Part shown: positions 1 to 64,000 of the stretch, piece after piece
How the letters are laid out: each line of letters begins with the position of its first letter
Numbering within the stretch: the first letter of the stretch is position 1
Source: an uncultured delta proteobacterium
Lineage (GTDB): Bacteria > Desulfobacterota > Binatia > UBA9968
Direction: 5' to 3'
Length of the DNA stretch: 64,000 bases
Assembly: GCA_963816145.1 (NCBI GenBank)
Contig: CAWFJP010000013.1
Span: 160,001 to 224,000, forward strand
The notes under the pieces: model-generated
The model's database searches: none
Seen by the model: the letters and a program-made list of their open reading frames with translations, nothing else
What the model was told of the DNA's origin: nothing
Position numbers and translations under genes: made by a program

Positions 1-115
1 TCATGCGATAGAAACTCAAGCGCATCGATTCGACGATGGGAAAAAGCGAAAACAGCGCGACGAAGCAGAAACTCGGCAGCAAAAACCACAGCGCGGCGTC
101 TTGAGATCTTTTCAT
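1..115 (-). CDS. sugar ABC transporter permease, N-terminal part (runs off window)
   Basis: ATG at 115 overlaps the binding-protein stop (ATGA); reads MKRSQDAALWFLLPSFCFVALFSLFPIVESMRLSFYR, a typical carbohydrate ABC permease start. Confidence 0.75.
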   Translation of the reverse strand, partial: MKRSQDAALWFLLPSFCFVALFSLFPIVESMRLSFYRM

Positions 116-1398
116 GGTGTTGACCTATCGCGCAGCAAATCGAGTACTCGGTTCATATCGCGCCCGGCGAAGGATGCGCGTTTGTCGATATCGGTATTGT
201 GCAGCGCCAGGACCGAGCTGAAGTAACGCTGCATGATGTTCGACAACGGCGCATAGACCGGTGTGACCGGCCGCGGCGCCGCCTGCTTGAATGTTTCAAG
301 CAGGGATTTCAGTTGCGGCATCTTCTTGTCAATTTCCGGATCATCATAGAGCGCGCGGCGGGTCGGCGCCCGACCGGTCGCCAGAGCGATGCGCTTCTGC
401 ATGTTCGCGCCGGTCATAAACGCGGCGAAGCGCCAAGCGAGCTCCGGCTGGAGCGAATAACGGCTGACGCCGATCTGCCAACCGCCGAGCGCGGCCGCGC
501 CCTGGGCCGGCGAGAATCCCGGTAACGGCGCCATGCCGACCCTGCCGGCGACCTTCGATCTCTCGGAGTCGTTGGCAACTGCCCAGGCATAGGGCCAGTT
601 GCGGTGAAAAATCGCCCGCCCCTCGGTGAAGAGCGCCAGAGACTCGGGCTCTTCATAGGCGAGCACGCCGCGATGGGAAACCTCGCCGATGATGCGGTCG
701 CGCACGAAGCGCACTGCCGCACGCGCCGCCGGCTGTTCCAGAGCGCTGACCATGGCCACTTCATCCCACAACTTGCCGCCGTTGCCGAGAATAAACTCCA
801 TCATGTTGCAGATCAGGCCTTCATACTGCTTGAACTGGCCGGAGTAGCCGATCAATTGCGGGTCGTTTGCGGCGGTGAGGATCTTCTTGGCGGCATCGAC
901 CAACTCCGGCCAGGTGCGCGGCGGCGCGACGCGATACTTGGTCAAAAGATCCTTCCGGTAGTAGAGCAAACCGGCGTCGATGAACAGAGGCACGCCGAAG
1001 ATCGGACCGCGGTAGCGATTGGCGGCGATCGGCGCGTCGAGAAACCGCTGCTGTTCGCTCTTAGAGAAGTAACGGTCCAGCGGCAAAGTCCAGCCGGCGG
1101 AGCCGAACTCGGCGGGCCAGATGACGTCCATGACGAAGACGTCCAGACGCGGGTCCCGATTCTTCAGCTTCTGCGTGAGCAGGTCGTGGAGTTGGGTCGA
1201 AGATTGCGGCCCGATCTCGCTAATGACCTTGACGCCCGGGTTCTGCCGCTCGAAATCGGCGATACCCTGGTTCCAAACTTCGGGCGCTTCCGAACGCCAG
1301 GTAACAAAGCGCAGTTCCGTCGTCTGGGCGTAAGCGACGCCGACGTAAACGCCAAGCACCAACGCAAGCATGACAGGGATCGCACGCGCGATAAACAT
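112..1398 (-). CDS. carbohydrate ABC transporter substrate-binding protein (trehalose/maltose-like)
   Basis: Signal peptide (AYA-Q), DVIWPAEF, LLYYRKDLL, QYEGL, RNWPYAW, LGGWQIGV motifs. Confidence 0.9.
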   Translation of the reverse strand: MFIARAIPVMLALVLGVYVGVAYAQTTELRFVTWRSEAPEVWNQGIADFERQNPGVKVISEIGPQSSTQLHDLLTQKLKNRDPRLDVFVMDVIWPAEFGSAGWTLPLDRYFSKSEQQRFLDAPIAANRYRGPIFGVPLFIDAGLLYYRKDLLTKYRVAPPRTWPELVDAAKKILTAANDPQLIGYSGQFKQYEGLICNMMEFILGNGGKLWDEVAMVSALEQPAARAAVRFVRDRIIGEVSHRGVLAYEEPESLALFTEGRAIFHRNWPYAWAVANDSERSKVAGRVGMAPLPGFSPAQGAAALGGWQIGVSRYSLQPELAWRFAAFMTGANMQKRIALATGRAPTRRALYDDPEIDKKMPQLKSLLETFKQAAPRPVTPVYAPLSNIMQRYFSSVLALHNTDIDKRASFAGRDMNRVLDLLRDRSTP

Positions 1399-1501
1399 GA
1401 GTCCAACATTCTACAGCGGGACTACGGTGACGCTGCCTCAGCGTAATTCTATGAGAATCTGTTGCTTAAGTAAGTAGGGAATGAAGCTTTGCGCCAGTCG
1501 G

Positions 1502-2341
1502 TTAATTCGGCAACGGCCAGTTCAACCACTCGGCGAGGCCGCGACCCATGATCCACTCGAACTCCGTGCTGGACAGCGATTTCATCTCTTCGGTGAAGAA
1601 CGTCACCACTTGTTTATAGGGGCATGGCAGATGCGAAAGATCGGTGCCCCAAAAACATCGCTGCGGGCCGAAGGCGTCGACGACGCGGCGCACCAGCGGA
1701 TGTAAGGTCGGAAATGGATAAGGCTCGGCGACGTAGCAGGGCAGCGCTGAAACCTTCACGGCGACATTCTTGTGGCGCGCGAGTTTGATCACGGCATCGA
1801 CCGAAGGGGTTAGATCCTTGCCGCGCAATACCGAATTGAGCCCCATGTGATCGACGATTAAACGTAGTCCTGGATGACGCTCGGCAACTTCGCCGAGCTT
1901 GGGCACGTCGGCCGGCGCCAGCGTCATGACCGGGATGTCGTATTTCTCGGCGGCGTCCCAGAACCAATCGGCGGTGCCATCATTCAACCATTGCGCCGAT
2001 TGTCCGCGATTGAAAACCATGCGGATGCCCAACATGTACGGCTGCTCTTTCCAGGTCGCCATCAATGCCGGGCCATTCGGATTGGTCAACGCTAGTTTGC
2101 CCATGACGCGGAAGCGATCGGGGTGCAGGCGCGCCGCTTCCAGTGATGTATCGTTCCGGTCGGCTTCCCAGGTCGGCGGCACGAGAATGCAGCGGGACAC
2201 TCCGGCGCCGTCCATCTCGCGCAACAATTCGTCATGGCCTAAGGGCACAGCGCGATGGGGCGCCGACGCATTTGCTTTGGCGTATGGCTTTTCCGGCGTC
2301 TCAGGGGCCCAGATATGCACTTGGGAGTCGATGATAAACAT
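1502..2341 (-). CDS. amidohydrolase family protein (Amidohydro_2)
   Basis: IIDSQVHIW, LIVDHMG, FWGTD motifs; alternative GTG start at 2359. Confidence 0.88.
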   Translation of the reverse strand: MFIIDSQVHIWAPETPEKPYAKANASAPHRAVPLGHDELLREMDGAGVSRCILVPPTWEADRNDTSLEAARLHPDRFRVMGKLALTNPNGPALMATWKEQPYMLGIRMVFNRGQSAQWLNDGTADWFWDAAEKYDIPVMTLAPADVPKLGEVAERHPGLRLIVDHMGLNSVLRGKDLTPSVDAVIKLARHKNVAVKVSALPCYVAEPYPFPTLHPLVRRVVDAFGPQRCFWGTDLSHLPCPYKQVVTFFTEEMKSLSSTEFEWIMGRGLAEWLNWPLPN

Positions 2342-2425
2342 TCTCTGGCAATGCTCCACGCGGCTGCGGCTATACCGAATTCATAATCCGGTAATCGTGC
2401 GGGCGTCAAGTTGGAATGGAAAGAA

Positions 2426-2451
2426 AGATTTCTCCCTGCGGTCGAAATGAC
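2426..2451. repeat. REP-like palindromic element
   Basis: AGATTTCTCCCTGCGGTCGAAATGAC in an intergenic position just past the hemG stop; imperfect ATTTC...GAAAT stem. Confidence 0.4.
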
Positions 2452-2488
2452 AAAATGAGTTTCGACCGTCCGCAGCGGGTGGTGCGCT

Positions 2489-3914
2489 CTACGAATTCGC
2501 CAGGACGGCGGCGACGGTGTTCTCTGCCGCCTCTTCGCCGGTGCGGACACAGTCGGAGATGCCGACGCCATGGTAGGCGCTGCCGGCGAGGGCAAGAGTC
2601 GGGAACTGTCGCAATGCCGCTTCGATTCGCTGCACCCGCGCTTGGTGGCCGACATGATACTGCGGCATCGATTCGGGGTGGCGCCAGATGCGCGAAAATA
2701 TCGGTGCGGCGGTGACGCCAAGCAAGCTCGCTAGTTCGCCGCGAACGCTGCTCTCCATCTCGCTGTCGCTTGCGCTGAGCAGTTCCGGCTGCAAACTGCC
2801 ACCGACGAAGGCGCGCAGTAAGATCTTATCTTGCGGCGCCCGGCCGGGATATTTCAGACTGCTGAAAGTGCAGGCCATGATCTTACGCTTCTCGATGGCC
2901 GGTACGACGAAGCCGAAGCTGTTCGGCGCTCGGGGGAAATCTTCGCGACGGTAGGCGAGGCTGACCGTGGCGGTTGAGGCGTAGGCGATCCCTGTCAATT
3001 CGCCGGTGGCGCTGCTATCGATCTGCCTGAGCAGAGCGCCGGTGCGATATGCCGGTGAGGCGAGTATGACCGCATCGGCTTCGATAATTTGTTCGCTGCC
3101 GATGGCGATGCGCCAAGTATTGTCGGCGTGATGCTGCAACTCGGTCGCCGCGGCGTTCAAGCGCATCGCGCCTTGTGGCAATCGCTGGGCGAGATTGTCG
3201 ACCAGCTCTTGCATGCCGCCGGCGAGGGTGACGAACAGACTCCAGCGCGCGCCGCTGCCGGTTTCGGCTTTCTTGGCGCGCTGGCGCTGGGCCGACCACA
3301 TGGCGTAGATAACGCTTCGGCTGCTTTTTTCCATTTCTTTGAAGCGCGGCATGGTGGCGCCGAGACTGAGCTTGTCGGGATCGGACGCGTAAATACCGCC
3401 GACCAACGGCTGAGCGACCCGTTCCAGCGCTTCGTCGCCAAAGCGGCGACGCACGAATGCGCCGAGACTTTCGTCGCCGTTCGAATCGGCTGCGCGGCAA
3501 AAATAGCTCGCTCGCCATGCGCAGCTTGGCGGGCCAGGAGAACAGCGGCGTCTGGATAAACGGCCAGAGGCGCGTCGGCGCGAGCAGGAAAAACCCTTCC
3601 GGCAGCGCGACCAGCTTGCCGTCATGGACGATGTAGATTTTCTGATAGGCCGATTGGGTTGAGACCAGTCGGGCGGTCAAGCCGATACGCTCGCATAACT
3701 TTAGCGCCCAAGGCTTTTCAGTGATGAAGGAATCGGGACCAGCCTCGACGAGAAAATCGTTGACACGCTCTGTCGCGATGGAGCCTCCTAGACGAGGCGC
3801 GGCTTCGAGCAGAGTTGTTTTAACGTCGAGCGACTTTGCCCGGTTCAGCTCAACGATGCGATGAGCGGCGGCGAGGCCGGCGATGCCGCCGCCGATGATG
3901 ACGATGTGCTTCAT
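2489..3914 (-). CDS. hemG: HemY-type protoporphyrinogen/coproporphyrinogen oxidase, one apparent frameshift near 3490
   Basis: ORF 3015..3914 has GGGIAGL FAD motif and EAGPDSF; ORF 2489..3625 continues with GGIYA, SMPQYHVGH, GVGISDC; follows hemE-hemH. Confidence 0.9.
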
Positions 3915-3923
3915 GATTAACTA

Positions 3924-3984
3924 GATCGAGGATGGATGATGGAGGATCGAGGGTTGCGATCGTCCATTCTCTACCCTCTATCCT
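3924..3984. repeat. heptamer tandem repeats in inverted arrangement
   Basis: GATCGAG GATGGAT GATGGAG GATCGAG followed by the complementary CCATTCT CTACCCT CTATCCT, overlapping the hemH stop. Confidence 0.6.
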
Positions 3985-4915
3985 TGACCGAATTCATCTC
4001 ATCCCCAATGACATCCGCCATCATACGCACGAACGTCGGATGATCGTTCGGGCAGCCGGCACGGATCATTTTGACGCCCAATCCATCGGCGATTTTTTTC
4101 GCTTCGATGTCCAGGTCATAAAGCACTTCGACATGGTCGCAGACGAAGCCGATGGGTGCGACGACGACTTCTTTAGATCCTGCAGCGGCCAGCGTTCTTA
4201 TGGCGTCGCCGATATCGGGTTCCAGCCAAGGATCGCTGGGGCGGCCGCTGCGGCTTTGGTAGGCCTGGGACCAGTTTGGCTGGCCGAGCTTTTGCGCGAT
4301 CAAACGCGCGCTGGTTTGCAATTGCTCGACGTAACCGGATTTCGCTGCCATCGCCGTTGGCAGGCTGTGCGCCGTGAAGATTACCGGCGTCGAACGTGGA
4401 ATCGCCGGGTCGATCTTTGTCAGGGCTGCTTGGATCAGTTCCACCCAGCTTTGAACGAACAGCGGATGGTCGTGCCAGCCGCCGCAATAATCGACTTCAG
4501 GCGCGCCGGCGCCAAGCTCAACGCGGGCGTCGGCGATATTTTTCTGATAGCGCTCCCAGCTCGCTTCGGTGCGATGTGAGGAGAGAATGAAACCGAGAGC
4601 GTTCTTCACACCGTCCTCGGCCATGAGTTGCAACGTTGCGTTAAAAAACGGGCTTGCGTTGCGCATGCCGACATAAACGGGAATTTTGCGATCTTGGCGC
4701 TTGAGCAACTGTTCCAGGGCGCGCGCTTGGCGAAAGGTAATTTCGTTGATTGGGGATTTGCCGCCGACCGCTTCGTAATGTTGCGCGACTTCTTCGAGAC
4801 GCTGTGGAGGGAATGGCAGCCCCTGGGTTACCCGCGCGAGAAAGGGCCTGATTTCTTCGGCACAGTTTGGACCACCGAAGGCGATCAACAAAACAGCGTC
4901 ATAGGGTTTCGACAT
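3971..4915 (-). CDS. hemH: ferrochelatase
   Basis: FGGP, GGKSP, YVGMRN, FTAHSLP, YQSRSG..WLEPD, PIGFVCDHVEVLYDLD motifs. Confidence 0.96.
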   Translation of the reverse strand: MSKPYDAVLLIAFGGPNCAEEIRPFLARVTQGLPFPPQRLEEVAQHYEAVGGKSPINEITFRQARALEQLLKRQDRKIPVYVGMRNASPFFNATLQLMAEDGVKNALGFILSSHRTEASWERYQKNIADARVELGAGAPEVDYCGGWHDHPLFVQSWVELIQAALTKIDPAIPRSTPVIFTAHSLPTAMAAKSGYVEQLQTSARLIAQKLGQPNWSQAYQSRSGRPSDPWLEPDIGDAIRTLAAAGSKEVVVAPIGFVCDHVEVLYDLDIEAKKIADGLGVKMIRAGCPNDHPTFVRMMADVIGDEMNSVKDRG

Positions 4916-4924
4916 ATCGCCGAT

Positions 4925-5959
4925 TCAGCGTGCGCTGAGTTCATGCACGGCTTCGACCATGGCGATGACGTGATCGACCGGGGTTTCCGGCAAGACGCCG
5001 TGGCCGAGATTGAAAATATGGCCGGGACGAGCGCCAGCGCGGCGCAAAACTTCCGCCACTCGACTTTTTATTTCTTTCGGCGATGCGAAAAGGGCAACCG
5101 GATCGAGGTTGCCTTGCACCGCGACATCGTGGCCAACGGCGCCCCAGCCTTCGTCCAAATTGACACGCCAGTCGAGGCCGATGACGTCGCCGCCGGCGGC
5201 GCGAACATGCTTTAACAAGCCGGCGGTTCCGGTGCTGAAATTGATCACAGGTATCCCCGGAGTCACCGCGTCGATCACCGCTTTGGTGTAGGGCTGAACG
5301 AACTGCTCGTAGTCGGCCGGCGACAGGCATCCTGCCCAGCTGTCGAAAATTTGCACCGCTTGGGCGCCGGCGGCGATTTGGCAGTTCAAATAGTCGCCAA
5401 TGACTTTAACGAGCTTTCCCATTAACCGTTTCCACGCTTCCGGGGCGGAGTAGAAGAGCCGCTTGGTATGAACATAGTTGCGCGAACCGCTGCCTTCGAT
5501 CAGATACGATGCCAAGGTAAACGGCGCGCCGGCAAAGCCGATGAGCGGCACCTTGTTCTTCAACTCCTTGCGGATCTTTTTGACCGACTCATAAACGTAA
5601 GCGAGTTCGGTTTCGACCTTGAAATCTTTCAGTCCATCGACGTCTTTGCCGCTGCGCACCGGGTGGTGCAGTACCGGGCCATCGCCTTTGGAATATTCCA
5701 AACCGACACCCATCGGTTCGAGAATCAGCAAGATATCGGCGAATAGAATCGCCGCGTCGACGTTGAGTTTGTACACTGGTGTGACCGTGATCTCGGTGGC
5801 GAGATCGGGGTTTTTGCACAGTGCGAGAAAATCATGTTGGGCGCGCAGCTTGCGGTATTCTTCCATGTAACGGCCGGCCTGGCGCATGAGCCACACCGGC
5901 GTATAGGAGGTCGACTCGCGGCGGCAGGCGGCGAGAAACGGATGATTCGTAGTAGCCAT
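4925..5959 (-). CDS. hemE: uroporphyrinogen decarboxylase
   Basis: PVWLMRQAGRY, DAAILFADIL, GAPFTLASY, QIFDSW, FNLGHG. Confidence 0.97.
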   Translation of the reverse strand: MATTNHPFLAACRRESTSYTPVWLMRQAGRYMEEYRKLRAQHDFLALCKNPDLATEITVTPVYKLNVDAAILFADILLILEPMGVGLEYSKGDGPVLHHPVRSGKDVDGLKDFKVETELAYVYESVKKIRKELKNKVPLIGFAGAPFTLASYLIEGSGSRNYVHTKRLFYSAPEAWKRLMGKLVKVIGDYLNCQIAAGAQAVQIFDSWAGCLSPADYEQFVQPYTKAVIDAVTPGIPVINFSTGTAGLLKHVRAAGGDVIGLDWRVNLDEGWGAVGHDVAVQGNLDPVALFASPKEIKSRVAEVLRRAGARPGHIFNLGHGVLPETPVDHVIAMVEAVHELSAR

Positions 5960-6004
5960 AAAATTAGTCGGAATGGAAAACAGTATGAAGCTTTGGCGGC
6001 AAAA

Positions 6005-7126
6005 TCAACTCGATCGCTTGCGCGGCGTGGCGGCGCCGATGGTTTGCTCGCCATATTTCCGGCGCAGCTTGTCGATGCCTTTGTACAGCCGCTCAAAGGC
6101 ATTGCGCCGCTCGCCATCGAGCAACGGTTCCTGCCAGCCCGAATCTTGCAGCGCGCTGGCGCTGACACCCAATAAGCGCACGGCGCGGCCCTGAGTAATA
6201 TTCTGACGCAGTAAATCGCGCACCGCCTGAAAGATTTCCTTGTCGAAGCAAGTGGGCGCGGCCAGCGTGCGCGATCGCGTGATTGTCTGGAAATTGCTGT
6301 AGCGAATCTTTACCGTCAAACAGCGCGCGAACAGTTCTTCACGGCGCAACCGGCCGCCGACTTCTTCGACCAACTCCCAGAGCACTTGTTCCATTGCCGT
6401 GATGGTCTTAAGAGGCGCGCTCAAGGTTGTTTCGTTGCCGATGGAATGATTATGGTGGCGATGGTGTTCCGCGGTTTCGCTGAGATCGAGATAGCGCGCC
6501 GCCAGTTCCGGTCTGGCGAGCAGATCGCCGATGGTCTTGATGCCGCGCTGGAGCATGGTTTTTTGGGTCTTGGGGCCGACGCCAGGGATCGTTTCTACCT
6601 TCTGCGGCGAGAGAAAATTAATTTCCGCGCCAGCCGGAATGTAAATGAGACCATGGGGTTTTGCCAAAGTCGCGGCGATCTTGGCGACGACGCGATGAGT
6701 CGACAAACCGCCGGATGAAGGCAATCCCACCTCTTGTTCAATTTGCCGGATGATCTTGTCGGTGATCTTGAGCGGCGGACCGAGGAGCCGCTCGGTGCCG
6801 GTGAGATCGACGAGCGCTTCGTCAATGGACAGCTTGTGCACTGCGGGGGAATACTGTTCGAGGATGGCGAAGACTTTGGCGGAGCATTCTCCATAAGTTC
6901 GGCGCCGGTTGGGCAAAAAGATTCCTTGCGGGCAAAGCTTTTTGGCTTGAAAGCCCGGCATGGCCGAATGAACCCCGAACTTTCTCGCCTCGTATGACGC
7001 TGAGGTCACCACGCCGCGGCCGTTGCGGCCGCCGACGATCACCGGTTTCCCTTTCAAGCTCGGATCGAGGGCCTGTTCGACCGACGCATAGAAGGCGTCC
7101 ATGTCGATGTGGAGGTACCAAGACAT
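6005..7126 (-). CDS. dinB: DNA polymerase IV (Y family)
   Basis: HIDMDAFYASVE, SYEARKFGVHSAMP, SIDEA, PGVG, C-terminal VRLLGV. Confidence 0.94.
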   Translation of the reverse strand: MSWYLHIDMDAFYASVEQALDPSLKGKPVIVGGRNGRGVVTSASYEARKFGVHSAMPGFQAKKLCPQGIFLPNRRRTYGECSAKVFAILEQYSPAVHKLSIDEALVDLTGTERLLGPPLKITDKIIRQIEQEVGLPSSGGLSTHRVVAKIAATLAKPHGLIYIPAGAEINFLSPQKVETIPGVGPKTQKTMLQRGIKTIGDLLARPELAARYLDLSETAEHHRHHNHSIGNETTLSAPLKTITAMEQVLWELVEEVGGRLRREELFARCLTVKIRYSNFQTITRSRTLAAPTCFDKEIFQAVRDLLRQNITQGRAVRLLGVSASALQDSGWQEPLLDGERRNAFERLYKGIDKLRRKYGEQTIGAATPRKRSS

Positions 7127-7141
7127 TTTGGCTGATGTTTA

Positions 7142-7216
7142 ACCACGAAGGACACGAAGCTCGGACAAAGCAATCTTCTAAAATCTTTCTTCTCTTACAT
7201 TCGTGTTCTTCGTGGT
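7142..7216. repeat. intergenic inverted repeat built from CACGAAG units
   Basis: ACCACGAAGGACACGAA (7142-7158) pairs with TTCGTGTTCTTCGTGGT (7200-7216), one G-T pair. Confidence 0.6.
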
Positions 7217-7229
7217 GAACATTCTCTCA

Positions 7230-8222
7230 TCATCGTTTGTAGAGCCCGTCGATGAAACCGGCGGCGTCGATCTTTTGCACGAAAGAGTTGTCGTAGAAAA
7301 CCTCCGGTTTGGCCTGGACGCCCTTGGGACTTTTGACGACATCGAGGACCGCTTGGACTTCCTGGCGTGTTATCAGCGGCACACGTTGATAAGCGCTGCC
7401 ATAGTCGTCGTAAATACTTTCTAAAGTCTGGCGGTTATCGGTTTTCAAAAATTTGCCTATGGCTTTGTAGGTGGTCTCTTTGTCGCTACGAATGATCGCC
7501 AGCGCTTCGATATAGGCTCTGAGAAAACGGTGAATATGATCGGGCTTCTGTTGAATCATCTTGCGCGTCGTGCAGACGCCGACGAAGACGAAGGGTATAT
7601 TCAACTCGGTGACATTGAGAATCGGCTTCAACCCCAACTCCAGGGCTTGGATAGTCGTCGGTGCCGACATCAGGCCGGCGGCGGCATTGCCGGATTTCAC
7701 CGTGGTGACTAAAGCCGGCATGCTGCCGGTGAAAAGAATTTTTACATCTTTATCCGGGACCAGACCGAAACGGCGCAATACAATGCGTGTCGCATAGTCG
7801 GTGGATGCGGCGGCCTGGGTAGCTGCGACGGTTTTGCCTTTGAGATCTTGCACGGTTTTGATCGCCGGATCGCCGAAGAGTTGGAAGACGAATCGGTTGA
7901 TGTTGCCGGCGACGTAGATGGTATCCGCGCCCTCGAGGGCGACATCGATGCATTGGTTGCCGACCATGCCGATATCCTCGCTGCCGGCGACAATGGCTTG
8001 CACCGAAGTGGTGGCGGCGAGATAGTTCAAATTATGTTGCAAGCCATGCTTGGCGAACAGGCCGAGTTCTTGCCCCAACCATAGCGGCGCCATGGAGCCG
8101 CCGAGGGCGTTGTAGACAATGCGGATGCTTTGAGCGTCAGCCGCAAATGACTTCGACACGAACACTTGACCAGCGAGGAGGGCGACGAACACAACCGAGG
8201 CGAGCTTTGTCGACAATTTCAT
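7230..8222 (-). CDS. ABC transporter substrate-binding protein, NitT/TauT (NMT1/SsuA-like) family
   Basis: Signal peptide, GLFAKHGL, DLKGKTVA, GLVPDKDVKI, C-terminal FYDNSFV; GGAGG RBS. Confidence 0.88.
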   Translation of the reverse strand: MKLSTKLASVVFVALLAGQVFVSKSFAADAQSIRIVYNALGGSMAPLWLGQELGLFAKHGLQHNLNYLAATTSVQAIVAGSEDIGMVGNQCIDVALEGADTIYVAGNINRFVFQLFGDPAIKTVQDLKGKTVAATQAAASTDYATRIVLRRFGLVPDKDVKILFTGSMPALVTTVKSGNAAAGLMSAPTTIQALELGLKPILNVTELNIPFVFVGVCTTRKMIQQKPDHIHRFLRAYIEALAIIRSDKETTYKAIGKFLKTDNRQTLESIYDDYGSAYQRVPLITRQEVQAVLDVVKSPKGVQAKPEVFYDNSFVQKIDAAGFIDGLYKR

Positions 8223-8333
8223 AATGCCTCCTCCAGCGAACTATGGATCGGAGAGTAGGAGAGCCGGCCGGCTGGTGTCAAGGGAATTGGCCGCTCGGAA
8301 TCGTTCAAAACCTTTAAATTCGCTCCTGCGCGA

Positions 8334-9794
8334 TCAATTCTCTTTGCGCGTGCCGCGCACGGCGGAGGAAAAGACCGCCAGAACGGTGAAGCAGCTGAGC
8401 GCGAAGATGGTGGTGGAGAAGCCGCGCATGAAAATTTCCGGCGCGGCGCGCCAGCCTTCGGGGGAATTGACCTGACTACTGGTCAAGCCGGCGGCGTTGA
8501 GAAGATAGCCGAAGAGTGTCGCCGATAAGGCCACGCCGATGGCGCCGCCGGTGCGCGCCGTGGTCGCGATCATACCGGCGGCGGCGCCGATTCGCTCTTG
8601 ACTCACGGCGCCGAGGATCGAGCTCTGGTTCGGGGCATTGAAGAGCGCCCAGCCGATCCCCCAAATGACCAGCGGCAACATGATGCGCACCAGCGAGGAA
8701 TGGAGGTCGAGGGTGGCGAGAAAAATTTGCGCCACGGCGATCACGGCAACGCCGATGGTGCACAGCAGCCGCGAGCCCAGGCGATCGGAAAGCGCGCCGG
8801 CGATCGGCGCCATGATCATGATGATCACCGAATCAGCGACGATGATCCAGCCCACTTGCGATGGCGTATACCCTAACAGGTTCTGGAGAAAAAACGGCAG
8901 CAAAAAATTGATCGCCGAGAGCGTGGCGGCGATCAGAAATAGGCTCATGACGCCGGCGCTGAACTGGCGGATGCGGAACATCGACAGCGTCAGGATCGGC
9001 AGTCTTGACTTAGCTTCGACCCGCAGTAGGAAAATCCCTGCGACGATGGCGCAGGCGAAGCTAATAAGAAAGTTCGGATGGCGCCAGCCGCCGCGCGGCA
9101 ATTGGTCGATGGCGTAAATAAATAGTCCGTTGGTTAACAGCAGCAGCAATGCGCCCGGAACGTCGATGGGACTGCTCTTCGCACCCGCCGCTTTGGCCAT
9201 GCGGGTTTCGGGCACGACTTTCCAAGCGAGAAAAGCTCCGGCGAGGCTGAACGGCAAATTGATATAGAAGATCCAACGCCAGCCGATGCTGTCGATCAGA
9301 AAGCCGCCGAGCGAAGGGCCGGTGAGAAAGCCGACATGAAACGCGGTCGATGTGAGCCCGAGGGCCCGGCCCCGGTCTTCCACCGGCAAGTTGACCGACA
9401 CGATGGCGCGGCCGTTGGCCGCGATCATCGAACCGCCGATCGCCTGCACGGCGCGGAAAAAAATCAACTGTCCGGTGGTTTGAGTGAGGCCGCAGATCGC
9501 CGAAGCGGTGACGAAAATTACAAAACCGAGTGTGTAAAAACGGCGCCGGCCGAACAGATCGCCAAGCCGGCCCATGGTGATGATCAGACCGATTAAAACC
9601 AGATCGTAAACCAGGATAGTCCATTGGATGGTTGTGAATGGGGTGGCAAAAATTTTTGCCAAGGTCGGCAGGGCGACGGTGATAGCGCGCTGATCGAGGC
9701 CGACCAGGGCCTGGCCGAGACAGACGCTCAGCAAGATCAAATTCGCGGCGCGCTTGGAGTGGGTTACTTGACTGGATTCGGTTGGCGGATTCAT
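8334..9794 (-). CDS. DHA2-family (14-TM) MFS transporter
   Basis: VALPTL, GRLGDLFGRRR motif A, GPSLGG, WRWIFYINLP; start taken at ATG 9794. Confidence 0.92.
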   Translation of the reverse strand: MNPPTESSQVTHSKRAANLILLSVCLGQALVGLDQRAITVALPTLAKIFATPFTTIQWTILVYDLVLIGLIITMGRLGDLFGRRRFYTLGFVIFVTASAICGLTQTTGQLIFFRAVQAIGGSMIAANGRAIVSVNLPVEDRGRALGLTSTAFHVGFLTGPSLGGFLIDSIGWRWIFYINLPFSLAGAFLAWKVVPETRMAKAAGAKSSPIDVPGALLLLLTNGLFIYAIDQLPRGGWRHPNFLISFACAIVAGIFLLRVEAKSRLPILTLSMFRIRQFSAGVMSLFLIAATLSAINFLLPFFLQNLLGYTPSQVGWIIVADSVIIMIMAPIAGALSDRLGSRLLCTIGVAVIAVAQIFLATLDLHSSLVRIMLPLVIWGIGWALFNAPNQSSILGAVSQERIGAAAGMIATTARTGGAIGVALSATLFGYLLNAAGLTSSQVNSPEGWRAAPEIFMRGFSTTIFALSCFTVLAVFSSAVRGTRKEN

Positions 9795-9805
9795 CGCGTG
9801 GTTGG

Positions 9806-11242
9806 CTAATCTTTGCGCGCGCCGCGCATGGCGGCGAATACGACCGACAGGATGCCGATGGCCGTGATCAAATGGGTCGTGTACCTGAAGGATTGCAAAA
9901 ATACTTCCGGCGCTGCCGCCCAACTGGCTGGCGACTCGATCTGCTCAGGGGTGAGACCGTTGGCACCCAATGCGAAGGTCATCACCGCGCCGGAGATAGC
10001 GATGCCCATCGCGCCGCCGATTCTGCCGGTGGTCAGCGTCATGCCAGAGGCGGCGCCGACCTTGTCGCGCGGCACCGTGCTCATGATTGCGCTCTGATTG
10101 GGTGAGTTGAATAGCCCCCAGCCCACGCCGATCAAGATTTGCGGCATGATCATTTGGAAGATCGTGGAGTGCAAAGTCAGCGAGCCGATCAAGTATTGTC
10201 CGACGATCATGATCGCGGCGCCGACCGTGCAGAGAATTCGCGAGCCGAAACGGTCCGACAAGCGGCCGGCAACCGGGGCTAACACGATGATCACGACTGA
10301 ACCGCCGATCAAGATCCAGCCCATTTGCGTCGGCGTGAAGCCCATGAGGTTTTGCAAATAGAAAGGAATCAACACGCTGACTGCGGATTGTGAGGACGTG
10401 AGAAAGAACAGACTGAGATTGGCCGCGGTGAACAACCGGTTGCGAAACAGCGACAGGCTCAGGATCGGCGTCGGCGCTTTTTGCTCGGCGCGAATGAAGA
10501 GATAGAGCGTCACTGCGGCGACGACGAAGAAGATGATGACGAGGCTGTCTTGGGCGCCGCGGTGGGGCAACCGATTAAGCGCGTAGAGGAAACAGATATT
10601 GGTCAGCAGCAGATAGGCGGCGCCGGCGAAGTCTACTTGGACATGAGTTTCGCTGGCGGGCCGTTCTTTGAGAATTTTCCAGCCGAAATAGGCGCAGGCC
10701 AAGCCCAGCGGAATGGTCAAAAAAAACACCCAGCGCCAGCCCGCGGCATCGATGATGAAACCGCCCAGCGTCGGCCCGGTGATGTAGCCGACGTGAAAAG
10801 CCATTGAAGTTATCCCCAACGCTTTGCCGCGCTCGGACACCGGCGAATTGACCGTGACCAGGGCGCGGCCGTTGGCCATGATCATGGCGCCGCCGATGCC
10901 TTGGAGGACGCGGAACAAAATCAATTGAGTTGACGATTGTGCCGCGCCGCACAGCGCCGAGCCGGCGACAAAGGTCAGAAAGCCAAAAATATAGATCCAT
11001 TTACGGCCGAACAGATCGCCTAGCCGTCCCAGTGTCAGTACCAGACCGATGACGCAGAGGTCGTAGACCAGGAGTACCCACTGAATAAATGACAGGTCGG
11101 TGCGAAAAACATGGGTCAGGGTGGGCAAAGCAATCTGAATCGCGCGATGGTTGATCGCGACCAAGGCCAGCCCTAGTGAAACTTGATAAAGCACCAACCG
11201 GGAGTGGCGCTTCTGATCGTCGCTAACGCTTGAGTCGGCCAT
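9806..11242 (-). CDS. DHA2-family (14-TM) MFS transporter, paralog of the neighbour
   Basis: IALPTL, GRLGDLFGRK, GPTLGG, WRWVFF. Confidence 0.92.
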   Translation of the reverse strand: MADSSVSDDQKRHSRLVLYQVSLGLALVAINHRAIQIALPTLTHVFRTDLSFIQWVLLVYDLCVIGLVLTLGRLGDLFGRKWIYIFGFLTFVAGSALCGAAQSSTQLILFRVLQGIGGAMIMANGRALVTVNSPVSERGKALGITSMAFHVGYITGPTLGGFIIDAAGWRWVFFLTIPLGLACAYFGWKILKERPASETHVQVDFAGAAYLLLTNICFLYALNRLPHRGAQDSLVIIFFVVAAVTLYLFIRAEQKAPTPILSLSLFRNRLFTAANLSLFFLTSSQSAVSVLIPFYLQNLMGFTPTQMGWILIGGSVVIIVLAPVAGRLSDRFGSRILCTVGAAIMIVGQYLIGSLTLHSTIFQMIMPQILIGVGWGLFNSPNQSAIMSTVPRDKVGAASGMTLTTGRIGGAMGIAISGAVMTFALGANGLTPEQIESPASWAAAPEVFLQSFRYTTHLITAIGILSVVFAAMRGARKD

Positions 11243-11248
11243 GAATCT

Positions 11249-11292
11249 AAAAAAATGAAGAGGGGGCAGTCGATATCGGCTGCCCCCTCTTC
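11249..11292 (-). terminator. intrinsic terminator after clpB and the small ORF
   Basis: GAAGAGGGGGCAG..CTGCCCCCTCTTC stem followed by a T-run on the minus strand. Confidence 0.8.
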
Positions 11293-11319
11293 TGATGGTC
11301 AGTTTTCAGAAGAAATTTG

Positions 11320-11481
11320 TCAGTCGCCGTCGCTCAGTTGCTCTTTGAGCTCGCGGCGCAACCCAGCTTTGGCGCGCTTACGCAAAACGTCTTTCTTGTT
11401 CTGCAAGATTTTCCCCGGCGGCGGCAGGTCTTTGCGGACTTTCGCTAGGCCGATGGGGATCTTTTTCGCCGCTGGACTCAA
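11320..11481 (-). CDS. small basic protein, 53 aa (not in the ORF track)
   Basis: TTG start overlapping the clpB stop, GAGGA 7 nt upstream; [53 protein letters not shown]; ends before the terminator. Confidence 0.65.
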
Positions 11482-14108
11482 TGCAGGGTCCTCTGCTCCA
11501 ACGTCTCGGTGCTTGCCGCCGGCTGACCGTGGGTGAACGCTAGCTCGTCGTCTTCGACCTCCACTTTCACGGTGTCGCCTTCCTTGAACTCCCCGGCAAG
11601 GATCTTAACCGCCAGCGGGTCCTGAATCAATCGCTGAATCGTGCGTTTGAGCGGGCGCGCGCCGTACACCGGATCGTAACCCTTTTCGGCGAGCAAGGCT
11701 TTGGCCGGCTCGGCGATCTCCAAGGCCATCTTGCGGTTTGCCAAGTTCTGGCGCAACCGCTTGAGCTGAATGTCGACGATCGACTTGATCTCGTCGCGGC
11801 CGAGGCTGCTAAAAATGATCGTCTCGTCGACCCGGTTCAAAAATTCCGGCTTGAAGGCTTCGCGCAGGGCGTTGCCGACGAGCTGTTCCATCTGCTTGCG
11901 ATCTTTTTTGCCGCCCAGTTCTTGTATGAACTGGCTGCCGAGATTCGAAGTCATGATGATGACGGTATTCTTGAAATCGACGGTGCGTCCCTGGCCGTCG
12001 GTCATGCGGCCGTCTTCGAGCACCTGCAAGAGCGCATTGAACACGTCGGGGTGGGCCTTCTCGATTTCATCGAAGAGCACCACGGAGTAAGGCCGGCGGC
12101 GCACCGCTTCGGTCAGTTGTCCGCCCTCATCATAGCCGACGTAGCCTGGAGGGGCGCCGATCAGCCGCGATACGGAGTGTTTTTCCATATACTCCGACAT
12201 ATCGAGGCGGACCATCGCCTGTTCGTCGTCGAAGAGAAACTCGGCCAATGCCCGGCAAAGTTCGGTTTTACCGACCCCGGTAGGTCCGAGAAAGATAAAC
12301 GAGCCGATCGGCCGATTCTGATCCTGCAGGCCGGCGCGGGCTCGGCGCACAGCATTGGACACGGCGATGATCGCATTTTCCTGGCCGACCACGCGGAGCT
12401 TCAACCGGTCTTCCATCTTGAGCAGCTTCTGCACCTCGCCTTCGAGCATCTTCGAAACTGGAATGCCGGTCCATTTGGCGACCACTTCGGCGATGTCCTC
12501 GGCGTCGACTTCTTCCTTGAGCATCTTTTGATGGGTTTGCAATTCGGCGAGTTTCCGATTGACGGCTTCGCTTTCTTTCTGCAGTTGGCTCAAGGTGCCG
12601 TAGCGCAGCTCGGCGGCCTTGTTGAGATCGCCTACCCGTTGAGCTTTTTGTTCTTCGATTTTGGTCGCTTCGATCTTTTCTTTGATCGCGCGCAGCTGTT
12701 GGATCGCCGCTTTTTCATTCTGCCAATGGGCTTTGAGGCCGGTCGAAGTCTCTTTCAAATTGTGAATTTCCTGTTCGAGGTGAGCCAAGCGCTCCTTCGA
12801 GGCTTTGTCCTCTTCACGCTTGAGCGCCTGGCGTTCGATTTCCAGCTGCATGATTTTGCGCTCGACCTCGTCGATCTCGATGGGCATGCTGTCGATTTCA
12901 ATTCTCAATCGCGAGGCTGCTTCATCGATTAAATCGATGGCTTTGTCCGGCAAGAAGCGGTCGCTGATATAGCGGTGCGACAACGTCGCCGCGGCGATGA
13001 TCGCCGGGTCGGTAATGCGCACGCCATGATGGACTTCGTAGCGTTCCTTCAAGCCGCGCAGGATGGCGATGGTGTCTTCAACCGAAGGCTCGCCGACGTA
13101 GACTTGTTGAAAGCGCCGTTCCAGCGCCGGATCCTTTTCCACTCGTTTGCGGTATTCGTCCAGGGTTGTCGCCCCGACGCAGCGCAGCTCGCCGCGCGCC
13201 AACGCCGGCTTTAACATGTTCGACGCGTCCATGGCGCCTTCGGCCGCGCCGGCGCCAACCAGCGTGTGCAGCTCATCGATGAACAACACGATCTGGCCGT
13301 TGGCTTCGGTGACTTCTTTCAATACGGCTTTGAGCCGGTCTTCAAACTCGCCGCGAAATTTTGCCCCGGCGACCAGGGCGCTGAGGTCCAGAGAGATCAG
13401 CTTTTTGTCCTTCAATCCTTCGGGCACATCGCCGTTGACGATGCGCAACGCGAGGCCTTCGACGATGGCGGTTTTGCCGACGCCCGGTTCGCCGATCAGC
13501 ACCGGATTGTTCTTGGTGCGGCGCGACAACACTTGGATGACCCGGCGAATTTCATCGTCACGGCCGATCACCGGATCGAGCTTGCCCTTGCGCGCCAGGT
13601 CGGTGAGGTCGCGGCCGTACTTTTCCAACGCTTGATATTTTTCTTCTGGATTCGGATCGGTGATGCGCTGGGAGCCGCGAATGCTGACCAGGGCGCCGAG
13701 AATTTTATCCCGGGTCGCGCCTAGCTCTTTGAGAACTTTACCGGTTTCACCTGTGTCTTGCACCATGGCGAGGAGCAAATGCTCGGTGGAAACATAATCG
13801 TCTTTTAGTGTTTCCGCTTCGGCTTCGGCGCTTTCGATGATTTTCTTGAGCCGTGGCGTGATATAGCTTTGCCCGCTGGTGCCGGTCACTTGGGGCAGGC
13901 GGTCCAGGGCCTTTTGCAGCCGGTCGGTCAACTGGGTCAGCGGCACGCCGAGTTTTTGCAGCAACGACAAGACCACCCCTTCCTTCTGTCCTAACAGTGA
14001 AAAAAGCAGGTGTTCGGCGTCGAGGGCCTGGTGGTTGCGCTTGTCGGCAAGGGATTGGGCTTCGCGCAATGCTTCTTGGGATTTGGTGGTTAGTTTTTCT
14101 AAACGCAT
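11478..14108 (-). CDS. clpB: ATP-dependent chaperone ClpB
   Basis: Two AAA+ modules ([16 protein letters not shown]), LDPVIGRD, long M-domain, no ClpP-binding IGF loop evident. Confidence 0.97.
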
Positions 14109-14266
14109 ATATTTCTCCGCTGCTGAGACCTCGTCGCAATGGCGAGAACTCCGCTACCTGCAATCCTGAGTTTAGCAAAGGACTTAGTCTTGTCGCCTAC
14201 TTACGAAATCGGGATTTCTCGGTTTCGTGTCGGCTTGACAGTTACGACAACGTCTCTGTTCGTCGG

Positions 14267-14295
14267 AAGTTAAGCATCGTTGGGCGGAGTGTCAA
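14267..14295 (-). promoter_or_regulatory. candidate sigma-70 promoter for clpB
   Basis: Minus strand TTGACA-17 nt-TAACTT, about 160 nt upstream of the ATG. Confidence 0.55.
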
Positions 14296-14355
14296 GAAAA
14301 CTATCGGCACTGGGAGTAGCCGCAACCCGGGGGAAATTTAAGCGCTTGCCGGCCG

Positions 14356-15138
14356 CTAGTTTCGCGGCTTGGTTGGATCGAAGTATTCGAACATCGGCGC
14401 CGGTGAACTTGCCGCAGCCGGCGCCGATTCGGGCCGGTCAATGACAATTCCCCGGTCCTGCTGCAGCGTGAACTTATGTTTTACGGGTGTGATGGCGACA
14501 CCGCGCATTTTCTTAACGGTCACGGTGCGCTCATAGCCGGCTGCGCTTTCGGTCATCTTAAAGATTAACACGCCAGCGGCGAGATGCTCTTCGATCCCAA
14601 CAGTGGCACTCTGCGCGCCGTCGGGGCAGCGCTGCGCGGTGAAAAGGTTGGTGACGCCGATTTGAGTTTGCACCAATTGAATCAGCGAGCGCGCTTGGTC
14701 CTGTGGTGGACTGGTCACGTCCGGGGGGAGGATGAACGGTGTTACCGGATCGATAATCAGCAGCGTCGCGCCCAACCGTCTGACATAGTTGCCAAGATCG
14801 GCGACGATTTTTTGTGGATCGATGCCTTTTTCGCCGCCGCCGCGGGCGCCGAAATAAGGCGCGGCGTCGAGGACGATCAATTGTTTGTCTTGGATATAGG
14901 GTTGCAGGTTCCAGCCCAAAGCTGCGGCGGACTCCAAGATCTCCGAAGGCCGCTCATCGACGGTAACGTAGACCGCCTTATCGCCCTCTTTCAGGCGAAT
15001 TGCGACGAACTGCAAACAGGCGATGGTTTTGCCCGTGCCCGCTTCGCCGGCGAACAGATACGTGCGTCCGCGGTTGAACCCACCATTCAGCAATGTATCC
15101 AAGCCGGCGATGCCGGTGGAGATTCGCTCGTTGCTCAT
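14356..15138 (-). CDS. KaiC/GvpD/RAD55-family RecA-superfamily ATPase, single domain
   Basis: ISTGIAGLD, Walker A GEAGTGKT, YVTVDE, LLIIDP, KKMRG; start taken at ATG 15138. Confidence 0.9.
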   Translation of the reverse strand: MSNERISTGIAGLDTLLNGGFNRGRTYLFAGEAGTGKTIACLQFVAIRLKEGDKAVYVTVDERPSEILESAAALGWNLQPYIQDKQLIVLDAAPYFGARGGGEKGIDPQKIVADLGNYVRRLGATLLIIDPVTPFILPPDVTSPPQDQARSLIQLVQTQIGVTNLFTAQRCPDGAQSATVGIEEHLAAGVLIFKMTESAAGYERTVTVKKMRGVAITPVKHKFTLQQDRGIVIDRPESAPAAASSPAPMFEYFDPTKPRN

Positions 15139-15161
15139 AGGGAAAGATGTCCCGCGACCGG

Positions 15162-15890
15162 CTAACGTGTCGGCTGAATCACTAAACCTTCGCCCTTGAC
15201 GATGTCGAACTCCAATTGCGTCGGCTTGACGTTGGTGCAGCGCATTTTTTCGACGATCAGGCTGCGCGCCAGCTGGCCATCGTTGCGCCAAATCATTTCC
15301 AGGACGATGGCCCCCGCGACCATATATTCTTCGACGCCATGCATGCTGCGCTCGCCGGTTCGCGGCACGGCGTAGGAAGTGAGAACGTTGGTGGTGGCCA
15401 TCGAAGAACGCAGCAATTTGATCAGTAAGCGGCTCTGATCCTGGATCCGTGTTGCGACGTCGCGCAATAGGACAAACGGTCCGGCGGGATCGAGGACCAA
15501 ACGCTCGGCACTGACTTGATTGACGAAGGCGGCCAAGTCGCTCACCGCTTTTTGCAGGTCGATCTGGCGTTCGCGGCCGGTACCGGGAAGCGAACTCAAG
15601 TAAGTCCCGGCGTTAAGGATCGCCAACTCTTTGGTCTCGACATAGCGCTCGAAGTCCCAACCGAGGGAAGCCGCCTGTTCGAGGATGTCCAGCGGGCCTT
15701 CGTCGGCGGTAACGAAGACACCTTTCTCACCGCGCGCCAGTCCCTCGGCGAGAAACTGCAGGGCGAAGATGGTCTTGCCGGTTCCCGGCTCGCCGGTCAC
15801 AAGAATCGAACGACCCTTGGGAAAGCCGCCTTCGATCAATGGGTCCAAGCCCTTGATCCCACTGGTTACCCGTTCTGTTTGTATCATCAT
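15162..15890 (-). CDS. KaiC/GvpD/RAD55-family RecA-superfamily ATPase, single domain
   Basis: VTSGIKGLD..GGFP, Walker A GEPGTGKT, FVTADE, RLVLDP, GVEEY, EKMR. Confidence 0.92.
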   Translation of the reverse strand: MMIQTERVTSGIKGLDPLIEGGFPKGRSILVTGEPGTGKTIFALQFLAEGLARGEKGVFVTADEGPLDILEQAASLGWDFERYVETKELAILNAGTYLSSLPGTGRERQIDLQKAVSDLAAFVNQVSAERLVLDPAGPFVLLRDVATRIQDQSRLLIKLLRSSMATTNVLTSYAVPRTGERSMHGVEEYMVAGAIVLEMIWRNDGQLARSLIVEKMRCTNVKPTQLEFDIVKGEGLVIQPTR

Positions 15891-15965
15891 CGTCCTTCGC
15901 TTTGCTGCTGTTTTTGCGTCACGGTTCGATCGCCTTGCGGTTGCTACGGCATATTCTCGAAGGTG

Positions 15966-18900
15966 CTATGAGCGCCAGCGCCGTTTCCAGCCAAAACCGC
16001 TTTGCCAACGCCGTCCTGACGGCGCTGGATAGCTGGTATCGTCGCCGGAGCGGACCGCTTTGGCCAGGTCATCGAGTTTGCGCAATTGTTCCCGCTGTGC
16101 CTCGGTCAAGTTAGGTTCGCCCATGACAAATGCGCCGTCGACCGGTGCGGCTGGGTGTTCCTTCTCCGCAAGCTGTTGGCGCAAGGATTCGATTTGTTGG
16201 CGATGTTCTTGCTCTATCCCGGCAATGATCGCCTGGCGCTCTTCCAGAGCCCATTCTTTTTGACTGAGTTCGGCTTGCAGCAGGGCCAATTGCGCCTGGT
16301 ATTCCGTACGCATGCGCTCGGCATCGTCGCTGGCACTGCTTTCGGCTTGAATGGCGTTTGTCTGCAGCTGCGTGAAGCGCTCGCTCAAGCTGTCCAGTTC
16401 ACCTTTAACCCGCACCAACTCGTCGTTGCGGTTATGCAGAATTTGATTGCGTTCTTGGGCTTCGCCGATCAGCCGGTCGATCTGGCTACGGAGCGCCTGC
16501 TCGATGTCGGAACTAATGCCGACGCGGTCGTGAAGCTGGGCGGCGTTATCGGCGAGCTCGTGGCTGAGCGCATCGACCCGCGCTTGATATTCTTGGCGCA
16601 GTTGTTCGGTCCGGCTGTTGGCGCTTAGTTCACCCTGCTGCAACGCGGCTTGCAGTTCTTCGACGCGGCCTTGCAATAGGGAGATTTGCGCTTGCGCCTG
16701 GTCGATTTCCCGCCGCCGTTCTTCACTGGACCTTTGAATTTCGCTCAGATTGGCTTCAAGTTGTTCAACCTGGCTGCGATGACGCGCGGCCAGGTCATCG
16801 ATGGCCGATTGTTGTTTCATTGCGGCCGCGGATTTCTGTTGTAGCTCGTCGCGCAGGCTCGCGAGGTCGCTCTCCAGACTAGATTTGGCCTGGCTGATTT
16901 CGCGCGCTTCGCTTTCGGTGCGCGCGGTGAACGATTCCAACTGCATGATGCGATTCTGAACCGCCGTCATTTCCGCGCGGAGGCGGTCGAGTTCATCCTC
17001 ACGGCTTTGCAGCGCCGCCGTGCGCGAGTGCATTTCGTTATTGAGGCGGGTGATCTCGGCGCGCAGGCTTTCCTCGACGTTGGCCCGTACCGCGCCGCTC
17101 TTGGCCAACTCCGCCGACTTGGCGGCCAGCAAGGCGTTGGCGCTGTCCAAACGAACCGCGTATTCCTGGCGAATCTGTTCAACTTGGCTAGCGCCGGCAG
17201 CCTGGGTTTGCCGCAGTTCGGCACGGAGTTCTTCGACCTGCTGCTGCGAGGCGTCAGCTTGACTGAGAGCTTGCTCCAGTTCGCGAGTCTGCCGTTCGGT
17301 GACCGGTTGTGACTCGCTTAGCCGCGCTTCCAATTTTCGGATTTGCTCGCGGTGGACCTGTGCGAGGTTTTCGACACTCGCCTGCTGCTGTGCCAGCGAC
17401 CAGGCTTTTTGCTGCAACTCGCCGCGCAGCTCAGTGAGTTCGGTTTCCAAGGCTTTGCGCACCTCCGCGAGTTCGCTGGCAGCCTCCGCCTTGCTCCTGT
17501 CATGGAGCGTTTCGATCTCTTTGAGAGAACTGCGCAATCGGGCGTGATCGGAATCGATCGCCGCCTTGGCGGCTTCACTGCTTTGCAGAAGCTCTTCAAT
17601 TTCGGCTGTACGGTTTTTCGCTTCTTGGAGTTCGCCACGCAGGCCGGCGTTGGCGCCGCGTGCCTGGTCGAGCTGAACCTCCAACGCGGTCTGGGCGCGG
17701 GAGAGCTCTTCGCGTGCGGCGCTTAACTGAGCGATCTGGTTGTTGTGTTGGGCCTCGGTGTTTTGCCAGAGGCCCAGAGCCTGCGCATAATGGTCGTCTT
17801 TTTCGCTGAGCTGCTCGCTCAGTTGACTGACGGTCGTTCTTAGGTCGCCGATTTCGTTAGCCCGGCTGTCGGCCAACAACTGTTTCTCGGCCAATTGTAG
17901 CTGGAGCTCGTTGACCCGGTTGGACAGTTGTTCGCTCTGACCGGTGGCGCTTGCGCGCAAGCCTTCGATCTCGTTATCCTTTTGTCTGAGCTCGGCTTCG
18001 AGGGCTTCACGGCTCGTGGCGAGCTCGGCATGGGCTTGGCGTACTTCGTCGCCGGCGCTCGCAGCAGAGCTGCGTTCCTGGGCCAGCTGCTGGTGCAGCG
18101 TGGCGATTTCCACGCCCAGGCGCGCTTCGAGGTCAGCGAAAGCGCGTTCACGCTCAGCGACTTGTAACCGCAAGTTTTCAACTTGCTGGGACAGCTGTTC
18201 GGTTTGTTTTGCAGTGTTTGCGCGCAGGCTGTCGATTTCGTTATCTTTGAGTTTGAGCTGAGCGTCGAGTCGTTCGCGGGTTGCATTGAGCTCAGCATGG
18301 GATTGTAGAAGCTCCTTGCTAGCCGTTGTCGCGCTGTTGCGTTCTTGCGCCAGCTGCTGGTGCAGCGTGGCAATTTCCACGCCCAGGCGCGCTTCGAGAT
18401 CGGCGGCGCTCCGTTGACGCTCAGCGAGTTGCAATCGCAAGTCGTCAACCTGCTTGGCCAGCTCTTCGGTTTGGCCTGCGGCGTTTGCGCGCAGGCTGTC
18501 GATTTCGCTGTCTTTGACTTTGAGCTGGACGGCGAGTGCTTCACGGGCTGCCGCGAATTCGGCTTGGCGTTGAACCAGCTCTTCCTGGGCGTGACCGGCG
18601 GCGCTCCGTTCTCGCGCCAATTGCTGGTGTAGCGCCTCAATTTCTGCGCGCAAGCGCGCGTCGAGGTCGGCGACGTGGCGCTCACGCTCGGAAAGTTGTT
18701 GCGCCAACTCGCCAACACGGTGTGACAGCTGCTCGGTTTCCTTGCTGGCGCTTGCGCGCAGATCGTCAATTTCGTTTTCTTTTTGGGCCAGCTGGGCCGC
18801 GAGTTGTTCGCGCGTCGCGGCGAGCGCGGCGTGAGCTTGGCGTACTTCGTCATTGGCGCTTGCAGCAGCGCTGCGTTCTTGCTCCAGCTGCTGTTGCAGG

Positions 18901-20291
18901 GTGGCGATTTCCGCGCCTAAGTTTGCTTCGATTTCACCGATGGCCCGCTCTCGCCCGGCCAGCAGGTACTCCTTCTGTGCCAAGTCGGCGCGCAGGCGAA
19001 TGAGATCGTTTTCCAGTTGCTGCCGGGCGCTATCGAGCAGACTGATGTCGGATTGAGCGCGTTCCAAATCAACGATGCGGCTTTGCAGGGCAGCGGTCTC
19101 GGCGCGGTGGCTTTGCAGCTCCGCTTCATGGGCGGTCGAGGCTTCATGCGCGCGGGCGAGTTCCTGTTGCAGCGCCTGAATGCGCCCGTGCAAGGCGAGC
19201 TCGACGGCGGTTACCGCTTCGTAGCGGTGCGTCAGTTCTTTTTCCTTGACCTCAACTTCATGCTGAAGATTCGCCACCTCTTCGGCCAGGGCGCGGCGAA
19301 TACTATCGATCTCTGCGCCGGCGGCCGCGGCCTGGCGGTGCGCCAATTCTAGATCGGCAACTCGCTGTTGGAGGGCGGCGATCTGTGTCCCGGCGGCGCG
19401 CAATTCGTCGTCACGAACCGCCAGATAGGCTTGTTTTTGCTCCAGCTCGTTGCGCAGTGTGGCGATCTCGCTTCTCAGGCCGCGCTCGATTTCCAACAAT
19501 GAGGTCTGGCTCTCCACGACCGTGCGGTCGCGTTCGGCCAGGGTGGTGCGCAGGCTCACCAATTCGCTTTCAAAACGGCCACGCGCCTGTTCGAGTTCGC
19601 GCGCCGCGTTCGCTTGCAGCTCATCTTGGAGCGCTTCGAGCGACCCCAGATGCTGGCGCAGCGCCGCGATCTCTTGTTGAGCCTTGCGCAACTCATCGGC
19701 GGTGCCGAAGGCGTTGGCTTGGTGCTCCGCGACTTGGTTTTCCAGCCGCTGCAACTGTTCGCGCAGGCCGCTTTCGATTTCCCGCCCGGCCAGTTGCTGT
19801 TGGTGAAACTCGCGTCGGTTTTTCGCCAATTCTTGATTGAGAGCAGCGATCTCCGCGCTAAGGCTTTCCCTGATCGCGTTGGTCTCGCGGGCGGCGCGCA
19901 CGGCCGCGTTATTCTCGCCTTCGAGCTGGTTGATGCGGTTTTGCAGCGCGATGATTTCGCTACTGGAGCGCTGGAGTCCGGCCTCATGTCCGGATAGGAG
20001 CTGTTGTTTCTCGTTGAGCTCGCGCTGGAGCTGCTCGACGGTTGAGCTCAGATTGCGGTCGACGGCGACGACTGGGCGCTCTTGCAGTTGTTTTTCTTTG
20101 GCGGCGAGATCGGCGCGCAGGATTGCCAGCTCGGATTCATAGTTCTCATGAAGGCGCGCTTTTTCATTCGCCGCGGTGGCCTGCGCTTGCTTGAGGTAGA
20201 GCTCCATCAGGCGAGTCTGCGCCAACAGGATGTCTATCTCGTTTAGCAGAAGAATCGCCGGATCGCTCTTTTGATATTTGGGTGTGTCCAT
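15966..20291 (-). CDS. giant coiled-coil protein (1,441 aa), function unknown
   Basis: E/Q/A/L/R-rich, nearly Pro-free helical sequence; no Walker motifs, signal peptide or TM helix; W/R-rich C-terminal tail. Confidence 0.85.
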   Translation of the reverse strand: MDTPKYQKSDPAILLLNEIDILLAQTRLMELYLKQAQATAANEKARLHENYESELAILRADLAAKEKQLQERPVVAVDRNLSSTVEQLQRELNEKQQLLSGHEAGLQRSSSEIIALQNRINQLEGENNAAVRAARETNAIRESLSAEIAALNQELAKNRREFHQQQLAGREIESGLREQLQRLENQVAEHQANAFGTADELRKAQQEIAALRQHLGSLEALQDELQANAARELEQARGRFESELVSLRTTLAERDRTVVESQTSLLEIERGLRSEIATLRNELEQKQAYLAVRDDELRAAGTQIAALQQRVADLELAHRQAAAAGAEIDSIRRALAEEVANLQHEVEVKEKELTHRYEAVTAVELALHGRIQALQQELARAHEASTAHEAELQSHRAETAALQSRIVDLERAQSDISLLDSARQQLENDLIRLRADLAQKEYLLAGRERAIGEIEANLGAEIATLQQQLEQERSAAASANDEVRQAHAALAATREQLAAQLAQKENEIDDLRASASKETEQLSHRVGELAQQLSERERHVADLDARLRAEIEALHQQLARERSAAGHAQEELVQRQAEFAAAREALAVQLKVKDSEIDSLRANAAGQTEELAKQVDDLRLQLAERQRSAADLEARLGVEIATLHQQLAQERNSATTASKELLQSHAELNATRERLDAQLKLKDNEIDSLRANTAKQTEQLSQQVENLRLQVAERERAFADLEARLGVEIATLHQQLAQERSSAASAGDEVRQAHAELATSREALEAELRQKDNEIEGLRASATGQSEQLSNRVNELQLQLAEKQLLADSRANEIGDLRTTVSQLSEQLSEKDDHYAQALGLWQNTEAQHNNQIAQLSAAREELSRAQTALEVQLDQARGANAGLRGELQEAKNRTAEIEELLQSSEAAKAAIDSDHARLRSSLKEIETLHDRSKAEAASELAEVRKALETELTELRGELQQKAWSLAQQQASVENLAQVHREQIRKLEARLSESQPVTERQTRELEQALSQADASQQQVEELRAELRQTQAAGASQVEQIRQEYAVRLDSANALLAAKSAELAKSGAVRANVEESLRAEITRLNNEMHSRTAALQSREDELDRLRAEMTAVQNRIMQLESFTARTESEAREISQAKSSLESDLASLRDELQQKSAAAMKQQSAIDDLAARHRSQVEQLEANLSEIQRSSEERRREIDQAQAQISLLQGRVEELQAALQQGELSANSRTEQLRQEYQARVDALSHELADNAAQLHDRVGISSDIEQALRSQIDRLIGEAQERNQILHNRNDELVRVKGELDSLSERFTQLQTNAIQAESSASDDAERMRTEYQAQLALLQAELSQKEWALEERQAIIAGIEQEHRQQIESLRQQLAEKEHPAAPVDGAFVMGEPNLTEAQREQLRKLDDLAKAVRSGDDTSYPAPSGRRWQSGFGWKRRWRS
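17890..18960 (-). repeat. four tandem 267-bp (89-aa) intragenic repeats
   Basis: The EI(A/E)(T/A)L.QQL..ER anchor recurs at 18106, 18373, 18640 and 18907, exactly 267 nt apart; outer limits approximate. Confidence 0.85.
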
Positions 20292-20370
20292 AAATACCGC
20301 CCGCGCTTAGCCAAACGCTGGGTAAATCCTCATCATTGGATGTACAGCTGTCGCTTCGCGCAAGAAGCAT

Positions 20371-20386
20371 AGCCAAAAACATGCCA
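20371..20386 (-). promoter_or_regulatory. candidate sigma-54 promoter (-24/-12)
   Basis: TGGCATGTTTTTGGCT = GG-N10-GC, 80 nt upstream of the coiled-coil gene; IHF-like AATCAGATAGTTA at 20411-20423. Confidence 0.5.
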
Positions 20387-20638
20387 TTGATAGAAACTAG
20401 AGTCGTTAAAAATCAGATAGTTATGATTATCCCGAAAGAGCAATTTAGCAAAGACTACTGCAAGACAGATGATTTCTGGACATATTCGGGAATTGCTGGA
20501 CAAAAATGTCTTCGTGGGAGTCTGAACGCCTTCGTTTCTGTTCGGATGACGCCGGCGGCAAAATCGCGCATTCATAAGACCGTATTGTCCCATGCAGGGA
20601 TTTGAAATGCCGCTAGGCTGTCGTTAGAATCCGGCGTC

Positions 20639-21694
20639 ATGGCCAATTACTTTCGTAGCAACATCCAGTTGATGTCGGGCTACGTGCCGGGCGAACAGCC
20701 GGGCGACGATGGTTTCATCAAACTCAACACCAACGAAAATCCGTATCCACCATCGCCCAAAGTCTACGCCGCATTGCGTAGGGAGATCGGCGCTTCGCTG
20801 CGTCTCTATCCGCAGCCGATGAGCGATAGTCTCTGCGCTGCGGCGGCTGCCGCCTATGGGATCAAAAAAGAAACTATCATGGCCGGTAACGGTTCCGATG
20901 AGCTGCTGTCGATCATCCTGCGATGCTTCGTCGAAGTCGGCGACCGGGTTGCCTATGCGACACCGACCTATTCGCTTTACGATACCTTGGTCGAAATCCA
21001 AGCGGGAGTCGCTGTTCGAGTGCCATTCCCGGAAGATTTTGCCGTGCCGGAAGAGCTGGCGCGGCAAGACGCGCCGCTGACGATTCTCTGCAATCCCAAT
21101 GCGCCGTCCGGGACGCTGGTGCCGTTGCCGGAAATCGCCAAGCTCGCCCGCGAGGTTGCCGGCATACTCGTGGTCGACGAAGCCTATGTCGATTTCGCCG
21201 CCAGTGAAGGCGCCTCGGCGATTCCGCTGATCCCGCACTTGCCCAACCTGATCGTGCTGCGGACGTTGTCGAAGTCGTTTTCACTCGCCGGCATGCGCAT
21301 CGGTCTTGCCTTTGCATCACCGGAGATTGTCGCCGGCATGCACAAGGTGCGCGATTCTTATAACCTCGATCGCATGAGCATCGCCGCCGGCACCGCGGCG
21401 CTCGAAGACCTGGCCTGGATGAAACGCAATGCCGCACGCATTCAGCGCAGCCGCCAGCGGCTCGCCAATGGGCTCAAGCGCTTGGGCTATCAGGTCTACC
21501 CGTCCCACACCAATTTCATTCTGGCGCGCCAGCGCGACAAAAATCTCAAACCGGTTTACGAGGAACTGAAGCGACGAAAGATTTTGGTGCGTTACTTCGA
21601 CACGCCGGGTCTGCGCGACTGCTTGCGCATCACGGTGGGCACGCCGAAGGAATTACGGGCTGTATTGAACGAGCTGGCGGCGCTCCCGGTGTAG
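20639..21694 (+). CDS. hisC: histidinol-phosphate aminotransferase
   Basis: YVPGEQP, KLNTNENPYPPSP, GNGSDE, VDEAYVDF, RTLSKSFSLAGMRIG. Confidence 0.95.
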   Translation: MANYFRSNIQLMSGYVPGEQPGDDGFIKLNTNENPYPPSPKVYAALRREIGASLRLYPQPMSDSLCAAAAAAYGIKKETIMAGNGSDELLSIILRCFVEVGDRVAYATPTYSLYDTLVEIQAGVAVRVPFPEDFAVPEELARQDAPLTILCNPNAPSGTLVPLPEIAKLAREVAGILVVDEAYVDFAASEGASAIPLIPHLPNLIVLRTLSKSFSLAGMRIGLAFASPEIVAGMHKVRDSYNLDRMSIAAGTAALEDLAWMKRNAARIQRSRQRLANGLKRLGYQVYPSHTNFILARQRDKNLKPVYEELKRRKILVRYFDTPGLRDCLRITVGTPKELRAVLNELAALPV

Positions 21695-21733
21695 TCGCCA
21701 GAATCTACCGGCGCAGGCGAAAGGAGTTGGATT

Positions 21734-22147
21734 ATGGGCAAATTCAGAATTACCACGCTTGATCATATCGTACTCAACGTCGGCGACATTGATCGGGCGT
21801 TGCAGTTTTACACCGGAGTCTTGGGCTTGACGGGCGAGCGGGTGGAACTATTTAAGTCCGGCAAAGTCGGTTTTCCGTCCGTTCGCATCAACGACGACAC
21901 GATCATCGATCTTTTCCCGCGCAAGACTTTCGACGGTCGCTCGATTACGGAGAAGGTCGACGGCAATCTCAATCATGTTTGTTTGGTCGTTGATGCTGTT
22001 GACTTTGCTGGCGTCCTCGAAGACTTGAAGACAAACCGAATCGCGATTCGCGAGGGACCGGTGTCGCGTTGGGGCGCGCGGGGACAGGCGACTTCGGTGT
22101 ATTTTCTCGATCCTGAAGGTAATGAAATAGAAATTCGCTGCTACTGA
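21734..22147 (+). CDS. VOC/glyoxalase family protein
   Basis: LDHIVLNV, GARG..TSVYFLDPEGNEIEI; AAGGAG RBS. Confidence 0.9.
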   Translation: MGKFRITTLDHIVLNVGDIDRALQFYTGVLGLTGERVELFKSGKVGFPSVRINDDTIIDLFPRKTFDGRSITEKVDGNLNHVCLVVDAVDFAGVLEDLKTNRIAIREGPVSRWGARGQATSVYFLDPEGNEIEIRCY

Positions 22148-22189
22148 AGCATGGAGTGATGCGGTCCAATCCTCGATTGCCGCAGCACG

Positions 22190-23503
22190 CTAGGCGGTTT
22201 TGTTTTCCTCGACTTTGATTTTGACGATGCGCCGGCCTTCCATGTCGACGATAGTGAGTTTGTAGCCGTTTTGATCGATCCATTCGCCGCCGCGCGGAAT
22301 TCTTTTCAACCGCGCCAGCATGAGGCCAGCGAGTGTGTGATAGTCCGGCGATTCTTCGAATGGCAGTGCAAAATCGGTTTTGAGGTCCTTGAGCAGCGCC
22401 GAGCCGGCGATCACCATGGAGCCGTCGGGCAGGCGCTCCACAGGGCCCCGTTCTTCGCGGTCGTATTCGTCGCGGATCTCACCGACGATCTCCTCGACCA
22501 GGTCTTCGAGAGTGGCGATGCCTTCGATCTCACCGAATTCGTTGACCACCAGGGCCATGGCCAGGCGGCGCCGTTGCAACTGTTTCAACAGTTCGCTGAT
22601 GGGCAGTGTGCTCGGCACGAAGAATGCGGGATGCAAATGATCGCGCACGCGAAAGTCGCTATCCTCTTGCAGGGCTTTAAAGACATCTTTGTAGTAAAGA
22701 ATGCCGATGACTTTGTCCAAGTCGCCGTCGTAGACCGGCACACGGGAAAAGCCGCTGTCGACGAAATTTTTCGCCACTTCCGCCAGTGACGCATGCACTT
22801 CGAGGGCGTGAATCTCGGTGCGCGGCTTCATGACCGCTTTGACCGGGGTATCGGTAAATTCGAAAACACTATGGATGAGTTCCTTTTCGGTCTCGTTGAA
22901 GATGCCCTTGGCGGCGCCTTCGCGGATCAACGATTTAACTTCATCGGCGGAGATAAAACTGGCGCCGCCGGCGTCTTTGCCGCCAAATAGTTTAAGCACT
23001 AAATTGCTTGATCCGGTAAGAAGTTTGACGAAGATCGCGCTGGATCGCGCGAGCAGTTCGATGGGCCGGGCGACCGCGCAAGCGATTTGTTCGGAAAATC
23101 TCAAGGCGAGGGATTTGGGCACAAGTTCGCCGAGCACCAGCGAGAAGTAAGAGATCGGCAGGACGACGATGGTCAGTGCCATGGCTTCCGCCCAGCGTGG
23201 CGCCCAAGCAAACGGCAAAGCGGCGATCTGCGGTTTCAAGTAGCCGATGGCGGCGGCGCCGCCGAGCGCCGACGCGAACGAGCTGATGACCGTGACGCCG
23301 ACCTGGACGGTGGCCAAGAAGCGATCCGGGTCGGCTTTCAGCCGGGCCACCGCCGCGGCGGATCGGACGCCTTTGTCGAGGAGCGCGTCGATGCGGCTTT
23401 TGCGCATGGCGATCATGGCAATCTCCGACGCGGCGAAGAAGCCGTTGGCGAAAATCAACGCAAGAATCAAAATCGCTTCAAACCAAAAGTTCTCTAGGGT
23501 CAT
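22190..23503 (-). CDS. hemolysin-family CNNM/CorC transporter (DUF21-CBS-CorC)
   Basis: ANGFFAASEIA, FLATVQVG, GELVPKSLA, FSRVPVY, LEDLVEEIVGEIRDE. Confidence 0.93.
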   Translation of the reverse strand: MTLENFWFEAILILALIFANGFFAASEIAMIAMRKSRIDALLDKGVRSAAAVARLKADPDRFLATVQVGVTVISSFASALGGAAAIGYLKPQIAALPFAWAPRWAEAMALTIVVLPISYFSLVLGELVPKSLALRFSEQIACAVARPIELLARSSAIFVKLLTGSSNLVLKLFGGKDAGGASFISADEVKSLIREGAAKGIFNETEKELIHSVFEFTDTPVKAVMKPRTEIHALEVHASLAEVAKNFVDSGFSRVPVYDGDLDKVIGILYYKDVFKALQEDSDFRVRDHLHPAFFVPSTLPISELLKQLQRRRLAMALVVNEFGEIEGIATLEDLVEEIVGEIRDEYDREERGPVERLPDGSMVIAGSALLKDLKTDFALPFEESPDYHTLAGLMLARLKRIPRGGEWIDQNGYKLTIVDMEGRRIVKIKVEENKTA

Positions 23504-23708
23504 CGGTGGCGTCTCCTCATTGGCTTCGCATCGCTGAACGAAGCGCAAATCAGGGTGGCGATACTAGCAAATCGACCGGTATTGGCGTGGCCGCGGGCTG
23601 CGAGTGGGCATGGAGGTTGACAAGAATTCTAGCGGCCCGCTCGGAAAAGGCAAGGGGGCGATTTACGCTGTGATCACTTTCAAGTAGGATCGCCCTAGGG
23701 AGTATTTC

Positions 23709-25967
23709 TTGGCGGATAAACAGAACGAACTCACGTCCATCCAAGGCACTATCAGCCGGATCACTTATCAGCATCCCGAGAGCCACTACACGGTGGCGCG
23801 CCTGGACGAAGACGGCGGACCGGCGGCGACCGTGGTCGGCGTGCTGTATCCTGTTTCCGAAGGCGAAGAGATTAAAGTCACCGGCGTCTGGAAGCGCCAT
23901 CCGCGGTACGGCCTGCAATTTCAGGTCGACCATTGGACCAAGGTCGATCCGGCGACTCTTGAAGGGATCGAAAAATACTTAGGCTCGGGCATGATCAAGG
24001 GCATCGGGCCGACGTACGCCAAGCGTTTGGTCGGTGCCTTCGGTCTCGAAACGCTGCGGGTGTTATCCGACGAACCGCTGCGGATTCTCGATGTCGAAGG
24101 CATCGGCGAAGTGCGGGCGCGTCGGATCATGGAGGCGTGGCAATCCCAGCGCGGCATGCAGGATGTCATGGTGTTTCTCCAGGGCCATGGCGTCGGCGCT
24201 TCCCTGGCACTGCGCATCTATCGGGTTTACGGCGCAGGTACGGTTGCACAGGTGAGAGAAAATCCCTATGCGCTGGCCCAGCAGGTGCACGGCATCGGCT
24301 TTCTGCTTGCCGACCGGCTCGCCGGCCATATCGGTATTCGCGGCGATTTCCCGTTGCGGGTGCAAGCCGGCGTTCTGCATGTTTTGCGCGAATCCGCGGA
24401 ACGCGGCCATTGCTATCTGCCTTTAGGCGCGTTGGCTAAAAGCGCTTGCCAACTGCTCGAAGTCGACGATGAGCGCGTTGACATAGCAGTCGAGAAACTC
24501 GCCGAGCGCGGCGAGGTGGTTTTGCAGAGCGCGCGCGATCCGCACCTCACGCGCTTGTATCTGGCGAATTTGTTCGAGGCCGAAAACCGCGTGGCCCAGG
24601 CAATTGCCCGGCTTCTGACCACGCCGTCGTTTCTCCAAGGCGAGCGGCGGCCACGACCTTGGGAGAAAGATCAGCAGGTCAGCCGCGGCGCCATCGATCT
24701 GTTGAGCGGTGCGTTGTTCTCCGATTTGCCGATCACCCTCGATGAAGATCAGGTCAATGCGGCGCGGCGCGCTTTGCAAGAGAAGGTCTTCGTCATCACC
24801 GGCGGGCCGGGAACGGGTAAAACAACCTTGCTGATGTCTCTGCTGGCGATCCTGCGGCGCGCCAAAGTAACCTTCGCGCTGGCCGCGCCAACCGGGCGGG
24901 CGGCAAAACGGATGACCGAAAGCACCGGCGAAGAGGCGGCCACGCTGCACCGCCTGCTCGAATACACGCCGCGCGAAGGCGGATTCCAGCGCAACGCCGA
25001 TAACCCGCTGCAGGTCGATGTCATCATCGTCGACGAAGCCTCGATGGTCGATATTGCGCTGATGGATCATTTGCTAGCGGCCATCGAACCGCACACTCAT
25101 TTGATTCTAGTGGGTGACGTGGATCAGCTCCCCTCGGTGGGGCCGGGCAGCGTGCTCAAGGACTTGATCGACTCGCAGTCGGTGCCGGTGGCGATCCTGC
25201 GGCGCATCTTTCGCCAGGACCAACAAAGTTTGATCGTGGTCAATGCGCACCGAATCCTCCAGGGACAAAATCTGCAGTTCTCCGATGCGCGCGAGCGGCG
25301 CGACTTCGATTTCATCGCCCGCGAGAGCGAGGAAGACATACTTGAGACGATCAAGGAACTGTTGCGCGAGCGCATCCCGCAATGGCTCGGCGTTCAGCCG
25401 GAGGATATCGTCCAGTCGGTGCAACTCCTGACGCCGATGCATCGCGGTTTGCTCGGTACGATTCAACTCAATCGCGATCTGCAAACGCTGTTCAATCCAA
25501 TCGGCCAAGCGATCGAGCGGGGCGGCATGACTTTGCGCGTGCGCGACAAGGTCATGCAATTGCGCAACAACTACGATAAAGGGGTTTTCAACGGCGATCT
25601 CGGACGAATCGTCTCGATCGACCGCGAGGATGGCAAGATTCGCGTCGATTACGACGAGCGGGTGGTCGAATACGAGGCCGATGAGTGGGATGAGATAAGT
25701 TTGGCCTACGCGACCTCGATCCATAAGAGCCAGGGCAGCGAATATCCCGTGGTGATCTTACCGCTGCACACCTCGCACTACATCATGCTTTACCGCAGCA
25801 TTCTCTACACCGCAGTGACGCGCGGCAAGAAACTCGTCATCGTCGTCGGCAGCCACAAGGCGCTCGGCATGGCGATCCGCAACGTCAGAGTGGAGATTCG
25901 CAACACCGGGCTCAAAGAAAGGCTGATTGCGGCGCTAGAGGATAATCGTCATTGGCGGTTAATTTGA
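23709..25967 (+). CDS. recD2: ATP-dependent RecD-like DNA helicase (RecD2)
   Basis: YLGSGMIKGIGP HhH region, TGGPGTGKTT, APTGRAAKR, VDEASM, GDVDQLPSVG, IHKSQGSEY. Confidence 0.93.
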   Translation: MADKQNELTSIQGTISRITYQHPESHYTVARLDEDGGPAATVVGVLYPVSEGEEIKVTGVWKRHPRYGLQFQVDHWTKVDPATLEGIEKYLGSGMIKGIGPTYAKRLVGAFGLETLRVLSDEPLRILDVEGIGEVRARRIMEAWQSQRGMQDVMVFLQGHGVGASLALRIYRVYGAGTVAQVRENPYALAQQVHGIGFLLADRLAGHIGIRGDFPLRVQAGVLHVLRESAERGHCYLPLGALAKSACQLLEVDDERVDIAVEKLAERGEVVLQSARDPHLTRLYLANLFEAENRVAQAIARLLTTPSFLQGERRPRPWEKDQQVSRGAIDLLSGALFSDLPITLDEDQVNAARRALQEKVFVITGGPGTGKTTLLMSLLAILRRAKVTFALAAPTGRAAKRMTESTGEEAATLHRLLEYTPREGGFQRNADNPLQVDVIIVDEASMVDIALMDHLLAAIEPHTHLILVGDVDQLPSVGPGSVLKDLIDSQSVPVAILRRIFRQDQQSLIVVNAHRILQGQNLQFSDARERRDFDFIARESEEDILETIKELLRERIPQWLGVQPEDIVQSVQLLTPMHRGLLGTIQLNRDLQTLFNPIGQAIERGGMTLRVRDKVMQLRNNYDKGVFNGDLGRIVSIDREDGKIRVDYDERVVEYEADEWDEISLAYATSIHKSQGSEYPVVILPLHTSHYIMLYRSILYTAVTRGKKLVIVVGSHKALGMAIRNVRVEIRNTGLKERLIAALEDNRHWRLI

Positions 25968-26667
25968 ACTGAACAATCGGCCCAGTCGGTTGTCGGTATG
26001 ATGAATTCCCATCTTTTTTAAGCAGGCCCAAATCGTCGCTTGATTGCTATTGATCACCGGTTTAGCCAAATCGCGCTCCAAGTCGGCGATCGTTTCGATC
26101 ATGCGGGTATTCGTACAGCTCAAGAAATAGCCGTCGGCATCGGCGCGCAGATTCTCTTTGACGACTTTTTTCCATTCCTCAGGCGTGATCGTGGAATAGG
26201 CTTGTGATTCCAACGCCAGCCCTTTCTCGTGCAACACGGTGTAGCCGGTCTCACTCAGATAATTCACTTCGAGCTGATTGGTGGCCTGCACATAAGGGCT
26301 GATCAGCACGAGTTTCTTGATGCCGACGCGGTCGAACGCCTGGGTCAGAGCCTGGGCGGTGGTGATGGTCGGACAGCCGCTGGCTTGCTCGATGATATCG
26401 ACGATCGCCTTTTCGTGCGCCAAGCCGCTCTCCATCGAGTTCGCCGTGCAGTGAAACACGATGACGCTCGGTTTGATGTCGGAGAGCGCTTCGGCGGCCT
26501 CGAATCAATTCCGGCTTCAATATTTCGAGCGGCTTGCGATGTTTCCCCGCCATGCGCAAGCGCGTGACATAGGCCTCGACGCCGCTCGGCAGATAAGCGT
26601 GAAACTGCGGTTCGGTGAGCCGGTTGGCCGACGGAATGATTAAGCCGATGCTCGGTGGAGTTGCCAT
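25959..26667 (-). CDS. maleate cis-trans isomerase / arylmalonate decarboxylase family protein, apparent frameshift near 26503
   Basis: IGLIIPSAN..EP in ORF 26251..26667; FHCT, ISPY, LSCTN, PVINSNQA in ORF 25959..26459. Confidence 0.85.
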
Positions 26668-26844
26668 GAAAAATTCTCCTAATGGAATTTGGCGAACTGG
26701 TTTATGGTTCTCGGAATACGACCGACTATTTCACGGTGACCCCAGGGGTTGTCAAGGCCAGGGTCGTCTCTCAGGCGACCCTAGTCTTGCGGCGAAAAGC
26801 AAATTTATGCTAGGTGCGGGAATGCTGATGCCAAAAGACATTGC

Positions 26845-27402
26845 ATGACTCCGCAAGAACAATCTCTCATCACCGGTTGCATTCGCGGCGACAAAGCGGC
26901 GTGGGATGCTTTCGTGCAACAATATTCCCCTCTTGTTTATCACACGATTCGAAAGACCTTCGTCACCTATCACGCTGAATCGACCTCGGATTTGGTCGAC
27001 GACCTGTTTCAAGATTTTTTTCTCGCCATCGTTGCCGACGAGTTCAAAAAATTGCGGCAGTTCCGCGGCGATAACGGCTGCACGCTGGCAAGCTGGCTCC
27101 GGATGGTCGCCGCTCGTTTGACAATCGACGAGCTGCGAAAGCGGGTCACTTCACGTGCCGACGCACCGCTCGAATTGGCGCAACCCGATGACACAGACTG
27201 CGCGGCGATAACGGACGAACAGCTAAATGCGCTTAGCCAAGCGATCGAGTCGCTGCCGCCAAAAGACCGGCTGCTGATTCAATTTTGCTTTCGCCAAAAC
27301 CTTTCCCCGCCAGATGTTGCGAAGCTGCTAAAGACATCGGTCCCTGCAGTCTACACCCAGAAAAGCCGCATTCTCAGCAAACTCCGCGCGATACTTAAAT
27401 AA
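26845..27402 (+). CDS. ECF-type RNA polymerase sigma-70 factor
   Basis: Sigma2 (GDKAAWDAFVQQY, DDLFQD, SWLRMVA..IDELRK) and sigma4 (LPPKDR..VAKLLK..VYTQKSRI). Confidence 0.92.
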   Translation: MTPQEQSLITGCIRGDKAAWDAFVQQYSPLVYHTIRKTFVTYHAESTSDLVDDLFQDFFLAIVADEFKKLRQFRGDNGCTLASWLRMVAARLTIDELRKRVTSRADAPLELAQPDDTDCAAITDEQLNALSQAIESLPPKDRLLIQFCFRQNLSPPDVAKLLKTSVPAVYTQKSRILSKLRAILK

Positions 27403-27414
27403 GTTACCGTCTCG

Positions 27415-27443
27415 GTAAGATTTTCGCGTCTATCCGTCTATTT
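27415..27443 (+). promoter_or_regulatory. candidate ECF promoter 1
   Basis: GTAAG-N15-CGTCTATTT directly after the sigma stop; same motif recurs at 30904. Confidence 0.65.
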
Positions 27444-27652
27444 CCACAGTCGAGCTGTACAAACCTTTTGTCGGCTTTTGTGATCGTGCGTTTGTTCCAA
27501 CGCGCATGATGGAAGAGGGCAGAACAAGAAGCCTCCGATTTTTGGTGGTGAATCATGAGAGTTTAGCCTGACTCAAGACTTGGCCGCGCGCGGCTCCTGC
27601 GAATCGAAATATCGAGAATGGGCAGAGCAACGTCGGGAAAGGATGATTTAGT

Positions 27653-28276
27653 ATGAAGCGTCTTTTGATGTTGATGCTCTTGGTTGGACTGTTAGGCAGT
27701 GAGGCTTTAGCTCAGGAGTCCGCCCCGGCACCTGTGTTTAAAGACGGCGATACCTGGCGAATCAATATTTCACGGATGGGCCAGGTCAGCAGTACGACGG
27801 ATCAAAACGAAGGTATCTATGAGCTGGTTTTCACCCAAGGCAAAGTAAAGGTGTTTGCGGTGGATGGCGATCAGAAAAAGGAGTTGGAAATCCAGCCGGA
27901 CAGCACCGCGGAGACATTGTTGGGCGTAGTCGGCAAGAGTGAGCGGCGTCCGGATCTCAAATTCCCGCTCACGATGGGAAAAAAATGGGATTATCAGTTC
28001 ATCAATAAACCAGCGGGTGCTCGTCAAGAGCAGCGCAGGGCGGTTGAAGTCGCCGTTGTCGGACAGGAGCAAATAACGGTGCCGGCCGGCTCATTCAAGG
28101 TATTTAAGCTGGTCAGAACCGAACAGTGGTCTGTTGGTCGGACTGGCGTAAACACCAGCACATCGACGTTCTATTATAGCCCGGAGACCAAGAGTATCGT
28201 TAAACGCATCACCGAGAGCTCCAACAATCCGGGTATCTTGACAAATGATCTGTTGAAATTCACGCCGGGAAGCTAG
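27653..28276 (+). CDS. secreted hypothetical protein (beta-rich, TVPAG[S/T]F motif)
   Basis: Signal peptide ending ALA-Q, AAGGA RBS, APVFKDGDTW, ITVPAGSFKVFKL, YYSPE. Confidence 0.8.
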   Translation: MKRLLMLMLLVGLLGSEALAQESAPAPVFKDGDTWRINISRMGQVSSTTDQNEGIYELVFTQGKVKVFAVDGDQKKELEIQPDSTAETLLGVVGKSERRPDLKFPLTMGKKWDYQFINKPAGARQEQRRAVEVAVVGQEQITVPAGSFKVFKLVRTEQWSVGRTGVNTSTSTFYYSPETKSIVKRITESSNNPGILTNDLLKFTPGS

Positions 28277-28294
28277 AATCGAGAAAGGAAAAAA

Positions 28295-30631
28295 ATGATC
28301 TATAAACGCTGGTTACCTGGCCGACGAGTCACCAAGTTGATCGTGGCAGCGGCTCTATTAGTTTTAACCCCATACGGTTTGACCAGCGCCGCTTACGGCG
28401 CTTCGCCAATCATATCGAACGAAAGAGTTCAGCTTAGAACCCTGGCCGATGGAACCGTTGGCGTAGTTATCTCTGCTACGGTTGAGGACGCCGATGGGAT
28501 TGCCTCACTCAAGGTCGCCATCGAGCGGCCGGGCGTGTTTGGCCCTTTTCCCCTTCAGTCAGGCCTGTATCTTTCACCAGGTGACACCCCAACGCTGGAT
28601 GGCTTTAGCGTCACAATCGGTCCTGAGTTTATCCCCGCAGCACAAAGGGCGGGCAACTACCTCATAACTGTGAACGACGGCGTCACGACAGTTTCAACGA
28701 CGGTGACGCTGCCCGCCGGGCTTGTTGAACTTCCCGCGGGCGGGCCAACCGGTGTTGATACGAGCACGGGGCTACTCCGCCCTACCATCTCGATTCCTCC
28801 CATTCCTGGGGCGGCAAGCTATCGGATTTCGATCCAGAACGACTCCGATTCGACTATTCAGAGCTTCGATGGGGTGGCGGGTGCCGACCTATCGCCGGTA
28901 CCAAGCATACGGGTTGGAAGCAACATTCTCGAAGCGGGGAAATTTTACCGATTCAACATTGATGCATTTGACGCCTCGCAGGTCGCTCTGTCTGACCGCC
29001 GGAGCGAAAGCGCGGATATCTGTTACGATCCAGCCACCGGTAATACCAACATCCCCTGCATTGTTCAGAGGGACGTGCACCTTGTTACTCAAGTCGACGG
29101 CAGCGCAGTGATCCAGGCGCTTGGCGGTGTGCTGGACCGGGACGATCTGGAGTCTCTCAAGAACCCGTGCAAGTGGTTGACGGATCAAACCGGAACGAAT
29201 CTGTGCCTAACGATGCCCGCCCCTCCACCGCCTCCCTTTACCGTTACGCGTGGGGCATTCGGGCCGTTCGCGCTCACGGCGAGCCCGTTGATCACTTTGG
29301 ACCTTGATTCAGCGGTGAGAGATAATTTTACGAGCGCGCGAAACCCGCTCGATGCGACTGAAATTCCCGTGGACCAAAGGGCTGGGGATTATATTTTCAG
29401 GGCGCAAGACTCGACCGGTAACGTCGTTACCGCAACACGAGCATTCCCGGCAGGTCTAGTACCTATGCCCCCCGCCGGTCCTGTGACGATCGATACTTCA
29501 TCGGGGGTGTTCACTCCGACTGTAAGTATGCCACCCGTTCCAGGGGCGACGCATTACAGAGTGATCGTTTTCAACGACACGGATTCCTTTCGTATTAACT
29601 TCGACAACCTCCCGGGTGGCACATTATCCGAGTCACCCACGATGAAGTTGTTCGAAGGCGTCATCGAACCAAATAAGGCCTATCGAATTCACATGGACGC
29701 GTTCAACGCCGCGACCTTCCAAACAAGCACTGTACGCAGCCGCAGTGGATCTCAAGTCTATGACCCGTCCAACCTCGATGCCGACGGTGACGGCATTCAA
29801 AGCACCATCGACGGTCTGTTCGCGGGCGGGTTTGTCGATCAAAGCGCCGCTCCGTCAAGCAATTTTACAAATCAACATCTAGGGGGAACTGTTTCCGGTT
29901 CTATTATCGACCGCGCGGATTTAAAAGTCGTGGTCGTCGCTCCCACGGACCCTGCCAACGGGTTGAGACTAGGGGCCACCGGCGGCTCGGGAACCGCGAC
30001 GGTCAACGCTTGTTTGCCGACAGTCGATATAAGACTCCGGGACCGGTCGTCCGCAGCCATCGACTGCGGATCGCTCGAAGTCGACGTGCTCGAAGGGGTG
30101 GTCGAACTCCGACTGGGTAACGGCAGCGTTGTGACCGCACCCGCGGGCGCGGCATTGACGATCAACGAGCCGTCCCCTGGGCAATATTCCGTCGAAAATC
30201 TAGCGTTGAGTTTTGTTCCCGTGACGCTGACAGTTCAAGGAGTATCGATCCCGGTCAACCCCGGGACCGCTTCGGTATCGATCGTCGACGCGAAAATCGA
30301 AATCAGCCCCTTGCTGCCCAATATTATATTCCCAAAATTTAAACTACCCGTGTTTGTCGCCATTTTTTCCGGCATTGGTTTCAACGCGCCGGTAGAAGTC
30401 GATCAGTCCACTGTCACGTTCGGCAGGACTGGGTTGGAGGCCAAGTCAAAACAATGCTGGAAGTTGGACCTGAACCGAGATCGCAAGACCGATCTGCTGT
30501 GCGCTTTCGCTACTCAGGAAAGCGGCTTTCAGTCTGGCGACAAGGTTGGTCTACTCAGAGGTAAGACCTTTGCTGGCAAACTGATTCAGGGTAGTGATCG
30601 CGTTAAAATCATCTCGGGAATCAGAAAATAA
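28295..30631 (+). CDS. secreted protein with an internal duplication and Ca-binding-like motifs
   Basis: Signal peptide; PAGLV..P..GP..DTS.G...PT.S.PP.PGA..YR occurs twice; DADGDG and DLNRDRKTD loops. Confidence 0.8.
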   Translation: MIYKRWLPGRRVTKLIVAAALLVLTPYGLTSAAYGASPIISNERVQLRTLADGTVGVVISATVEDADGIASLKVAIERPGVFGPFPLQSGLYLSPGDTPTLDGFSVTIGPEFIPAAQRAGNYLITVNDGVTTVSTTVTLPAGLVELPAGGPTGVDTSTGLLRPTISIPPIPGAASYRISIQNDSDSTIQSFDGVAGADLSPVPSIRVGSNILEAGKFYRFNIDAFDASQVALSDRRSESADICYDPATGNTNIPCIVQRDVHLVTQVDGSAVIQALGGVLDRDDLESLKNPCKWLTDQTGTNLCLTMPAPPPPPFTVTRGAFGPFALTASPLITLDLDSAVRDNFTSARNPLDATEIPVDQRAGDYIFRAQDSTGNVVTATRAFPAGLVPMPPAGPVTIDTSSGVFTPTVSMPPVPGATHYRVIVFNDTDSFRINFDNLPGGTLSESPTMKLFEGVIEPNKAYRIHMDAFNAATFQTSTVRSRSGSQVYDPSNLDADGDGIQSTIDGLFAGGFVDQSAAPSSNFTNQHLGGTVSGSIIDRADLKVVVVAPTDPANGLRLGATGGSGTATVNACLPTVDIRLRDRSSAAIDCGSLEVDVLEGVVELRLGNGSVVTAPAGAALTINEPSPGQYSVENLALSFVPVTLTVQGVSIPVNPGTASVSIVDAKIEISPLLPNIIFPKFKLPVFVAIFSGIGFNAPVEVDQSTVTFGRTGLEAKSKQCWKLDLNRDRKTDLLCAFATQESGFQSGDKVGLLRGKTFAGKLIQGSDRVKIISGIRK

Positions 30632-30903
30632 TCAAGCCTTTTGACCCTCGGATGCTCGGTGTCAGGGCTCTGGTTCGGAGTTCCTGGCACCGTGGGGTTT
30701 CTGTCCTGTGTTTAGGAATTGAGAAAGAAGTTGGTCGTTGCTCGACTCGCCATCGATCTTGTCACGAAGCGGCTCAATCTCCGTTTTTTTCGTTAGGCGT
30801 GGCGTATATCTCACAACAAGAGAATCCTGCCACCCTTAGGCCGTAAATCAGCGCGATTATGTGCTGCTCGGTTGCGCGACATCATAAAAGCGGCTCAGCT
30901 CGT

Positions 30904-30933
30904 GTAAGAAACCGCGACCACTCCCGTCTATTT
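30904..30933 (+). promoter_or_regulatory. candidate ECF promoter 2
   Basis: GTAAG-N16-CGTCTATTT upstream of the giant surface-protein gene. Confidence 0.65.
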
Positions 30934-31113
30934 TCCCAAAGCGGCGATCTCATAGGGTCGTAGTGTGTTCAGAATCCGTGCGGGATCTTCCCGGATTCTT
31001 TGCGTAGCCGAGAATCTCGTCATGGCACGGACTGTCCATTGCGGAGTGAAGACTAGAGCCAGCTGGATGTGCGAAGTGATTTCCAAATAGGTTTGGTAAT
31101 AGAGGAAAGCTCC

Positions 31114-34100
31114 ATGAACAGAAAACAAAGTCCACTTCACATGTTACAGCCAGTCTTCAGTCTGCTGCTTGTTTTGTTCGCCGCCGGCACGGCGGCAGCG
31201 CAGACGATCGAGATCGTCAAGGACTTTATCGGCTACGGCACGCGGCCGCAGGCCCCGTTGATCCTCGGCAGCGATGGTTTCTTGTATGGGACGACGTATC
31301 AAGGCGGCGCGGGCGGAAGCTCTACCGGCAACGGCACGGTTTTCAAAGTTGCCACCGATGGGAGCGGCTATCAGATCATCAAGCATTTTCGGTGCACTGT
31401 TGGGGACGATGGCTGTTTGCCGCTGGCGGGACTAGTTCAATTGAGTGACGGGTTTCTGTACGGCACGACGAGCAGCAGTGCTGTCACCGGGGGCTCCAAC
31501 CCTGCGGGGACCATCTTTAAGGTGGCACCGGATGGCAGCGGTTATCAAGTTCTAAAAGCGTTTACTATTTCTGGATCAGATGGCAAAGAGCCGCGTGCAG
31601 GATTGATTCTCGGCACCGACGGATTTCTTTACGGAACCACGTACGCAGGCGGTGTGAACGGGGGCGGGACAGTTTTTAAGATTGCCCCAAATGGCGGGAT
31701 TTTTCAGGTCATCAAGGCCTTTCAATGTGGCAACAACGCCGGGAATGCCTGTAATCCTCAAGCCACGCTGCTGCAATTGAGCGACAATTTCTTGTATGGC
31801 ACGACCAATCTCGGCGGTGCGAACGATCAGGGCACGGTCTTTCGAATCTCGATGGATGGCAGCGTATTTGAAATCTTACATTCTTTCGAGTGTGGTAATC
31901 TGCCGGCCAACGGTTGCAACCCGCAGGCCGAGTTGACGCTACATACCGGCCTTCTGTACGGCACGACCAACCTCGGTGGCGCGAATAACCAAGGTACAAT
32001 TTTTACGATTGGAACGGACGGTACCGGATTCCGGGTTATCCGGTCGCTTTCCTGTGGCAACGCGAGCGGGGGATGTAATCCGAGCGCTGGGCTAATCCGA
32101 TTGGGCAATGGATTTTTTTATGGCACGGCTTCAGCCGGCGGCGCAAACAATTCCGGTACGGTTTTCGCGATCACACCTGATGGTCTGACGTTTTCGGCGA
32201 TTAAGTCGTTTCAGGCCGGTTCCATAGTCGATAATGGTTATCAACCAAGAGCCGCTCTTGTCGCGCTAACGGACACCTTTTTGTATGGGACGACAACATT
32301 CGGAGGCGCGCATAACGAAGGTGCTGTCTTTAAGGTCGGGGCGGACGGGAGTGGCTTTACTGTGCTCTTATCGGGAGGTTGCGATCCGACGAACGGCTGC
32401 GAACCACTGGCTCCTTTATCCCAGGCCATGGATGGAAACCTCTACGGCACGACGCTTTACGGTGGCGGTGTCCTGCCGTCTGACACAGCCGGTGGAACTG
32501 TGTTCAAGATCGCGCCTGACGGTACGGGGCATACCCATCTCAGATCACTTAGCAGTATCAATCCCGCGCTTGCGCAACCTACGGGTGGTTTACTTCAGTT
32601 GAGCGATAGTTTTCTCTACGGCACGACTCGGATCGGTGGCGCAAATAACGCTGGAGCGGTCTATCGAATTTTGCCGGACGGCGCGAGTTTCCAAATCGTC
32701 AGATCATTCACGTCCGCCGAGAGTTTCGAGCCCACGGGTCGACTAGTCCTCGGTAGCAATGGATTTTTGTTCGGCGTGACGACTCGTAGTGGTTCGGTCT
32801 TTTGGGTTCGGCCGGACGGGTTAGGGGCCTCGCAATTCGTTGTGGGCTCCAGCGGCAATTCGCCCTTTAGCGGCATGAATCTAATTCGTCTAAGCGATGG
32901 TTTCTTGTATGGCACGACGACCGGAACTATTTTCAAGATCGACGAAAATCTGGCCAATTTTCAGGTCATCAAGACTTTCACCGGTGGCGTTAACGACGGC
33001 GGTCGTGCCGAGGCAGGATTGACGCTTGGCTCTGACGGTTTCCTTTATGGCGTCACGGTAACTGGCGGCGCGAATAACGGGGGCACGATCTTTAGAATCG
33101 CGCCCGACGGTAACGGATTCGAAATCATCAAGTCGCTTCAGTGCGGCGTCGCCAACAACCCATGTTCCCCTCGAGCCGAGTTGCTTCAGCTCAGCGACGG
33201 TTTCTTGTACGGCACCAGTGTAGCCGGCGGCGAGTTTGGTCGAGGGACTTTATTTAAGATCAGGCCCAACGGCTCGGATTTTAGCGTTATCGACTCTTTC
33301 GACTGCGACGGTAACGATGGCTGCGATCCCGAAGCTGGATTGATACTGGCAAGCAACGGATACGTTTACGGGACGACACGGCGCGGCGGTTTGTACGGCA
33401 AGGGTACGATCTTCCGATTTGCGCCTGATAGCACGGCGCCGGATACGACGATCAATTCTGGTCCCGCCAATCCGAGCAACAGTACAAGTGCGACGTTTAT
33501 TTTCACGGCGACGGAAGCAAATAGCACGTTTGCTTGCAGCCTCGACGGCGCGGCTTTTACTGCGTGCACGAGTCCAAAGACTTATGTCGGTCTTATCGAT
33601 GGCGCCCATAGCTTCCAGGTGCGAGCAACGGATCTGTTCGGGAACACGGACGCAACTCCTGCCGGGTTTAACTGGACCATCGACATCATCCCGCCGGAGA
33701 CTACGATCACAGTGGCGCCCGCGGCGACAACGACGAGCACGAGCGCGGGTTTCGAGTTTACCGCGACAGAACCCGCTACCTTCGCATGCAGCCTCAACGG
33801 CGCGGCGTTTTCAAACTGCGCCACGCCGCAGAATTACACCGGACTGGCCATTGGCCCGCATACCTTCCTGGTCCGCGCGATCGACGCGGCCGGCAACTTC
33901 GACACCACACCCGCGGGGCACAGTTGGACGATCAACGCGCTTGATGTAACGCCGCCGGATACGACCATTACGTCCGCCCCGCCGGCGTTAACTAACAATA
34001 CAAGTGCCACCTTCGAGTTTAGTTCGACCGAGGCAAACAGCAACTTCCGTTGCAGTCTTGATGGTGCTCCGACTTCATCCTGTACAACTCCTCACAGTTA

Positions 34101-34170
34101 CGCTGGGTTAACGAGTGGGAGTCCGATTTTTCGGTGCAAGCGACGGATGCGTTTGGTCACGTTGACCTGA
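31114..34170 (+). CDS. giant surface protein, fragment 1: signal peptide, GloVer-type tandem repeats, Ig-like repeats
   Basis: GAGGA RBS, AAA-Q signal; repeated DGFLYGTT..GG....GT(V/I)FKI; then PDTTI..FACSLDG..F.VRA.D..GN; frameshift near 34130. Confidence 0.88.
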   Translation: MNRKQSPLHMLQPVFSLLLVLFAAGTAAAQTIEIVKDFIGYGTRPQAPLILGSDGFLYGTTYQGGAGGSSTGNGTVFKVATDGSGYQIIKHFRCTVGDDGCLPLAGLVQLSDGFLYGTTSSSAVTGGSNPAGTIFKVAPDGSGYQVLKAFTISGSDGKEPRAGLILGTDGFLYGTTYAGGVNGGGTVFKIAPNGGIFQVIKAFQCGNNAGNACNPQATLLQLSDNFLYGTTNLGGANDQGTVFRISMDGSVFEILHSFECGNLPANGCNPQAELTLHTGLLYGTTNLGGANNQGTIFTIGTDGTGFRVIRSLSCGNASGGCNPSAGLIRLGNGFFYGTASAGGANNSGTVFAITPDGLTFSAIKSFQAGSIVDNGYQPRAALVALTDTFLYGTTTFGGAHNEGAVFKVGADGSGFTVLLSGGCDPTNGCEPLAPLSQAMDGNLYGTTLYGGGVLPSDTAGGTVFKIAPDGTGHTHLRSLSSINPALAQPTGGLLQLSDSFLYGTTRIGGANNAGAVYRILPDGASFQIVRSFTSAESFEPTGRLVLGSNGFLFGVTTRSGSVFWVRPDGLGASQFVVGSSGNSPFSGMNLIRLSDGFLYGTTTGTIFKIDENLANFQVIKTFTGGVNDGGRAEAGLTLGSDGFLYGVTVTGGANNGGTIFRIAPDGNGFEIIKSLQCGVANNPCSPRAELLQLSDGFLYGTSVAGGEFGRGTLFKIRPNGSDFSVIDSFDCDGNDGCDPEAGLILASNGYVYGTTRRGGLYGKGTIFRFAPDSTAPDTTINSGPANPSNSTSATFIFTATEANSTFACSLDGAAFTACTSPKTYVGLIDGAHSFQVRATDLFGNTDATPAGFNWTIDIIPPETTITVAPAATTTSTSAGFEFTATEPATFACSLNGAAFSNCATPQNYTGLAIGPHTFLVRAIDAAGNFDTTPAGHSWTINALDVTPPDTTITSAPPALTNNTSATFEFSSTEANSNFRCSLDGAPTSSCTTPHSYAGLTSGSPIFRCKRRMRLVTLT

Positions 34171-37100
34171 CGCCAGCCGTCTACGCCTGGACCATCGACA
34201 CGGTCGCGCCCAACACGACATTTACAGGAACGCCGCCGGCCTTGACAAATGGCACCAGCGTAAGATTTGACTTCGTTTCCACGGAAGCGGGCAGCACCTT
34301 CGGCTGCAGTTTAGACGGAGCCGCGTTCAGTACCTGTACGAGCCCGACCATTCTCCATGGGCTTGCTGCGGGCAGCCACACTTTCCAAGTTCAGGCGACC
34401 GATCAGGCGGGCAACACCGACCCAACACCGGCGAGTTTCACATTTACAATCGACATAGCGGCGCCAAGCTTGACTAGTTTCATCGTGAATACACCGGCGC
34501 TCGACACAACCAACGGGCCGGCCAACGTCAGCACGACGTTGACGATGACCGATGATGCATCGGGCGTAAGCACCCCGACTGTAGATATGACTAGCCCAAC
34601 CGGCTTCTTGAGAAGCGGCAGTTGCGTCCTGTCCAGCGGGACATTGCTCAATCGGACGTATCAGTGCACGGGGACCCTGCCGCAATACAGCGAGAGCGTC
34701 GTATGGCAGTTTTCCGTGCGCTTGAGAGACGTAGCGGGGAATACGACAACCGTCACCAACGCGCAACTCGTGACCCTAGGATTTACAGCTAGTTTTACTA
34801 ACGCGAGTCAGCCAGGCATCAATCTGCCAACGCTGGTCCGTGTCAATGATCCCGCCCTTCCGGCGGGTGTGGATGGTTTCAATTTGACCCGCGACACAAC
34901 CACAGGGCTGGAGTGGCTGGACCTAACGCTGACAAAGGGGCTATCCTACGACGACATAGCTAGCGGAGCGGGAGGTTTTCTCTCGGCGGGCTTCCGCATC
35001 GCCACGACGAGCGAAGTCGCAACTCTTTTCACGCACGCTGGAGCAACTAACCTCGCGGGAGATTCGTTACCCGCCCAGTTCTCCGCAGCATTTAATCTGA
35101 TCTCTCTGCTCGGCTGCACCTTTGCTTGCGCCGGGTCTGCTTCGCAAGGATACATGGATTTCGTCCCCACGAATCCAAGCCAAGCCACGGATGGCTTGGT
35201 GCAAACGCTTTCCTCGTCCATCGGCATTTTTAGGGTTGGCATGGGTCCAACGTTTAAAAATACACGAAGCCCGGATGTGGGAACGTTTCTATACCGTTCA
35301 ACCAGAGCTCGAAAGATTTACTGGAGTGAAGACGACAAGCTCCGACGAGCAAACGTCGACATCCAACCAGGAGAAACCCCCACAACTCGAACCGACATCG
35401 AAAATCTGCTTGTCGGGCAGCCAGTGTGCTGCGGCCGGGCGCTGGCAATCGATGAAACGAATCGCAAGGTTTATTTAGCCACGGCAGCCAACAATTTTGT
35501 CGGCATCCAAAGAGCGAATGTCGATATCCCTGCGGGCCAGACGGCTTCCAATCGCACCGATGTCGAAGTCCTCGTTCCCGGACAGATGTGGGGCATCGCG
35601 CTGGACGTAGCTAGCGGGAAAATGTATTGGACCCAGACCTTCAACGGCAACGTCCGCCGATCCAATCTCAACATTCCCGCGGGCCAGACCGCCAACAATC
35701 GGACGGATATCGAAGATCTCGTCGTGGGTGAGTCGATCAATCGCCGCTACGTCGCCTTGGATAAGACCGCCGGAAAAATGTATTTCGTCGACGGCAATGG
35801 CGGGCGCATTCAACGGGCCAATCTAGATGGTTCCAATCTCGAACACCTGGTCACCGGCCTGTTTTCCTATGAGACCGTTGCGTTAGTGTTGGATCTGCAA
35901 GCCGGCAAGTTTTATTTCACTCGCGGAGGCTTCGGCGGACCGACGAAAATCCAGCGAGCCAATCTCGATGGATCGAGTGTCGAAGACGTCGTGCTACTCT
36001 CGGCTCCGCCTTACGGATTGGCCATCGACGCGGTCAGTGGAAAATTGTACTGGGGCACCGGCGCCCAGGATGGCAACGACAAGATCCAACGGGCAAATCT
36101 TCAGATACCCGCTGGACAGACCGCGGCTACACGCACCGATGTAGAAGACATTGTTACGGGTTTGAATTTCGTTACGGGAATCGCGCTAGAGTTTGCGCCA
36201 ATCGACACAATAGGGCCGGAGACCACGATTACGACCAGTCCAGCTACGTTGACCAATAGTACAACGGCAACCTTTGAATTTACGTCCAACGAGTCAGCGG
36301 TACCTTTTGCCTGCAGCCTGGACGGCGGGACGTTTGCCGCGTGTTCGAGTCCGCAGACCTACACGAACCTTGGAGAAGGCAGTCACAGCTTCCAGGTACG
36401 TGGTACGGATCAATTCGGAAATACGGATGCGACTCCGGCGAGTTTCAATTGGACCATCGACATCATACCGCCGGAGACCACGATCACGGCCAATCCACCG
36501 GCGACTACAACGAGCACGAGCGCCGCGTTTGAATTTACGTCGAGCGAGGCGGCGACCTTTGCCTGCAGCCTCGACGGCGCGGCGTTTTCAAACTGCGCCA
36601 CGCCGCAGAATTATACCGGACTGACCGTTGGCCCTCACATCTTCCAAGTCCGCGCGATCGACGCGGCCGGCAACTTCGACACCACACCCGCAAGTCACAG
36701 TTGGACGATAAACACGCTCGATGTAACGCCGCCGGAGACGGCGATTACCCTCAAACCCTTGGCGTTGACCGCCAATACAACGGCAAGTTTCAATTTTACG
36801 TCGACTGAGACGGGCAGCACTTTTGCCTGCAGCCTTGACGGCGGCGCGTTCACGGCATGTGCAAGTCCGCAGGCGTACAACGCCCTTGCAAACGGTTCGC
36901 ATACATTCCAGGTGCGCGCTACCGATGGTGCCGGTAACACAGACCAGACGCCAGCGAGCTATATATGGACCATTGATACCACGCGTACTGTGGACACCTC
37001 GGCACCAGTATTGGCAAGTTTTGTGATTGACACGCCGACGGTGGACACGAGCAGCGGGCCAGCCACCGTACTGGCAACTGCAGTAGTCCAGGATGATTTG

Positions 37101-37829
37101 TCGGGCGTGAATTTCTTGTCTTGGAATGTGCGACTGCAGGGCCAAACTGGCGATGTAGTTGGTGGTCAGTGCTCACTTACGAGTGGAACGGTGTTGGACG
37201 GGATATATCGGTGTCCAGGGACTCTGCCTCAATTTAGTGCGGTGGGTACGTGGCAAGTCGTTTCAGTGACTGCAAGGGATGCAGTCAACAACCCTCGAAT
37301 TTATTCTTCAACAGACCTTACGAGCCTTGGATTCCCCTCCACCTTTATTAACACGGGCCAACAGGACCTTGCGGCACCGGTATTGGCAAGTTTTGTGATT
37401 GACACGCCGACGGTGGACACGAGCAGCGGGCCGGCTACCGTACTGGCAACTGCAGTAGTCCAGGATGATTTGTCGGGCGTGAATTTCTTGTCTTGGAATG
37501 TGCGACTGCAGGGCCAAACTGGGGATGTAGTTGGCGGTCAGTGCTCACTTACGAGTGGAACGGTGTTGGACGGGATATATCGGTGTCCAGTGACTCTGCC
37601 ACAATTTAGTGCGGTGGGTACGTGGCAAGTCGTTTCAGTGACTGCAAGGGATGCAGTCAACAACCCTCGAATTTATTCTTCAACAGACCTTACGAGCCTT
37701 GGATTCCCCTCCACCTTCGTTAACGATCCTGTAACCGGGAGTCAGCTTGTGACAGTGCTGCACTCGATTTACGGGCAGTGGCGCGAGCGGTACAGGGGGG
37801 GCCCCTGGCGCCAGTTTAATTCAAGGTAG
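34134..37829 (+). CDS. giant surface protein, fragment 2: Ig-like repeats, TGLEWLDL domain, YWTD-like propeller, duplicated 124-aa domain
   Basis: Continues the Ig-like repeat in a new frame; KMYWT / IQRANLDGS repeats; frameshift near 37767. Confidence 0.85.
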   Translation: MQATDAFGHVDLTPAVYAWTIDTVAPNTTFTGTPPALTNGTSVRFDFVSTEAGSTFGCSLDGAAFSTCTSPTILHGLAAGSHTFQVQATDQAGNTDPTPASFTFTIDIAAPSLTSFIVNTPALDTTNGPANVSTTLTMTDDASGVSTPTVDMTSPTGFLRSGSCVLSSGTLLNRTYQCTGTLPQYSESVVWQFSVRLRDVAGNTTTVTNAQLVTLGFTASFTNASQPGINLPTLVRVNDPALPAGVDGFNLTRDTTTGLEWLDLTLTKGLSYDDIASGAGGFLSAGFRIATTSEVATLFTHAGATNLAGDSLPAQFSAAFNLISLLGCTFACAGSASQGYMDFVPTNPSQATDGLVQTLSSSIGIFRVGMGPTFKNTRSPDVGTFLYRSTRARKIYWSEDDKLRRANVDIQPGETPTTRTDIENLLVGQPVCCGRALAIDETNRKVYLATAANNFVGIQRANVDIPAGQTASNRTDVEVLVPGQMWGIALDVASGKMYWTQTFNGNVRRSNLNIPAGQTANNRTDIEDLVVGESINRRYVALDKTAGKMYFVDGNGGRIQRANLDGSNLEHLVTGLFSYETVALVLDLQAGKFYFTRGGFGGPTKIQRANLDGSSVEDVVLLSAPPYGLAIDAVSGKLYWGTGAQDGNDKIQRANLQIPAGQTAATRTDVEDIVTGLNFVTGIALEFAPIDTIGPETTITTSPATLTNSTTATFEFTSNESAVPFACSLDGGTFAACSSPQTYTNLGEGSHSFQVRGTDQFGNTDATPASFNWTIDIIPPETTITANPPATTTSTSAAFEFTSSEAATFACSLDGAAFSNCATPQNYTGLTVGPHIFQVRAIDAAGNFDTTPASHSWTINTLDVTPPETAITLKPLALTANTTASFNFTSTETGSTFACSLDGGAFTACASPQAYNALANGSHTFQVRATDGAGNTDQTPASYIWTIDTTRTVDTSAPVLASFVIDTPTVDTSSGPATVLATAVVQDDLSGVNFLSWNVRLQGQTGDVVGGQCSLTSGTVLDGIYRCPGTLPQFSAVGTWQVVSVTARDAVNNPRIYSSTDLTSLGFPSTFINTGQQDLAAPVLASFVIDTPTVDTSSGPATVLATAVVQDDLSGVNFLSWNVRLQGQTGDVVGGQCSLTSGTVLDGIYRCPVTLPQFSAVGTWQVVSVTARDAVNNPRIYSSTDLTSLGFPSTFVNDPVTGSQLVTVLHSIYGQWRERYRGGPWRQFNSR
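37001..37723 (+). repeat. near-identical tandem duplication, 372-bp period
   Basis: GGCACC.GTATTGGCAAGTTTTGTGATTGAC starts at 37001 and 37373; copies differ by only a few bases. Confidence 0.9.
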
Positions 37830-38870
37830 CGACGGAAACTTTTACGGCACGACGGAAGGGGGCGGGGCGAATAATCTCGGCACGATCTTTCGAATGGACG
37901 GGAACGGTAACGTGACGGTGTCGCACTCGTTTACGGGCAGCGGCGCAAGCGGTACTGGGAGTGATCCCTTTGCCGGTTTGCTGCAAAGTAACGACGGTAA
38001 CTTATACGGCACGACGAGCAGCGGCGGCGCGAATGACTTCGGCACGATTTTCCGCATGGACGGGAACGGCAACGTGACGGTCCTGCATTCCTTTACGGGC
38101 AGTGGCGCAAGCGGTACAGGGCGTGTCCCTGAGGCCAGTTTAATTCAGGGCAGCGATGGCAACTTCTACGGTACGGCAGCCCTCGGCGGCGCGAATGACT
38201 TCGGCACGATTTTCCGCATGGACGGGAACGGCAACGTGATGGTCCTGGCATTCCTTTTCGGGCAGCGGCGCAAGCGGTACAGGGAGTGTCCCTGAGGCCA
38301 GTTTAATTCAGGGCAGCGACGGCAACTTCTACGGCACGACGAGCAGCGGCGGCGCGAATGACTTCGGCACGATTTTCCGCATGGACGGCAGCGGTAATGT
38401 AACGGTGCTGCACTCGTTTTCGGGCAGCGGCGCGACTGCAACCGGGATGGGTCCCGTTGCCAGTTTGCTCCAAGGAAACGACGGTAACTTCTACGGCACG
38501 ACGAGCGGCGGTGGTGCGAATGCCTTCGGCACGATCTTTCGTATGGACGGTAGCGGGAATGTGACAGTGCTGCATTCGTTTACGGGCAGCGGGTCAAGTG
38601 GCACGGGAGGAGGAACTTCTGCAGGCTTGATCCAGGGCAGCGACAGTAACTTTTACGGCACGGCAAGACTCGGCGGTGCGAATAACTTAGGCACGATTTT
38701 CCGCATGGAGGGTAGCGGGAACGTAACTGTGCGGCACTCGTTTATCGGCAGCGGGACAAGCGGCGTCGGCTGGTATCCCCGAGCCAGCTTAATCCAGGGC
38801 AGTGACGGTAACCTCTATGGGACAGTGCAAGCTGGCGGGGCCAATAACTATGGAACGATCTTCCGTGTAA
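37750..38870 (+). repeat. about seven 162-bp (54-aa) GloVer-type repeats
   Basis: FRM(D/E)G anchors at 37891, 38053, 38215, 38378, 38540 and 38702; one interval is 163 nt (indel). Confidence 0.85.
37894..38295 (+). CDS. giant surface protein, fragment 3: GloVer-type repeats
   Basis: DGNLYGTTSSGGANDFGTIFRM repeats between two +1 frameshifts. Confidence 0.7.
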   Translation: MDGNGNVTVSHSFTGSGASGTGSDPFAGLLQSNDGNLYGTTSSGGANDFGTIFRMDGNGNVTVLHSFTGSGASGTGRVPEASLIQGSDGNFYGTAALGGANDFGTIFRMDGNGNVMVLAFLFGQRRKRYRECP

Positions 38871-40939
38871 ACCTCTCTCTGCCGTCCGACGGTATGGCGC
38901 CCCAAACGACAATCCTTACAAATCCTCCGGCGCTGACCAACAGCACTGCCGCGACGTTCACATTTAGCTCCACCGAGGTAGGTACGTTCGAATGCAAACT
39001 GGACGGCGGAGCCTTTGCACTATGCGGCAGTCCACAGACTTACAATGGTCTGACGGACGGTAACCATAGTTTCCAGGTGCGTGCCAAAGACTTGGCGAAC
39101 AACACCGACCCGACACCGGCAACTTTCAGTTGGACCATCGACATCGTACCGCCGGACACGACGATCACGGCTAATCCACCGGCGACCACGAACAGTACCA
39201 GCGCGACGTTTGAGTTCACGTCCACCGAGGTTGGGAGTACGTTTGCCTGCAACTTGGACAGTGCCGGGTTCACGACTTGCGTGAGTCCGCAGGCCTACAA
39301 TAACTTGGCAAACGGAAACCACACGTTCCAGGTACGTGCGATCGACGGCGCGGGAAATTTCGATACCACACCGGCGAGTTACACTTGGACGATCACGACG
39401 GCGGATATCACTCCGCCTGAAACAACCATCACCGGGAGTCCGGCGGCGGTGACGACCGCGACCGGCGCGAGCTTTACGTTCACGTCGAGCGAACCGGGGA
39501 GCACGTTCCAGTGCCGGTTGGATGCCGTGCCGTTTGCGGCTTGCACGAGTCCGCGAAACTTTACGGGACTGGCGGTTGGATCGCATACCTTCGAGGTGCG
39601 AGCCACGGACGCGGTGAACAATACCGATCCGTCGCCGGCCAGTTTTACCTGGGTGATCGACCGGACGGCACCGAATACGACGATCACGTCCGGGCCACCG
39701 TCGCCGACCAATCAGACCAGCGCGACTTTCACCTTCGAGTCTAACGACGCGGGCAGCACCTTTCAGTGCCGCCTCGATACGCCGACCTGGACGCCGTGTA
39801 CGAGTCCGATCAGTTACAGCGTGTTGGCGGCGGGCGGGCATACGTTCCGCGTGCGCGCCATCGACCCGGCGGGCAACACCGACGGTAGTCCGGCGGTGTT
39901 TAGCTGGACGATCGATCTGACCGCGCCAAACACGACGATCACGAACCCTCGTCCGACGGATCCAAGCAACAGCCCGACGGCGACGTTCACCTTCACGGGG
40001 AGCGTGGCCAATAGCACGTTTGCATGCAGTCTGGATACTGCACCGTTTGCGCCGTGCTCATCGCCGGTGACATACAACGGCTTGGCGGACGGTAGCCACA
40101 GCTTCCAGGTGCAGGCGACGGACCCGGCGGGCAATCCCGATCCGACACCGGCCGTGTTCAACTGGACCGTGGACACCGTCGCGCCGGATACCACGATCAC
40201 GGGCAACCCGCCGGCGTTATCGAACAGCGGTAGCGCGAGCTTCACCTTCAGCGCGAATGACATTGGAGCGACTTTCCAATGCAGCCTAGACGGCGCGGCG
40301 TTTACCAACTGCAATAGCCCGCGCAATTACACGGGACTGGTGGATGGAGTGCACACTTTCCAAGTGCGCGCACGGGACCTTGCGGGCAACGTCGATCCAA
40401 GTCCAGCGAGCTATAGCTGGACGGTGGACCGCACCGACCCGATCGCGACGATTACGTCGGGCCCGCCGACACCGACCAACGTGACGACGGCGACCCTAGC
40501 TTTTACGGCGGACGACCCCGCGGCGACTTTCGAGTGCCGCTTGGACGGAGCCGCCTTCGCGACCTGCACGAGCCCGATCAATCTGTCCGGGTTGTCCAAC
40601 GGCAATCGCAACTTCCGCGTGCGGGCCATCGATGCGGCAGGAAACGTCGGGCCCGTCGCCCTGTACACCTGGACTGTCGATACCACGCCGCCCAACACCA
40701 GCATCACGGGAAATCCGGGGACGGTGACGACCAGTACCACGGCAACGTTCACGTTTGCGGCGAATCAGGCGGGTAGCACCTTTGAGTGCAACGTCGACAA
40801 TGCTGGATTTACGAGCTGTTCGAGTCCGGCGACGTTCAATGGGTTCGCGATCGGTGGCCACAACTTCCAGGTGCGGGCGACCGATCCGGCGGGAAACACC
40901 GACGCCACGCCGGCGATCTTCAACTGGACGATACAATGA
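38381..40939 (+). CDS. giant surface protein, fragment 4: GloVer-type repeats plus about eight Ig-like repeats
   Basis: DGNFYGTT repeats, then repeated P.TTIT..P....F.C.LD....C.SP....L..G.H.F.VRA.D.AGN; ends FNWTIQ. Confidence 0.88.
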   Translation: MDGSGNVTVLHSFSGSGATATGMGPVASLLQGNDGNFYGTTSGGGANAFGTIFRMDGSGNVTVLHSFTGSGSSGTGGGTSAGLIQGSDSNFYGTARLGGANNLGTIFRMEGSGNVTVRHSFIGSGTSGVGWYPRASLIQGSDGNLYGTVQAGGANNYGTIFRVNLSLPSDGMAPQTTILTNPPALTNSTAATFTFSSTEVGTFECKLDGGAFALCGSPQTYNGLTDGNHSFQVRAKDLANNTDPTPATFSWTIDIVPPDTTITANPPATTNSTSATFEFTSTEVGSTFACNLDSAGFTTCVSPQAYNNLANGNHTFQVRAIDGAGNFDTTPASYTWTITTADITPPETTITGSPAAVTTATGASFTFTSSEPGSTFQCRLDAVPFAACTSPRNFTGLAVGSHTFEVRATDAVNNTDPSPASFTWVIDRTAPNTTITSGPPSPTNQTSATFTFESNDAGSTFQCRLDTPTWTPCTSPISYSVLAAGGHTFRVRAIDPAGNTDGSPAVFSWTIDLTAPNTTITNPRPTDPSNSPTATFTFTGSVANSTFACSLDTAPFAPCSSPVTYNGLADGSHSFQVQATDPAGNPDPTPAVFNWTVDTVAPDTTITGNPPALSNSGSASFTFSANDIGATFQCSLDGAAFTNCNSPRNYTGLVDGVHTFQVRARDLAGNVDPSPASYSWTVDRTDPIATITSGPPTPTNVTTATLAFTADDPAATFECRLDGAAFATCTSPINLSGLSNGNRNFRVRAIDAAGNVGPVALYTWTVDTTPPNTSITGNPGTVTTSTTATFTFAANQAGSTFECNVDNAGFTSCSSPATFNGFAIGGHNFQVRATDPAGNTDATPAIFNWTIQ

Positions 40940-41047
40940 GGAGGATTCGTTAAACCTCTCAAGGAAGGCAAAGCCGAGAGGGTGGTTTTTGCCTCGAGAC
41001 CGGCGGAGGAGTCACCGAAACTTGCAATACGATTGAGCAGAAGAGTG

Positions 41048-41086
41048 CGAAAGGCCGGCGGCGATTAAGTCTCTGCCGGCCTTTCG
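41048..41086 (+). terminator. GC-rich hairpin after the giant gene, possible terminator
   Basis: CGAAAGGCCGGC..GCCGGCCTTTCG 12-bp stem; no immediate T-run. Confidence 0.45.
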
Positions 41087-41138
41087 ATTATTGGGGGCTT
41101 TTTTGAGTCATATGATTGTGTTAGGGAGGGAATAATCC

Positions 41139-41834
41139 ATGGCTGCAGACGAACAAGAGATCGCAGAGATTTTGCGCCGACTATCGAACCGGTCACAGAC
41201 GACGACTGATCGGCAGGATTGTCCCGATGAGGAATCCCTGGCGCTGTTCCTGGCGGGAAATTTGCCGGAAAGTCGGCGTAGCGAGGTGGAGGCCCATCTG
41301 GCGCGCTGTGCATTTTGTCTCGATGACGTGGTCGCCGCATACCAGTCCGGCGAGCTGACTGCCGGCGAAAATGTGCCGCGTCGACTCATGGCCCGGGCGA
41401 TGGCGCTGATTCCGGGAAGGGAAGCTATTCTCGATCTCGCGGTGCGCTTGGTCAAAGATTCCATCGAGCTTGTGAGCACGTCGGCCCGGCTCGTAACGGC
41501 GCCGAGCCCCGTAGTTCGAGGTGAACCTGCGCCGGAGGTTGGGAACTCGCTTCAAGTCGAGCAGGCAGTCGGCCGGTTCAGGGTCGCCGTCGAGCTCGAC
41601 TTGAGCGACGCGGGCCTGTGCCAAGTCATCGCCAACGTTACCGAGGAGTCGGGAACGCCCGCCGAGGGGGTGCGTCTGAGCTTGAGTTCGGGGGAGCGCG
41701 AACAGGCTTCCTTTTTGACCCGCGCTGGTGTAGTGGTCTTTGACCGGATATCGCCCGGTGAATATAGCATCGCTGTTTCCGAGTCCGGCAGCGTCGTAGG
41801 AAGGATCAGATTGAACTTGATGTTGGAAAGATAA
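41139..41834 (+). CDS. zf-HC2 (ZAS) anti-sigma factor, soluble, with a C-terminal beta-sandwich domain
   Basis: CPDEESLALF..G.L..VEAHLARCAFC (HxxxCxxC); GGGAGG RBS; no TM helix. Confidence 0.85.
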   Translation: MAADEQEIAEILRRLSNRSQTTTDRQDCPDEESLALFLAGNLPESRRSEVEAHLARCAFCLDDVVAAYQSGELTAGENVPRRLMARAMALIPGREAILDLAVRLVKDSIELVSTSARLVTAPSPVVRGEPAPEVGNSLQVEQAVGRFRVAVELDLSDAGLCQVIANVTEESGTPAEGVRLSLSSGEREQASFLTRAGVVVFDRISPGEYSIAVSESGSVVGRIRLNLMLER

Positions 41835-41879
41835 ACACGCAAATCGGCTTCCCGTATCTCTTGCTAAGTCACTGGCATT

Positions 41880-43739
41880 ATGATGGACGAAGCGCTCACT
41901 CTCGATTGCGCCCGCGAGCAGCAGAGACTGAAGGTCAGCTGCTCGGACGGCCCTGAAAAGGCCCTCCGCCCCTATGAAATACATGAGGTGGATTGGCAAC
42001 AGGCCGAGCGCAGTTGCCGGGAAATCCTGAACCTCCTTCAGCGCGCCAACGGCAGCGCTAAAATCAACGCCGAGATCGTCAATAACCTCAAGAAATCCGG
42101 CCACCTCCTTTTCGATCTGCTCGTCCCGCCGCAAGCCAAGGTGAAACTCGCCGACGCCAGCGCGACGGTTCTCACGCTCCGTTTGGACGACAGCTTGGTT
42201 CACCTACCCTGGGAATTGCTCCACGACGGGCGGGAGTTTTTTTGCCGGCGCTTCGCGATGGGCCGGATCGCCAGCACCCGCCAGACACCGACCGCGCGGG
42301 CGGTGCGAGCGCCGCGAGCGCCCTTCAAAGTCCTGATCATCGCCGATCCCCGCGGCGATCTCGAAGCTTGTTATCGCGAAGGAATGGCCATCAAGGCTTT
42401 TCTCGATTGCAAACGCGATATTTTTCACGTCGACTTCAAAAGCTGTCCAGCCGACATCGCCTTCGTGAAAAAAAATCTGCGCGACTACGACCTCGTTCAC
42501 TATGCCGGGCATGCGACCTATGACGCGCTGGACCCCTCGGAAGGCGGTTGGCTCTTGAGCGACGGCACCCTCAAGGCCGGCGACATCGCCGCGATGGGCG
42601 GGCACCAGCCCATGCCCGCCTTGGTGTTCTCGAACGCCTGCCAGAGCGGGCAGACGGACGGTTGGATGGTTGGCGATCAAGAGCAACGGGTATTTGGCCT
42701 CGCCAATGCCTTTCTGCTCGCCGGCGTGCAACATTACATCGGCACCTTCTGGGAAACCGTCGACGAGCCCAGCGCTCATTTTGCCAGGCGATTCTACTCC
42801 GCGATTGCGGGCGGAAAGAGCATCGGCTCATCCCTCCGTGACGCCCGACAAGCGCCCCTCGGCAGCGGTGAAACTGAAAGCCTCGCCTGGGCCAACTACA
42901 TGTTATACGGCGATCCGGTTCGCAGGTTTGATGCCGGTGACGAGACTTCGGAAGGGACGTTCCCGGAGCGAAATTTCGGACCGTGGACGCTGGCCGCAAA
43001 GGCGCGGCGCGCGCCGTTGTTTCCAACGGCAATAGGCGCGTTGCTGCTTACCGGAGTCTACCTGGCGTATTCCGAGTACTATTCGCCACCATCGGCCGCG
43101 ATCTCGAACCTCGCGGCACGATCCGATGGGCAATCGGCGATGAACGCGTCGATGGTCGATCCGGCTCCAGCAGCCGCGCCGCTCAGTCTCAACGTCAACA
43201 TCATCGGTCAAAGAAAAGAACCCGATGGCAGCTACACCGAAGTGATCGTGCGGGAAGGCAGCGTGCTTCAATCCCGTGATCATTTCCAGGTGCACGTGGA
43301 GACCAATAAATCCTCGCATGTGTACGTGCTGCTGTTCGACAGTCAAGGCCAGGCGACACAGCTCTTTCCCGATCCCAAGATCGATCATTCGGGTTTTCTC
43401 GACGGTCGACGGAAGATCGCCGTTCCGGACAAGGAATTGTGGTTTTGGCTGGATGAGAATCCCGGCACAGAGACGGTCTATGTGCTCGCTTCCGAAGAGC
43501 CGATGTCGGATATCCGCGGGCTGCTGAGCAAAATGGACAAGGCGGGCAACGCCGAACGCAAGCGTCTCTCGGGTCAGATCAGACAGCAGATCCAGATCGT
43601 CGAACGCGGAGTCGGCGGAGTCGCTAAGGGGAAAACCGTGAGCTATCCGCTGAGCGACGGCAAGCTCGTGCAAAAAGTAACCGACGTGGTCGCCGGTTCG
43701 GGCGCCGTGGTGCGAGCGATTAGTTTCGAGCATAGATAA
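41880..43739 (+). CDS. CHAT-domain protease with a TM helix and C-terminal DUF4384-like domain
   Basis: LPWELL, VLIIADP, HYAGH (His), NACQSG (Cys), WANYMLYGDP; TM AIGALLLTGVYLAY; HVYVLLFDSQG..QLFP..LDENPGTETVYVLAS. Confidence 0.9.
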   Translation: MMDEALTLDCAREQQRLKVSCSDGPEKALRPYEIHEVDWQQAERSCREILNLLQRANGSAKINAEIVNNLKKSGHLLFDLLVPPQAKVKLADASATVLTLRLDDSLVHLPWELLHDGREFFCRRFAMGRIASTRQTPTARAVRAPRAPFKVLIIADPRGDLEACYREGMAIKAFLDCKRDIFHVDFKSCPADIAFVKKNLRDYDLVHYAGHATYDALDPSEGGWLLSDGTLKAGDIAAMGGHQPMPALVFSNACQSGQTDGWMVGDQEQRVFGLANAFLLAGVQHYIGTFWETVDEPSAHFARRFYSAIAGGKSIGSSLRDARQAPLGSGETESLAWANYMLYGDPVRRFDAGDETSEGTFPERNFGPWTLAAKARRAPLFPTAIGALLLTGVYLAYSEYYSPPSAAISNLAARSDGQSAMNASMVDPAPAAAPLSLNVNIIGQRKEPDGSYTEVIVREGSVLQSRDHFQVHVETNKSSHVYVLLFDSQGQATQLFPDPKIDHSGFLDGRRKIAVPDKELWFWLDENPGTETVYVLASEEPMSDIRGLLSKMDKAGNAERKRLSGQIRQQIQIVERGVGGVAKGKTVSYPLSDGKLVQKVTDVVAGSGAVVRAISFEHR

Positions 43740-43769
43740 AGTTCGGCACATCCTTACCTCCGATTGAAA

Positions 43770-46244
43770 ATGAAACTCTTGTTGGCTTGCGCCATTTGGC
43801 TCTTAATCTTTCAGCCGCGAGCCGCCGATGCGCAGCCTCTTAACCCCAGCGGATGGAGTCAAGCCGATGTTTTGCGGGCAGTCGCCCGGGGCGAAGGAGC
43901 TAAGGTCCTAGCGCTTTATGAAACCCAAGCGGTCCAATTCGAGAACTCGGCCGAAGCTAGCGAGTCCCCTGGAAAGTATTGGAGATCAGCAGCCAACGCT
44001 TATCGACTCGCATCGCTTACCGCGAGATATCTTGGCAAGTTTGAAAAGGGAATTATTTATGCGGAGAAAATGCTTGCGCTGACTGAGAAGCCTGAGATCA
44101 CTCGTTTGAAATCGCTTGCCATCAACACCTTGTTGACGGCTCATCAAAGCACCAATAATTTTGCAAAGGCTTCGGAACTTCTTGAATTTGGATTCAGGGT
44201 TGCGAAGGAAATGCCCCCCGACTCACTAGATCGAATTTGGTGGGAGAGTAGCCTGTATCATATCCAAGGAACCCTCTTCAGACGACAAGGGAACTACGAG
44301 AGCGCGGCTGTCGCCTATCGCTATGCGATCAAGTCGAGAGAAGAGTATCTAACAAAGTTTACTGGCGATGGCCCACAAGCGAGAGACCGTGTGGAAGTTG
44401 CCCGGACCCTCATGCTGAACAGTTATTTTGGTCTTGGGGGTGCCTATATCGCCACGGGGAAGCCGGAACTTGCGTTAGAGAGCTACCAGCGCGGCCTAGC
44501 GGCTGCGGAGGAATGGGCGTTGGACTACCCTAAGGTCAACTTACTCATTGGTGTGGGTAAGGTGCTTTTCGATCGACACGACTTTGCCGGCGCATTGGAT
44601 AGTTTGCATAAAGCTCTCGACTTGGCCCGCCTTCAGCAAACGCCGGAACGCGTCAGTAACGCGGCGCGAGGTATCGGCGATGTTTTGCGAGAGACTGGTA
44701 AGCCGACGGAGGCCGTGAGTTTCTACCGGGAAGCGATCGAGCAAGTTGAATCGGTTCGCGCATTGATGGCGTCCCAGAGTAACCGGCAGTCCTACTTCGG
44801 TGGCTCGCTTCAAGCCTATTGGGGGATGATTGCGTCACAGTGGGAAACCGGGGCACATGCTCGGGCGTTTGACTACGGCGAGAGAGCGCGTTCGCGGAGC
44901 TTTCTAGATCTGCTCGGTTCGAAAGTGCGGCTGGTCAATAGGAAAAGCGGCTTAAGCGAGGAAGAGGTTGCTTTAGCCGAAATTAGGATTATAGGCCCGA
45001 TAAATTTATCGGCTGAGGCGACGAGGGAGTATCCATCTCCAAGCGAGGATGGGGGCAATCTTGAGGAACGCTATCGGGTGATTCTGGACAAGATACGTAC
45101 GACAAATTCCGAGCAGGCGACTTTGATGTCGGTGGAGCCACTCAAGTTGAACGAGGTGCAGAGGTTCCTCGATCCTGAGCAAACTCTGATCGAGTATCTG
45201 GTGACGCCCCAGAAGACTTATCTGTGGGTAGTGGATAGACAGCATGTTCGTGCGCATGAAATTCCGATATCTCGCAACGAGCTTGTCACTAAAGTCCAAG
45301 TTTTGAGGACCGCGATTTCTGATCTCAGGCCGTTGAAAGAATACCAAGCCATATCTCGCGGCTTTTACGATCTTTTCGTCGCACCGGTAAAGCCGTTCAT
45401 CCGAGGCAAAGAAATTATAATCGTTCCTCATGATGTGCTGCACTATGTGCCGTTCCAGGCGTTGTTTTCCTCCGACGGCAAGTACCTCATTGAAGATCAT
45501 CCTGTGACCTATGTTTCCAGTGCCAGCCTGATTCAATTTACCAAAGCGAAAAGAAAGCCCGTCGGACAGAAAGTATTAGCTTTCGGAAATCCCAGCTTTG
45601 ATTCTGCGAAGGTCAATCTTCCGATGTCTGAGTTGGAAACCGATGCAATCCGCCGTCTCTATCCTCAATCGGTCGCATTTGTGAAAGGAGAAGCCAGCGA
45701 AGAAAAGGTCAAAGCGTTATCTCAAGATTATGAGGTTATCCACTTTGCGGCTCACGCCGAACTGAGTAAGGAAGATCCATTATCGTCCGCCGTTCTGTTA
45801 GCCAGAGGCGGCAAGGAAGATGGACGACTCGAAGTAAGGGAGATCTTCGGTATGGATCTCAAAGCCAGTTTGGTAGTTCTGAGCGGCTGTGAGACCGGAT
45901 TGGGTGAGCTATCCAGCGGCGACGAATTGGTCGGACTGACCCGGGCGTTCATTTACGCGGGCACGCCGTCGGTGGTGGCGAGTCTATGGAAAGTCGACGA
46001 TGCCTCGACGGCGCATTTGATGAGCGGCTTTTATCGGAACTTAAAAACCAAGTCCAAAGTTGAGTCGTTAAGGCAGGCACAGTTGGACATGATCCGCGGC
46101 AGGGTGAACACGCAGTTGCTGGCCCAGCGCGGAGTGGGCGGGGTAACGAAGCTCGGGACTCCGGCTGTGCGGACATCGACTACGATTCTCGCTGCACACC
46201 CATACTTTTGGGCGCCGTTCATTCTGGTGGGCGATGGGAAGTAA
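43770..46244 (+). CDS. exported TPR-CHAT (caspase-like) protease 1
   Basis: Signal peptide ending ADA-Q, TPR-like helices, ERARSRSFLDLL, HFAAH, LSGCETG, SLWKVDD, HPYFWAPF; alternative TTG start at 43764. Confidence 0.92.
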   Translation: MKLLLACAIWLLIFQPRAADAQPLNPSGWSQADVLRAVARGEGAKVLALYETQAVQFENSAEASESPGKYWRSAANAYRLASLTARYLGKFEKGIIYAEKMLALTEKPEITRLKSLAINTLLTAHQSTNNFAKASELLEFGFRVAKEMPPDSLDRIWWESSLYHIQGTLFRRQGNYESAAVAYRYAIKSREEYLTKFTGDGPQARDRVEVARTLMLNSYFGLGGAYIATGKPELALESYQRGLAAAEEWALDYPKVNLLIGVGKVLFDRHDFAGALDSLHKALDLARLQQTPERVSNAARGIGDVLRETGKPTEAVSFYREAIEQVESVRALMASQSNRQSYFGGSLQAYWGMIASQWETGAHARAFDYGERARSRSFLDLLGSKVRLVNRKSGLSEEEVALAEIRIIGPINLSAEATREYPSPSEDGGNLEERYRVILDKIRTTNSEQATLMSVEPLKLNEVQRFLDPEQTLIEYLVTPQKTYLWVVDRQHVRAHEIPISRNELVTKVQVLRTAISDLRPLKEYQAISRGFYDLFVAPVKPFIRGKEIIIVPHDVLHYVPFQALFSSDGKYLIEDHPVTYVSSASLIQFTKAKRKPVGQKVLAFGNPSFDSAKVNLPMSELETDAIRRLYPQSVAFVKGEASEEKVKALSQDYEVIHFAAHAELSKEDPLSSAVLLARGGKEDGRLEVREIFGMDLKASLVVLSGCETGLGELSSGDELVGLTRAFIYAGTPSVVASLWKVDDASTAHLMSGFYRNLKTKSKVESLRQAQLDMIRGRVNTQLLAQRGVGGVTKLGTPAVRTSTTILAAHPYFWAPFILVGDGK

Positions 46245-48672
46245 ATTATCTGCAACCGCAGCTTTATTATTTTTATTTCTAATAGCAATACCGGCGAATT
46301 GTCAGCAAACTGAGTTCGACACAAGCTTGATTGGCGTTTACCGAGCTGTGTCCCAGGGCGAAAGCAAGAAGGCGTTAATATATTACGAGACACAAGCTAG
46401 CCGGTACGAGGTTCTCGGAAAATCGAGCGAATCCCCCGAGGGTTACCGGCGCGCGGCGGCGCAAGCCTATCGAGAGGCGTCGAACGCGGCGCGGCATCTT
46501 GGCGATCTTCAAAAAGCCATTGACTACGGAGCGCGGGCGCTAAAGCTCGCCGAAGGGATCGATAATGCTAACCTGAAATTGGCGGCCATTAGCAGTTTGG
46601 AGCAAGCTCATCGAAGCACTAGAGATTTTGCCAAGGCAGCAGAATTCATAAGCTACGGATTAGAGCTCGCACGACAGTTCCCCGACAATTCGCTCAATCG
46701 GCTTTGGTGGGATGGGGTATTTTTCGTCAAAAGAGCTCAAGAACATAATCGGCAAAGAAGATACCAGAAGGCGATCGAGGACTTTCAAGACGCCATCACC
46801 TTCAAGCAAGACTATCTGAGCAGAGTCGCCGAACGGGTTAAGAATATAGATGACCGCCGAGAACACGCGCAAATCTCTTTAACACTCGCCTATCGAGCAC
46901 TCGGAGACGCATATAGCTCGATGGGAAATCCGGATCGAGCGCTGGCGAGTTATCAAATCGGCATCGAAGCGGCCGAGAAATGGGCATTGGAACTTCCCCA
47001 GACCGGATTGTATCTCGGCGTGGGTAATATTCTCCACGGCCGTATGGAATACGCCGCGGCACTGGACAGCTTCCACAACGCTCTGCGCTTCGCGCAGCAG
47101 CAGCGCTGGCCGGCGCTCATTAGCATTGCCGCACGGCGCATCGGTGACATTTTGCGGGAGATGGGCCGAGGGACCGAGGCTGTAGCTTTCTACCGAGAAG
47201 CCGTCGCGCAAATCGAGTCAATGCGCTCGTTGCTTGCGTCCGAGCAAAACCGACAGTCCTATTTTGGTGGCTGGCTCGGCGCTTATCAGGGCATGATCGG
47301 AGCGTTATGGAATACGGGGGACTACGGCCAGGCATTTGACTACAGCGAGAGGATTCGTTCGCGGACCTTCTTGGATATTTTAGGATCGAAGCCACGATTC
47401 TCCGGCGTGGCAACTTCTTCGACGGAGGAATCCTTTAGCGTGGCTGACGCCGTATTTTTTGACGGTCGCCAGGAAGTTGCGGGAGGACTGTCTCAAACCG
47501 TAGCCCGCAAGATTCGCAAAACCGACACCGAGCAGGCGTCATTGTTATCCGAGACGCCTCTTACTCTGCAACAGGTGCAAACATTGTTGGAGCCCGGGCA
47601 GGCGCTGCTCGAATATCTGGTGACGCCCGAAAAGATTTACCTATGGGTAGTCGATAAGCAGCAAGTTCGCGCGCACGAAGTACGGTTAACTCGGAAGGAG
47701 ATTGTCGTTAAAGTTCAAGCCTTGCGAACGGCGATCTCTGATCTCAGGCAGTTAGAAGAATTCCAAGCGATTGCTCGCGATCTACACGATACTTTAGTTG
47801 CACCGATAAGGCCGCTCATACGGGGTAAAGAAATTATCATCGTGCCGCACGACGTGCTGCACTATATGCCGTTTCAAGCGTTGTATTCGCCGCAGGGGAA
47901 ATATTTGGTCGAAGATCATTCTATCTCGTATCTTTCCAGCGCCAGCCTGCTTCGATTCACCAAAGCCAAAAGAAGGCCCGTTGGCGAGAAAGTATTAGCT
48001 TTCGGTAATCCGAGCTTTGATGTTGCGAAGGTTAGTCTTCCGATGTCGGAACTGGAAACAGATGAGATTGGCCGACTCTTTTCCCGGGCTACCGTGCTGG
48101 TGAAATCAGAAGCCACCGAAGAAAAGGTGAAAGCGTTATCTCAAAATTATGACGTTCTTCACTTCGCCACCCACGCCGAGCTAAGCAAAGCAAACCCACT
48201 GTCATCCGCCGTTTTCTTCGCGAAGACTACCAACGAAGATGGACGGCTCGAAGTCAGGGAAATATTCGGCATGGATCTCAAAGCAAGTCTGGTGGTTTTG
48301 AGCGGGTGTGAGACCGGTTTGGGCGAGCTGTCCAGCGGAGACGAATTGGTCGGGCTAACCAGGGCATTCATTTACGCGGGCACACCGTCTGTCGTTGCCA
48401 GCCTTTGGAAAGTGGACGACGCGTCGACGGCACATTTGATGGGCAGTTTTTACCGGAATCTAAAAACCAAGACTAAAGTCGAATCGTTGCGCCAAGCACA
48501 GTTGGCAATGATCCGCGGCAAGGTGAACACGAACCTGCTCGCCCAGCGCGGCGTCGGCGGCGTTGGCAAACTCGGACAGGCACCGGCTCGCGCTTCTCTA
48601 TCTCAAAACTCTATCTCAACTTCTCACCCCTACTTCTGGGCGCCGTTTATCTTGGTCGGGGACGGGAAGTGA
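46234..48672 (+). CDS. exported TPR-CHAT (caspase-like) protease 2
   Basis: Hydrophobic N-terminal signal, TPR-like helices, HFATH, LSGCETG, HPYFWAPF; overlaps the upstream gene by 11 nt. Confidence 0.92.
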   Translation: MGSKLSATAALLFLFLIAIPANCQQTEFDTSLIGVYRAVSQGESKKALIYYETQASRYEVLGKSSESPEGYRRAAAQAYREASNAARHLGDLQKAIDYGARALKLAEGIDNANLKLAAISSLEQAHRSTRDFAKAAEFISYGLELARQFPDNSLNRLWWDGVFFVKRAQEHNRQRRYQKAIEDFQDAITFKQDYLSRVAERVKNIDDRREHAQISLTLAYRALGDAYSSMGNPDRALASYQIGIEAAEKWALELPQTGLYLGVGNILHGRMEYAAALDSFHNALRFAQQQRWPALISIAARRIGDILREMGRGTEAVAFYREAVAQIESMRSLLASEQNRQSYFGGWLGAYQGMIGALWNTGDYGQAFDYSERIRSRTFLDILGSKPRFSGVATSSTEESFSVADAVFFDGRQEVAGGLSQTVARKIRKTDTEQASLLSETPLTLQQVQTLLEPGQALLEYLVTPEKIYLWVVDKQQVRAHEVRLTRKEIVVKVQALRTAISDLRQLEEFQAIARDLHDTLVAPIRPLIRGKEIIIVPHDVLHYMPFQALYSPQGKYLVEDHSISYLSSASLLRFTKAKRRPVGEKVLAFGNPSFDVAKVSLPMSELETDEIGRLFSRATVLVKSEATEEKVKALSQNYDVLHFATHAELSKANPLSSAVFFAKTTNEDGRLEVREIFGMDLKASLVVLSGCETGLGELSSGDELVGLTRAFIYAGTPSVVASLWKVDDASTAHLMGSFYRNLKTKTKVESLRQAQLAMIRGKVNTNLLAQRGVGGVGKLGQAPARASLSQNSISTSHPYFWAPFILVGDGK

Positions 48673-48677
48673 GGATA

Positions 48678-48705
48678 GGCAAGAGGCATGAGGCAATAGG
48701 CAACA
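48678..48705. repeat. heptamer tandem repeat
   Basis: GGCAAGA GGCATGA GGCAATA GGCAACA directly after the TPR-CHAT 2 stop. Confidence 0.6.
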
Positions 48706-48944
48706 GTCGGAGGCTTGAAAGACCCGGGCGAAACTTACGTACGGTAACAATTCGTGTACGTAAAAATACGAGTGGCAACGTTAAAAAGACAACCCTAATA
48801 CCTTGTTGCACGCACCAACTCGTTAGACGGTTTGGGGTTGGGGAAGCAGTGGTGGAGAGGTTGCCGTTCACCGCCCAGCATTTGGCGAGGCAATGACGGA
48901 GTTGAAAAACTCCGGGCGGGGTGCGCGCCGATTTTACATAGCAA

Positions 48945-49142
48945 TTCCCTGCAATGACGTGGCTAAGGAGCAAGGCGACTAAGGACAAAGTCAAAGCGTT
49001 GGTGCGCGACTACGACATTCAGCACTTTTCCGCCCGGGCGGAGACGAAACAAGATGCCCCGTGATCGTCAGCTGTTCTGTGGGCAAAAACCGGATCCGAC
49101 GACGGTCGTCTGGAAGCGCGCAACGTTTTCGGTGCCGGACTC
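48945..49142 (+). pseudogene. remnant of a further CHAT-domain gene
   Basis: KATKDKVKALVRDYDIQHFSARAETKQDAP*SSAVLWAKTGSDDGRLEARNVFG aligns with the neighbouring CHAT cores; TGA at 49062. Confidence 0.8.
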
Positions 49143-49253
49143 TTGGCCCTACTTCGAGGATCCGTCTATCCTGGTCGGGGCGGGGAAGTGACGCCACCGC
49201 AGGCACCTGTTTCATGGATTGCGTTTTTCTCTTGGTTCTATAACAATACTGAT

Positions 49254-49478
49254 ATGCATCTGGAACGAATCACCATCAAACCCGATGTTTGCGGCGGGGA
49301 ACCGACGATCCGTGGGATGCGAATCACTGTCAGTCACGTCCTTGAAATGCTGGCGGGCGATATGACACCCGGGGAGATCCTGAAAGACTTTCCCTACTTG
49401 GAAAAGGCCGACATCGAAGCTTGTCTCGACTATGCAGCGCGTCAAGCAGCCCATCGTGAAGTTCTGCTGAGCAAGTGA
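49254..49478 (+). CDS. DUF433-family antitoxin-like protein
   Basis: ERITIKPDVCGGEPTIRGMRITV..EILKDFPYLEKADIEACLDYA. Confidence 0.92.
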   Translation: MHLERITIKPDVCGGEPTIRGMRITVSHVLEMLAGDMTPGEILKDFPYLEKADIEACLDYAARQAAHREVLLSK

Positions 49479-49726
49479 AATTCCTAGTCCTGGTCCCACT
49501 TGAACCTTTACCGATGAAGTCCCAGATCGGGTCGTTCGAGCCGAGGAGTTTGCGTACCGTAGCGCGGGCAAGTCGGGCGAATTTCTGGCGATGAAACCAG
49601 CAGTTACCTCTCTATTTCAAGACTCTATCTCTGTCGCGATTTTCCATTTTTACTTCTGCGCGCTGTTCATCTTCGTTGGAGAAGGAAAGTGACTATCGTG
49701 GGATGATAGTGAATCATTACTTACTT

Positions 49727-50875
49727 TCAAAAAATATCCCCCGCAGCTAGCTGTTCGCAAAATTCTTTCGCTGAAATAATTAGTATGTCATCCTCAGTTT
49801 TGTGGCTCTGATTTTCCAAGCAGACCAATACTCGCCTCTTAACTCGTGGGTGATCGTTGACGAGCGACCTGAGATTGCGCAGATGATCGGCGGTAACTTT
49901 GGCCGTCGCCTTGGCTTCGATGGCGACTTCCATGTCATTGACGATGAAGTCGACTTCGACGCCCGTGGTCAGACGCCAATAGCTCAGGGTCGCAAAAGCC
50001 TCGCTGTAGGCGTTATGGGCGCTCAACTCGTGGAAGACCCAATTTTCGAATGCCTTGCCAAAGAGTTCGGACCCCGGTTGCAACTGTCCTCTACGCGCGA
50101 GGTAGTTTACGACTCCGACATCGGCGAAATAGAATTTCGGGGCGCCGATGACGCGCCGCTTCGGCCGCTTTCGGTAAGCTGGCAACCATTTCCCCAACAA
50201 CGTGTCTTCAAGAATCTGAAAGTAGCCTTTAATGGTGGGGCTCGATACACCGCAATCACGCGCGATGGTCGAGAAGTTGACCATCTCAGCGTCGGAAAGT
50301 GCTGCGATATTGAGGAACTCAGAAAAACGCGGCAGATTGCGCACTACACCTTCGGCGGCGATCTCTTCTTTAAGATAGTCGGCGACGTATCCGTTCAAAA
50401 GACGAACAGGGGTATCGGATAGATAGATCGTTGGTAGGTAGCCATGATTTAGCATACGCGTTAAATCGAATTCTTTACCGATTTCAATTGCCGTTAGGCC
50501 GTGAAGTTCGTAGCGCAGTGCGCGTCCGCCTAGGAGATTGGCATGACCGCGTTTCACTTTGCGCGCGCTTGACCCGCATAACGCAAATCGAGCACCTCGA
50601 TGTTCATGAAGCCAGTGAACCTCGTCAAGAAGTTGCGGGACTTTTTGGATTTCGTCGATGACGATTTGCGCGGGCAGCGTGCCGGTCGCAAGTTGTGCGC
50701 GCAACACTTCCGGATTTTGCAGAAAGCGACGGTATTCTTCGGCTTTGAGAAGATCGATCCGGAGTGCGTCTGGGTAGGTGGCTTCTAAAAGCGTTGTTTT
50801 CCCAGTTTGTCGCGGACCCCAGAGAAAGAAGGTCTCCACCCCCGACTTTGGTAGTCGAATTGATCGCTTGAACAT
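49727..50875 (-). CDS. AAA_14 ATPase with DUF4143 and a C-terminal PD-(D/E)xK-like motif
   Basis: GPRQTGKTT, IDEIQK, LCGSSA, LLGGRA, KFYFADVG, EVDFIV..AIEAK. Confidence 0.92.
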   Translation of the reverse strand: MFKRSIRLPKSGVETFFLWGPRQTGKTTLLEATYPDALRIDLLKAEEYRRFLQNPEVLRAQLATGTLPAQIVIDEIQKVPQLLDEVHWLHEHRGARFALCGSSARKVKRGHANLLGGRALRYELHGLTAIEIGKEFDLTRMLNHGYLPTIYLSDTPVRLLNGYVADYLKEEIAAEGVVRNLPRFSEFLNIAALSDAEMVNFSTIARDCGVSSPTIKGYFQILEDTLLGKWLPAYRKRPKRRVIGAPKFYFADVGVVNYLARRGQLQPGSELFGKAFENWVFHELSAHNAYSEAFATLSYWRLTTGVEVDFIVNDMEVAIEAKATAKVTADHLRNLRSLVNDHPRVKRRVLVCLENQSHKTEDDILIISAKEFCEQLAAGDIF

Positions 50876-50876
50876 G

Positions 50877-50910
50877 CACTTTAATTTATCATGATAATTT
50901 AAAGTGTCAA
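50877..50910 (-). promoter_or_regulatory. sigma-70 promoter overlapped by a 30-bp palindrome; predicts leaderless mRNA
   Basis: Minus strand TTGACA-16 nt-TAAATT (TGn extended) -7 nt-ATG; CACTTTAATTTATCATGATAATTTAAAGTG has one mismatched pair. Confidence 0.7.
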
Positions 50911-50937
50911 TTTGAGATCGTTCAACTGGCTAATAAT

Positions 50938-50973
50938 AAAAGAAAAAGGCGAGCCATTAGGCATGCCTTTTTC
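50938..50973 (-). terminator. intrinsic terminator after the amidohydrolase gene
   Basis: GAAAAAGGC..GCCTTTTTC stem with flanking A/T runs. Confidence 0.55.
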
Positions 50974-51000
50974 GCTATTTAACGAAATTTAGAGCGATTT

Positions 51001-52095
51001 TTACAATCCTGGCGTGCCAAGATTGTAAAACCGCCGGGCGTTGCCGTGCAGGACGGCGGCTTTGTCGGCTTCGCTGATGTCGGGGTTTTCCAGCATCTCG
51101 TTGATCTCGTGTTTACAAAAATCGTTGTTGACTTCGTGCGGGTAGTCGCTCGAGTAGACCCACGGTTTGTTGCCGAGCCGTTTGATGGCGTGGGCGATGT
51201 CCGGCTCCTCGCCTTCGCAGCCGACGAAGATACGCCCGGCATCGACATGGCGGGCGATGTAGTCGCAAACTTTTTCCTTGGACTTTAAATCGAGGAAGCG
51301 TTTGCGCGGGTCATGTTGAATGTGCGTTTCCCAGGAGCGATCGAAGCGCTCCAAGCACATCAGCATCCAGGCAACACCGCCTTCCATGAAGCCGAATTTG
51401 ACGTTGGGATACTTGTCGAAGACGCCGTTAAAGACGATACCGGCGAAGGAGATCATCTGGCCGAACGGATGGCCCAAGGCGTGGACCGGCGCATAGGGAG
51501 TCAAGTCGTCGAGCCCCAGGTTTTCATGGGCGCCGCCGTGGATGCCGATGGCGCAGCCGAGTTTATTGGCCTCTTCGTAAATCGGCCAATAACGAGAGTC
51601 GCCCAAGTGCGCTTGAATGCCGGTCGACGGCAACATAATTCCACACATGCCGAGCTCTTTGACCACCCTGTGCAGTTCCTCCACGGCCGCAGCCGGTTCC
51701 TGCAGAGGGACCAAGCCCATGGCCTGGAAGCGCGGGTTGTATTTCATGTAGGTGTTGTAAATCCAGTCGTTGTAGCCGCGCGCCACGTCGATAGCCCAGT
51801 CGTGGCTGACGATCTTGCCGAACGCCAAACCTAACGTCGTGTAAAGCACGGTTTTCTCGATGCCGACATCTTCTAAAAAATTGACCCAGCCATCGGGCCC
51901 GACTTTGTTGAACGCGCCCGGAGGGAAGTCGTGCATATTAGCCGAATGCAAATGGTCAAGGGGGGGGAAGGGATTGAAAAATGGATGGGTGTCATATTTG
52001 TCGCGATAGGATTGCGGCATGTAGTTGATGATCGCTTTGGTGTCCTCGATCACGTGACCGTCGCCGTCGATAATCGTGTGTCCTTTGTATGGCAT
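51001..52095 (-). CDS. amidohydrolase family protein (Amidohydro_2)
   Basis: IIDGDGHVIE, YNDW, VPLQEP, YWPIYE, MEGGVAW, SSDYPH, NARRFY; AAGGAGG RBS. Confidence 0.92.
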   Translation of the reverse strand: MPYKGHTIIDGDGHVIEDTKAIINYMPQSYRDKYDTHPFFNPFPPLDHLHSANMHDFPPGAFNKVGPDGWVNFLEDVGIEKTVLYTTLGLAFGKIVSHDWAIDVARGYNDWIYNTYMKYNPRFQAMGLVPLQEPAAAVEELHRVVKELGMCGIMLPSTGIQAHLGDSRYWPIYEEANKLGCAIGIHGGAHENLGLDDLTPYAPVHALGHPFGQMISFAGIVFNGVFDKYPNVKFGFMEGGVAWMLMCLERFDRSWETHIQHDPRKRFLDLKSKEKVCDYIARHVDAGRIFVGCEGEEPDIAHAIKRLGNKPWVYSSDYPHEVNNDFCKHEINEMLENPDISEADKAAVLHGNARRFYNLGTPGL

Positions 52096-52187
52096 GGGGG
52101 TTTCCTCCTTAGCGTGTTGGCTATTAGGTCATCAAGGCGAGGGTAGTTTGTCAAGGCCGCTGGCGCCTCAAGCGCCAGCAGTTTACT

Positions 52188-52243
52188 GTTTCTGGTTTCG
52201 AGTTCCGGGTTAACTCGAAACCAGAAACTCCAAACTCGAAACC
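52188..52243. repeat. heptamer-based inverted repeat (REP-like hairpin)
   Basis: GTTTCTGGTTTCGAGTT / AACTCGAAACCAGAAAC 17-bp stem plus extra AAACTC(C/G) units. Confidence 0.7.
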
Positions 52244-52245
52244 GG

Positions 52246-53319
52246 TTACGACCCCGCGCCGCCAAACCATTTGGCGTAGAGCAAGTCGTAGGTGCCGTTC
52301 TCTTTCAATTTGAGCAAGGCTTCGTTGACCCGTTTGCGCAGCGGGCTTTGGTCGGGAAAGGCGATGCCGTAGTTTTCCTTGCGAAAGATCGCGCCGACCG
52401 TTTGGAATCGCCCCTTGCCTTCGTGGGAGGCGAAGTGGAGCAGCACCGGCGCGTCGTAGACCACGGCGTCCAGTTGGCCATGTTGCAGCGCCGGATAGGC
52501 GTCTTCAACTTTGGCGTAATCCATCGCTTCGATGTTGTGCTGGCGCAGGTATTCGCTGGCGGTGCTGCCTTTGACGCTGGCGATGCGTTTGCCGGGCAGA
52601 TCTTCGGGGCCGTTAATGTCGCTGCGCAATTGTTGCAAGGTTAGATTGGAAGTGACGGCGGCGGTGAAGTAGGCGATGAACACGACGCTGGCGAACATCC
52701 AAAACACCGCAACCATGCGGGCCAGGGCGGCGCGCGGCATTTGGTCGGCCTGGGTGGCGAGGGTCGATGCCGCCCACCAGCAAACTTCGAAGATGCCTGG
52801 AAAGTATTTTTTATGGGTCAACATGCCGCTCGGATGGCGCTGTTCAAACCACCAAACTAAATGGGCGATGACGAGCAGGATCAAAGCTACGCCCAAAACG
52901 TAGGGTACCACCGCGGCTGAAAACAGATTGGCAAGGATCGATCGGATCAAGGCGGTTCGGTCGCCCCGAACCGGCGCGAGGATTTGCAGACCGGCGTCGA
53001 ACATCGGCTGCGAGAAGTCCAATTCCAGCTCGCGCTCCGCGGTGATAGAAATCGCCGCGATGCCCAGCGCCGCCTGCTGCGACTTCAGCGCATCCAACAA
53101 CTCTTTCACGGTCGGCTTGACCATGAAATCGGATTTGACGTTCATCTGCTTGGCGATCTCGTCCCAGAGTTCGACGCTGAAGCCGGTAAGCTTGCCTTTT
53201 TCTTCAAATACGAAGGGTTTGACGATGCGCGTGGCGACCCGGAGCGGTCCTCCCGCCGATTGGGCGAAGGCGTTGGAAGCCGCGCAACAAGCGATGACCA
53301 GTGCGAAAAGCCAGTTCAT
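52246..53319 (-). CDS. prokaryotic glutamate-receptor-like ligand-gated ion channel (SBP S1-M1-P-M3-S2)
   Basis: KPFV..GFSVELW, AAISITAERE..DFSQP; TM helix, WWAASTLAT pore, AYFTAAVTSNLT; VYDAPVL, ENYGIAF. Confidence 0.88.
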   Translation of the reverse strand: MNWLFALVIACCAASNAFAQSAGGPLRVATRIVKPFVFEEKGKLTGFSVELWDEIAKQMNVKSDFMVKPTVKELLDALKSQQAALGIAAISITAERELELDFSQPMFDAGLQILAPVRGDRTALIRSILANLFSAAVVPYVLGVALILLVIAHLVWWFEQRHPSGMLTHKKYFPGIFEVCWWAASTLATQADQMPRAALARMVAVFWMFASVVFIAYFTAAVTSNLTLQQLRSDINGPEDLPGKRIASVKGSTASEYLRQHNIEAMDYAKVEDAYPALQHGQLDAVVYDAPVLLHFASHEGKGRFQTVGAIFRKENYGIAFPDQSPLRKRVNEALLKLKENGTYDLLYAKWFGGAGS

Positions 53320-53411
53320 TCTATCTACCTCGGGAAATTGCCAAATTGCGATCGGGCGAATGGCCGCCACCACCGGAGGTAACAGGAGCGAGCTTGACGG
53401 TCAAATGAAAT

Positions 53412-53615
53412 CTACTGGATCGCCGCGCTGACCGGGAGGTGGGTTTCGTCGCGGCCAGTGCCTTGGATGGCTTCGAGGATCAAGCTTTCGCTCTGCTGGG
53501 AATGAAGCACGACTTTGACGTGCCGAGCTGATTGCGGGTCGACGCTGAATGTCCGGCTGCCGCTCGGGAAAATAAACCGGGTGAAAATGAATGCTCGAGG
53601 TTGGTTGACCCGCAT
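53412..53615 (-). CDS. possible small hypothetical protein
   Basis: 67-aa ORF filling a gap on the same strand; AGGAG is too close to the ATG; no recognisable motif. Confidence 0.25.
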   Translation of the reverse strand: MRVNQPRAFIFTRFIFPSGSRTFSVDPQSARHVKVVLHSQQSESLILEAIQGTGRDETHLPVSAAIQ

Positions 53616-53633
53616 GCTCCTACTTGTCGCGGA

Positions 53634-54584
53634 TCAACTGCGCGGCAACAAGGAAAAGTCGGTGTGTTTCATCGGATCGTAGTCCGGTGCGATGGTCCGT
53701 TCTTGGCGCAGGATGTCAAGATAGCCTCGGGCGATTTTCGGATTCATGCGGCCATCTTTGTTCAGGATTCTAATCAGGGTCGCGTAAGTGCCTTCGGCTT
53801 CCTGCTGGTTTACTTTGAACTTGTCGACGATCATCTTGACGCTTTCGGGACGGTTGGCACGCAGCCAGGCGACTGACTCCATCACCGCGGCTACCGTGCG
53901 GCGGACGGATTCGCGATTGGTTTTGATCTCGTTCAGCGAAGTCACCATACCGACGTAAGGTATGTCCGCCAGGTCGCCCAATTGAGCTGAATTTCTTGTA
54001 GCCCGAGGAGACGGCCTTGTCGTCAAAGGGGGGCGTCAATACCGTTCCGACGACACGATTGCTGGTCAGCGCGCGAAAACTGTCCGCGGTGCCGCCGGTG
54101 TTGATGGTGCCGACGTCCTTGTCGCTGGATCTCCGATTTCTTCAGGAACGCCTGAAAGTAATAGTACGGCGAAGTGCGAGCGCCGGAAAGCGCGACTGTT
54201 TTGCCAATTAAGTCCTGCGGTTTATTGATATCCTTGTGGGTTACCAGCACCCAGGGGGAAACATCGCAAAAATTTATGACGATGACCAAGGGCAGGCCGG
54301 CGATTCCCGCGGAAATCGCCGTTGAGACGGAGGTGAAGTAATTGATATTACCCGCGACTACGGCCTGCGGCGCGATCGAGTTGGTGATCTGGATGTATTC
54401 GGATTCGATGTTGTATTTCTTTAAGAAGCCTTTCTCCTGCGCCACGTAGTACGGCATGTAGGAAAAAGCCAGCGAGGGAAAGCCGACGCGAATCTTGTAC
54501 GGGTTTCCGCTCCCTCGGTCGATTGCGCAATCAAGCTGTGCAGCGACCAAGAAGACGGCAAAGAAAAAAATGCTTAGCGTTCAT
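53634..54584 (-). CDS. NitT/TauT-family ABC substrate-binding protein with several apparent frameshifts
   Basis: AAGGA RBS and ATG 54584; VAQEKGFL, DLIGKTVA (54023..54550) and TDFSLL C-terminus (53634..54026) lie in different frames. Confidence 0.8.
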
Positions 54585-54595
54585 GTCTCGGTTCC

Positions 54596-55796
54596 TTACG
54601 CGTTGGCCGCTTTGGCTTGGCCGTTGTCCCAGCCTTGACGCGCGATTTTGATCGCATTGGGCTTGGGGCAGGTTCTTTAGCTTGAAGAAATCGACGGCGG
54701 TTTTGTTGAGCAACTTTTCTTTCTGGCTGAAGCTCAAGTCTTTGCAGTCAATCACATCCTTGACCGAGTAGGGGAAGTGGCAATCCCAATGGCAATAGTC
54801 CGACGCGTACATGACGGTGTTCTCGCCGTTGGCAGCGAAGACGCGATCGAGACCGGTCTCTTCCGACTCGCAGGTGAGGGTGATCTGTTCGCCACGGATG
54901 ATCTCGCTGGGCCGGCGTTTCAAGTCGGGCATCTGCGGCGCCAGTTTTTCAATATGCTCGTCGAAACGCTCAGCCCAGAACGGCAACCAGCCGGCGCCGC
55001 CTTCCATGAAGCCGACCCGCAGCTTGGGATAGCGATCGAAGACGCCTTCGCCGATCATGTGCATCATCGACAACATCAATTCGAACGGAAACGCGGTCAT
55101 GTGCACATAGACATACTTGCGCAACCGTTCGCTGCCTGCACCCATCACACCCGAGACGCCGGGAACACCGTCATGGCCGGTTTGCGGATGGACGCTGAGC
55201 GGCATGCCCAATGCCTGTGCGCAGTCGTAGATCGGATCGAACATGCGGTCGCCCATATTGTTCAAACCGTAGACGTTGGTCGGCAGCATCGCGGTGACGA
55301 TGCCAGACTTGGCGAGGAACTCCAATTCCTTGACGGCAGCGGGCGGGTCCTGACAGGGGATCAAGCCGACACCGAGCAAGCGCTGCTTGTCGGTGGAACA
55401 GTACTCGATCAGCCACTCGTTGACGGCATGGCAGAGCACTGCCGATAGCTCCTTGCTCATCAAGCCGTTGACTGTGAGGGCAATCTGGGTGCCGAAGAGG
55501 ATCGCGACATCGATGCCTTCGGCGTCCATGTCCTTGAGCCGCGCGACCGGATCGATCATGCCTTCGCGAAAGCCGCGCGCCTTGTCGGTCATTGGCGCCG
55601 ATACCCCCGGGCCAAGCCCCTGGGAGGCGGACCACAGGCGACCTTCGAGCAGCATGCGCGAGTTGCCTTCGTTGTCGTTCATGCGAATCGGCGCTTGGGA
55701 GCGCCACTTTTCCGGCATGCGTGGTCGCAGGTCGATATTCCCTTCATAAACATGGCCGTCGGCGTCGACGACTAAAACATTATCAAAATTGTCCAT
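54596..55796 (-). CDS. amidohydrolase family protein, apparent +1 frameshift near 54667
   Basis: VVDADGHV, RLKDMDAEGID, MEGGAGWLPFW, ASDYCHWD; removing one C gives the end ..PKPNAIKIARQGWDNGQAKAANA* at 54596. Confidence 0.9.
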
Positions 55797-55937
55797 GGCG
55801 ATTTTCTCCCCGCGTTTTTCGATATCAAGAGACACCTACCACAGCAAAAGTCGTAAGGGCAACTAGAATTGGCCGGCACGGCGCGCCGCGACGATGGTTT
55901 GAATACCGGCGGTCAATTGGATATTCAACCATGACAG

Positions 55938-57161
55938 ATGCAAGCCATTCTCCGAGACTGCCGACAGGGCAAACTTTTATCCCGTGCCGAGGCCTTAACG
56001 TTTGTGGACGCTGATGGCGATCGACTGCGGGAACTGCTGGCAACGGCGGCTGAGCTGCGCGATCAGCACAAGGGCCGGACGGTTACCTTCTCGCCGAAGG
56101 TATTCGTGCCGCTCACCAATCTATGCCGAGATTTTTGCGGTTATTGCACCTTCCGCAAGGCGCCCGGTGAGCCGGGCGCGAAAACCATGACGTTGGCTGA
56201 AGTGTTGCGCGTGGTGCGGCAAGGCAAGGCGATGGGCTGCACGGAAGTACTGCTCAGCCTCGGCGACAAACCTGAGGCCATTTACCCCGAGATGAAACAG
56301 TTCTTAACCGAGCATGGTCATCAGCGTACCCTCGACTATCTCCACGAGGTCTGCCGCAGGGTCCTCGAAGAAACTGGCCTCTTGCCCCATGCCAACGCCG
56401 GCGTCATGGGACGGGGCGATTTGCAGCGATTGAAGGAAGTGAATCCAAGCATGGGGCTGATGCTCGAAAGCATCAGCGAGCGCCTAATGCTTGCTGGCGC
56501 TGCTCACGATAACGCCCCCGATAAGAAGCCGGCGGTGCGGCTGCGCACGTTAGAGCTGGCCGGCGAGCTGCGCATTCCATTTACCACCGGCATTCTCATC
56601 GGCATCGGCGAAGACTGGTCGGAGCGGATCGATTCTTTGCTGGCGATTCGCGATTTGCATGACCGCTACGGACATATTCAAGAAGTGATCGTGCAGAACT
56701 TCCGCGCCAAGCCGACGATTCCCATGCGCGCTCATCCCGATGCGGCACGGAGCGACATGATCAAGACAATTGCGCTCGCTCGATTAATCCTCGGCGGCGC
56801 GATGAACATCCAAGCGCCGCCCAATCTGACGCCGGACGGTTATGAGCTCTATTTGGACGCCGGCATCAACGACTGGGGCGGCGTGTCGCCGCTGACGCCC
56901 GACTTCATCAACCCAGAGGCGCCTTGGCCGGCGCTGCGCTTGCTCCAAGAAAAAAGCGCCCAGGCGGGATTCGAGTTAAAAGCGCGGCTGCCGATCTATC
57001 CAGAATATATTCGCCAGGGTGACAAGTATCTGCCGCCGAGTCTGCGTTCGTTCATCGACCCGCTGTGCGATGCCGATGGCTTGGTCAAAAACGGCGGCCC
57101 ATTGGGCAATAACCCTACACTCCAACACTCCAGTACTCCAATTACCTCAGGGCCTTCCTGA
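55938..57161 (+). CDS. cofG: FO synthase subunit CofG (radical SAM)
   Basis: TFSPKVFVPLTNLCRDFCGYCTF, LPHANAG, GLMLE, FTTGILIGIGE, QAPPNL, DWGGVSP. Confidence 0.95.
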   Translation: MQAILRDCRQGKLLSRAEALTFVDADGDRLRELLATAAELRDQHKGRTVTFSPKVFVPLTNLCRDFCGYCTFRKAPGEPGAKTMTLAEVLRVVRQGKAMGCTEVLLSLGDKPEAIYPEMKQFLTEHGHQRTLDYLHEVCRRVLEETGLLPHANAGVMGRGDLQRLKEVNPSMGLMLESISERLMLAGAAHDNAPDKKPAVRLRTLELAGELRIPFTTGILIGIGEDWSERIDSLLAIRDLHDRYGHIQEVIVQNFRAKPTIPMRAHPDAARSDMIKTIALARLILGGAMNIQAPPNLTPDGYELYLDAGINDWGGVSPLTPDFINPEAPWPALRLLQEKSAQAGFELKARLPIYPEYIRQGDKYLPPSLRSFIDPLCDADGLVKNGGPLGNNPTLQHSSTPITSGPS

Positions 57162-58087
57162 TGCTGGTCGTTCTCACCGGCGGCACCGGCGGCGCCAAAT
57201 TGATCGAAGGCTTGGCTGCGGAAACCGATCCAGCGAAACTGGCGATCGTCTGCAACACCGGCGATGATGCGATCTTTCACGGCCTCTACGTCTCGCCGGA
57301 TATCGACACGATCACCTACACACTCGCGGGTTTAATCGATGCCGCGAAAGGTTGGGGTATCAAGGACGACACGTTTGCCGTGCTCGAACAGCTGCGCGGT
57401 CTCGGTAACGATGCATGGTTCAGCCTTGGCGACAAAGATTTGGCAACCCACATCACGCGGACCGAGTTGCTCAACAAAGGGCTGAAACTGTCCGAAGTGA
57501 CTGATCGCATGCGTCGCCAGCTCGGGGTTAAGTCGAAAATCCTCCCCATGACTGACGAGCGTGTCGAGACCCGCGTGCAGACGTTCCAGGGAGATATTTC
57601 GTTCCAGGAGTTTTTCGTCAAAGAGCGCTGGGCGCGCGACGTGAGTTCCGTTCGTTTCGTTGGCGCAGGATTGGCGAAGCCGGCGCCTGGTGTGCTGGAG
57701 TCGATTCAAAGTGCCGAGGCGATCATCATTTGCCCGAGCAACCCGATCACCAGCATCGGTCCGATTCTCGCGGTTCCGGGGATTCGCGACGCGCTCCAAC
57801 AATCTGGCGCGCCGGTCGTCGGTGTCAGTCCAATCATTGGCAGCGCGGCGATTTCCGGCCCGGCGCATAAACTGATGGTCGCCAGCGGCTTCGAGGCGTC
57901 CGCCATTGGCGTGGCAAGGTGCTACAAGGGATTTCTCGATACGCTGGTAATTGCTAACGAGGACTGCGCTTCCGGCCAGCTCGTCGAAGCGCTCAAAGTT
58001 GCGCCAGTCTGCGCCGACATACGCATGGAGGGCTTAGCCGACAAGAGGCGTTTGGCGCGCGAAGTCTTGGCCTGGGTCAAAAAATAG
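57161..58087 (+). CDS. cofD: 2-phospho-L-lactate transferase
   Basis: GGTGGAKL, NTGDD..GLYVSPDIDT, LGDKDLATH, FQEFFV, PSNPITSIGPIL. Confidence 0.95.
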   Translation: MLVVLTGGTGGAKLIEGLAAETDPAKLAIVCNTGDDAIFHGLYVSPDIDTITYTLAGLIDAAKGWGIKDDTFAVLEQLRGLGNDAWFSLGDKDLATHITRTELLNKGLKLSEVTDRMRRQLGVKSKILPMTDERVETRVQTFQGDISFQEFFVKERWARDVSSVRFVGAGLAKPAPGVLESIQSAEAIIICPSNPITSIGPILAVPGIRDALQQSGAPVVGVSPIIGSAAISGPAHKLMVASGFEASAIGVARCYKGFLDTLVIANEDCASGQLVEALKVAPVCADIRMEGLADKRRLAREVLAWVKK

Positions 58088-58105
58088 TCTAAGAATTTTC
58101 TTTCC

Positions 58106-58795
58106 ATGAATGTCGCCGCCCTCATGCCCGTGAAAGGTTTTCACAACGCCAAGCAACGCTTGAGTCCGCTGTTGAGCGGCGCGGCGCGGGAAATATTGGC
58201 GGAAACCATGTTCCGCGATGTGTTGCGCCAGGTGCGTTTGGCGCGCGGGCTTGTGGGAACTTTCGTGGTTACCGGCGACGATCAGGTTGCTGCGATCGCT
58301 TCGGCGGCCGGCGCGGAGGTGATCCGCGAGGACGCGGAGAACGGCGAGACCGGCGCCGTCGATTTCGCGCGCCGTGAATTGCAGCAGGAGGACTGCGAGG
58401 CGGTGCTGATTATTCCCGCTGATATGCCGCTCGTGAGAGCTGAAGATGTTGAAGCGGTGCTGGAGCAGGTTCCAGTCGGCGCTCTGGCGCCCTACGCGCT
58501 TTTAGTCCCGTCCCACGACAAGCTCGGCACCAACGCGCTGCTTTTGGCGCCGCCGGATGTGATTCCACTGCGCTTTGGCCATGATAGTTTCACTTTTCAT
58601 TTGAGCCAGGTGAGGGCGCAAGGATTGCCGGCGCGATTTGTCGAGAATGAACGAATAGCCCTAGATATCGATGAGCCCAAGGATCTCGAACGGTTTCTCG
58701 CCTATGGATACCAAGGCGGCGAGTCGACGCGCGTGGCGCAGGAGCTGCTCGCCGCGCGCGTTACGCCAATCGGCGAAAGATCCGGTGGCGCATGA
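58106..58795 (+). CDS. cofC: 2-phospho-L-lactate/PEP guanylyltransferase
   Basis: PVKGFHNAKQRLS, PADMPL, GTNAL, FGHDSF..H, LDIDEPKDL. Confidence 0.93.
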   Translation: MNVAALMPVKGFHNAKQRLSPLLSGAAREILAETMFRDVLRQVRLARGLVGTFVVTGDDQVAAIASAAGAEVIREDAENGETGAVDFARRELQQEDCEAVLIIPADMPLVRAEDVEAVLEQVPVGALAPYALLVPSHDKLGTNALLLAPPDVIPLRFGHDSFTFHLSQVRAQGLPARFVENERIALDIDEPKDLERFLAYGYQGGESTRVAQELLAARVTPIGERSGGA

Positions 58796-59544
58796 AAAGA
58801 GTTGAGCTTATCGGCTTGGAGGGCATCGCCGAAGTTCATGCCGAAGATTCAGTCGGACAGCTGATCTGCGATGCCTGCGGGCGCCAGCAATTCGAACTTG
58901 TCGATGGCGATCTTCTGGTGGTGGCGCAGAAGATTGTTTCCAAAGCTGAAGGTCAGATGGTTGCGCTGGCAACCGTCCAGCCGTCGGCGCGGGCGCAGGA
59001 GCTGGCGCAGGAACTCGGCAAAGAGCCGGAACTGATCGAGGTCATTCTCGGCGAGAGCCGCAGAGTGATTCGCACCGGCGGACGGGCGATGGTCGTCGAA
59101 ACCCATCATGGCTTTGTCTGCGCCAATGCCGGCGTCGACCAGTCTAATGTCGGACTGAAGCAAGTTGCGCTGCTACCGAAAGATGCCGACCGCTCGGCGC
59201 GCGGGATTCGCGCTGAGATTCGGCGCCGGACGGGGAAAAACGTCGGCATCATCGTCAGCGATAGTTTCGGCCGGGCGTGGCGTCTCGGCACCGTGGATGT
59301 GGCGGTTGGGGTTGCCGGAATCAATCCGATCAAAGATGAGCGTGGTCTAAAAGATCGCCATGGTTATGAACTCAAAGCGGCGGTGGCGGCGGTTGCCGAT
59401 GAGTTGGCATCGGCCGCCGAGTTGGTTATGGGTAAGCGTGACGGTGTGCCTGTCGTCATCGTCCGTGGCTATGACATACAAATCAAGGAGGAAGGATCGG
59501 TGCAGGAGCTCTTGCGCCCCGAGGCGGAGGATCTTTTTCGCTAG
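58792..59544 (+). CDS. cofE: coenzyme F420-0:L-glutamate ligase
   Basis: QKIVSKAEG, HGFVCANAGVDQSN, DSFGRAWRLG, ADELASAAELVMGK, EDLFR. Confidence 0.95.
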   Translation: MKRVELIGLEGIAEVHAEDSVGQLICDACGRQQFELVDGDLLVVAQKIVSKAEGQMVALATVQPSARAQELAQELGKEPELIEVILGESRRVIRTGGRAMVVETHHGFVCANAGVDQSNVGLKQVALLPKDADRSARGIRAEIRRRTGKNVGIIVSDSFGRAWRLGTVDVAVGVAGINPIKDERGLKDRHGYELKAAVAAVADELASAAELVMGKRDGVPVVIVRGYDIQIKEEGSVQELLRPEAEDLFR

Positions 59545-59558
59545 GTTATAAGAACATT

Positions 59559-60221
59559 ATGGACAACCTCAGTGTGGCGATCGTCGGTGGCACGGGAAAC
59601 TTGGGCAGCGCCTTGGCGCTGCGTCTGGGCGCGCCGGGTGTCAAAATCATTATCGGCTCGCGCGATGCCGAGAAAGCCAAAAAGGCTGTTGAAATTCTGC
59701 AGCCCAATCTGCGCGCCGGCGAGATGATCGGCACCACCAATCAAGAGGCGGTCAAAGACGCCAACTTCGTGGTGATCGCGGTTCCCTACGAGGGCCAATC
59801 GCAGATGGTGCAAGATCTGAAGGGCCAAGTGGCCGGCAAGATTATCATCGATACCGTGGTGCCGCTGAATAAAGTAAAGCCCTTCGTGCCCGCCGCCGGC
59901 TCGGCGTTGCAAGAAGCGCAACAGATTCTCGGCGCCGAAGCGCCGGTGATCGGTGCGTTGCATAACATTTCCGCCGTCGATCTGGGCGATGTCGATTCTC
60001 CTCTCGGCGACGTGCTCGTCTGCGGTGACAACGCCGAGGCGAAACAGAAGGTGATGGAGATCATCCAGCGCATCGGCGCCACCGCCTACGATGCCGGACC
60101 AGCGAGCAATGCCTACGTCATCGAGGGCTTGACCGGCGTCATCATCGCGCTCAACCGAAAATACAAATCCAAGCATGGCAGCATCAAGATCACCGGCATT
60201 GGCGGGCAACCGGGTCATTGA
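59559..60221 (+). CDS. npdG: NADPH-dependent F420 reductase
   Basis: GGTGNLG, IGSRD, AVPY, VVPL, GSA, HNISA, DVLVCGD, NRKYK. Confidence 0.92.
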   Translation: MDNLSVAIVGGTGNLGSALALRLGAPGVKIIIGSRDAEKAKKAVEILQPNLRAGEMIGTTNQEAVKDANFVVIAVPYEGQSQMVQDLKGQVAGKIIIDTVVPLNKVKPFVPAAGSALQEAQQILGAEAPVIGALHNISAVDLGDVDSPLGDVLVCGDNAEAKQKVMEIIQRIGATAYDAGPASNAYVIEGLTGVIIALNRKYKSKHGSIKITGIGGQPGH

Positions 60222-60567
60222 ACGAGCTTGGGCGGCGCGCTTCGCGAAGTTTCGCGCCGATGCACTTAGTTCGTCGTCAGCGGCGCCGATTTCAACCCCG
60301 CTAGCAATTTTGTCGCTGGGAATGTTGCTTGAACGCTGCCCGCGGCGAGCACGGCAACGATTTTCCGCACCTGACCTTTATGTCGAGGGGCTATATCGGC
60401 TGGCTCTAGCGGGTTCCGATGGTGTATCCTCTGTTATCGCTATCGCGAGTTTGCCTATGGCCGTAGGTTTTACGGTGCGAACGATGGTTCATAATAACTT
60501 GCTGGGTACGGAGATTAATGTGAATTAGTCGCGGCGAAAGTTTGTCGGTCTGTCGATCCTGACGGCG

Positions 60568-60957
60568 GTGTCGGTGATTCCAGGTCGACTCGTCCATGGG
60601 CTGGACCCCAAGCGCCCGGATCGATTTCTGCCCGAGGAGCGGCGCGCCATCGAAGACTACTATCGAAGAATCAACGACAAGAAAAAGCCAAATAAAGGCC
60701 TACCGCCGGGGTTGGCGAAACGAGGCGGCAACCTGCCGCCTGGATTGCAAAAGAAGTTAGAGCGCGACGGTCAGTTGCTGCCGGGGCTGCAAAAGCGTAT
60801 GGAACCGTTGCCGGTCGATTTAGACCGCCGGTTGCCCCGATTGCCGGAAAATTGGCAAAGGGTGGAAGTTGAACGTGATGTTAAACTGCTCGATCGGCGC
60901 ACCAACCAGATCCTCGATGTCATTGAAAACGTGATTGACATAGTCACCGGCCAATAG
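60568..60957 (+). CDS. hypothetical protein with LPPGL(A/Q)K repeats; start uncertain
   Basis: GLPPGLAKRGGNLPPGLQKKL..LLPGLQKR and ILDVI C-terminus. Confidence 0.65.
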   Translation: MSVIPGRLVHGLDPKRPDRFLPEERRAIEDYYRRINDKKKPNKGLPPGLAKRGGNLPPGLQKKLERDGQLLPGLQKRMEPLPVDLDRRLPRLPENWQRVEVERDVKLLDRRTNQILDVIENVIDIVTGQ

Positions 60958-61066
60958 CTCCACTGTCTAACATTTCCTCTGCCGACCACCTCTGGCCGGT
61001 CGAGTTTCGGTCGAATTTTGTAACAATCCGCTAGCTTAAGCCATTGTCGCCGATTGGCCGGGCAGT

Positions 61067-61094
61067 GTTAACCTTTGCCTGGCTGTGGCGTCTA
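61067..61094 (+). promoter_or_regulatory. candidate autoregulatory ECF promoter
   Basis: GTTAAC-N16-CGTCTA about 40 nt upstream of the sigma ATG at 61136. Confidence 0.6.
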
Positions 61095-61135
61095 ACCAGT
61101 TAAACGGCTGGTGCAAGCGCCAGCGTCTCACAGCC

Positions 61136-61711
61136 ATGGAAAGCTCCCAGGATCTCGGCGACGAAGAATTGGTGGCCTTGTGCCAACAGGGGCAGGGGCA
61201 TTATTTCGAGATTTTGGTGCGGCGTTATATGGAAAAGGCTTTTCACATCGCTTACGACTTCACGCGTAATACCGAGACGGCCAAAGATCTCTCCCAGGAC
61301 GCGTTTTTGCGCGCCTATGCCAACATCACGCGTTTCGACGGACGATCGAGCTTTTATACTTGGTTTTATCGGATCGTGGTCAATCTCTGCTTGGATCATG
61401 CACGGCGGAGAGGCCGCGTCTTGTGGGAGTCGCTGGACAAGACGGCCGAGGAACCCGGCAGACAGCGCCAGTTGGTGGATAGCCAGCACCAGCCGGACCA
61501 GGAAGCGATCGCCGGTGAGGCGAGCCGGCGCGCCAATGCGACGTTGGAGTCGATGCCGAATAAGCAGCGCACGGCATTTTTGCTGCGAAACCAGGAAGGG
61601 CTGCCGATCGCCGACATCGCCAAGGTGATGAAAACCACTGAAGGAACCGTGCGGGTTTATCTCCACAGAGCCGTGGCGGCATTGCGCCAAAGCTTGGTGG
61701 AGTTCGTTTAA
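61136..61711 (+). CDS. ECF-type RNA polymerase sigma-70 factor
   Basis: DEELV, DLSQDAFLRAY, FDGRSSFYTWFYRIVVN.CLD, IAKVM...EGTV...LHRA. Confidence 0.94.
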   Translation: MESSQDLGDEELVALCQQGQGHYFEILVRRYMEKAFHIAYDFTRNTETAKDLSQDAFLRAYANITRFDGRSSFYTWFYRIVVNLCLDHARRRGRVLWESLDKTAEEPGRQRQLVDSQHQPDQEAIAGEASRRANATLESMPNKQRTAFLLRNQEGLPIADIAKVMKTTEGTVRVYLHRAVAALRQSLVEFV

Positions 61712-61721
61712 GGAGAAGTTT

Positions 61722-62285
61722 ATGGAAAAGCGGGTTACGTCACTGCAAGGTGCCTGCGAAGGTTACGAAGAGGATCTGGTGCTCTATTATTACGCTGAGA
61801 CTGGCGCGAGCGAGCGTGCGGCGATCGAGCAGCACCTGGCGCAGTGTTTGCGCTGCCGCAAATTCATCGACGATCTTGGCCGAGTGCTGCCGCAGATGGC
61901 ACCCAAACCGGAATTACCGCAGGCGTTTTGGGATAATTATTTCCGTGAAACCGTGGCGAAACTGGATGAGCAGGCGGCGCGACAAAATTGGTGGCGCCGC
62001 TGGTTTACGCCCATGAACGGTTGGCTGGTGCCGGCCTTCGGCACGGTCGCGATTGCTGTGTTTGCGATTGCGTTGATGTTGGAGAAGGGCGATTTTAAAT
62101 CAACGGCTGAAACCGCGCCGGTAAATATACCGGCGGATGTGTTGGTCGACTCGAACCAGCTCGAATTTTTCAAATCGATGGATATTCTCGAATCTCTGAG
62201 CACGCTCGAAGAACAGGATGGCGCTAAGCCGGCGCGGAAAACCAGTCATATCGAGAATGGGCACGCGGGTCAGTCTGTTGCGTAG
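61722..62285 (+). CDS. zf-HC2 membrane-anchored anti-sigma factor
   Basis: HLAQCLRC motif and one TM helix (LVPAFGTVAIAVFAIALML); AAGGAG RBS. Confidence 0.88.
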   Translation: MEKRVTSLQGACEGYEEDLVLYYYAETGASERAAIEQHLAQCLRCRKFIDDLGRVLPQMAPKPELPQAFWDNYFRETVAKLDEQAARQNWWRRWFTPMNGWLVPAFGTVAIAVFAIALMLEKGDFKSTAETAPVNIPADVLVDSNQLEFFKSMDILESLSTLEEQDGAKPARKTSHIENGHAGQSVA

Positions 62286-62308
62286 ATAACTTAGCCGGTA
62301 GGACGAAG

Positions 62309-62572
62309 ATGAAAACGCGTAAATTGCTTTTGGTGGTGATGGGTTTTGTTCTTTTGCTCGAATCGCGCGCGCTCGCCCAGGGCGATGACTGGCGCAAGCT
62401 CGATCCCAAAGAGAAAGACAGGATTCGCCGCAACTACGAGCGCTGGGAAAAGTTGCCGCCGCGGGATAAAGAACACCTGCGCGAAGAATGGGATCGGTGG
62501 AACCGCATGCCGCAGGACCGCCGCGACCAACTCAAGCAACGCTTCCAAGATCACCGCCGCAGTCCGGACTGA
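62309..62572 (+). CDS. DUF3106-like secreted helical protein
   Basis: Signal peptide, then three W..(L/M)(D/P).... repeats (WRKLDPKEK, WEKLPPRDK, WNRMPQDRR). Confidence 0.82.
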   Translation: MKTRKLLLVVMGFVLLLESRALAQGDDWRKLDPKEKDRIRRNYERWEKLPPRDKEHLREEWDRWNRMPQDRRDQLKQRFQDHRRSPD

Positions 62573-62744
62573 TCCATTGAAGTATCCCTGCTTCCTTTTT
62601 GCTAATTTTATCAGGGGCCATGAAAACAATCGCGCCTTTGCGCTTGTTGGCGATGAGAGTCGTTTCGGCGTCGGGTTGCCACTGGCTGCATTACGGCCGC
62701 TATTATTCTAGAAATTACGACTCACGATAGCCTAAATCATCGAG

Positions 62745-62772
62745 CGGCTCCGGTTTTACAAAACCGGAGCCG
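62745..62772. terminator. hairpin between convergent genes
   Basis: CGGCTCCGGTTTT AC AAAACCGGAGCCG perfect inverted repeat. Confidence 0.55.
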
Positions 62773-62792
62773 TGCCTATTCCATGCATCGAA

Positions 62793-63914
62793 TCACATCG
62801 CGTAATACGCTGCGCAGTTGTCCCAAAGAATTTTCCGCTTTTGCTCGTCGGTGATCGGCAGTTTCAAGAAATGATTCACCGCCTCGGGATATTTCGAATC
62901 GCCGTGCGGATAATCGGTGGAAAAAACCAGATGGCCGCTGCCGAATTGCTCAACGATGTTGGTCGCCGTGATCTCGTCGGGCTCGATAGAAACAACGCAC
63001 TGGCGATTGAAATATTCGCTTGGCTTTTGCTTAAGATCGGGCGCCCAAACATCGCCTTCGAGTTCCCAGGTTTCGTCCAAGCGCCAGAGTAGCCAAGGCA
63101 GCCAGCTGCAATTGGCCTCAAGGAACGCCACGCGTAGTTTCGGATGGCGCGCCAATATTCCGCCGGCGCAAAAACCGCCCAACGCCATCATCTGCTCGAA
63201 AGGCTGGGCGTAAACGCGGCGCAGCATAAGATTGGGTTCCAGGCGGCGGCCGACCTGTCTAGCTCCGGTGCCGGTGGATTCATGCAGTCCGACAGAGAGA
63301 TTCAGATCTTCCAACGCGCTCCACAGCGGCTCGTAATAATCGTCTTGCCATTGATGGTCGACAAGCGGGACGGCGCGGAGAAACACCGCGCGAAAACCCA
63401 GCTCCTCAGCGCACCGGCGCGCTTCTTTCACCGCGTCGTTCATGTCATAGGTCGAAAGCATCGCGGCGCCGATGAGACGCTTAGGGTCTTGCTTGCAGAA
63501 ATCGTAAAGCCAATCGTTATAGGCTCGCGCCATCGCCGCGGCGAACGGCGCGTCCATATCCTCGATGACCAGCGCGCGAAGCCCACGGGTCGGATAGAGC
63601 ACTGCGATATCTAGACCCTCGATGTCCATCGCTTCGATCTGTACTTCCGACGTCCAACCGCGCTCGGCGTCCTGCCGGTAGATGCCCTGATTTTTCTCGA
63701 AGTTGCGGCCACTGGCGACATCGCTTTCGCGCGGCGATTGGCGCGCCCAATCGCGGCCGTCGGGATAAACCATGCGCAGGTCGCGGACGTTACGGCTGAC
63801 GACGCCGCGGGGCGCGCGATCCCTGAACTTCTTATCGATATAGCGCTCCCATAAATCAGGCGGTTCCATGATATGCATGTCGCTGTCGATAATTTTGAAG
63901 CCGTTCTTGGCCAT
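62793..63914 (-). CDS. amidohydrolase family protein (Amidohydro_2)
   Basis: IIDSDMHIMEPPDLW, AVLYPT, RAYNDW, FLEANCSWLPW, STDYPHGD, KILWDN; GGAGG RBS. Confidence 0.93.
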   Translation of the reverse strand: MAKNGFKIIDSDMHIMEPPDLWERYIDKKFRDRAPRGVVSRNVRDLRMVYPDGRDWARQSPRESDVASGRNFEKNQGIYRQDAERGWTSEVQIEAMDIEGLDIAVLYPTRGLRALVIEDMDAPFAAAMARAYNDWLYDFCKQDPKRLIGAAMLSTYDMNDAVKEARRCAEELGFRAVFLRAVPLVDHQWQDDYYEPLWSALEDLNLSVGLHESTGTGARQVGRRLEPNLMLRRVYAQPFEQMMALGGFCAGGILARHPKLRVAFLEANCSWLPWLLWRLDETWELEGDVWAPDLKQKPSEYFNRQCVVSIEPDEITATNIVEQFGSGHLVFSTDYPHGDSKYPEAVNHFLKLPITDEQKRKILWDNCAAYYAM

Positions 63915-64000
63915 GGTTCAATCCTCCGCAAGGTTGCGCGTGTTTTGTCAACTCTCTATAAACAAAACAGAAATCACATTTTATGGGGAGGATCAATCAT

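Follow-up and report, generated by a model that had tools for sequence, protein, structure and literature searches.

The question raised by this locus is what a very long coiled-coil protein and two single-domain KaiC-like ATPases do together in one apparent bacterial operon. The window (the whole 64,000-nt stretch of DNA analyzed) belongs to a host genome of 7.8 Mb with 99.5% completeness and 6.7% contamination. The ORFs on its minus strand include the rod protein CC-A (15966..20291, 1441 aa, a headless coiled coil), KaiC1 (15162..15890, 242 aa) and KaiC2 (14356..15138, 260 aa counted from its ATG). The first-pass annotation had described three co-oriented genes, and the ORF coordinates agree with its gaps of 75 nt between rod and KaiC1 and 23 nt between KaiC1 and KaiC2. 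The clpB gene (11478..14108, minus strand, identified by Pfam) is co-oriented and starts 247 nt after KaiC2, and hisC lies upstream of the rod, divergently oriented. These two are the neighbors of the operon, and no pilus or che genes were found near it. The clpB gene is a constant downstream neighbor at the hisC/clpB site; because it follows all three gene architectures found at this site in relatives and is absent beside a second rod-KaiC cassette in the host genome, it is probably context, outside the rod-KaiC module. The first-pass annotation mentioned neither the co-oriented clpB nor the conserved sigma-54-type promoter upstream of the rod.

The identification of both ATPases as stand-alone KaiC-like proteins was borne out by PF06745, which covers each of them over nearly the full model (E-values of 6e-57 for KaiC1 and 3e-49 for KaiC2; 193 and 168 bits against a cut-off of 26.6); their subfamily has archaeal members as well. 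They share 41% identity, and neither scored above the cut-off of any curated NCBIfam family. KaiC1 has a CI-like KaiC/RecA fold; its model (pLDDT 84.7) matched the KaiC CI domain 4tlb best (TM 0.83), and 2zts with a TM of 0.80. KaiC2 is a faster-diverging CI-like paralogue with an aromatic-acidic FEYF tail. Walker A, the Walker B Asp and the arginine finger (KMR) are all present, and residues G33, G36, G38, K39, D134, K215, M216 and R217 were invariant in 20 aligned rows. The fold, Walker A, arginine finger and GxEE motif are common to KaiC CI and the archaeal proteins PH0186, PH0284 and SSO2452; in contrast to these, the proteins here have DE in place of the catalytic EE (first Glu to Asp, D63-E64 in KaiC1) and DP in place of the Walker B DS (D134-P135), and the Asp after GVEEF has been lost across the DE/DP clade. 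Where CI has EEF, KaiC1 and KaiC2 carry E-E-Y/H, and they are without the CII phosphosites. E318 of KaiC CII is described as the general base in the part of the report available (bioRxiv 2021.03.19.436134), and since the matching Glu is Asp in this clade, slow hydrolysis is predicted for KaiC1.

In a quick tree of 81 rows, KaiC1, KaiC2, KaiC3 (a third paralogue in the host genome and the partner of a second rod) and proteins of the sister family formed a 63-row clade with SH-aLRT support of 99; the tree does not separate the branching order of the KaiC1, KaiC2, KaiC3 and sister-family clades. Of the 69 family genomes, 68 contained the DE/DP subfamily, with 21 of 21 genera represented, as did three of five sister-family genomes; a class sample of 151 genomes included 142 from outside the family, and it was found in none of these. 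The family is probably Candidatus Binatia, the label carried by most of the close homologues that have a name. The signature also appeared in 33 domain matches among the best 150 representatives, so the subfamily is wider than the lineage. Three of the ten clusters looked up had archaea-named members (Methanotrichaceae, Thermoproteota and Brockarchaeota).

The first-pass annotation had proposed that the two paralogues form either a split double ring or a hetero-oligomer. When aligned with KaiC, the two ATPases scored 124 and 108 bits against CI versus 41 and 37 bits against CII. As both proteins are CI-like, a split CI-CII ring is not supported and was rejected. Circadian KaiC was rejected as well: besides the CI-like character of both ATPases, the TIGR02655 (KaiC) score was about 96 bits against a cut-off of 546, and unlike the KaiABC clock the locus has no CII half and the genome no KaiA or KaiB (0 matches in a whole-genome search, controls positive). 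Archaellin likewise gave no match genome-wide with a positive control, the first-pass annotation having noted no kaiA, kaiB or archaellum genes in the window; nor was flagellin matched in the host genome, again with a positive control. Membership in ArlH/FlaH was excluded because its model, with a cut-off of 215 bits, gave 41.4 and 38.3, and because no archaellin was matched. A search of the genome for GvpA returned no match, but its control was silent too, and similarity to GvpD (Pfam) came to one 30-residue P-loop match.

For CC-A, no Pfam family scored above its cut-off, and no P-loop family was found. NCBIfam gave SMC-type coiled-coil matches, all below cut-off (76 bits versus 567), and SMC/Rad50 membership was rejected on this score and on the lack of an ATPase head domain in the rod. 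There is a single proline between residues 74 and 1379, and the hydrophobic period is 3.55. Four repeats of about 89 residues occupy approximately residues 458-813 (17853..18920, minus strand; starts read from the sequence), and the self-identity of residues 450-830 was 54% at a lag of 89 and 52% at a lag of 178. In the model of the last 300 residues, a single helix of 235 residues is followed by a short one and by a tail without structure. Both ends of the rod are conserved. The N-terminal LLLNEIDILLAQ region (20112..20267, minus strand) had a mean column identity of 58% over 12 aligned rows and was found in 32 of the 69 family genomes, weakly in two of those. At the C-terminus is a basic-tryptophan motif, RRW-x6-KRRW (15969..16013, minus strand), in which both Trp and the Lys are invariant and four Arg are present in at least 90% of 32 aligned rows. 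It stands ahead of KaiC1 in 37 of 44 rows, or 33 of 39 distinct loci once five duplicates were merged, and one further locus was read by eye. The motif is likely a docking or membrane anchor, a putative role. The shortest intact-looking rod homologue has 93 aa and the longest 1685, and even the 93-aa remnant retains the end motif. A prediction with three copies of KaiC1, ATP and the last 60 rod residues scored 0.00; its controls did not fold, and it carries no weight for or against docking.

About 95 nt ahead of the rod lies a sigma-54-type -24/-12 motif, TGGCATGTTTTTGGCT (20371..20386, minus strand), which was the one match in the window, compared with none in 100 shuffles, and is common to relatives. 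We take it to be the promoter on the basis of the GG-N10-GC consensus; the -12 element here is TGGC, not TTGC. Tandem TGTCC(A/G) sites (20476..20510, minus strand) precede the promoter by 116 and 96 nt, with the same spacing in relatives, and the pair is a candidate enhancer (UAS) for a sigma-54 activator. Between enhancer and promoter, positions 20411..20423 (unstranded) presumably form an IHF-like site, judged against the IHF consensus, and similar AT-rich words were seen by eye at this position in relatives. The GG-N10-GC motif, the upstream enhancer candidate and an rpoN gene in the host genome, which we take together to mark a sigma-54 operon, were thus all found. Scans for sigma-70 promoters and terminators gave matches at chance level. 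In four metatranscriptome contig sets, scattered low-depth pieces fell on the rod and ATPase genes, in contigs that lack start, strand and level. Across the 7.8 Mb genome, a position weight matrix trained on the sites of 35 relatives gave high scores to just two promoters, that of the window operon (53.7) and that of the second rod-KaiC3 operon (39.4), with the next match at 18.2. None of the top matches to this strict matrix in the host genome was a pilus promoter, so the weaker link to pilus promoters described below is drawn from relatives only.

Comparison of the hisC-clpB site among relatives showed that it holds a DE/DP KaiC in three architectures. In one, KaiC comes with a REC-KaiC fusion and, in most cases, with a REC-PAS-kinase as well (L118, L130, L139), and in the sister family the same KaiC, REC-KaiC and kinase genes adjoin hisC. 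In another, KaiC is alone. In the third, the rod precedes KaiC1, with or without KaiC2. The stable unit is the sigma-54-type promoter, the rod and KaiC1. The linkage of the genes expected from the first-pass annotation was therefore found in relatives, but not as an obligate trio: KaiC2 is absent or a remnant in nine rod-bearing loci (L055, L057, L061, L062, L138, L141, L143, L144 and L147), and the rod is absent from three loci that keep both ATPases (L119, L133 and L135). Because KaiC1 and the rod occur in those nine loci without an intact KaiC2, an obligate KaiC1-KaiC2 hetero-oligomer is unlikely. The promoter with its TGTCC pair was present in 54 of 213 loci, a count that includes duplicates and two unrelated loci; the promoter motif persists at loci that lost the rod, and three KaiC-REC-kinase loci that were read did not show it. 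The arrangement of KaiC, REC-KaiC and histidine kinase is probably the older state of the locus, where "older" rests on the sister family and several genera sharing it and not on a rooted tree. On the simplest history, a promoter and a rod would have been added to the KaiC gene of a two-component operon. The accessible part of one report (PMC5847659, citing Makarova et al. 2017) describes KaiC-like ATPases of archaeal signal transduction that are fused to REC or have KaiC domains that were inactivated, and these resemble the probable older form of the locus; here, by contrast, the host is a bacterium, the promoter is sigma-54-type and the partner is a giant rod.

The second cassette of the host genome encodes a 615-aa rod (CC-B) and KaiC3 behind the same promoter type as the window operon. 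It is divergent from an operon of a response regulator, cheD, cheA, cheW and an MCP, the only CheW locus in the genome. The CC-B rod was present in 18 of the 19 genomes with an orthologous CheA (at least 56% identity, 20 candidates scored per genome) versus 5 of the 50 others, these being related genomes and not independent samples. Homology between the N-termini of CC-A and CC-B was not detected (probability 1.8%), but the two may share an origin, as one genome (G203) has a CC-B-type rod at the window's own site. Two different rods thus each lie directly ahead of a KaiC gene.

The host genome encodes pilB, pilC, pilA, pilM, downstream pil-type genes and two PilT-type ATPases. Among family genomes, pilM was found in 66 of 69 and pilA in 29 of 31, and flagellin in only 15 of 69. 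Pili evidently do not need the rod, since pili are near-universal in the family and the CC-A start occurs in fewer than half of its genomes. In genus g90, a cassette or its promoter is co-oriented and directly before a small HTH gene and pilM in five of six genomes: G217 and G220 have both the rod and KaiC3 there, G222 has only KaiC3, and G219 and G221 have just the promoter. In the pilM promoters of relatives, similar TGT(C/T)CA words precede a sigma-54-type site by 90-130 nt. Their enhancer scores had a median of 6.5 (n = 16 of 30 loci, 10 having been removed by a script filter and 4 having no site in range), with 7 of 16 at 8 or above; for control sigma-54-like sites taken from the host genome, the median was -2.4 and 3 of 52 reached that level. 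Removal of one spurious site and two cassette-type promoters left a median of 6.4, with 5 of 13 at 8 or above; the host genome's own pilM promoter scored 5.0. In each of the six pilA promoters examined, a sigma-54-like site is joined by a TTTGT(C/T) half-site, the palindrome spacer being one base longer than in the window operon. With the patterns used, no sigma-54 or TGTCC site was found at the pilB promoter, nor a sigma-54 site in the pilT region. The product of the gene before pilA joins a PilS-type membrane domain to PAS and sigma-54 activator parts, and this PilS-PilR-like fusion is a candidate regulator of the operon.

We tentatively favor, at somewhat less than an even chance, the reading that this is a lineage-specific and likely sigma-54-driven operon for a long coiled-coil rod and one or two CI-type KaiC-like proteins, which would act as a nucleotide-dependent switch on type IV pilus activity and its chemosensory control. 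In such a mechanism, each physical step of which we infer, the PilS-PilR-like fusion protein beside pilA would activate the operon. KaiC1 would bind ATP, form rings and hydrolyze slowly, the ring serving as a nucleotide-state switch. The rod would be a tether or polar scaffold held by its basic-tryptophan end on the membrane or a partner, KaiC2 would be an optional modulating subunit, and the KaiC ring would contact a component of the pilus or of the Che system, in the way that ArlH does with ArlI. Several precedents were considered. ArlH binds the pilus-type motor ATPase ArlI, and CirA of Haloferax is a single-domain KaiC-like regulator of motility (PMC10983859); going by the portions of these sources available, the proteins here resemble both in being single-domain and KaiC-like, and theirs regulate a type IV pilus-family motor or motility. 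KaiC-family genes also accompany archaeal pilus systems, according to the available text of PMC4858521. Relative to the archaellum, the rod-KaiC genes here lie outside the motor operon, and the ArlX scaffold is membrane-anchored whereas CC-A, on reading, has no hydrophobic N-terminal segment. HmpF of Nostoc punctiforme, described in the accessible part of a review as exclusive to cyanobacteria, is an SMC-like headless coiled coil that is often near chemotaxis-like systems and controls polar type IV pili (PMC12288463). It resembles the rod in its architecture; the term KaiC does not occur in the accessible part of that review, and no HmpF model was among the NCBIfam matches of CC-A (E 0.01) or CC-B (E 0.001).

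The pilus reading draws on the two strong promoters of the genome both belonging to rod-KaiC operons, on the cassettes beside che and before pilM, on the near-universal pilM set beside a flagellin that is unmatched in the host and scarce in the family, on the similar words in pilM and pilA promoters, and on the ArlH, archaeal pilus KaiC and HmpF precedents. Against it, most motility links come from the paralogous cassette, whose rod N-terminus has no detectable homology to that of CC-A; the window operon has no pilus or che neighbor, the host pilM score is modest at the value given above, the patterns used found no such site at pilB or pilT, and the pilA palindrome differs in its spacer; pili occur in many genomes where the CC-A start was not found; and three loci lack the rod and nine KaiC2. 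A stronger version, in which a type IVa pilus recruited an archaeal-style KaiC ring from a two-component operon under its own sigma-54 activator, with a length-tunable rod as polar tether coupling the chemosensory pathway to PilB/PilT in the manner of ArlH-ArlI, we hold to be rather unlikely. The rod could instead be a cytoskeletal, cell-shape or developmental filament whose assembly is controlled by the KaiC proteins, possibly as mixed rings, with no part for the pilus; this is in essence the view of the first-pass annotation, in which the ATPases dock on or remodel a filamentous scaffold. A headless, repeat-built coiled coil with conserved ends, its own conserved promoter and no adjoining motility gene is what such a filament would look like, but a rod that varies from 93 to 1685 aa and is lost in three loci would be unusual for a load-bearing structure, the paralogous cassette goes with the che operon and pilM, and KaiC2 is dispensable. 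From the sequence evidence, the context would favor pilus or chemosensory control more than a free-standing cytoskeleton, and we regard the filament as unlikely.

Some probability, though a low one, also goes to the KaiC proteins being general signalling switches derived from a two-component operon, with the rod merely co-transcribed and making no contact. The same-site KaiC followed by REC-KaiC and REC-PAS-kinase in other genera and the sister family, the occurrence of the subfamily with or without a rod in nearly every family genome, and the promoters that remain where the rod was lost all fit this idea; it accounts less readily for two different rods each directly preceding a KaiC gene, for the end motif of the 93-aa remnant, and for the rod start, given contigs of sufficient length, having nearly always been found on the same one as KaiC. 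The Arg/Trp-rich tail might instead bind DNA or RNA, the rod organizing the nucleoid or handling incoming DNA with the RecA-fold proteins as loaders. Such a role would suit the SMC-like matches, the automatic "chromosome segregation" names carried by some rod homologues, and the additional use of pili in DNA uptake noted in the accessible text of PMC12288463. With SMC matches far below cut-off, a rod that has no ATPase head, and ATPases that are KaiC-type with weak RadA/RecA similarity, we consider it improbable. A split circadian-type oscillator or a helper module for ClpB, suggested by KaiC being the nearest solved structure and clpB being constantly downstream, is very improbable: KaiA and KaiB are absent, both ATPases are CI-like without CII phosphosites, and clpB goes with every architecture at the site and not with the second cassette.

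The unit is real and conserved, and is apparently an undescribed form of KaiC-type signalling with a putative role in pilus control. The earlier judgment that it fits no described system stood up, as the unit was unmatched in the libraries and literature searched. Searches for Binatia KaiC and for bacterial single-domain KaiC with pili found no account of a rod-KaiC unit in the literature accessible, though the supplementary tables of the KaiC surveys may list the subfamily; the KaiC papers found concern archaea, cyanobacteria or another phylum in the parts available. No publication on PilR-type TGTC words at pilA promoters was found among the accessible texts. Single-domain KaiC-like proteins have been proposed as signalling hubs with mostly unknown partners, and the tested cases in the available text are archaeal motility regulators. 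Here one locus provides a natural bacterial series, from KaiC with a REC fusion and kinase, through KaiC alone, to KaiC with rods of 93 to 1685 residues, extended by a duplicate that is tied to pilM or to a che operon. For binding assays the locus supplies short, defined candidates, namely a tail of 15 residues, an ATPase of 240 residues and a named activator, and it opens a way to study surface motility or attachment in an uncultured lineage of soils and wetlands; the pilus-KaiC reading, if true, would make it a bacterial counterpart of ArlH outside archaella. In several long-read assemblies the rod was in pieces. The long homologues of CC-A numbered 71, several of them named as hypothetical proteins of Candidatus Binatia.

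The source genome carries a second cassette on its contig C4 (G000:C4:153987-156659; locus L048, 7988-10660), which consists of a gene for a rod, or long headless coiled-coil protein, of 615 aa and one for KaiC3, the third KaiC-like paralogue. The promoter is of the same type as that of the window operon (a sigma-54-type motif with upstream TGTCC words), and a che operon is divergent from the cassette. In a relative (L145, G201:C51), a broken rod fragment and a second copy of KaiC1 were observed behind a PilT-type ATPase gene; the pair may reflect either a pseudogene or faulty assembly.

The pilC/pilA interval of the source genome encodes a six-helix PilS-like membrane domain, a PAS domain, a sigma-54 activator and a Fis HTH in a single chain (G000:C17:251489-253540; L167, 5490-7541), and the same kind of protein occurs at a second locus (L213, 6751-8772). 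No kinase domain was found in the protein at L167 or L213, which looks like a one-component PilS-PilR fusion. On contig C12, a conserved gene of ~66 aa lies ~200 nt ahead of pilM; in most relatives (L172-L200) it likewise stands ahead of pilM and is itself preceded by a sigma-54-type site. Inspected by eye, its product appears HTH-like.

Other KaiC arrangements were observed in relatives. In a bacterial operon adjoining hisC, a KaiC gene is accompanied by one for a REC-KaiC fusion, whose KaiC domain is divergent, and one for a REC-PAS-histidine kinase (L069, 6567-10403; also L088, L089, L118 and L130). Close to sensor kinase genes, some relatives additionally encode a distinct double-domain KaiC (~600 aa; L093-L097), which falls outside the DE/DP clade, the subfamily with an Asp-Glu catalytic pair and Asp-Pro at Walker B; the source genome has no such double-domain KaiC.

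Elsewhere in the window, a cluster at 26845-48672 encodes one ECF sigma factor, one zf-HC2 anti-sigma-like protein, three large proteins of Ig-like repeats, three CHAT (caspase-like) proteins, two of them with TPR repeats, and two proteins (207 and 778 aa) without a Pfam match. A prokaryotic glutamate-receptor-like ligand-gated ion channel with SBP_bac_3 and Lig_chan domains is encoded at 52246-53373, and an F420 biosynthesis cluster (a radical SAM gene, then cofD, cofC and cofE) at 55938-59544.

Follow-up and report, generated by a model that had tools for sequence, protein, structure and literature searches.

A candidate trans-envelope ECF sigma factor module with a soluble zinc anti-sigma factor and CHAT proteases predicted on either side of the inner membrane

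The window analysed here, a stretch of 64,000 nucleotides from an uncultured delta proteobacterium, carries a run of genes that begins with an ECF sigma factor and ends with a decayed protease copy, and all components named in a first-pass annotation of this DNA were found on the + strand where it had placed them. The sigma factor (26845..27402, 185 aa) matches Sigma70_r2/r4_2 as well as TIGR02937, the latter with 81.9 bits (cut-off 42.9). Three genes that we refer to as local cargo follow on the same strand: p207 (27653..28276), a small secreted protein with a signal-like hydrophobic N-terminus; p778 (28295..30631), secreted or anchored, with a hydrophobic signal-like N-terminus at residues 12-33; and a giant surface gene with GloVer, Ig-like (Big_13, OmpL47-type) and YWTD repeats (31069..40939, likely ATG at 31114). 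For p207 there was neither a Pfam or NCBIfam family above cut-off nor a homologue in the related loci L001 and L032 (phmmer, 1e-4), and p778 gave no match in Pfam and NCBIfam. The giant gene had been taken to encode a surface protein of ~3,270 aa. It is present, but it consists of four ORFs (31069-34170, 34134-37829, 37894-38295 and 38381-40939). These are split by frame changes of one base each, near 34125, 37763 and 38243; two of the changes fall within a 162-bp tandem array, and the proposed size requires read-through of all three. Judged from these ORFs, the gene may be broken.

Downstream of the cargo, and again on the + strand, lies a soluble zinc anti-sigma factor of the CHCC type (ZAS; 41139..41834) with a zf-HC2 match of 26.1 bits (cut-off 22.2) and, at its C-terminus, a weak CarboxypepD_reg-like match of 19.6 bits, which is under the cut-off of that family. 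As had been proposed, the protein appears to be soluble: hydropathy revealed no TM-like segment (peak 19-residue value 1.25), and none was present in the first 10 orthologues checked. Residues C28, H53, C57 and C60 are invariant, and the AF2 model consists of a helical N-domain, a disordered linker (residues 110-135, pLDDT <50) and a C-terminal beta-sandwich (residues 137-227), the linker being flanked by two confident domains. The adjacent gene (41880..43739, + strand) encodes a CHAT-TM-DUF4384 protein (CHAT 128.5 bits, DUF4384 50.6 bits), for which hydropathy places a single TM segment at residues 378-396 and gives the topology originally put forward, with a cytoplasmic CHAT domain, a protease domain of the caspase-like type, and a periplasmic DUF4384 domain and tail. 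Its catalytic dyad, H211/C254, is invariant in 17/17 CHAT sequences, and 16/17 CHAT proteins have a TM-like segment C-terminal to the CHAT domain. Two exported TPR-CHAT proteins with signal-like N-termini follow on the + strand, TPR-CHAT 1 (43764..46244; CHAT 248 bits; dyad H664/C709) and TPR-CHAT 2 (46234..48672; CHAT 262 bits; dyad H647/C693). Both had been described as signal-peptide proteases, and all three full CHAT domains indeed keep the His/Cys dyad. The supposed decayed fourth CHAT is a TPR-CHAT remnant at 48951..49188 (+ strand) with 50% identity to residues 619-686 of TPR-CHAT 2 (E 1.7e-17), an in-frame stop, Arg in place of the catalytic His and a deletion that removes the Cys region. 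Across relatives, His and Cys are retained in 29/29 TPR-CHAT sequences, and 22 of 24 full-length proteins have N-termini that resemble a signal peptide or a lipobox. In the TPR-CHAT structure model, confidence is low for the catalytic half.

This gene set is widespread in bacteria and previously undescribed. When 401 genomes were searched with a ZAS-seeded profile, 17 full-length matches were obtained, 13 of them with a CHAT-clade gene immediately 3' of ZAS; the remaining four comprise one whose CHAT gene lies on the other strand at a distance of about 3 kb, one at a contig end and two without CHAT. Of the 559 relatives obtained in a CHAT-seeded metagenome scan, we analysed the best 80 loci. 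Within this set ZAS is located directly 5' of the CHAT gene in 61/68 evaluable loci and the sigma gene no more than 400 nt 5' of ZAS in 45/51; once loci of ≥90% identity are merged, these figures become 45/51 and 35/41, respectively. The ZAS stop frequently overlaps the CHAT start. The coupling is not absolute, since no ZAS precedes the CHAT gene in 7/68 CHAT loci and no CHAT gene accompanies ZAS in 2/17 ZAS loci. The co-occurrence in other genomes nevertheless removes the objection, raised in the first-pass annotation itself, that the genes might be found together only here. Sigma factor, ZAS and a protein with cytoplasmic CHAT domain and single TM segment thereby form a conserved triad. TPR-CHAT had been counted to the same core, but among the best 80 of 559 it stands directly 3' of 24/25 evaluable DUF4384-type CHAT genes and of 0/30 CHAT genes of other types (dereplicated, 19/20 and 0/27). 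TPR-CHAT is an accessory limited to the DUF4384 subtype.

The DUF4384 tail and the TPR-CHATs also share a short motif. RGVGG occurs at residues 576-580 of the DUF4384 protein (43605-43619 of the window), 789-793 of TPR-CHAT 1 and 772-776 of TPR-CHAT 2; RG[VI]GG was found in 26/27 DUF4384-type tails and 21/22 TPR-CHATs, and in none of 35 other CHATs, 59 ZAS and 45 sigma factors, at a background rate of one occurrence per 161,167 residues searched. The DUF4384 and TPR-CHAT tails match each other in BLASTP with E 1e-4. The motif is a candidate cleavage site, and could instead be a structural or binding element. Since large surface-protein genes adjoin the TPR-CHATs in this window, the latter might be thought to act outside signalling, as secreted proteases that mature or shed neighbouring surface proteins. 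We regard this as very improbable: the cargo is not conserved, RG[VI]GG is present in the DUF4384 tail as well, and most of the loci in which TPR-CHAT follows a DUF4384-type CHAT gene are free of cargo, the sigma gene directly preceding ZAS.

The twin ECF-type promoters that had been proposed correspond to two promoter-like motifs on the + strand, P1 (GTAAGA-N14-CGTCTA, 27415..27440), 13 nt 3' of the sigma stop and 5' of p207, and P2 (GTAAGA-N15-CGTCTA, 30904..30930), 5' of the giant gene. The strict pattern occurs four times in the genome (7.8 Mb, both strands), and two of these occurrences are P1 and P2. The motif is conserved in relatives; that of P1 is also kept in L001, L032 and 22 metagenome loci, and GTAAGA-N15-CGTCTA with at most one mismatch is found between sigma stop and ZAS start in 25/48 loci, with 27 matches in 7.3 kb of this interval versus 16 in 623 kb elsewhere. 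Copies precede secreted-protein genes in this window, L001, L032, L054/55 and L079. In the earlier view the surface proteins were the output of the sigma factor. However, cargo genes are not conserved among the loci of relatives, and the conserved target of the promoter would be the ZAS-CHAT(-TPR-CHAT) operon itself, while the surface and secreted cargo is an insert that varies between lineages and stands behind copies of the promoter. A hairpin is located at about 41050-41090, 5' of ZAS. Directly 5' of ZAS or the sigma gene in this window no promoter motif was detected at up to three mismatches, and local expression of ZAS would therefore require read-through past the hairpin.

The cytoplasmic side of triad CHAT proteins can bear further domains of the cyclase, kinase or TIR type. 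Subtypes other than DUF4384 make use of such domains and of TPR/CsgG-like modules, and CHAT is fused to TIR_2 in L052 and, in other relatives, to class III cyclase domains or to kinase plus cyclase. Such fusions might point to a conflict or defence system, in which a periplasmic sensor detects a protein of an invader or competitor, CHAT acts as death or alarm effector, joined in relatives by TIR or cyclase domains, and sigma factor and ZAS only tune expression. DdvA/DdvS, craspase, CalpL/T/S and SAVED-CHAT/PCaspase are, in the accessible parts of the literature, defence-linked protease-sigma systems. We nevertheless consider a role in defence quite unlikely for this locus, as its regulon consists of secreted and surface proteins and the flanking genes are of the housekeeping type (RecD2 here, RecJ and PGI at cyclase-type loci, TilS and FtsH in L001). 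In agreement with the first-pass annotation, Pfam searches of 35 flanking ORFs revealed no cas genes, and CRISPR-like tandem arrays are absent; PADLOC returned generic TPR matches only, with no model that fits the core proteins, and no CBASS or other known defence genes were found in the window.

Structural modeling predicts that the C-terminal beta-sandwich of ZAS docks on the cytoplasmic CHAT domain. The complex of CHAT(1-375) with ZAS scored 0.79, compared to 0.00 for the best of three controls, a score that stems from a single predictor with shallow unpaired alignments and whose benchmark mark was reached by 116/157 solved complexes and 2/215 mismatched pairs. Contacts agreed by at least 97% in three runs, with partner pLDDT of at least 71. 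The predicted interface joins CHAT residues 159-198 to ZAS residues 177-217 and takes in the most conserved ZAS residues, R179, E188, A190 and S191. The linker contains R127 (codon 41517-41519), whose column is Arg in 63/69 distinct ZAS sequences, the other 6/69 having Arg one column later; by its position in the disordered linker, R127 is a candidate cleavage site of ZAS, although the conserved Arg could instead be a structural or binding element. The model places this interface on an edge strand, at an exosite distinct from the active site, and does not bring R127 to the latter. Accordingly, the CHAT-TM protein might serve mainly as a tether or scaffold for ZAS, with the sigma factor freed by conformational change, by a zinc/redox response of the CHCC domain, or by general proteases, and with CHAT activity used for autoprocessing or for cleavage of the sigma factor or other substrates. 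The loss of the catalytic Cys in one relative, L043, would fit such a role, and ZAS-family domains can respond to oxidants. An oxidant response of the ZAS domain is also discussed for DdvA in the accessible part of PMC11506125. This explanation appears unlikely to us, because the dyad is otherwise invariant and the near-invariant Arg resides in a disordered linker beside a protease whose separase relatives cleave after Arg (cited in the accessible part of PMC11506125).

On balance, we favor with moderate confidence a self-contained four-part trans-envelope module switched by a CHAT relay and consisting of the ECF sigma factor, the soluble ZAS, the inner-membrane CHAT-TM-DUF4384 protein and one or more exported TPR-CHATs. 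By analogy to its family, the N-terminal CHCC zinc domain of ZAS would hold the sigma factor, and the C-terminal beta-sandwich would dock on the CHAT domain of the membrane protein. Upon a periplasmic cue, TPR-CHAT would act on the periplasmic tail of the DUF4384 protein, probably at RG[VI]GG, which would activate the cytoplasmic CHAT domain. The active CHAT would then cut the docked ZAS within its disordered linker, probably after R127, and the sigma-binding domain, parted from its membrane tether, would be open to degradation. The free sigma factor would transcribe from GTAAGA-N15-CGTCTA promoters, and the ZAS-CHAT-TPR-CHAT operon as its own target would provide feedback and replenishment, while here and in close relatives promoter copies would have captured variable cargo, in this window p207, p778 and the giant GloVer protein. 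A relay of this kind had been proposed before; co-occurrence, topology, docking, the linker Arg, the coupling of DUF4384 to TPR-CHAT and promoter conservation argue for it, but the cleavage steps and their order, the cue and the direction in which the signal travels are what we infer. If correct, extracellular events would switch genes on through protein cutting by proteases located on either face of the inner membrane.

The relay had further been suggested to replace site-1/site-2 intramembrane proteolysis. This holds for ZAS, which lacks a TM segment, but M50 (RseP-family) peptidases are encoded elsewhere in the genome, so that the CHAT-TM protein might still undergo RseP-type cleavage. Regulated intramembrane proteolysis may thus have been re-targeted: TPR-CHAT would be the site-1 protease acting on the DUF4384 protein, and an RseP-type site-2 protease would cut its TM segment and release a CHAT-ZAS-sigma complex that is then degraded or self-activating. 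The CHAT protein crosses the membrane once and has a bulky portion in the periplasm, its DUF4384 type is strictly coupled to TPR-CHAT, and an identical two-step logic, with autoproteolysis as site-1 step, is proposed for DdvA in the accessible part of PMC11506125. We give this scheme a small but real chance, as no M50 or DegS-like gene was present at any locus examined, and as it leaves unexplained both the invariant cytoplasmic CHAT dyad (17/17) and the triads without DUF4384 or TPR-CHAT.

Taken as a relay, the module is a form of protease-controlled anti-sigma signalling, with DdvA and craspase as its relatives. There is a precedent in that, according to the accessible part of a preprint (bioRxiv 10.1101/2022.08.17.504292), a DUF4384 domain also forms the C-terminus of some Csx30 proteins, the substrates of the TPR-CHAT protease Csx29.

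All components that the first-pass annotation had listed for the locus were recovered by ORF and Pfam annotation, and all lie on the + strand. The first gene encodes an ECF sigma factor (26845-27402) with the domains Sigma70_r2 and r4_2 and a TIGR02937 score of 81.9 bits (cut-off 42.9), which places it among the ECF (group 4) sigma-70 factors. It is followed by genes for two proteins with signal-like N-termini and no assigned family, p207 (27653-28276) and p778 (28295-30631), and by a giant gene encoding GloVer/Big_13/OmpL47-type repeats. Further downstream are the genes for a soluble CHCC zinc anti-sigma factor, termed ZAS (41139-41834; zf-HC2, 26.1 bits, cut-off 22.2), with the N-terminal H-x3-C-x2-C pattern of class I anti-sigma domains, and for a CHAT-TM-DUF4384 protein (41880-43739; TM segment at residues 378-396). 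The DUF4384 (PF14326) match of the latter, at 50.6 bits (cut-off 27), is the sole one in the genome, which comprises 7.8 Mb in 31 contigs, has the window at positions 160001-224000 of contig C13 and has a Candidatus Binatia MAG as its nearest named public relative. Two TPR-CHAT proteins with signal-like N-termini, TPR-CHAT 1 (43764-46244) and TPR-CHAT 2 (46234-48672), complete the set. The CHAT domains (PF12770) of the three full proteins score 128.5, 248.1 and 262.3 bits (Pfam cut-off 24) and retain the His/Cys dyad, as had been stated; by sequence, the proteins are members of this caspase-like family with putative protease activity. A fourth, decayed CHAT sequence at 48951-49188 (50% identity to residues 619-686 of TPR-CHAT 2, E 1.7e-17) contains an in-frame stop, has Arg at the position of the catalytic His and has lost the Cys region by deletion. 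The end of this remnant is overlapped by a DUF433 ORF (49143-49478, +), and small DUF5615/PIN-like genes occupy the matching place at two related loci (L055, 7747-8154; L085, 11617-11970); genes of these families, which are toxin-antitoxin-like by name, adjoin the last TPR-CHAT gene in several loci. The absence of cas genes and of a CRISPR-like array from the window locus was upheld. PDB sequence searches with ZAS, the CHAT-TM protein and the sigma factor yielded nothing informative.

The sigma factor, ZAS and the CHAT-TM protein form a conserved triad, and the neighbourhood survey that had been suggested as a check bore out their co-occurrence. When 401 genomes of the same phylum grouping were searched with the CHAT-TM-DUF4384 protein, a distinct clade of its cytoplasmic CHAT domain was obtained (38-58% identity), and genes for sigma factor, ZAS and CHAT protein were found adjacent in this order on one strand at the loci L001, L032, L033, L035, L036, L037, L038 and L045. 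To avoid circularity, a ZAS profile was used as an independent seed on the same genomes. It gave 17 full-length matches, 13 of which have a CHAT-clade gene immediately downstream; in one the CHAT gene lies on the other strand at a distance of about 3 kb, one is located at a contig end, and two have none, giant beta-helix/MopE secreted proteins following ZAS at one of these two. An alignment of the CHAT domain identified 559 relatives in metagenomes. Among the best 80 of these 559 loci, 68 offer 700 nt or more of upstream sequence, and in 61 of these ZAS is encoded immediately before the CHAT gene; in 45 of 51, a sigma factor gene precedes ZAS at a distance of no more than 400 nt. After merging loci with CHAT protein identities of at least 90% (60 clusters), the corresponding numbers were 45 of 51 and 35 of 41. 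In six loci ZAS has no sigma factor gene next to it; these are the closest relatives of the window, and other genes precede ZAS where the upstream sequence suffices. It is on the gene adjacency at 45 of 51 loci that ZAS is regarded as the putative inhibitor of its cognate sigma factor. The ZAS stop codon often overlaps the CHAT start codon, suggesting co-translation of the partners. Among 1.84 billion cluster representatives, the ZAS profile produced 366 matches at E <= 1e-30, which consist of full-length ZAS and long multi-repeat beta-sandwich proteins; of the best 150 of the 366, 136 are 190-283 aa long and align with the profile for the greater part of their length, and the other 14 belong to the long multi-repeat type. 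A three-sequence ZAS alignment matched 601 metagenome stretches with no relatives among them, and a single-protein scan of genome contigs returned only L001. Similar 232-aa zf-HC2 clusters, commonest in Candidatus Omnitrophota and also occurring in Armatimonadota, came from an Atlas look-up and serve as a lead only. Within the scope of the survey, one phylum sample (401 genomes) and one metagenome scan, the module is no one-off, the latter scan contributing at least 559 cytoplasmic CHAT relatives.

No TM-like segment was found in any of the first ten ZAS orthologues. The AF2 model of the window ZAS predicts a helical N-domain (residues 31-70, pLDDT 88-91), a disordered linker (110-135, pLDDT <50) and a C-terminal beta-sandwich (137-227, pLDDT 93-96); Foldseek searches with this model returned generic Ig/FN3/macroglobulin-like beta-sandwiches and nothing more specific. 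The residues C28, H53, C57 and C60 are invariant in 17 sequences and are present in 66-69 of 69. Modeling of CHAT(1-375) together with ZAS, based on a 17-row alignment for each, resulted in a complex score of 0.79, compared to 0.00 for the best of three controls; in a calibration which is rough here due to the custom alignments, 116 of 157 solved complexes attain the same score mark, as do 2 of 215 mismatched pairs. The model runs agree in at least 97% of contacts, with partner pLDDT values of at least 71. In the modeled interface, CHAT residues 159-198 (strand 183-190) face ZAS residues 177-217 (strand 187-193), including R179, E188, A190 and S191, which, the zinc site apart, are the best conserved residues of ZAS. 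As a prediction, the model supports binding of ZAS to the cytoplasmic CHAT domain. A rival explanation assigns to the CHAT-TM protein the role of a tether or scaffold, the sigma factor being released by a different mechanism. With respect to cleavage of ZAS by the docked CHAT domain, the disordered linker carries, directly before the beta-sandwich, a [VIA]-R-[GS] motif; 63 of 69 distinct ZAS sequences have the Arg of this motif, and the remaining six have an Arg in the next column. Separases, which are relatives of CHAT proteins, cleave after Arg (as cited in PMC11506125), and in view of this and of the conservation of the linker Arg, R127 of the window ZAS is by analogy a reasonable candidate for the P1 residue; it is left outside the active site in the docking model. 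A search of little weight, in which long proteins crowded the candidate list, returned no fused ZAS relatives of greater length.

A single TM-like segment follows the CHAT domain in 16 of 17 CHAT proteins, and the catalytic dyad is invariant in all 17, the Cys being lost in one more distant relative. In addition to the CHAT-TM-DUF4384 type of the window, the architectures cyclase-CHAT-TM-TPR-CsgG/LpoB-like, kinase-cyclase-CHAT-TM-CsgG-like, TIR-CHAT and CHAT-AAA were observed. All seven annotated cyclase-type loci (L033, L035, L036, L037, L038, L045 and L050) have by the triad a gene for a FadL/TodX-like outer-membrane protein and one for an Ig-like/CsgG-LpoB-like protein of about 690 aa, with TPR in most of them; recJ and pgi are the usual neighbours. 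The outer-membrane protein and the CsgG-LpoB-like protein look like a second trans-envelope accessory set for the same core. Thus, the variable CHAT architectures and the cyclase-type accessories point to the triad as a core unit which is combined with different sets for envelope sensing. A role of the module in conflict or defence would also fit the TIR and cyclase fusions in relatives; a PADLOC search with the core proteins found no defence-system model.

In the loci of the window's type, the DUF4384 domain is tightly coupled to an exported TPR-CHAT. A TPR-CHAT gene is located directly downstream of 24 of 25 evaluable DUF4384-type CHAT genes in the metagenome loci, compared to none of 30 of other types, and upon dereplication these numbers are 19 of 20 and 0 of 27. 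It might be argued that the TPR-CHATs are proteases that process the cargo, that is, p207, p778 and the giant repeat protein in the window; since they follow DUF4384 rather than cargo, this role is disfavoured. His and Cys are retained in all 29 aligned TPR-CHATs. A hydrophobic, signal-like start, in many cases with a lipobox-like Cys, is present in 22 of 24 full-length proteins; of the two others, one has a mis-called start and one is an ORF truncated by the contig. A pentapeptide motif, RG[VI]GG, is carried in the periplasmic tail by 26 of 27 distinct DUF4384-type proteins and is shared by 21 of 22 distinct TPR-CHATs; its distance from the C-terminus is about 43 residues in the former and about 40 in the latter. 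It is absent from 35 other-type CHATs, 59 ZAS and 45 sigma factors, and its background in other ORFs of the same loci is one occurrence per 161,167 residues. BLASTP aligns the DUF4384 tail with the TPR-CHAT tail at E 1e-4. From these sequences we infer that RG[VI]GG may serve both protein types for recognition or cleavage, or as a pseudosubstrate. The AF2 model of the TPR-CHAT is of low confidence over the catalytic half (residues 663-826) and accordingly says nothing on the RGVGG loop or on the three-helix motif, which is absent from DdvA; Foldseek searches with this model identified the family only (Csx29, separase, DdvA), at low TM-scores and with DdvA (8rw5) at rank 42. In a genome of the same family (G291), locus L032 encodes between the promoter copies and ZAS a 576-aa lipoprotein-like protein (8370-10100) with its own DUF4384 domain (83.6 bits), and further downstream a second DUF4384 tail fragment is followed by another TPR-CHAT; DUF4384 and TPR-CHAT thus seem to be duplicated together. 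The genome of the window has a second, unrelated CHAT locus (L136; contig C4 of genome G000, 30000-40000), which encodes a CHASE2-cyclase (849-2963), a frame-split TPR-CHAT (3269-5047/4977-5669), a DUF928 protein (5739-6446, -) and a ShlB/FhaC-type two-partner-secretion transporter (6768-8486, -).

The twin promoter-like motifs that had been described ahead of the secreted and surface protein genes were located as GTAAGA-N14-CGTCTA at 27415 and GTAAGA-N15-CGTCTA at 30904. On both strands of the genome, the strict motif has four matches, two of them in the window; those upstream of a CN_hydrolase gene (contig C18) and inside an enoyl-CoA hydratase gene (contig C11) have the appearance of chance matches. 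With up to one mismatch allowed, 25 of 48 metagenome loci carry the motif in the interval from the stop codon of the sigma gene to the start codon of ZAS, with 27 matches in 7.3 kb inside this interval as opposed to 16 in 623 kb outside, and in many loci the TAA of GTAAGA is the stop codon of the sigma gene itself. The conservation of the motif in this interval marks the ZAS-CHAT(-TPR-CHAT) operon as the conserved target. In the window, no match with up to three mismatches was found directly before ZAS or before the sigma gene. Variable genes for secreted proteins are inserted behind the motif or its copies in the window and at L001, L032, L054/55 and L079; the products are beta-helix/NosD-like, a DUF4384 lipoprotein or family-less, and in the window they are p207, p778 and the giant repeat protein. 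Three motif copies are present at L001, at least the second and third after duplicated fragments of the sigma 3' end, and two at L032; at both loci the copies precede genes for small proteins with signal-like N-termini. The duplicated stretch of L001, from a Candidatus Binatia MAG, spans 5900-7800, where the sigma 3' end and the motif have been duplicated at least two times; the first sigma copy has an apparent frameshift near its end.

The giant surface-protein gene was found as proposed, but as four ORFs instead of one. These are parted by single-base frame changes near 34125, 37763 and 38243, two of which lie within a 162-bp tandem array. Genes for an Amdase-like (arylmalonate-decarboxylase-like) protein (25959-26667, -) and an NMT1/THI5-like protein (53634-54550, -) are each split into two overlapping or adjacent ORFs, and another TPR-CHAT gene, on contig C4, is also split. 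The splitting of ordinary genes speaks for frequent single-base indel errors in this assembly and makes them plausible for the giant gene as well. Four sequencing runs gave short fragments without indels on 33900-38500, the changes at 34125 and 37763 being located outside their cover; among the runs matching the window no RNA run is listed, and the best DNA run contains 0.27 of the sampled words.

Elsewhere in the window, a second ECF sigma factor gene (61085-61711, +) is followed by two family-less ORFs (61722-62285 and 62346-62711), which may encode its anti-sigma pair. The region 11478-20291 (-) harbours a gene for a 1,441-aa protein of no informative family, which includes a 267-bp tandem repeat (18082-18782), beside genes for a KaiC-like ATPase and ClpB. 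A radical-SAM gene followed by cofD, cofC and a cofE-like gene of coenzyme F420 biosynthesis is located at 55938-59544 (+).

The module described here is a new form of protease-controlled anti-sigma signalling, widespread and uncharacterised. The trans-envelope CHAT cascade of the first-pass annotation is in part supported and sharpened: what the data show is the anatomy, the conservation, the motifs and a predicted interface, and every cleavage step, the course of the signal and its cue are what we infer. The periplasmic TPR-CHAT would act on the tail of the DUF4384 receptor, the cytoplasmic CHAT domain of which would then cut the docked soluble ZAS within its linker, and the freed sigma factor would transcribe the feedback operon and the local cargo. 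We give this two-compartment caspase-like relay slightly better than even chances. In a rival scenario, regulated intramembrane proteolysis has been re-targeted to the CHAT-TM protein and the TPR-CHAT takes the part of the site-1 protease, which would be in line with the M50 peptidases encoded elsewhere in the genome. If true, the two-compartment relay would add to regulated intramembrane proteolysis and partner switching a third general way of activating ECF sigma factors; its sensors would be modular (DUF4384/TPR-CHAT or a FadL-like outer-membrane protein plus CsgG-like protein) with cyclase, kinase or TIR co-outputs, and it would be ancestral in logic to the craspase branch of Csx29, Csx30 and sigma factor. 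That all of this holds for a widespread relay across the inner membrane, with the TPR-CHAT cutting or being checked by the shared RG[VI]GG and ZAS being cut after Arg, is a tentative proposition, somewhat less likely than not. The module would be a membrane-anchored caspase-like protease bearing the anti-sigma factor as a docked substrate, with a second such protease outside the membrane, and DdvA, craspase and the CRISPR-associated protease-sigma pairs, all three of recent discovery, would thereby be linked to an ordinary chromosomal signalling context. The candidate cleavage motifs, the defined promoter and the defined docking interface offer entry points for direct experiments, the predictions being cheap to test, and CHAT proteases whose substrates can be programmed are attractive as tools.

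In the full-text collection searched, which covers subscription journals only to a small extent, neither the pair of soluble ZAS and cytoplasmic CHAT-TM protein nor the four-gene DUF4384/TPR-CHAT module was found described, and an earlier description is possible; further ECF groups of the PMC7826278 supplement may include this context. According to the supplement of PMC7826278 and to PMC8999054 (citing Huang et al. 2015), ECF54, confined to Actinobacteria, has a carboxypeptidase-regulatory-like protein at +1 and CHAT/TPR proteins nearby, and proteolytic control has been proposed there, no anti-sigma factor being known. ECF54 differs in its subtilase neighbour and its promoter GTATCAG/CTCC, whereas the window has a clear ZAS at +1, the motif GTAAGA/CGTCTA, no subtilase in the locus and a Candidatus Binatia MAG as nearest named relative; the context is thus not that of ECF54. 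Regulated intramembrane proteolysis of the RseA/RsiW type similarly leads from an envelope cue to sigma release by sequential proteolysis. However, it employs DegS/PrsW and RseP instead of caspase-like Cys proteases, and the window ZAS, having no TM helix, cannot be a site-2 substrate. In type III-B CRISPR, CalpL-CalpT-CalpS, in which a signal-activated protease cuts a soluble anti-sigma-like partner and frees the sigma factor, and the cascade from SAVED-CHAT to PCaspase (with PCc-sigma), in which a caspase-like protease acts on a second protein, share this logic, but are cytoplasmic, triggered by cyclic oligoadenylate and devoid of a membrane or periplasmic component, and their protease families (Lon-SAVED) or partners are unlike those of the window. 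In craspase, the TPR-CHAT Csx29 cuts Csx30 and frees an RpoE-like sigma factor, and DUF4384 is the C-terminal domain of some Csx30 (bioRxiv 10.1101/2022.08.17.504292). Likewise, the substrate proposed here for a CHAT protease is a soluble, sigma-binding protein that would be cut within a flexible linker, and in both sequence and fold the window TPR-CHATs match Csx29 best. Craspase is, however, cytoplasmic and RNA-guided by Cas7-11, while the window TPR-CHATs are exported, the anti-sigma factor is ZAS and not Csx30/Csx31, no cas genes or array are present, and the scores against the NCBIfam Csx29 model (58.5 and 60.4 bits) are far below the cut-off of 300, which sets the locus apart from type III-E systems. 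The nearest known system is DdvA-DdvS of Myxococcus xanthus. According to PMC11506125, its ECF sigma factor is held by an N-terminal CHCC zinc anti-sigma domain, a pattern also found in ZAS, a TPR-CHAT with the His-Cys dyad is located in the periplasm, and caspase-like (auto)proteolysis is proposed as the trigger; DdvA-like fusions are reported there only from Myxococcota and one Comamonas. DdvA controls a CBASS/CRISPR island (PMC11506125), in contrast to the window, where no defence genes were found. DdvA is, moreover, a single ZAS-TM-TPR-CHAT polypeptide thought to be RseP-dependent (same source), whereas in the window the functions are divided: ZAS is soluble and without TM segment, the TPR-CHATs are exported as separate proteins, and the two are bridged by a TM protein with a second CHAT domain, which is cytoplasmic.
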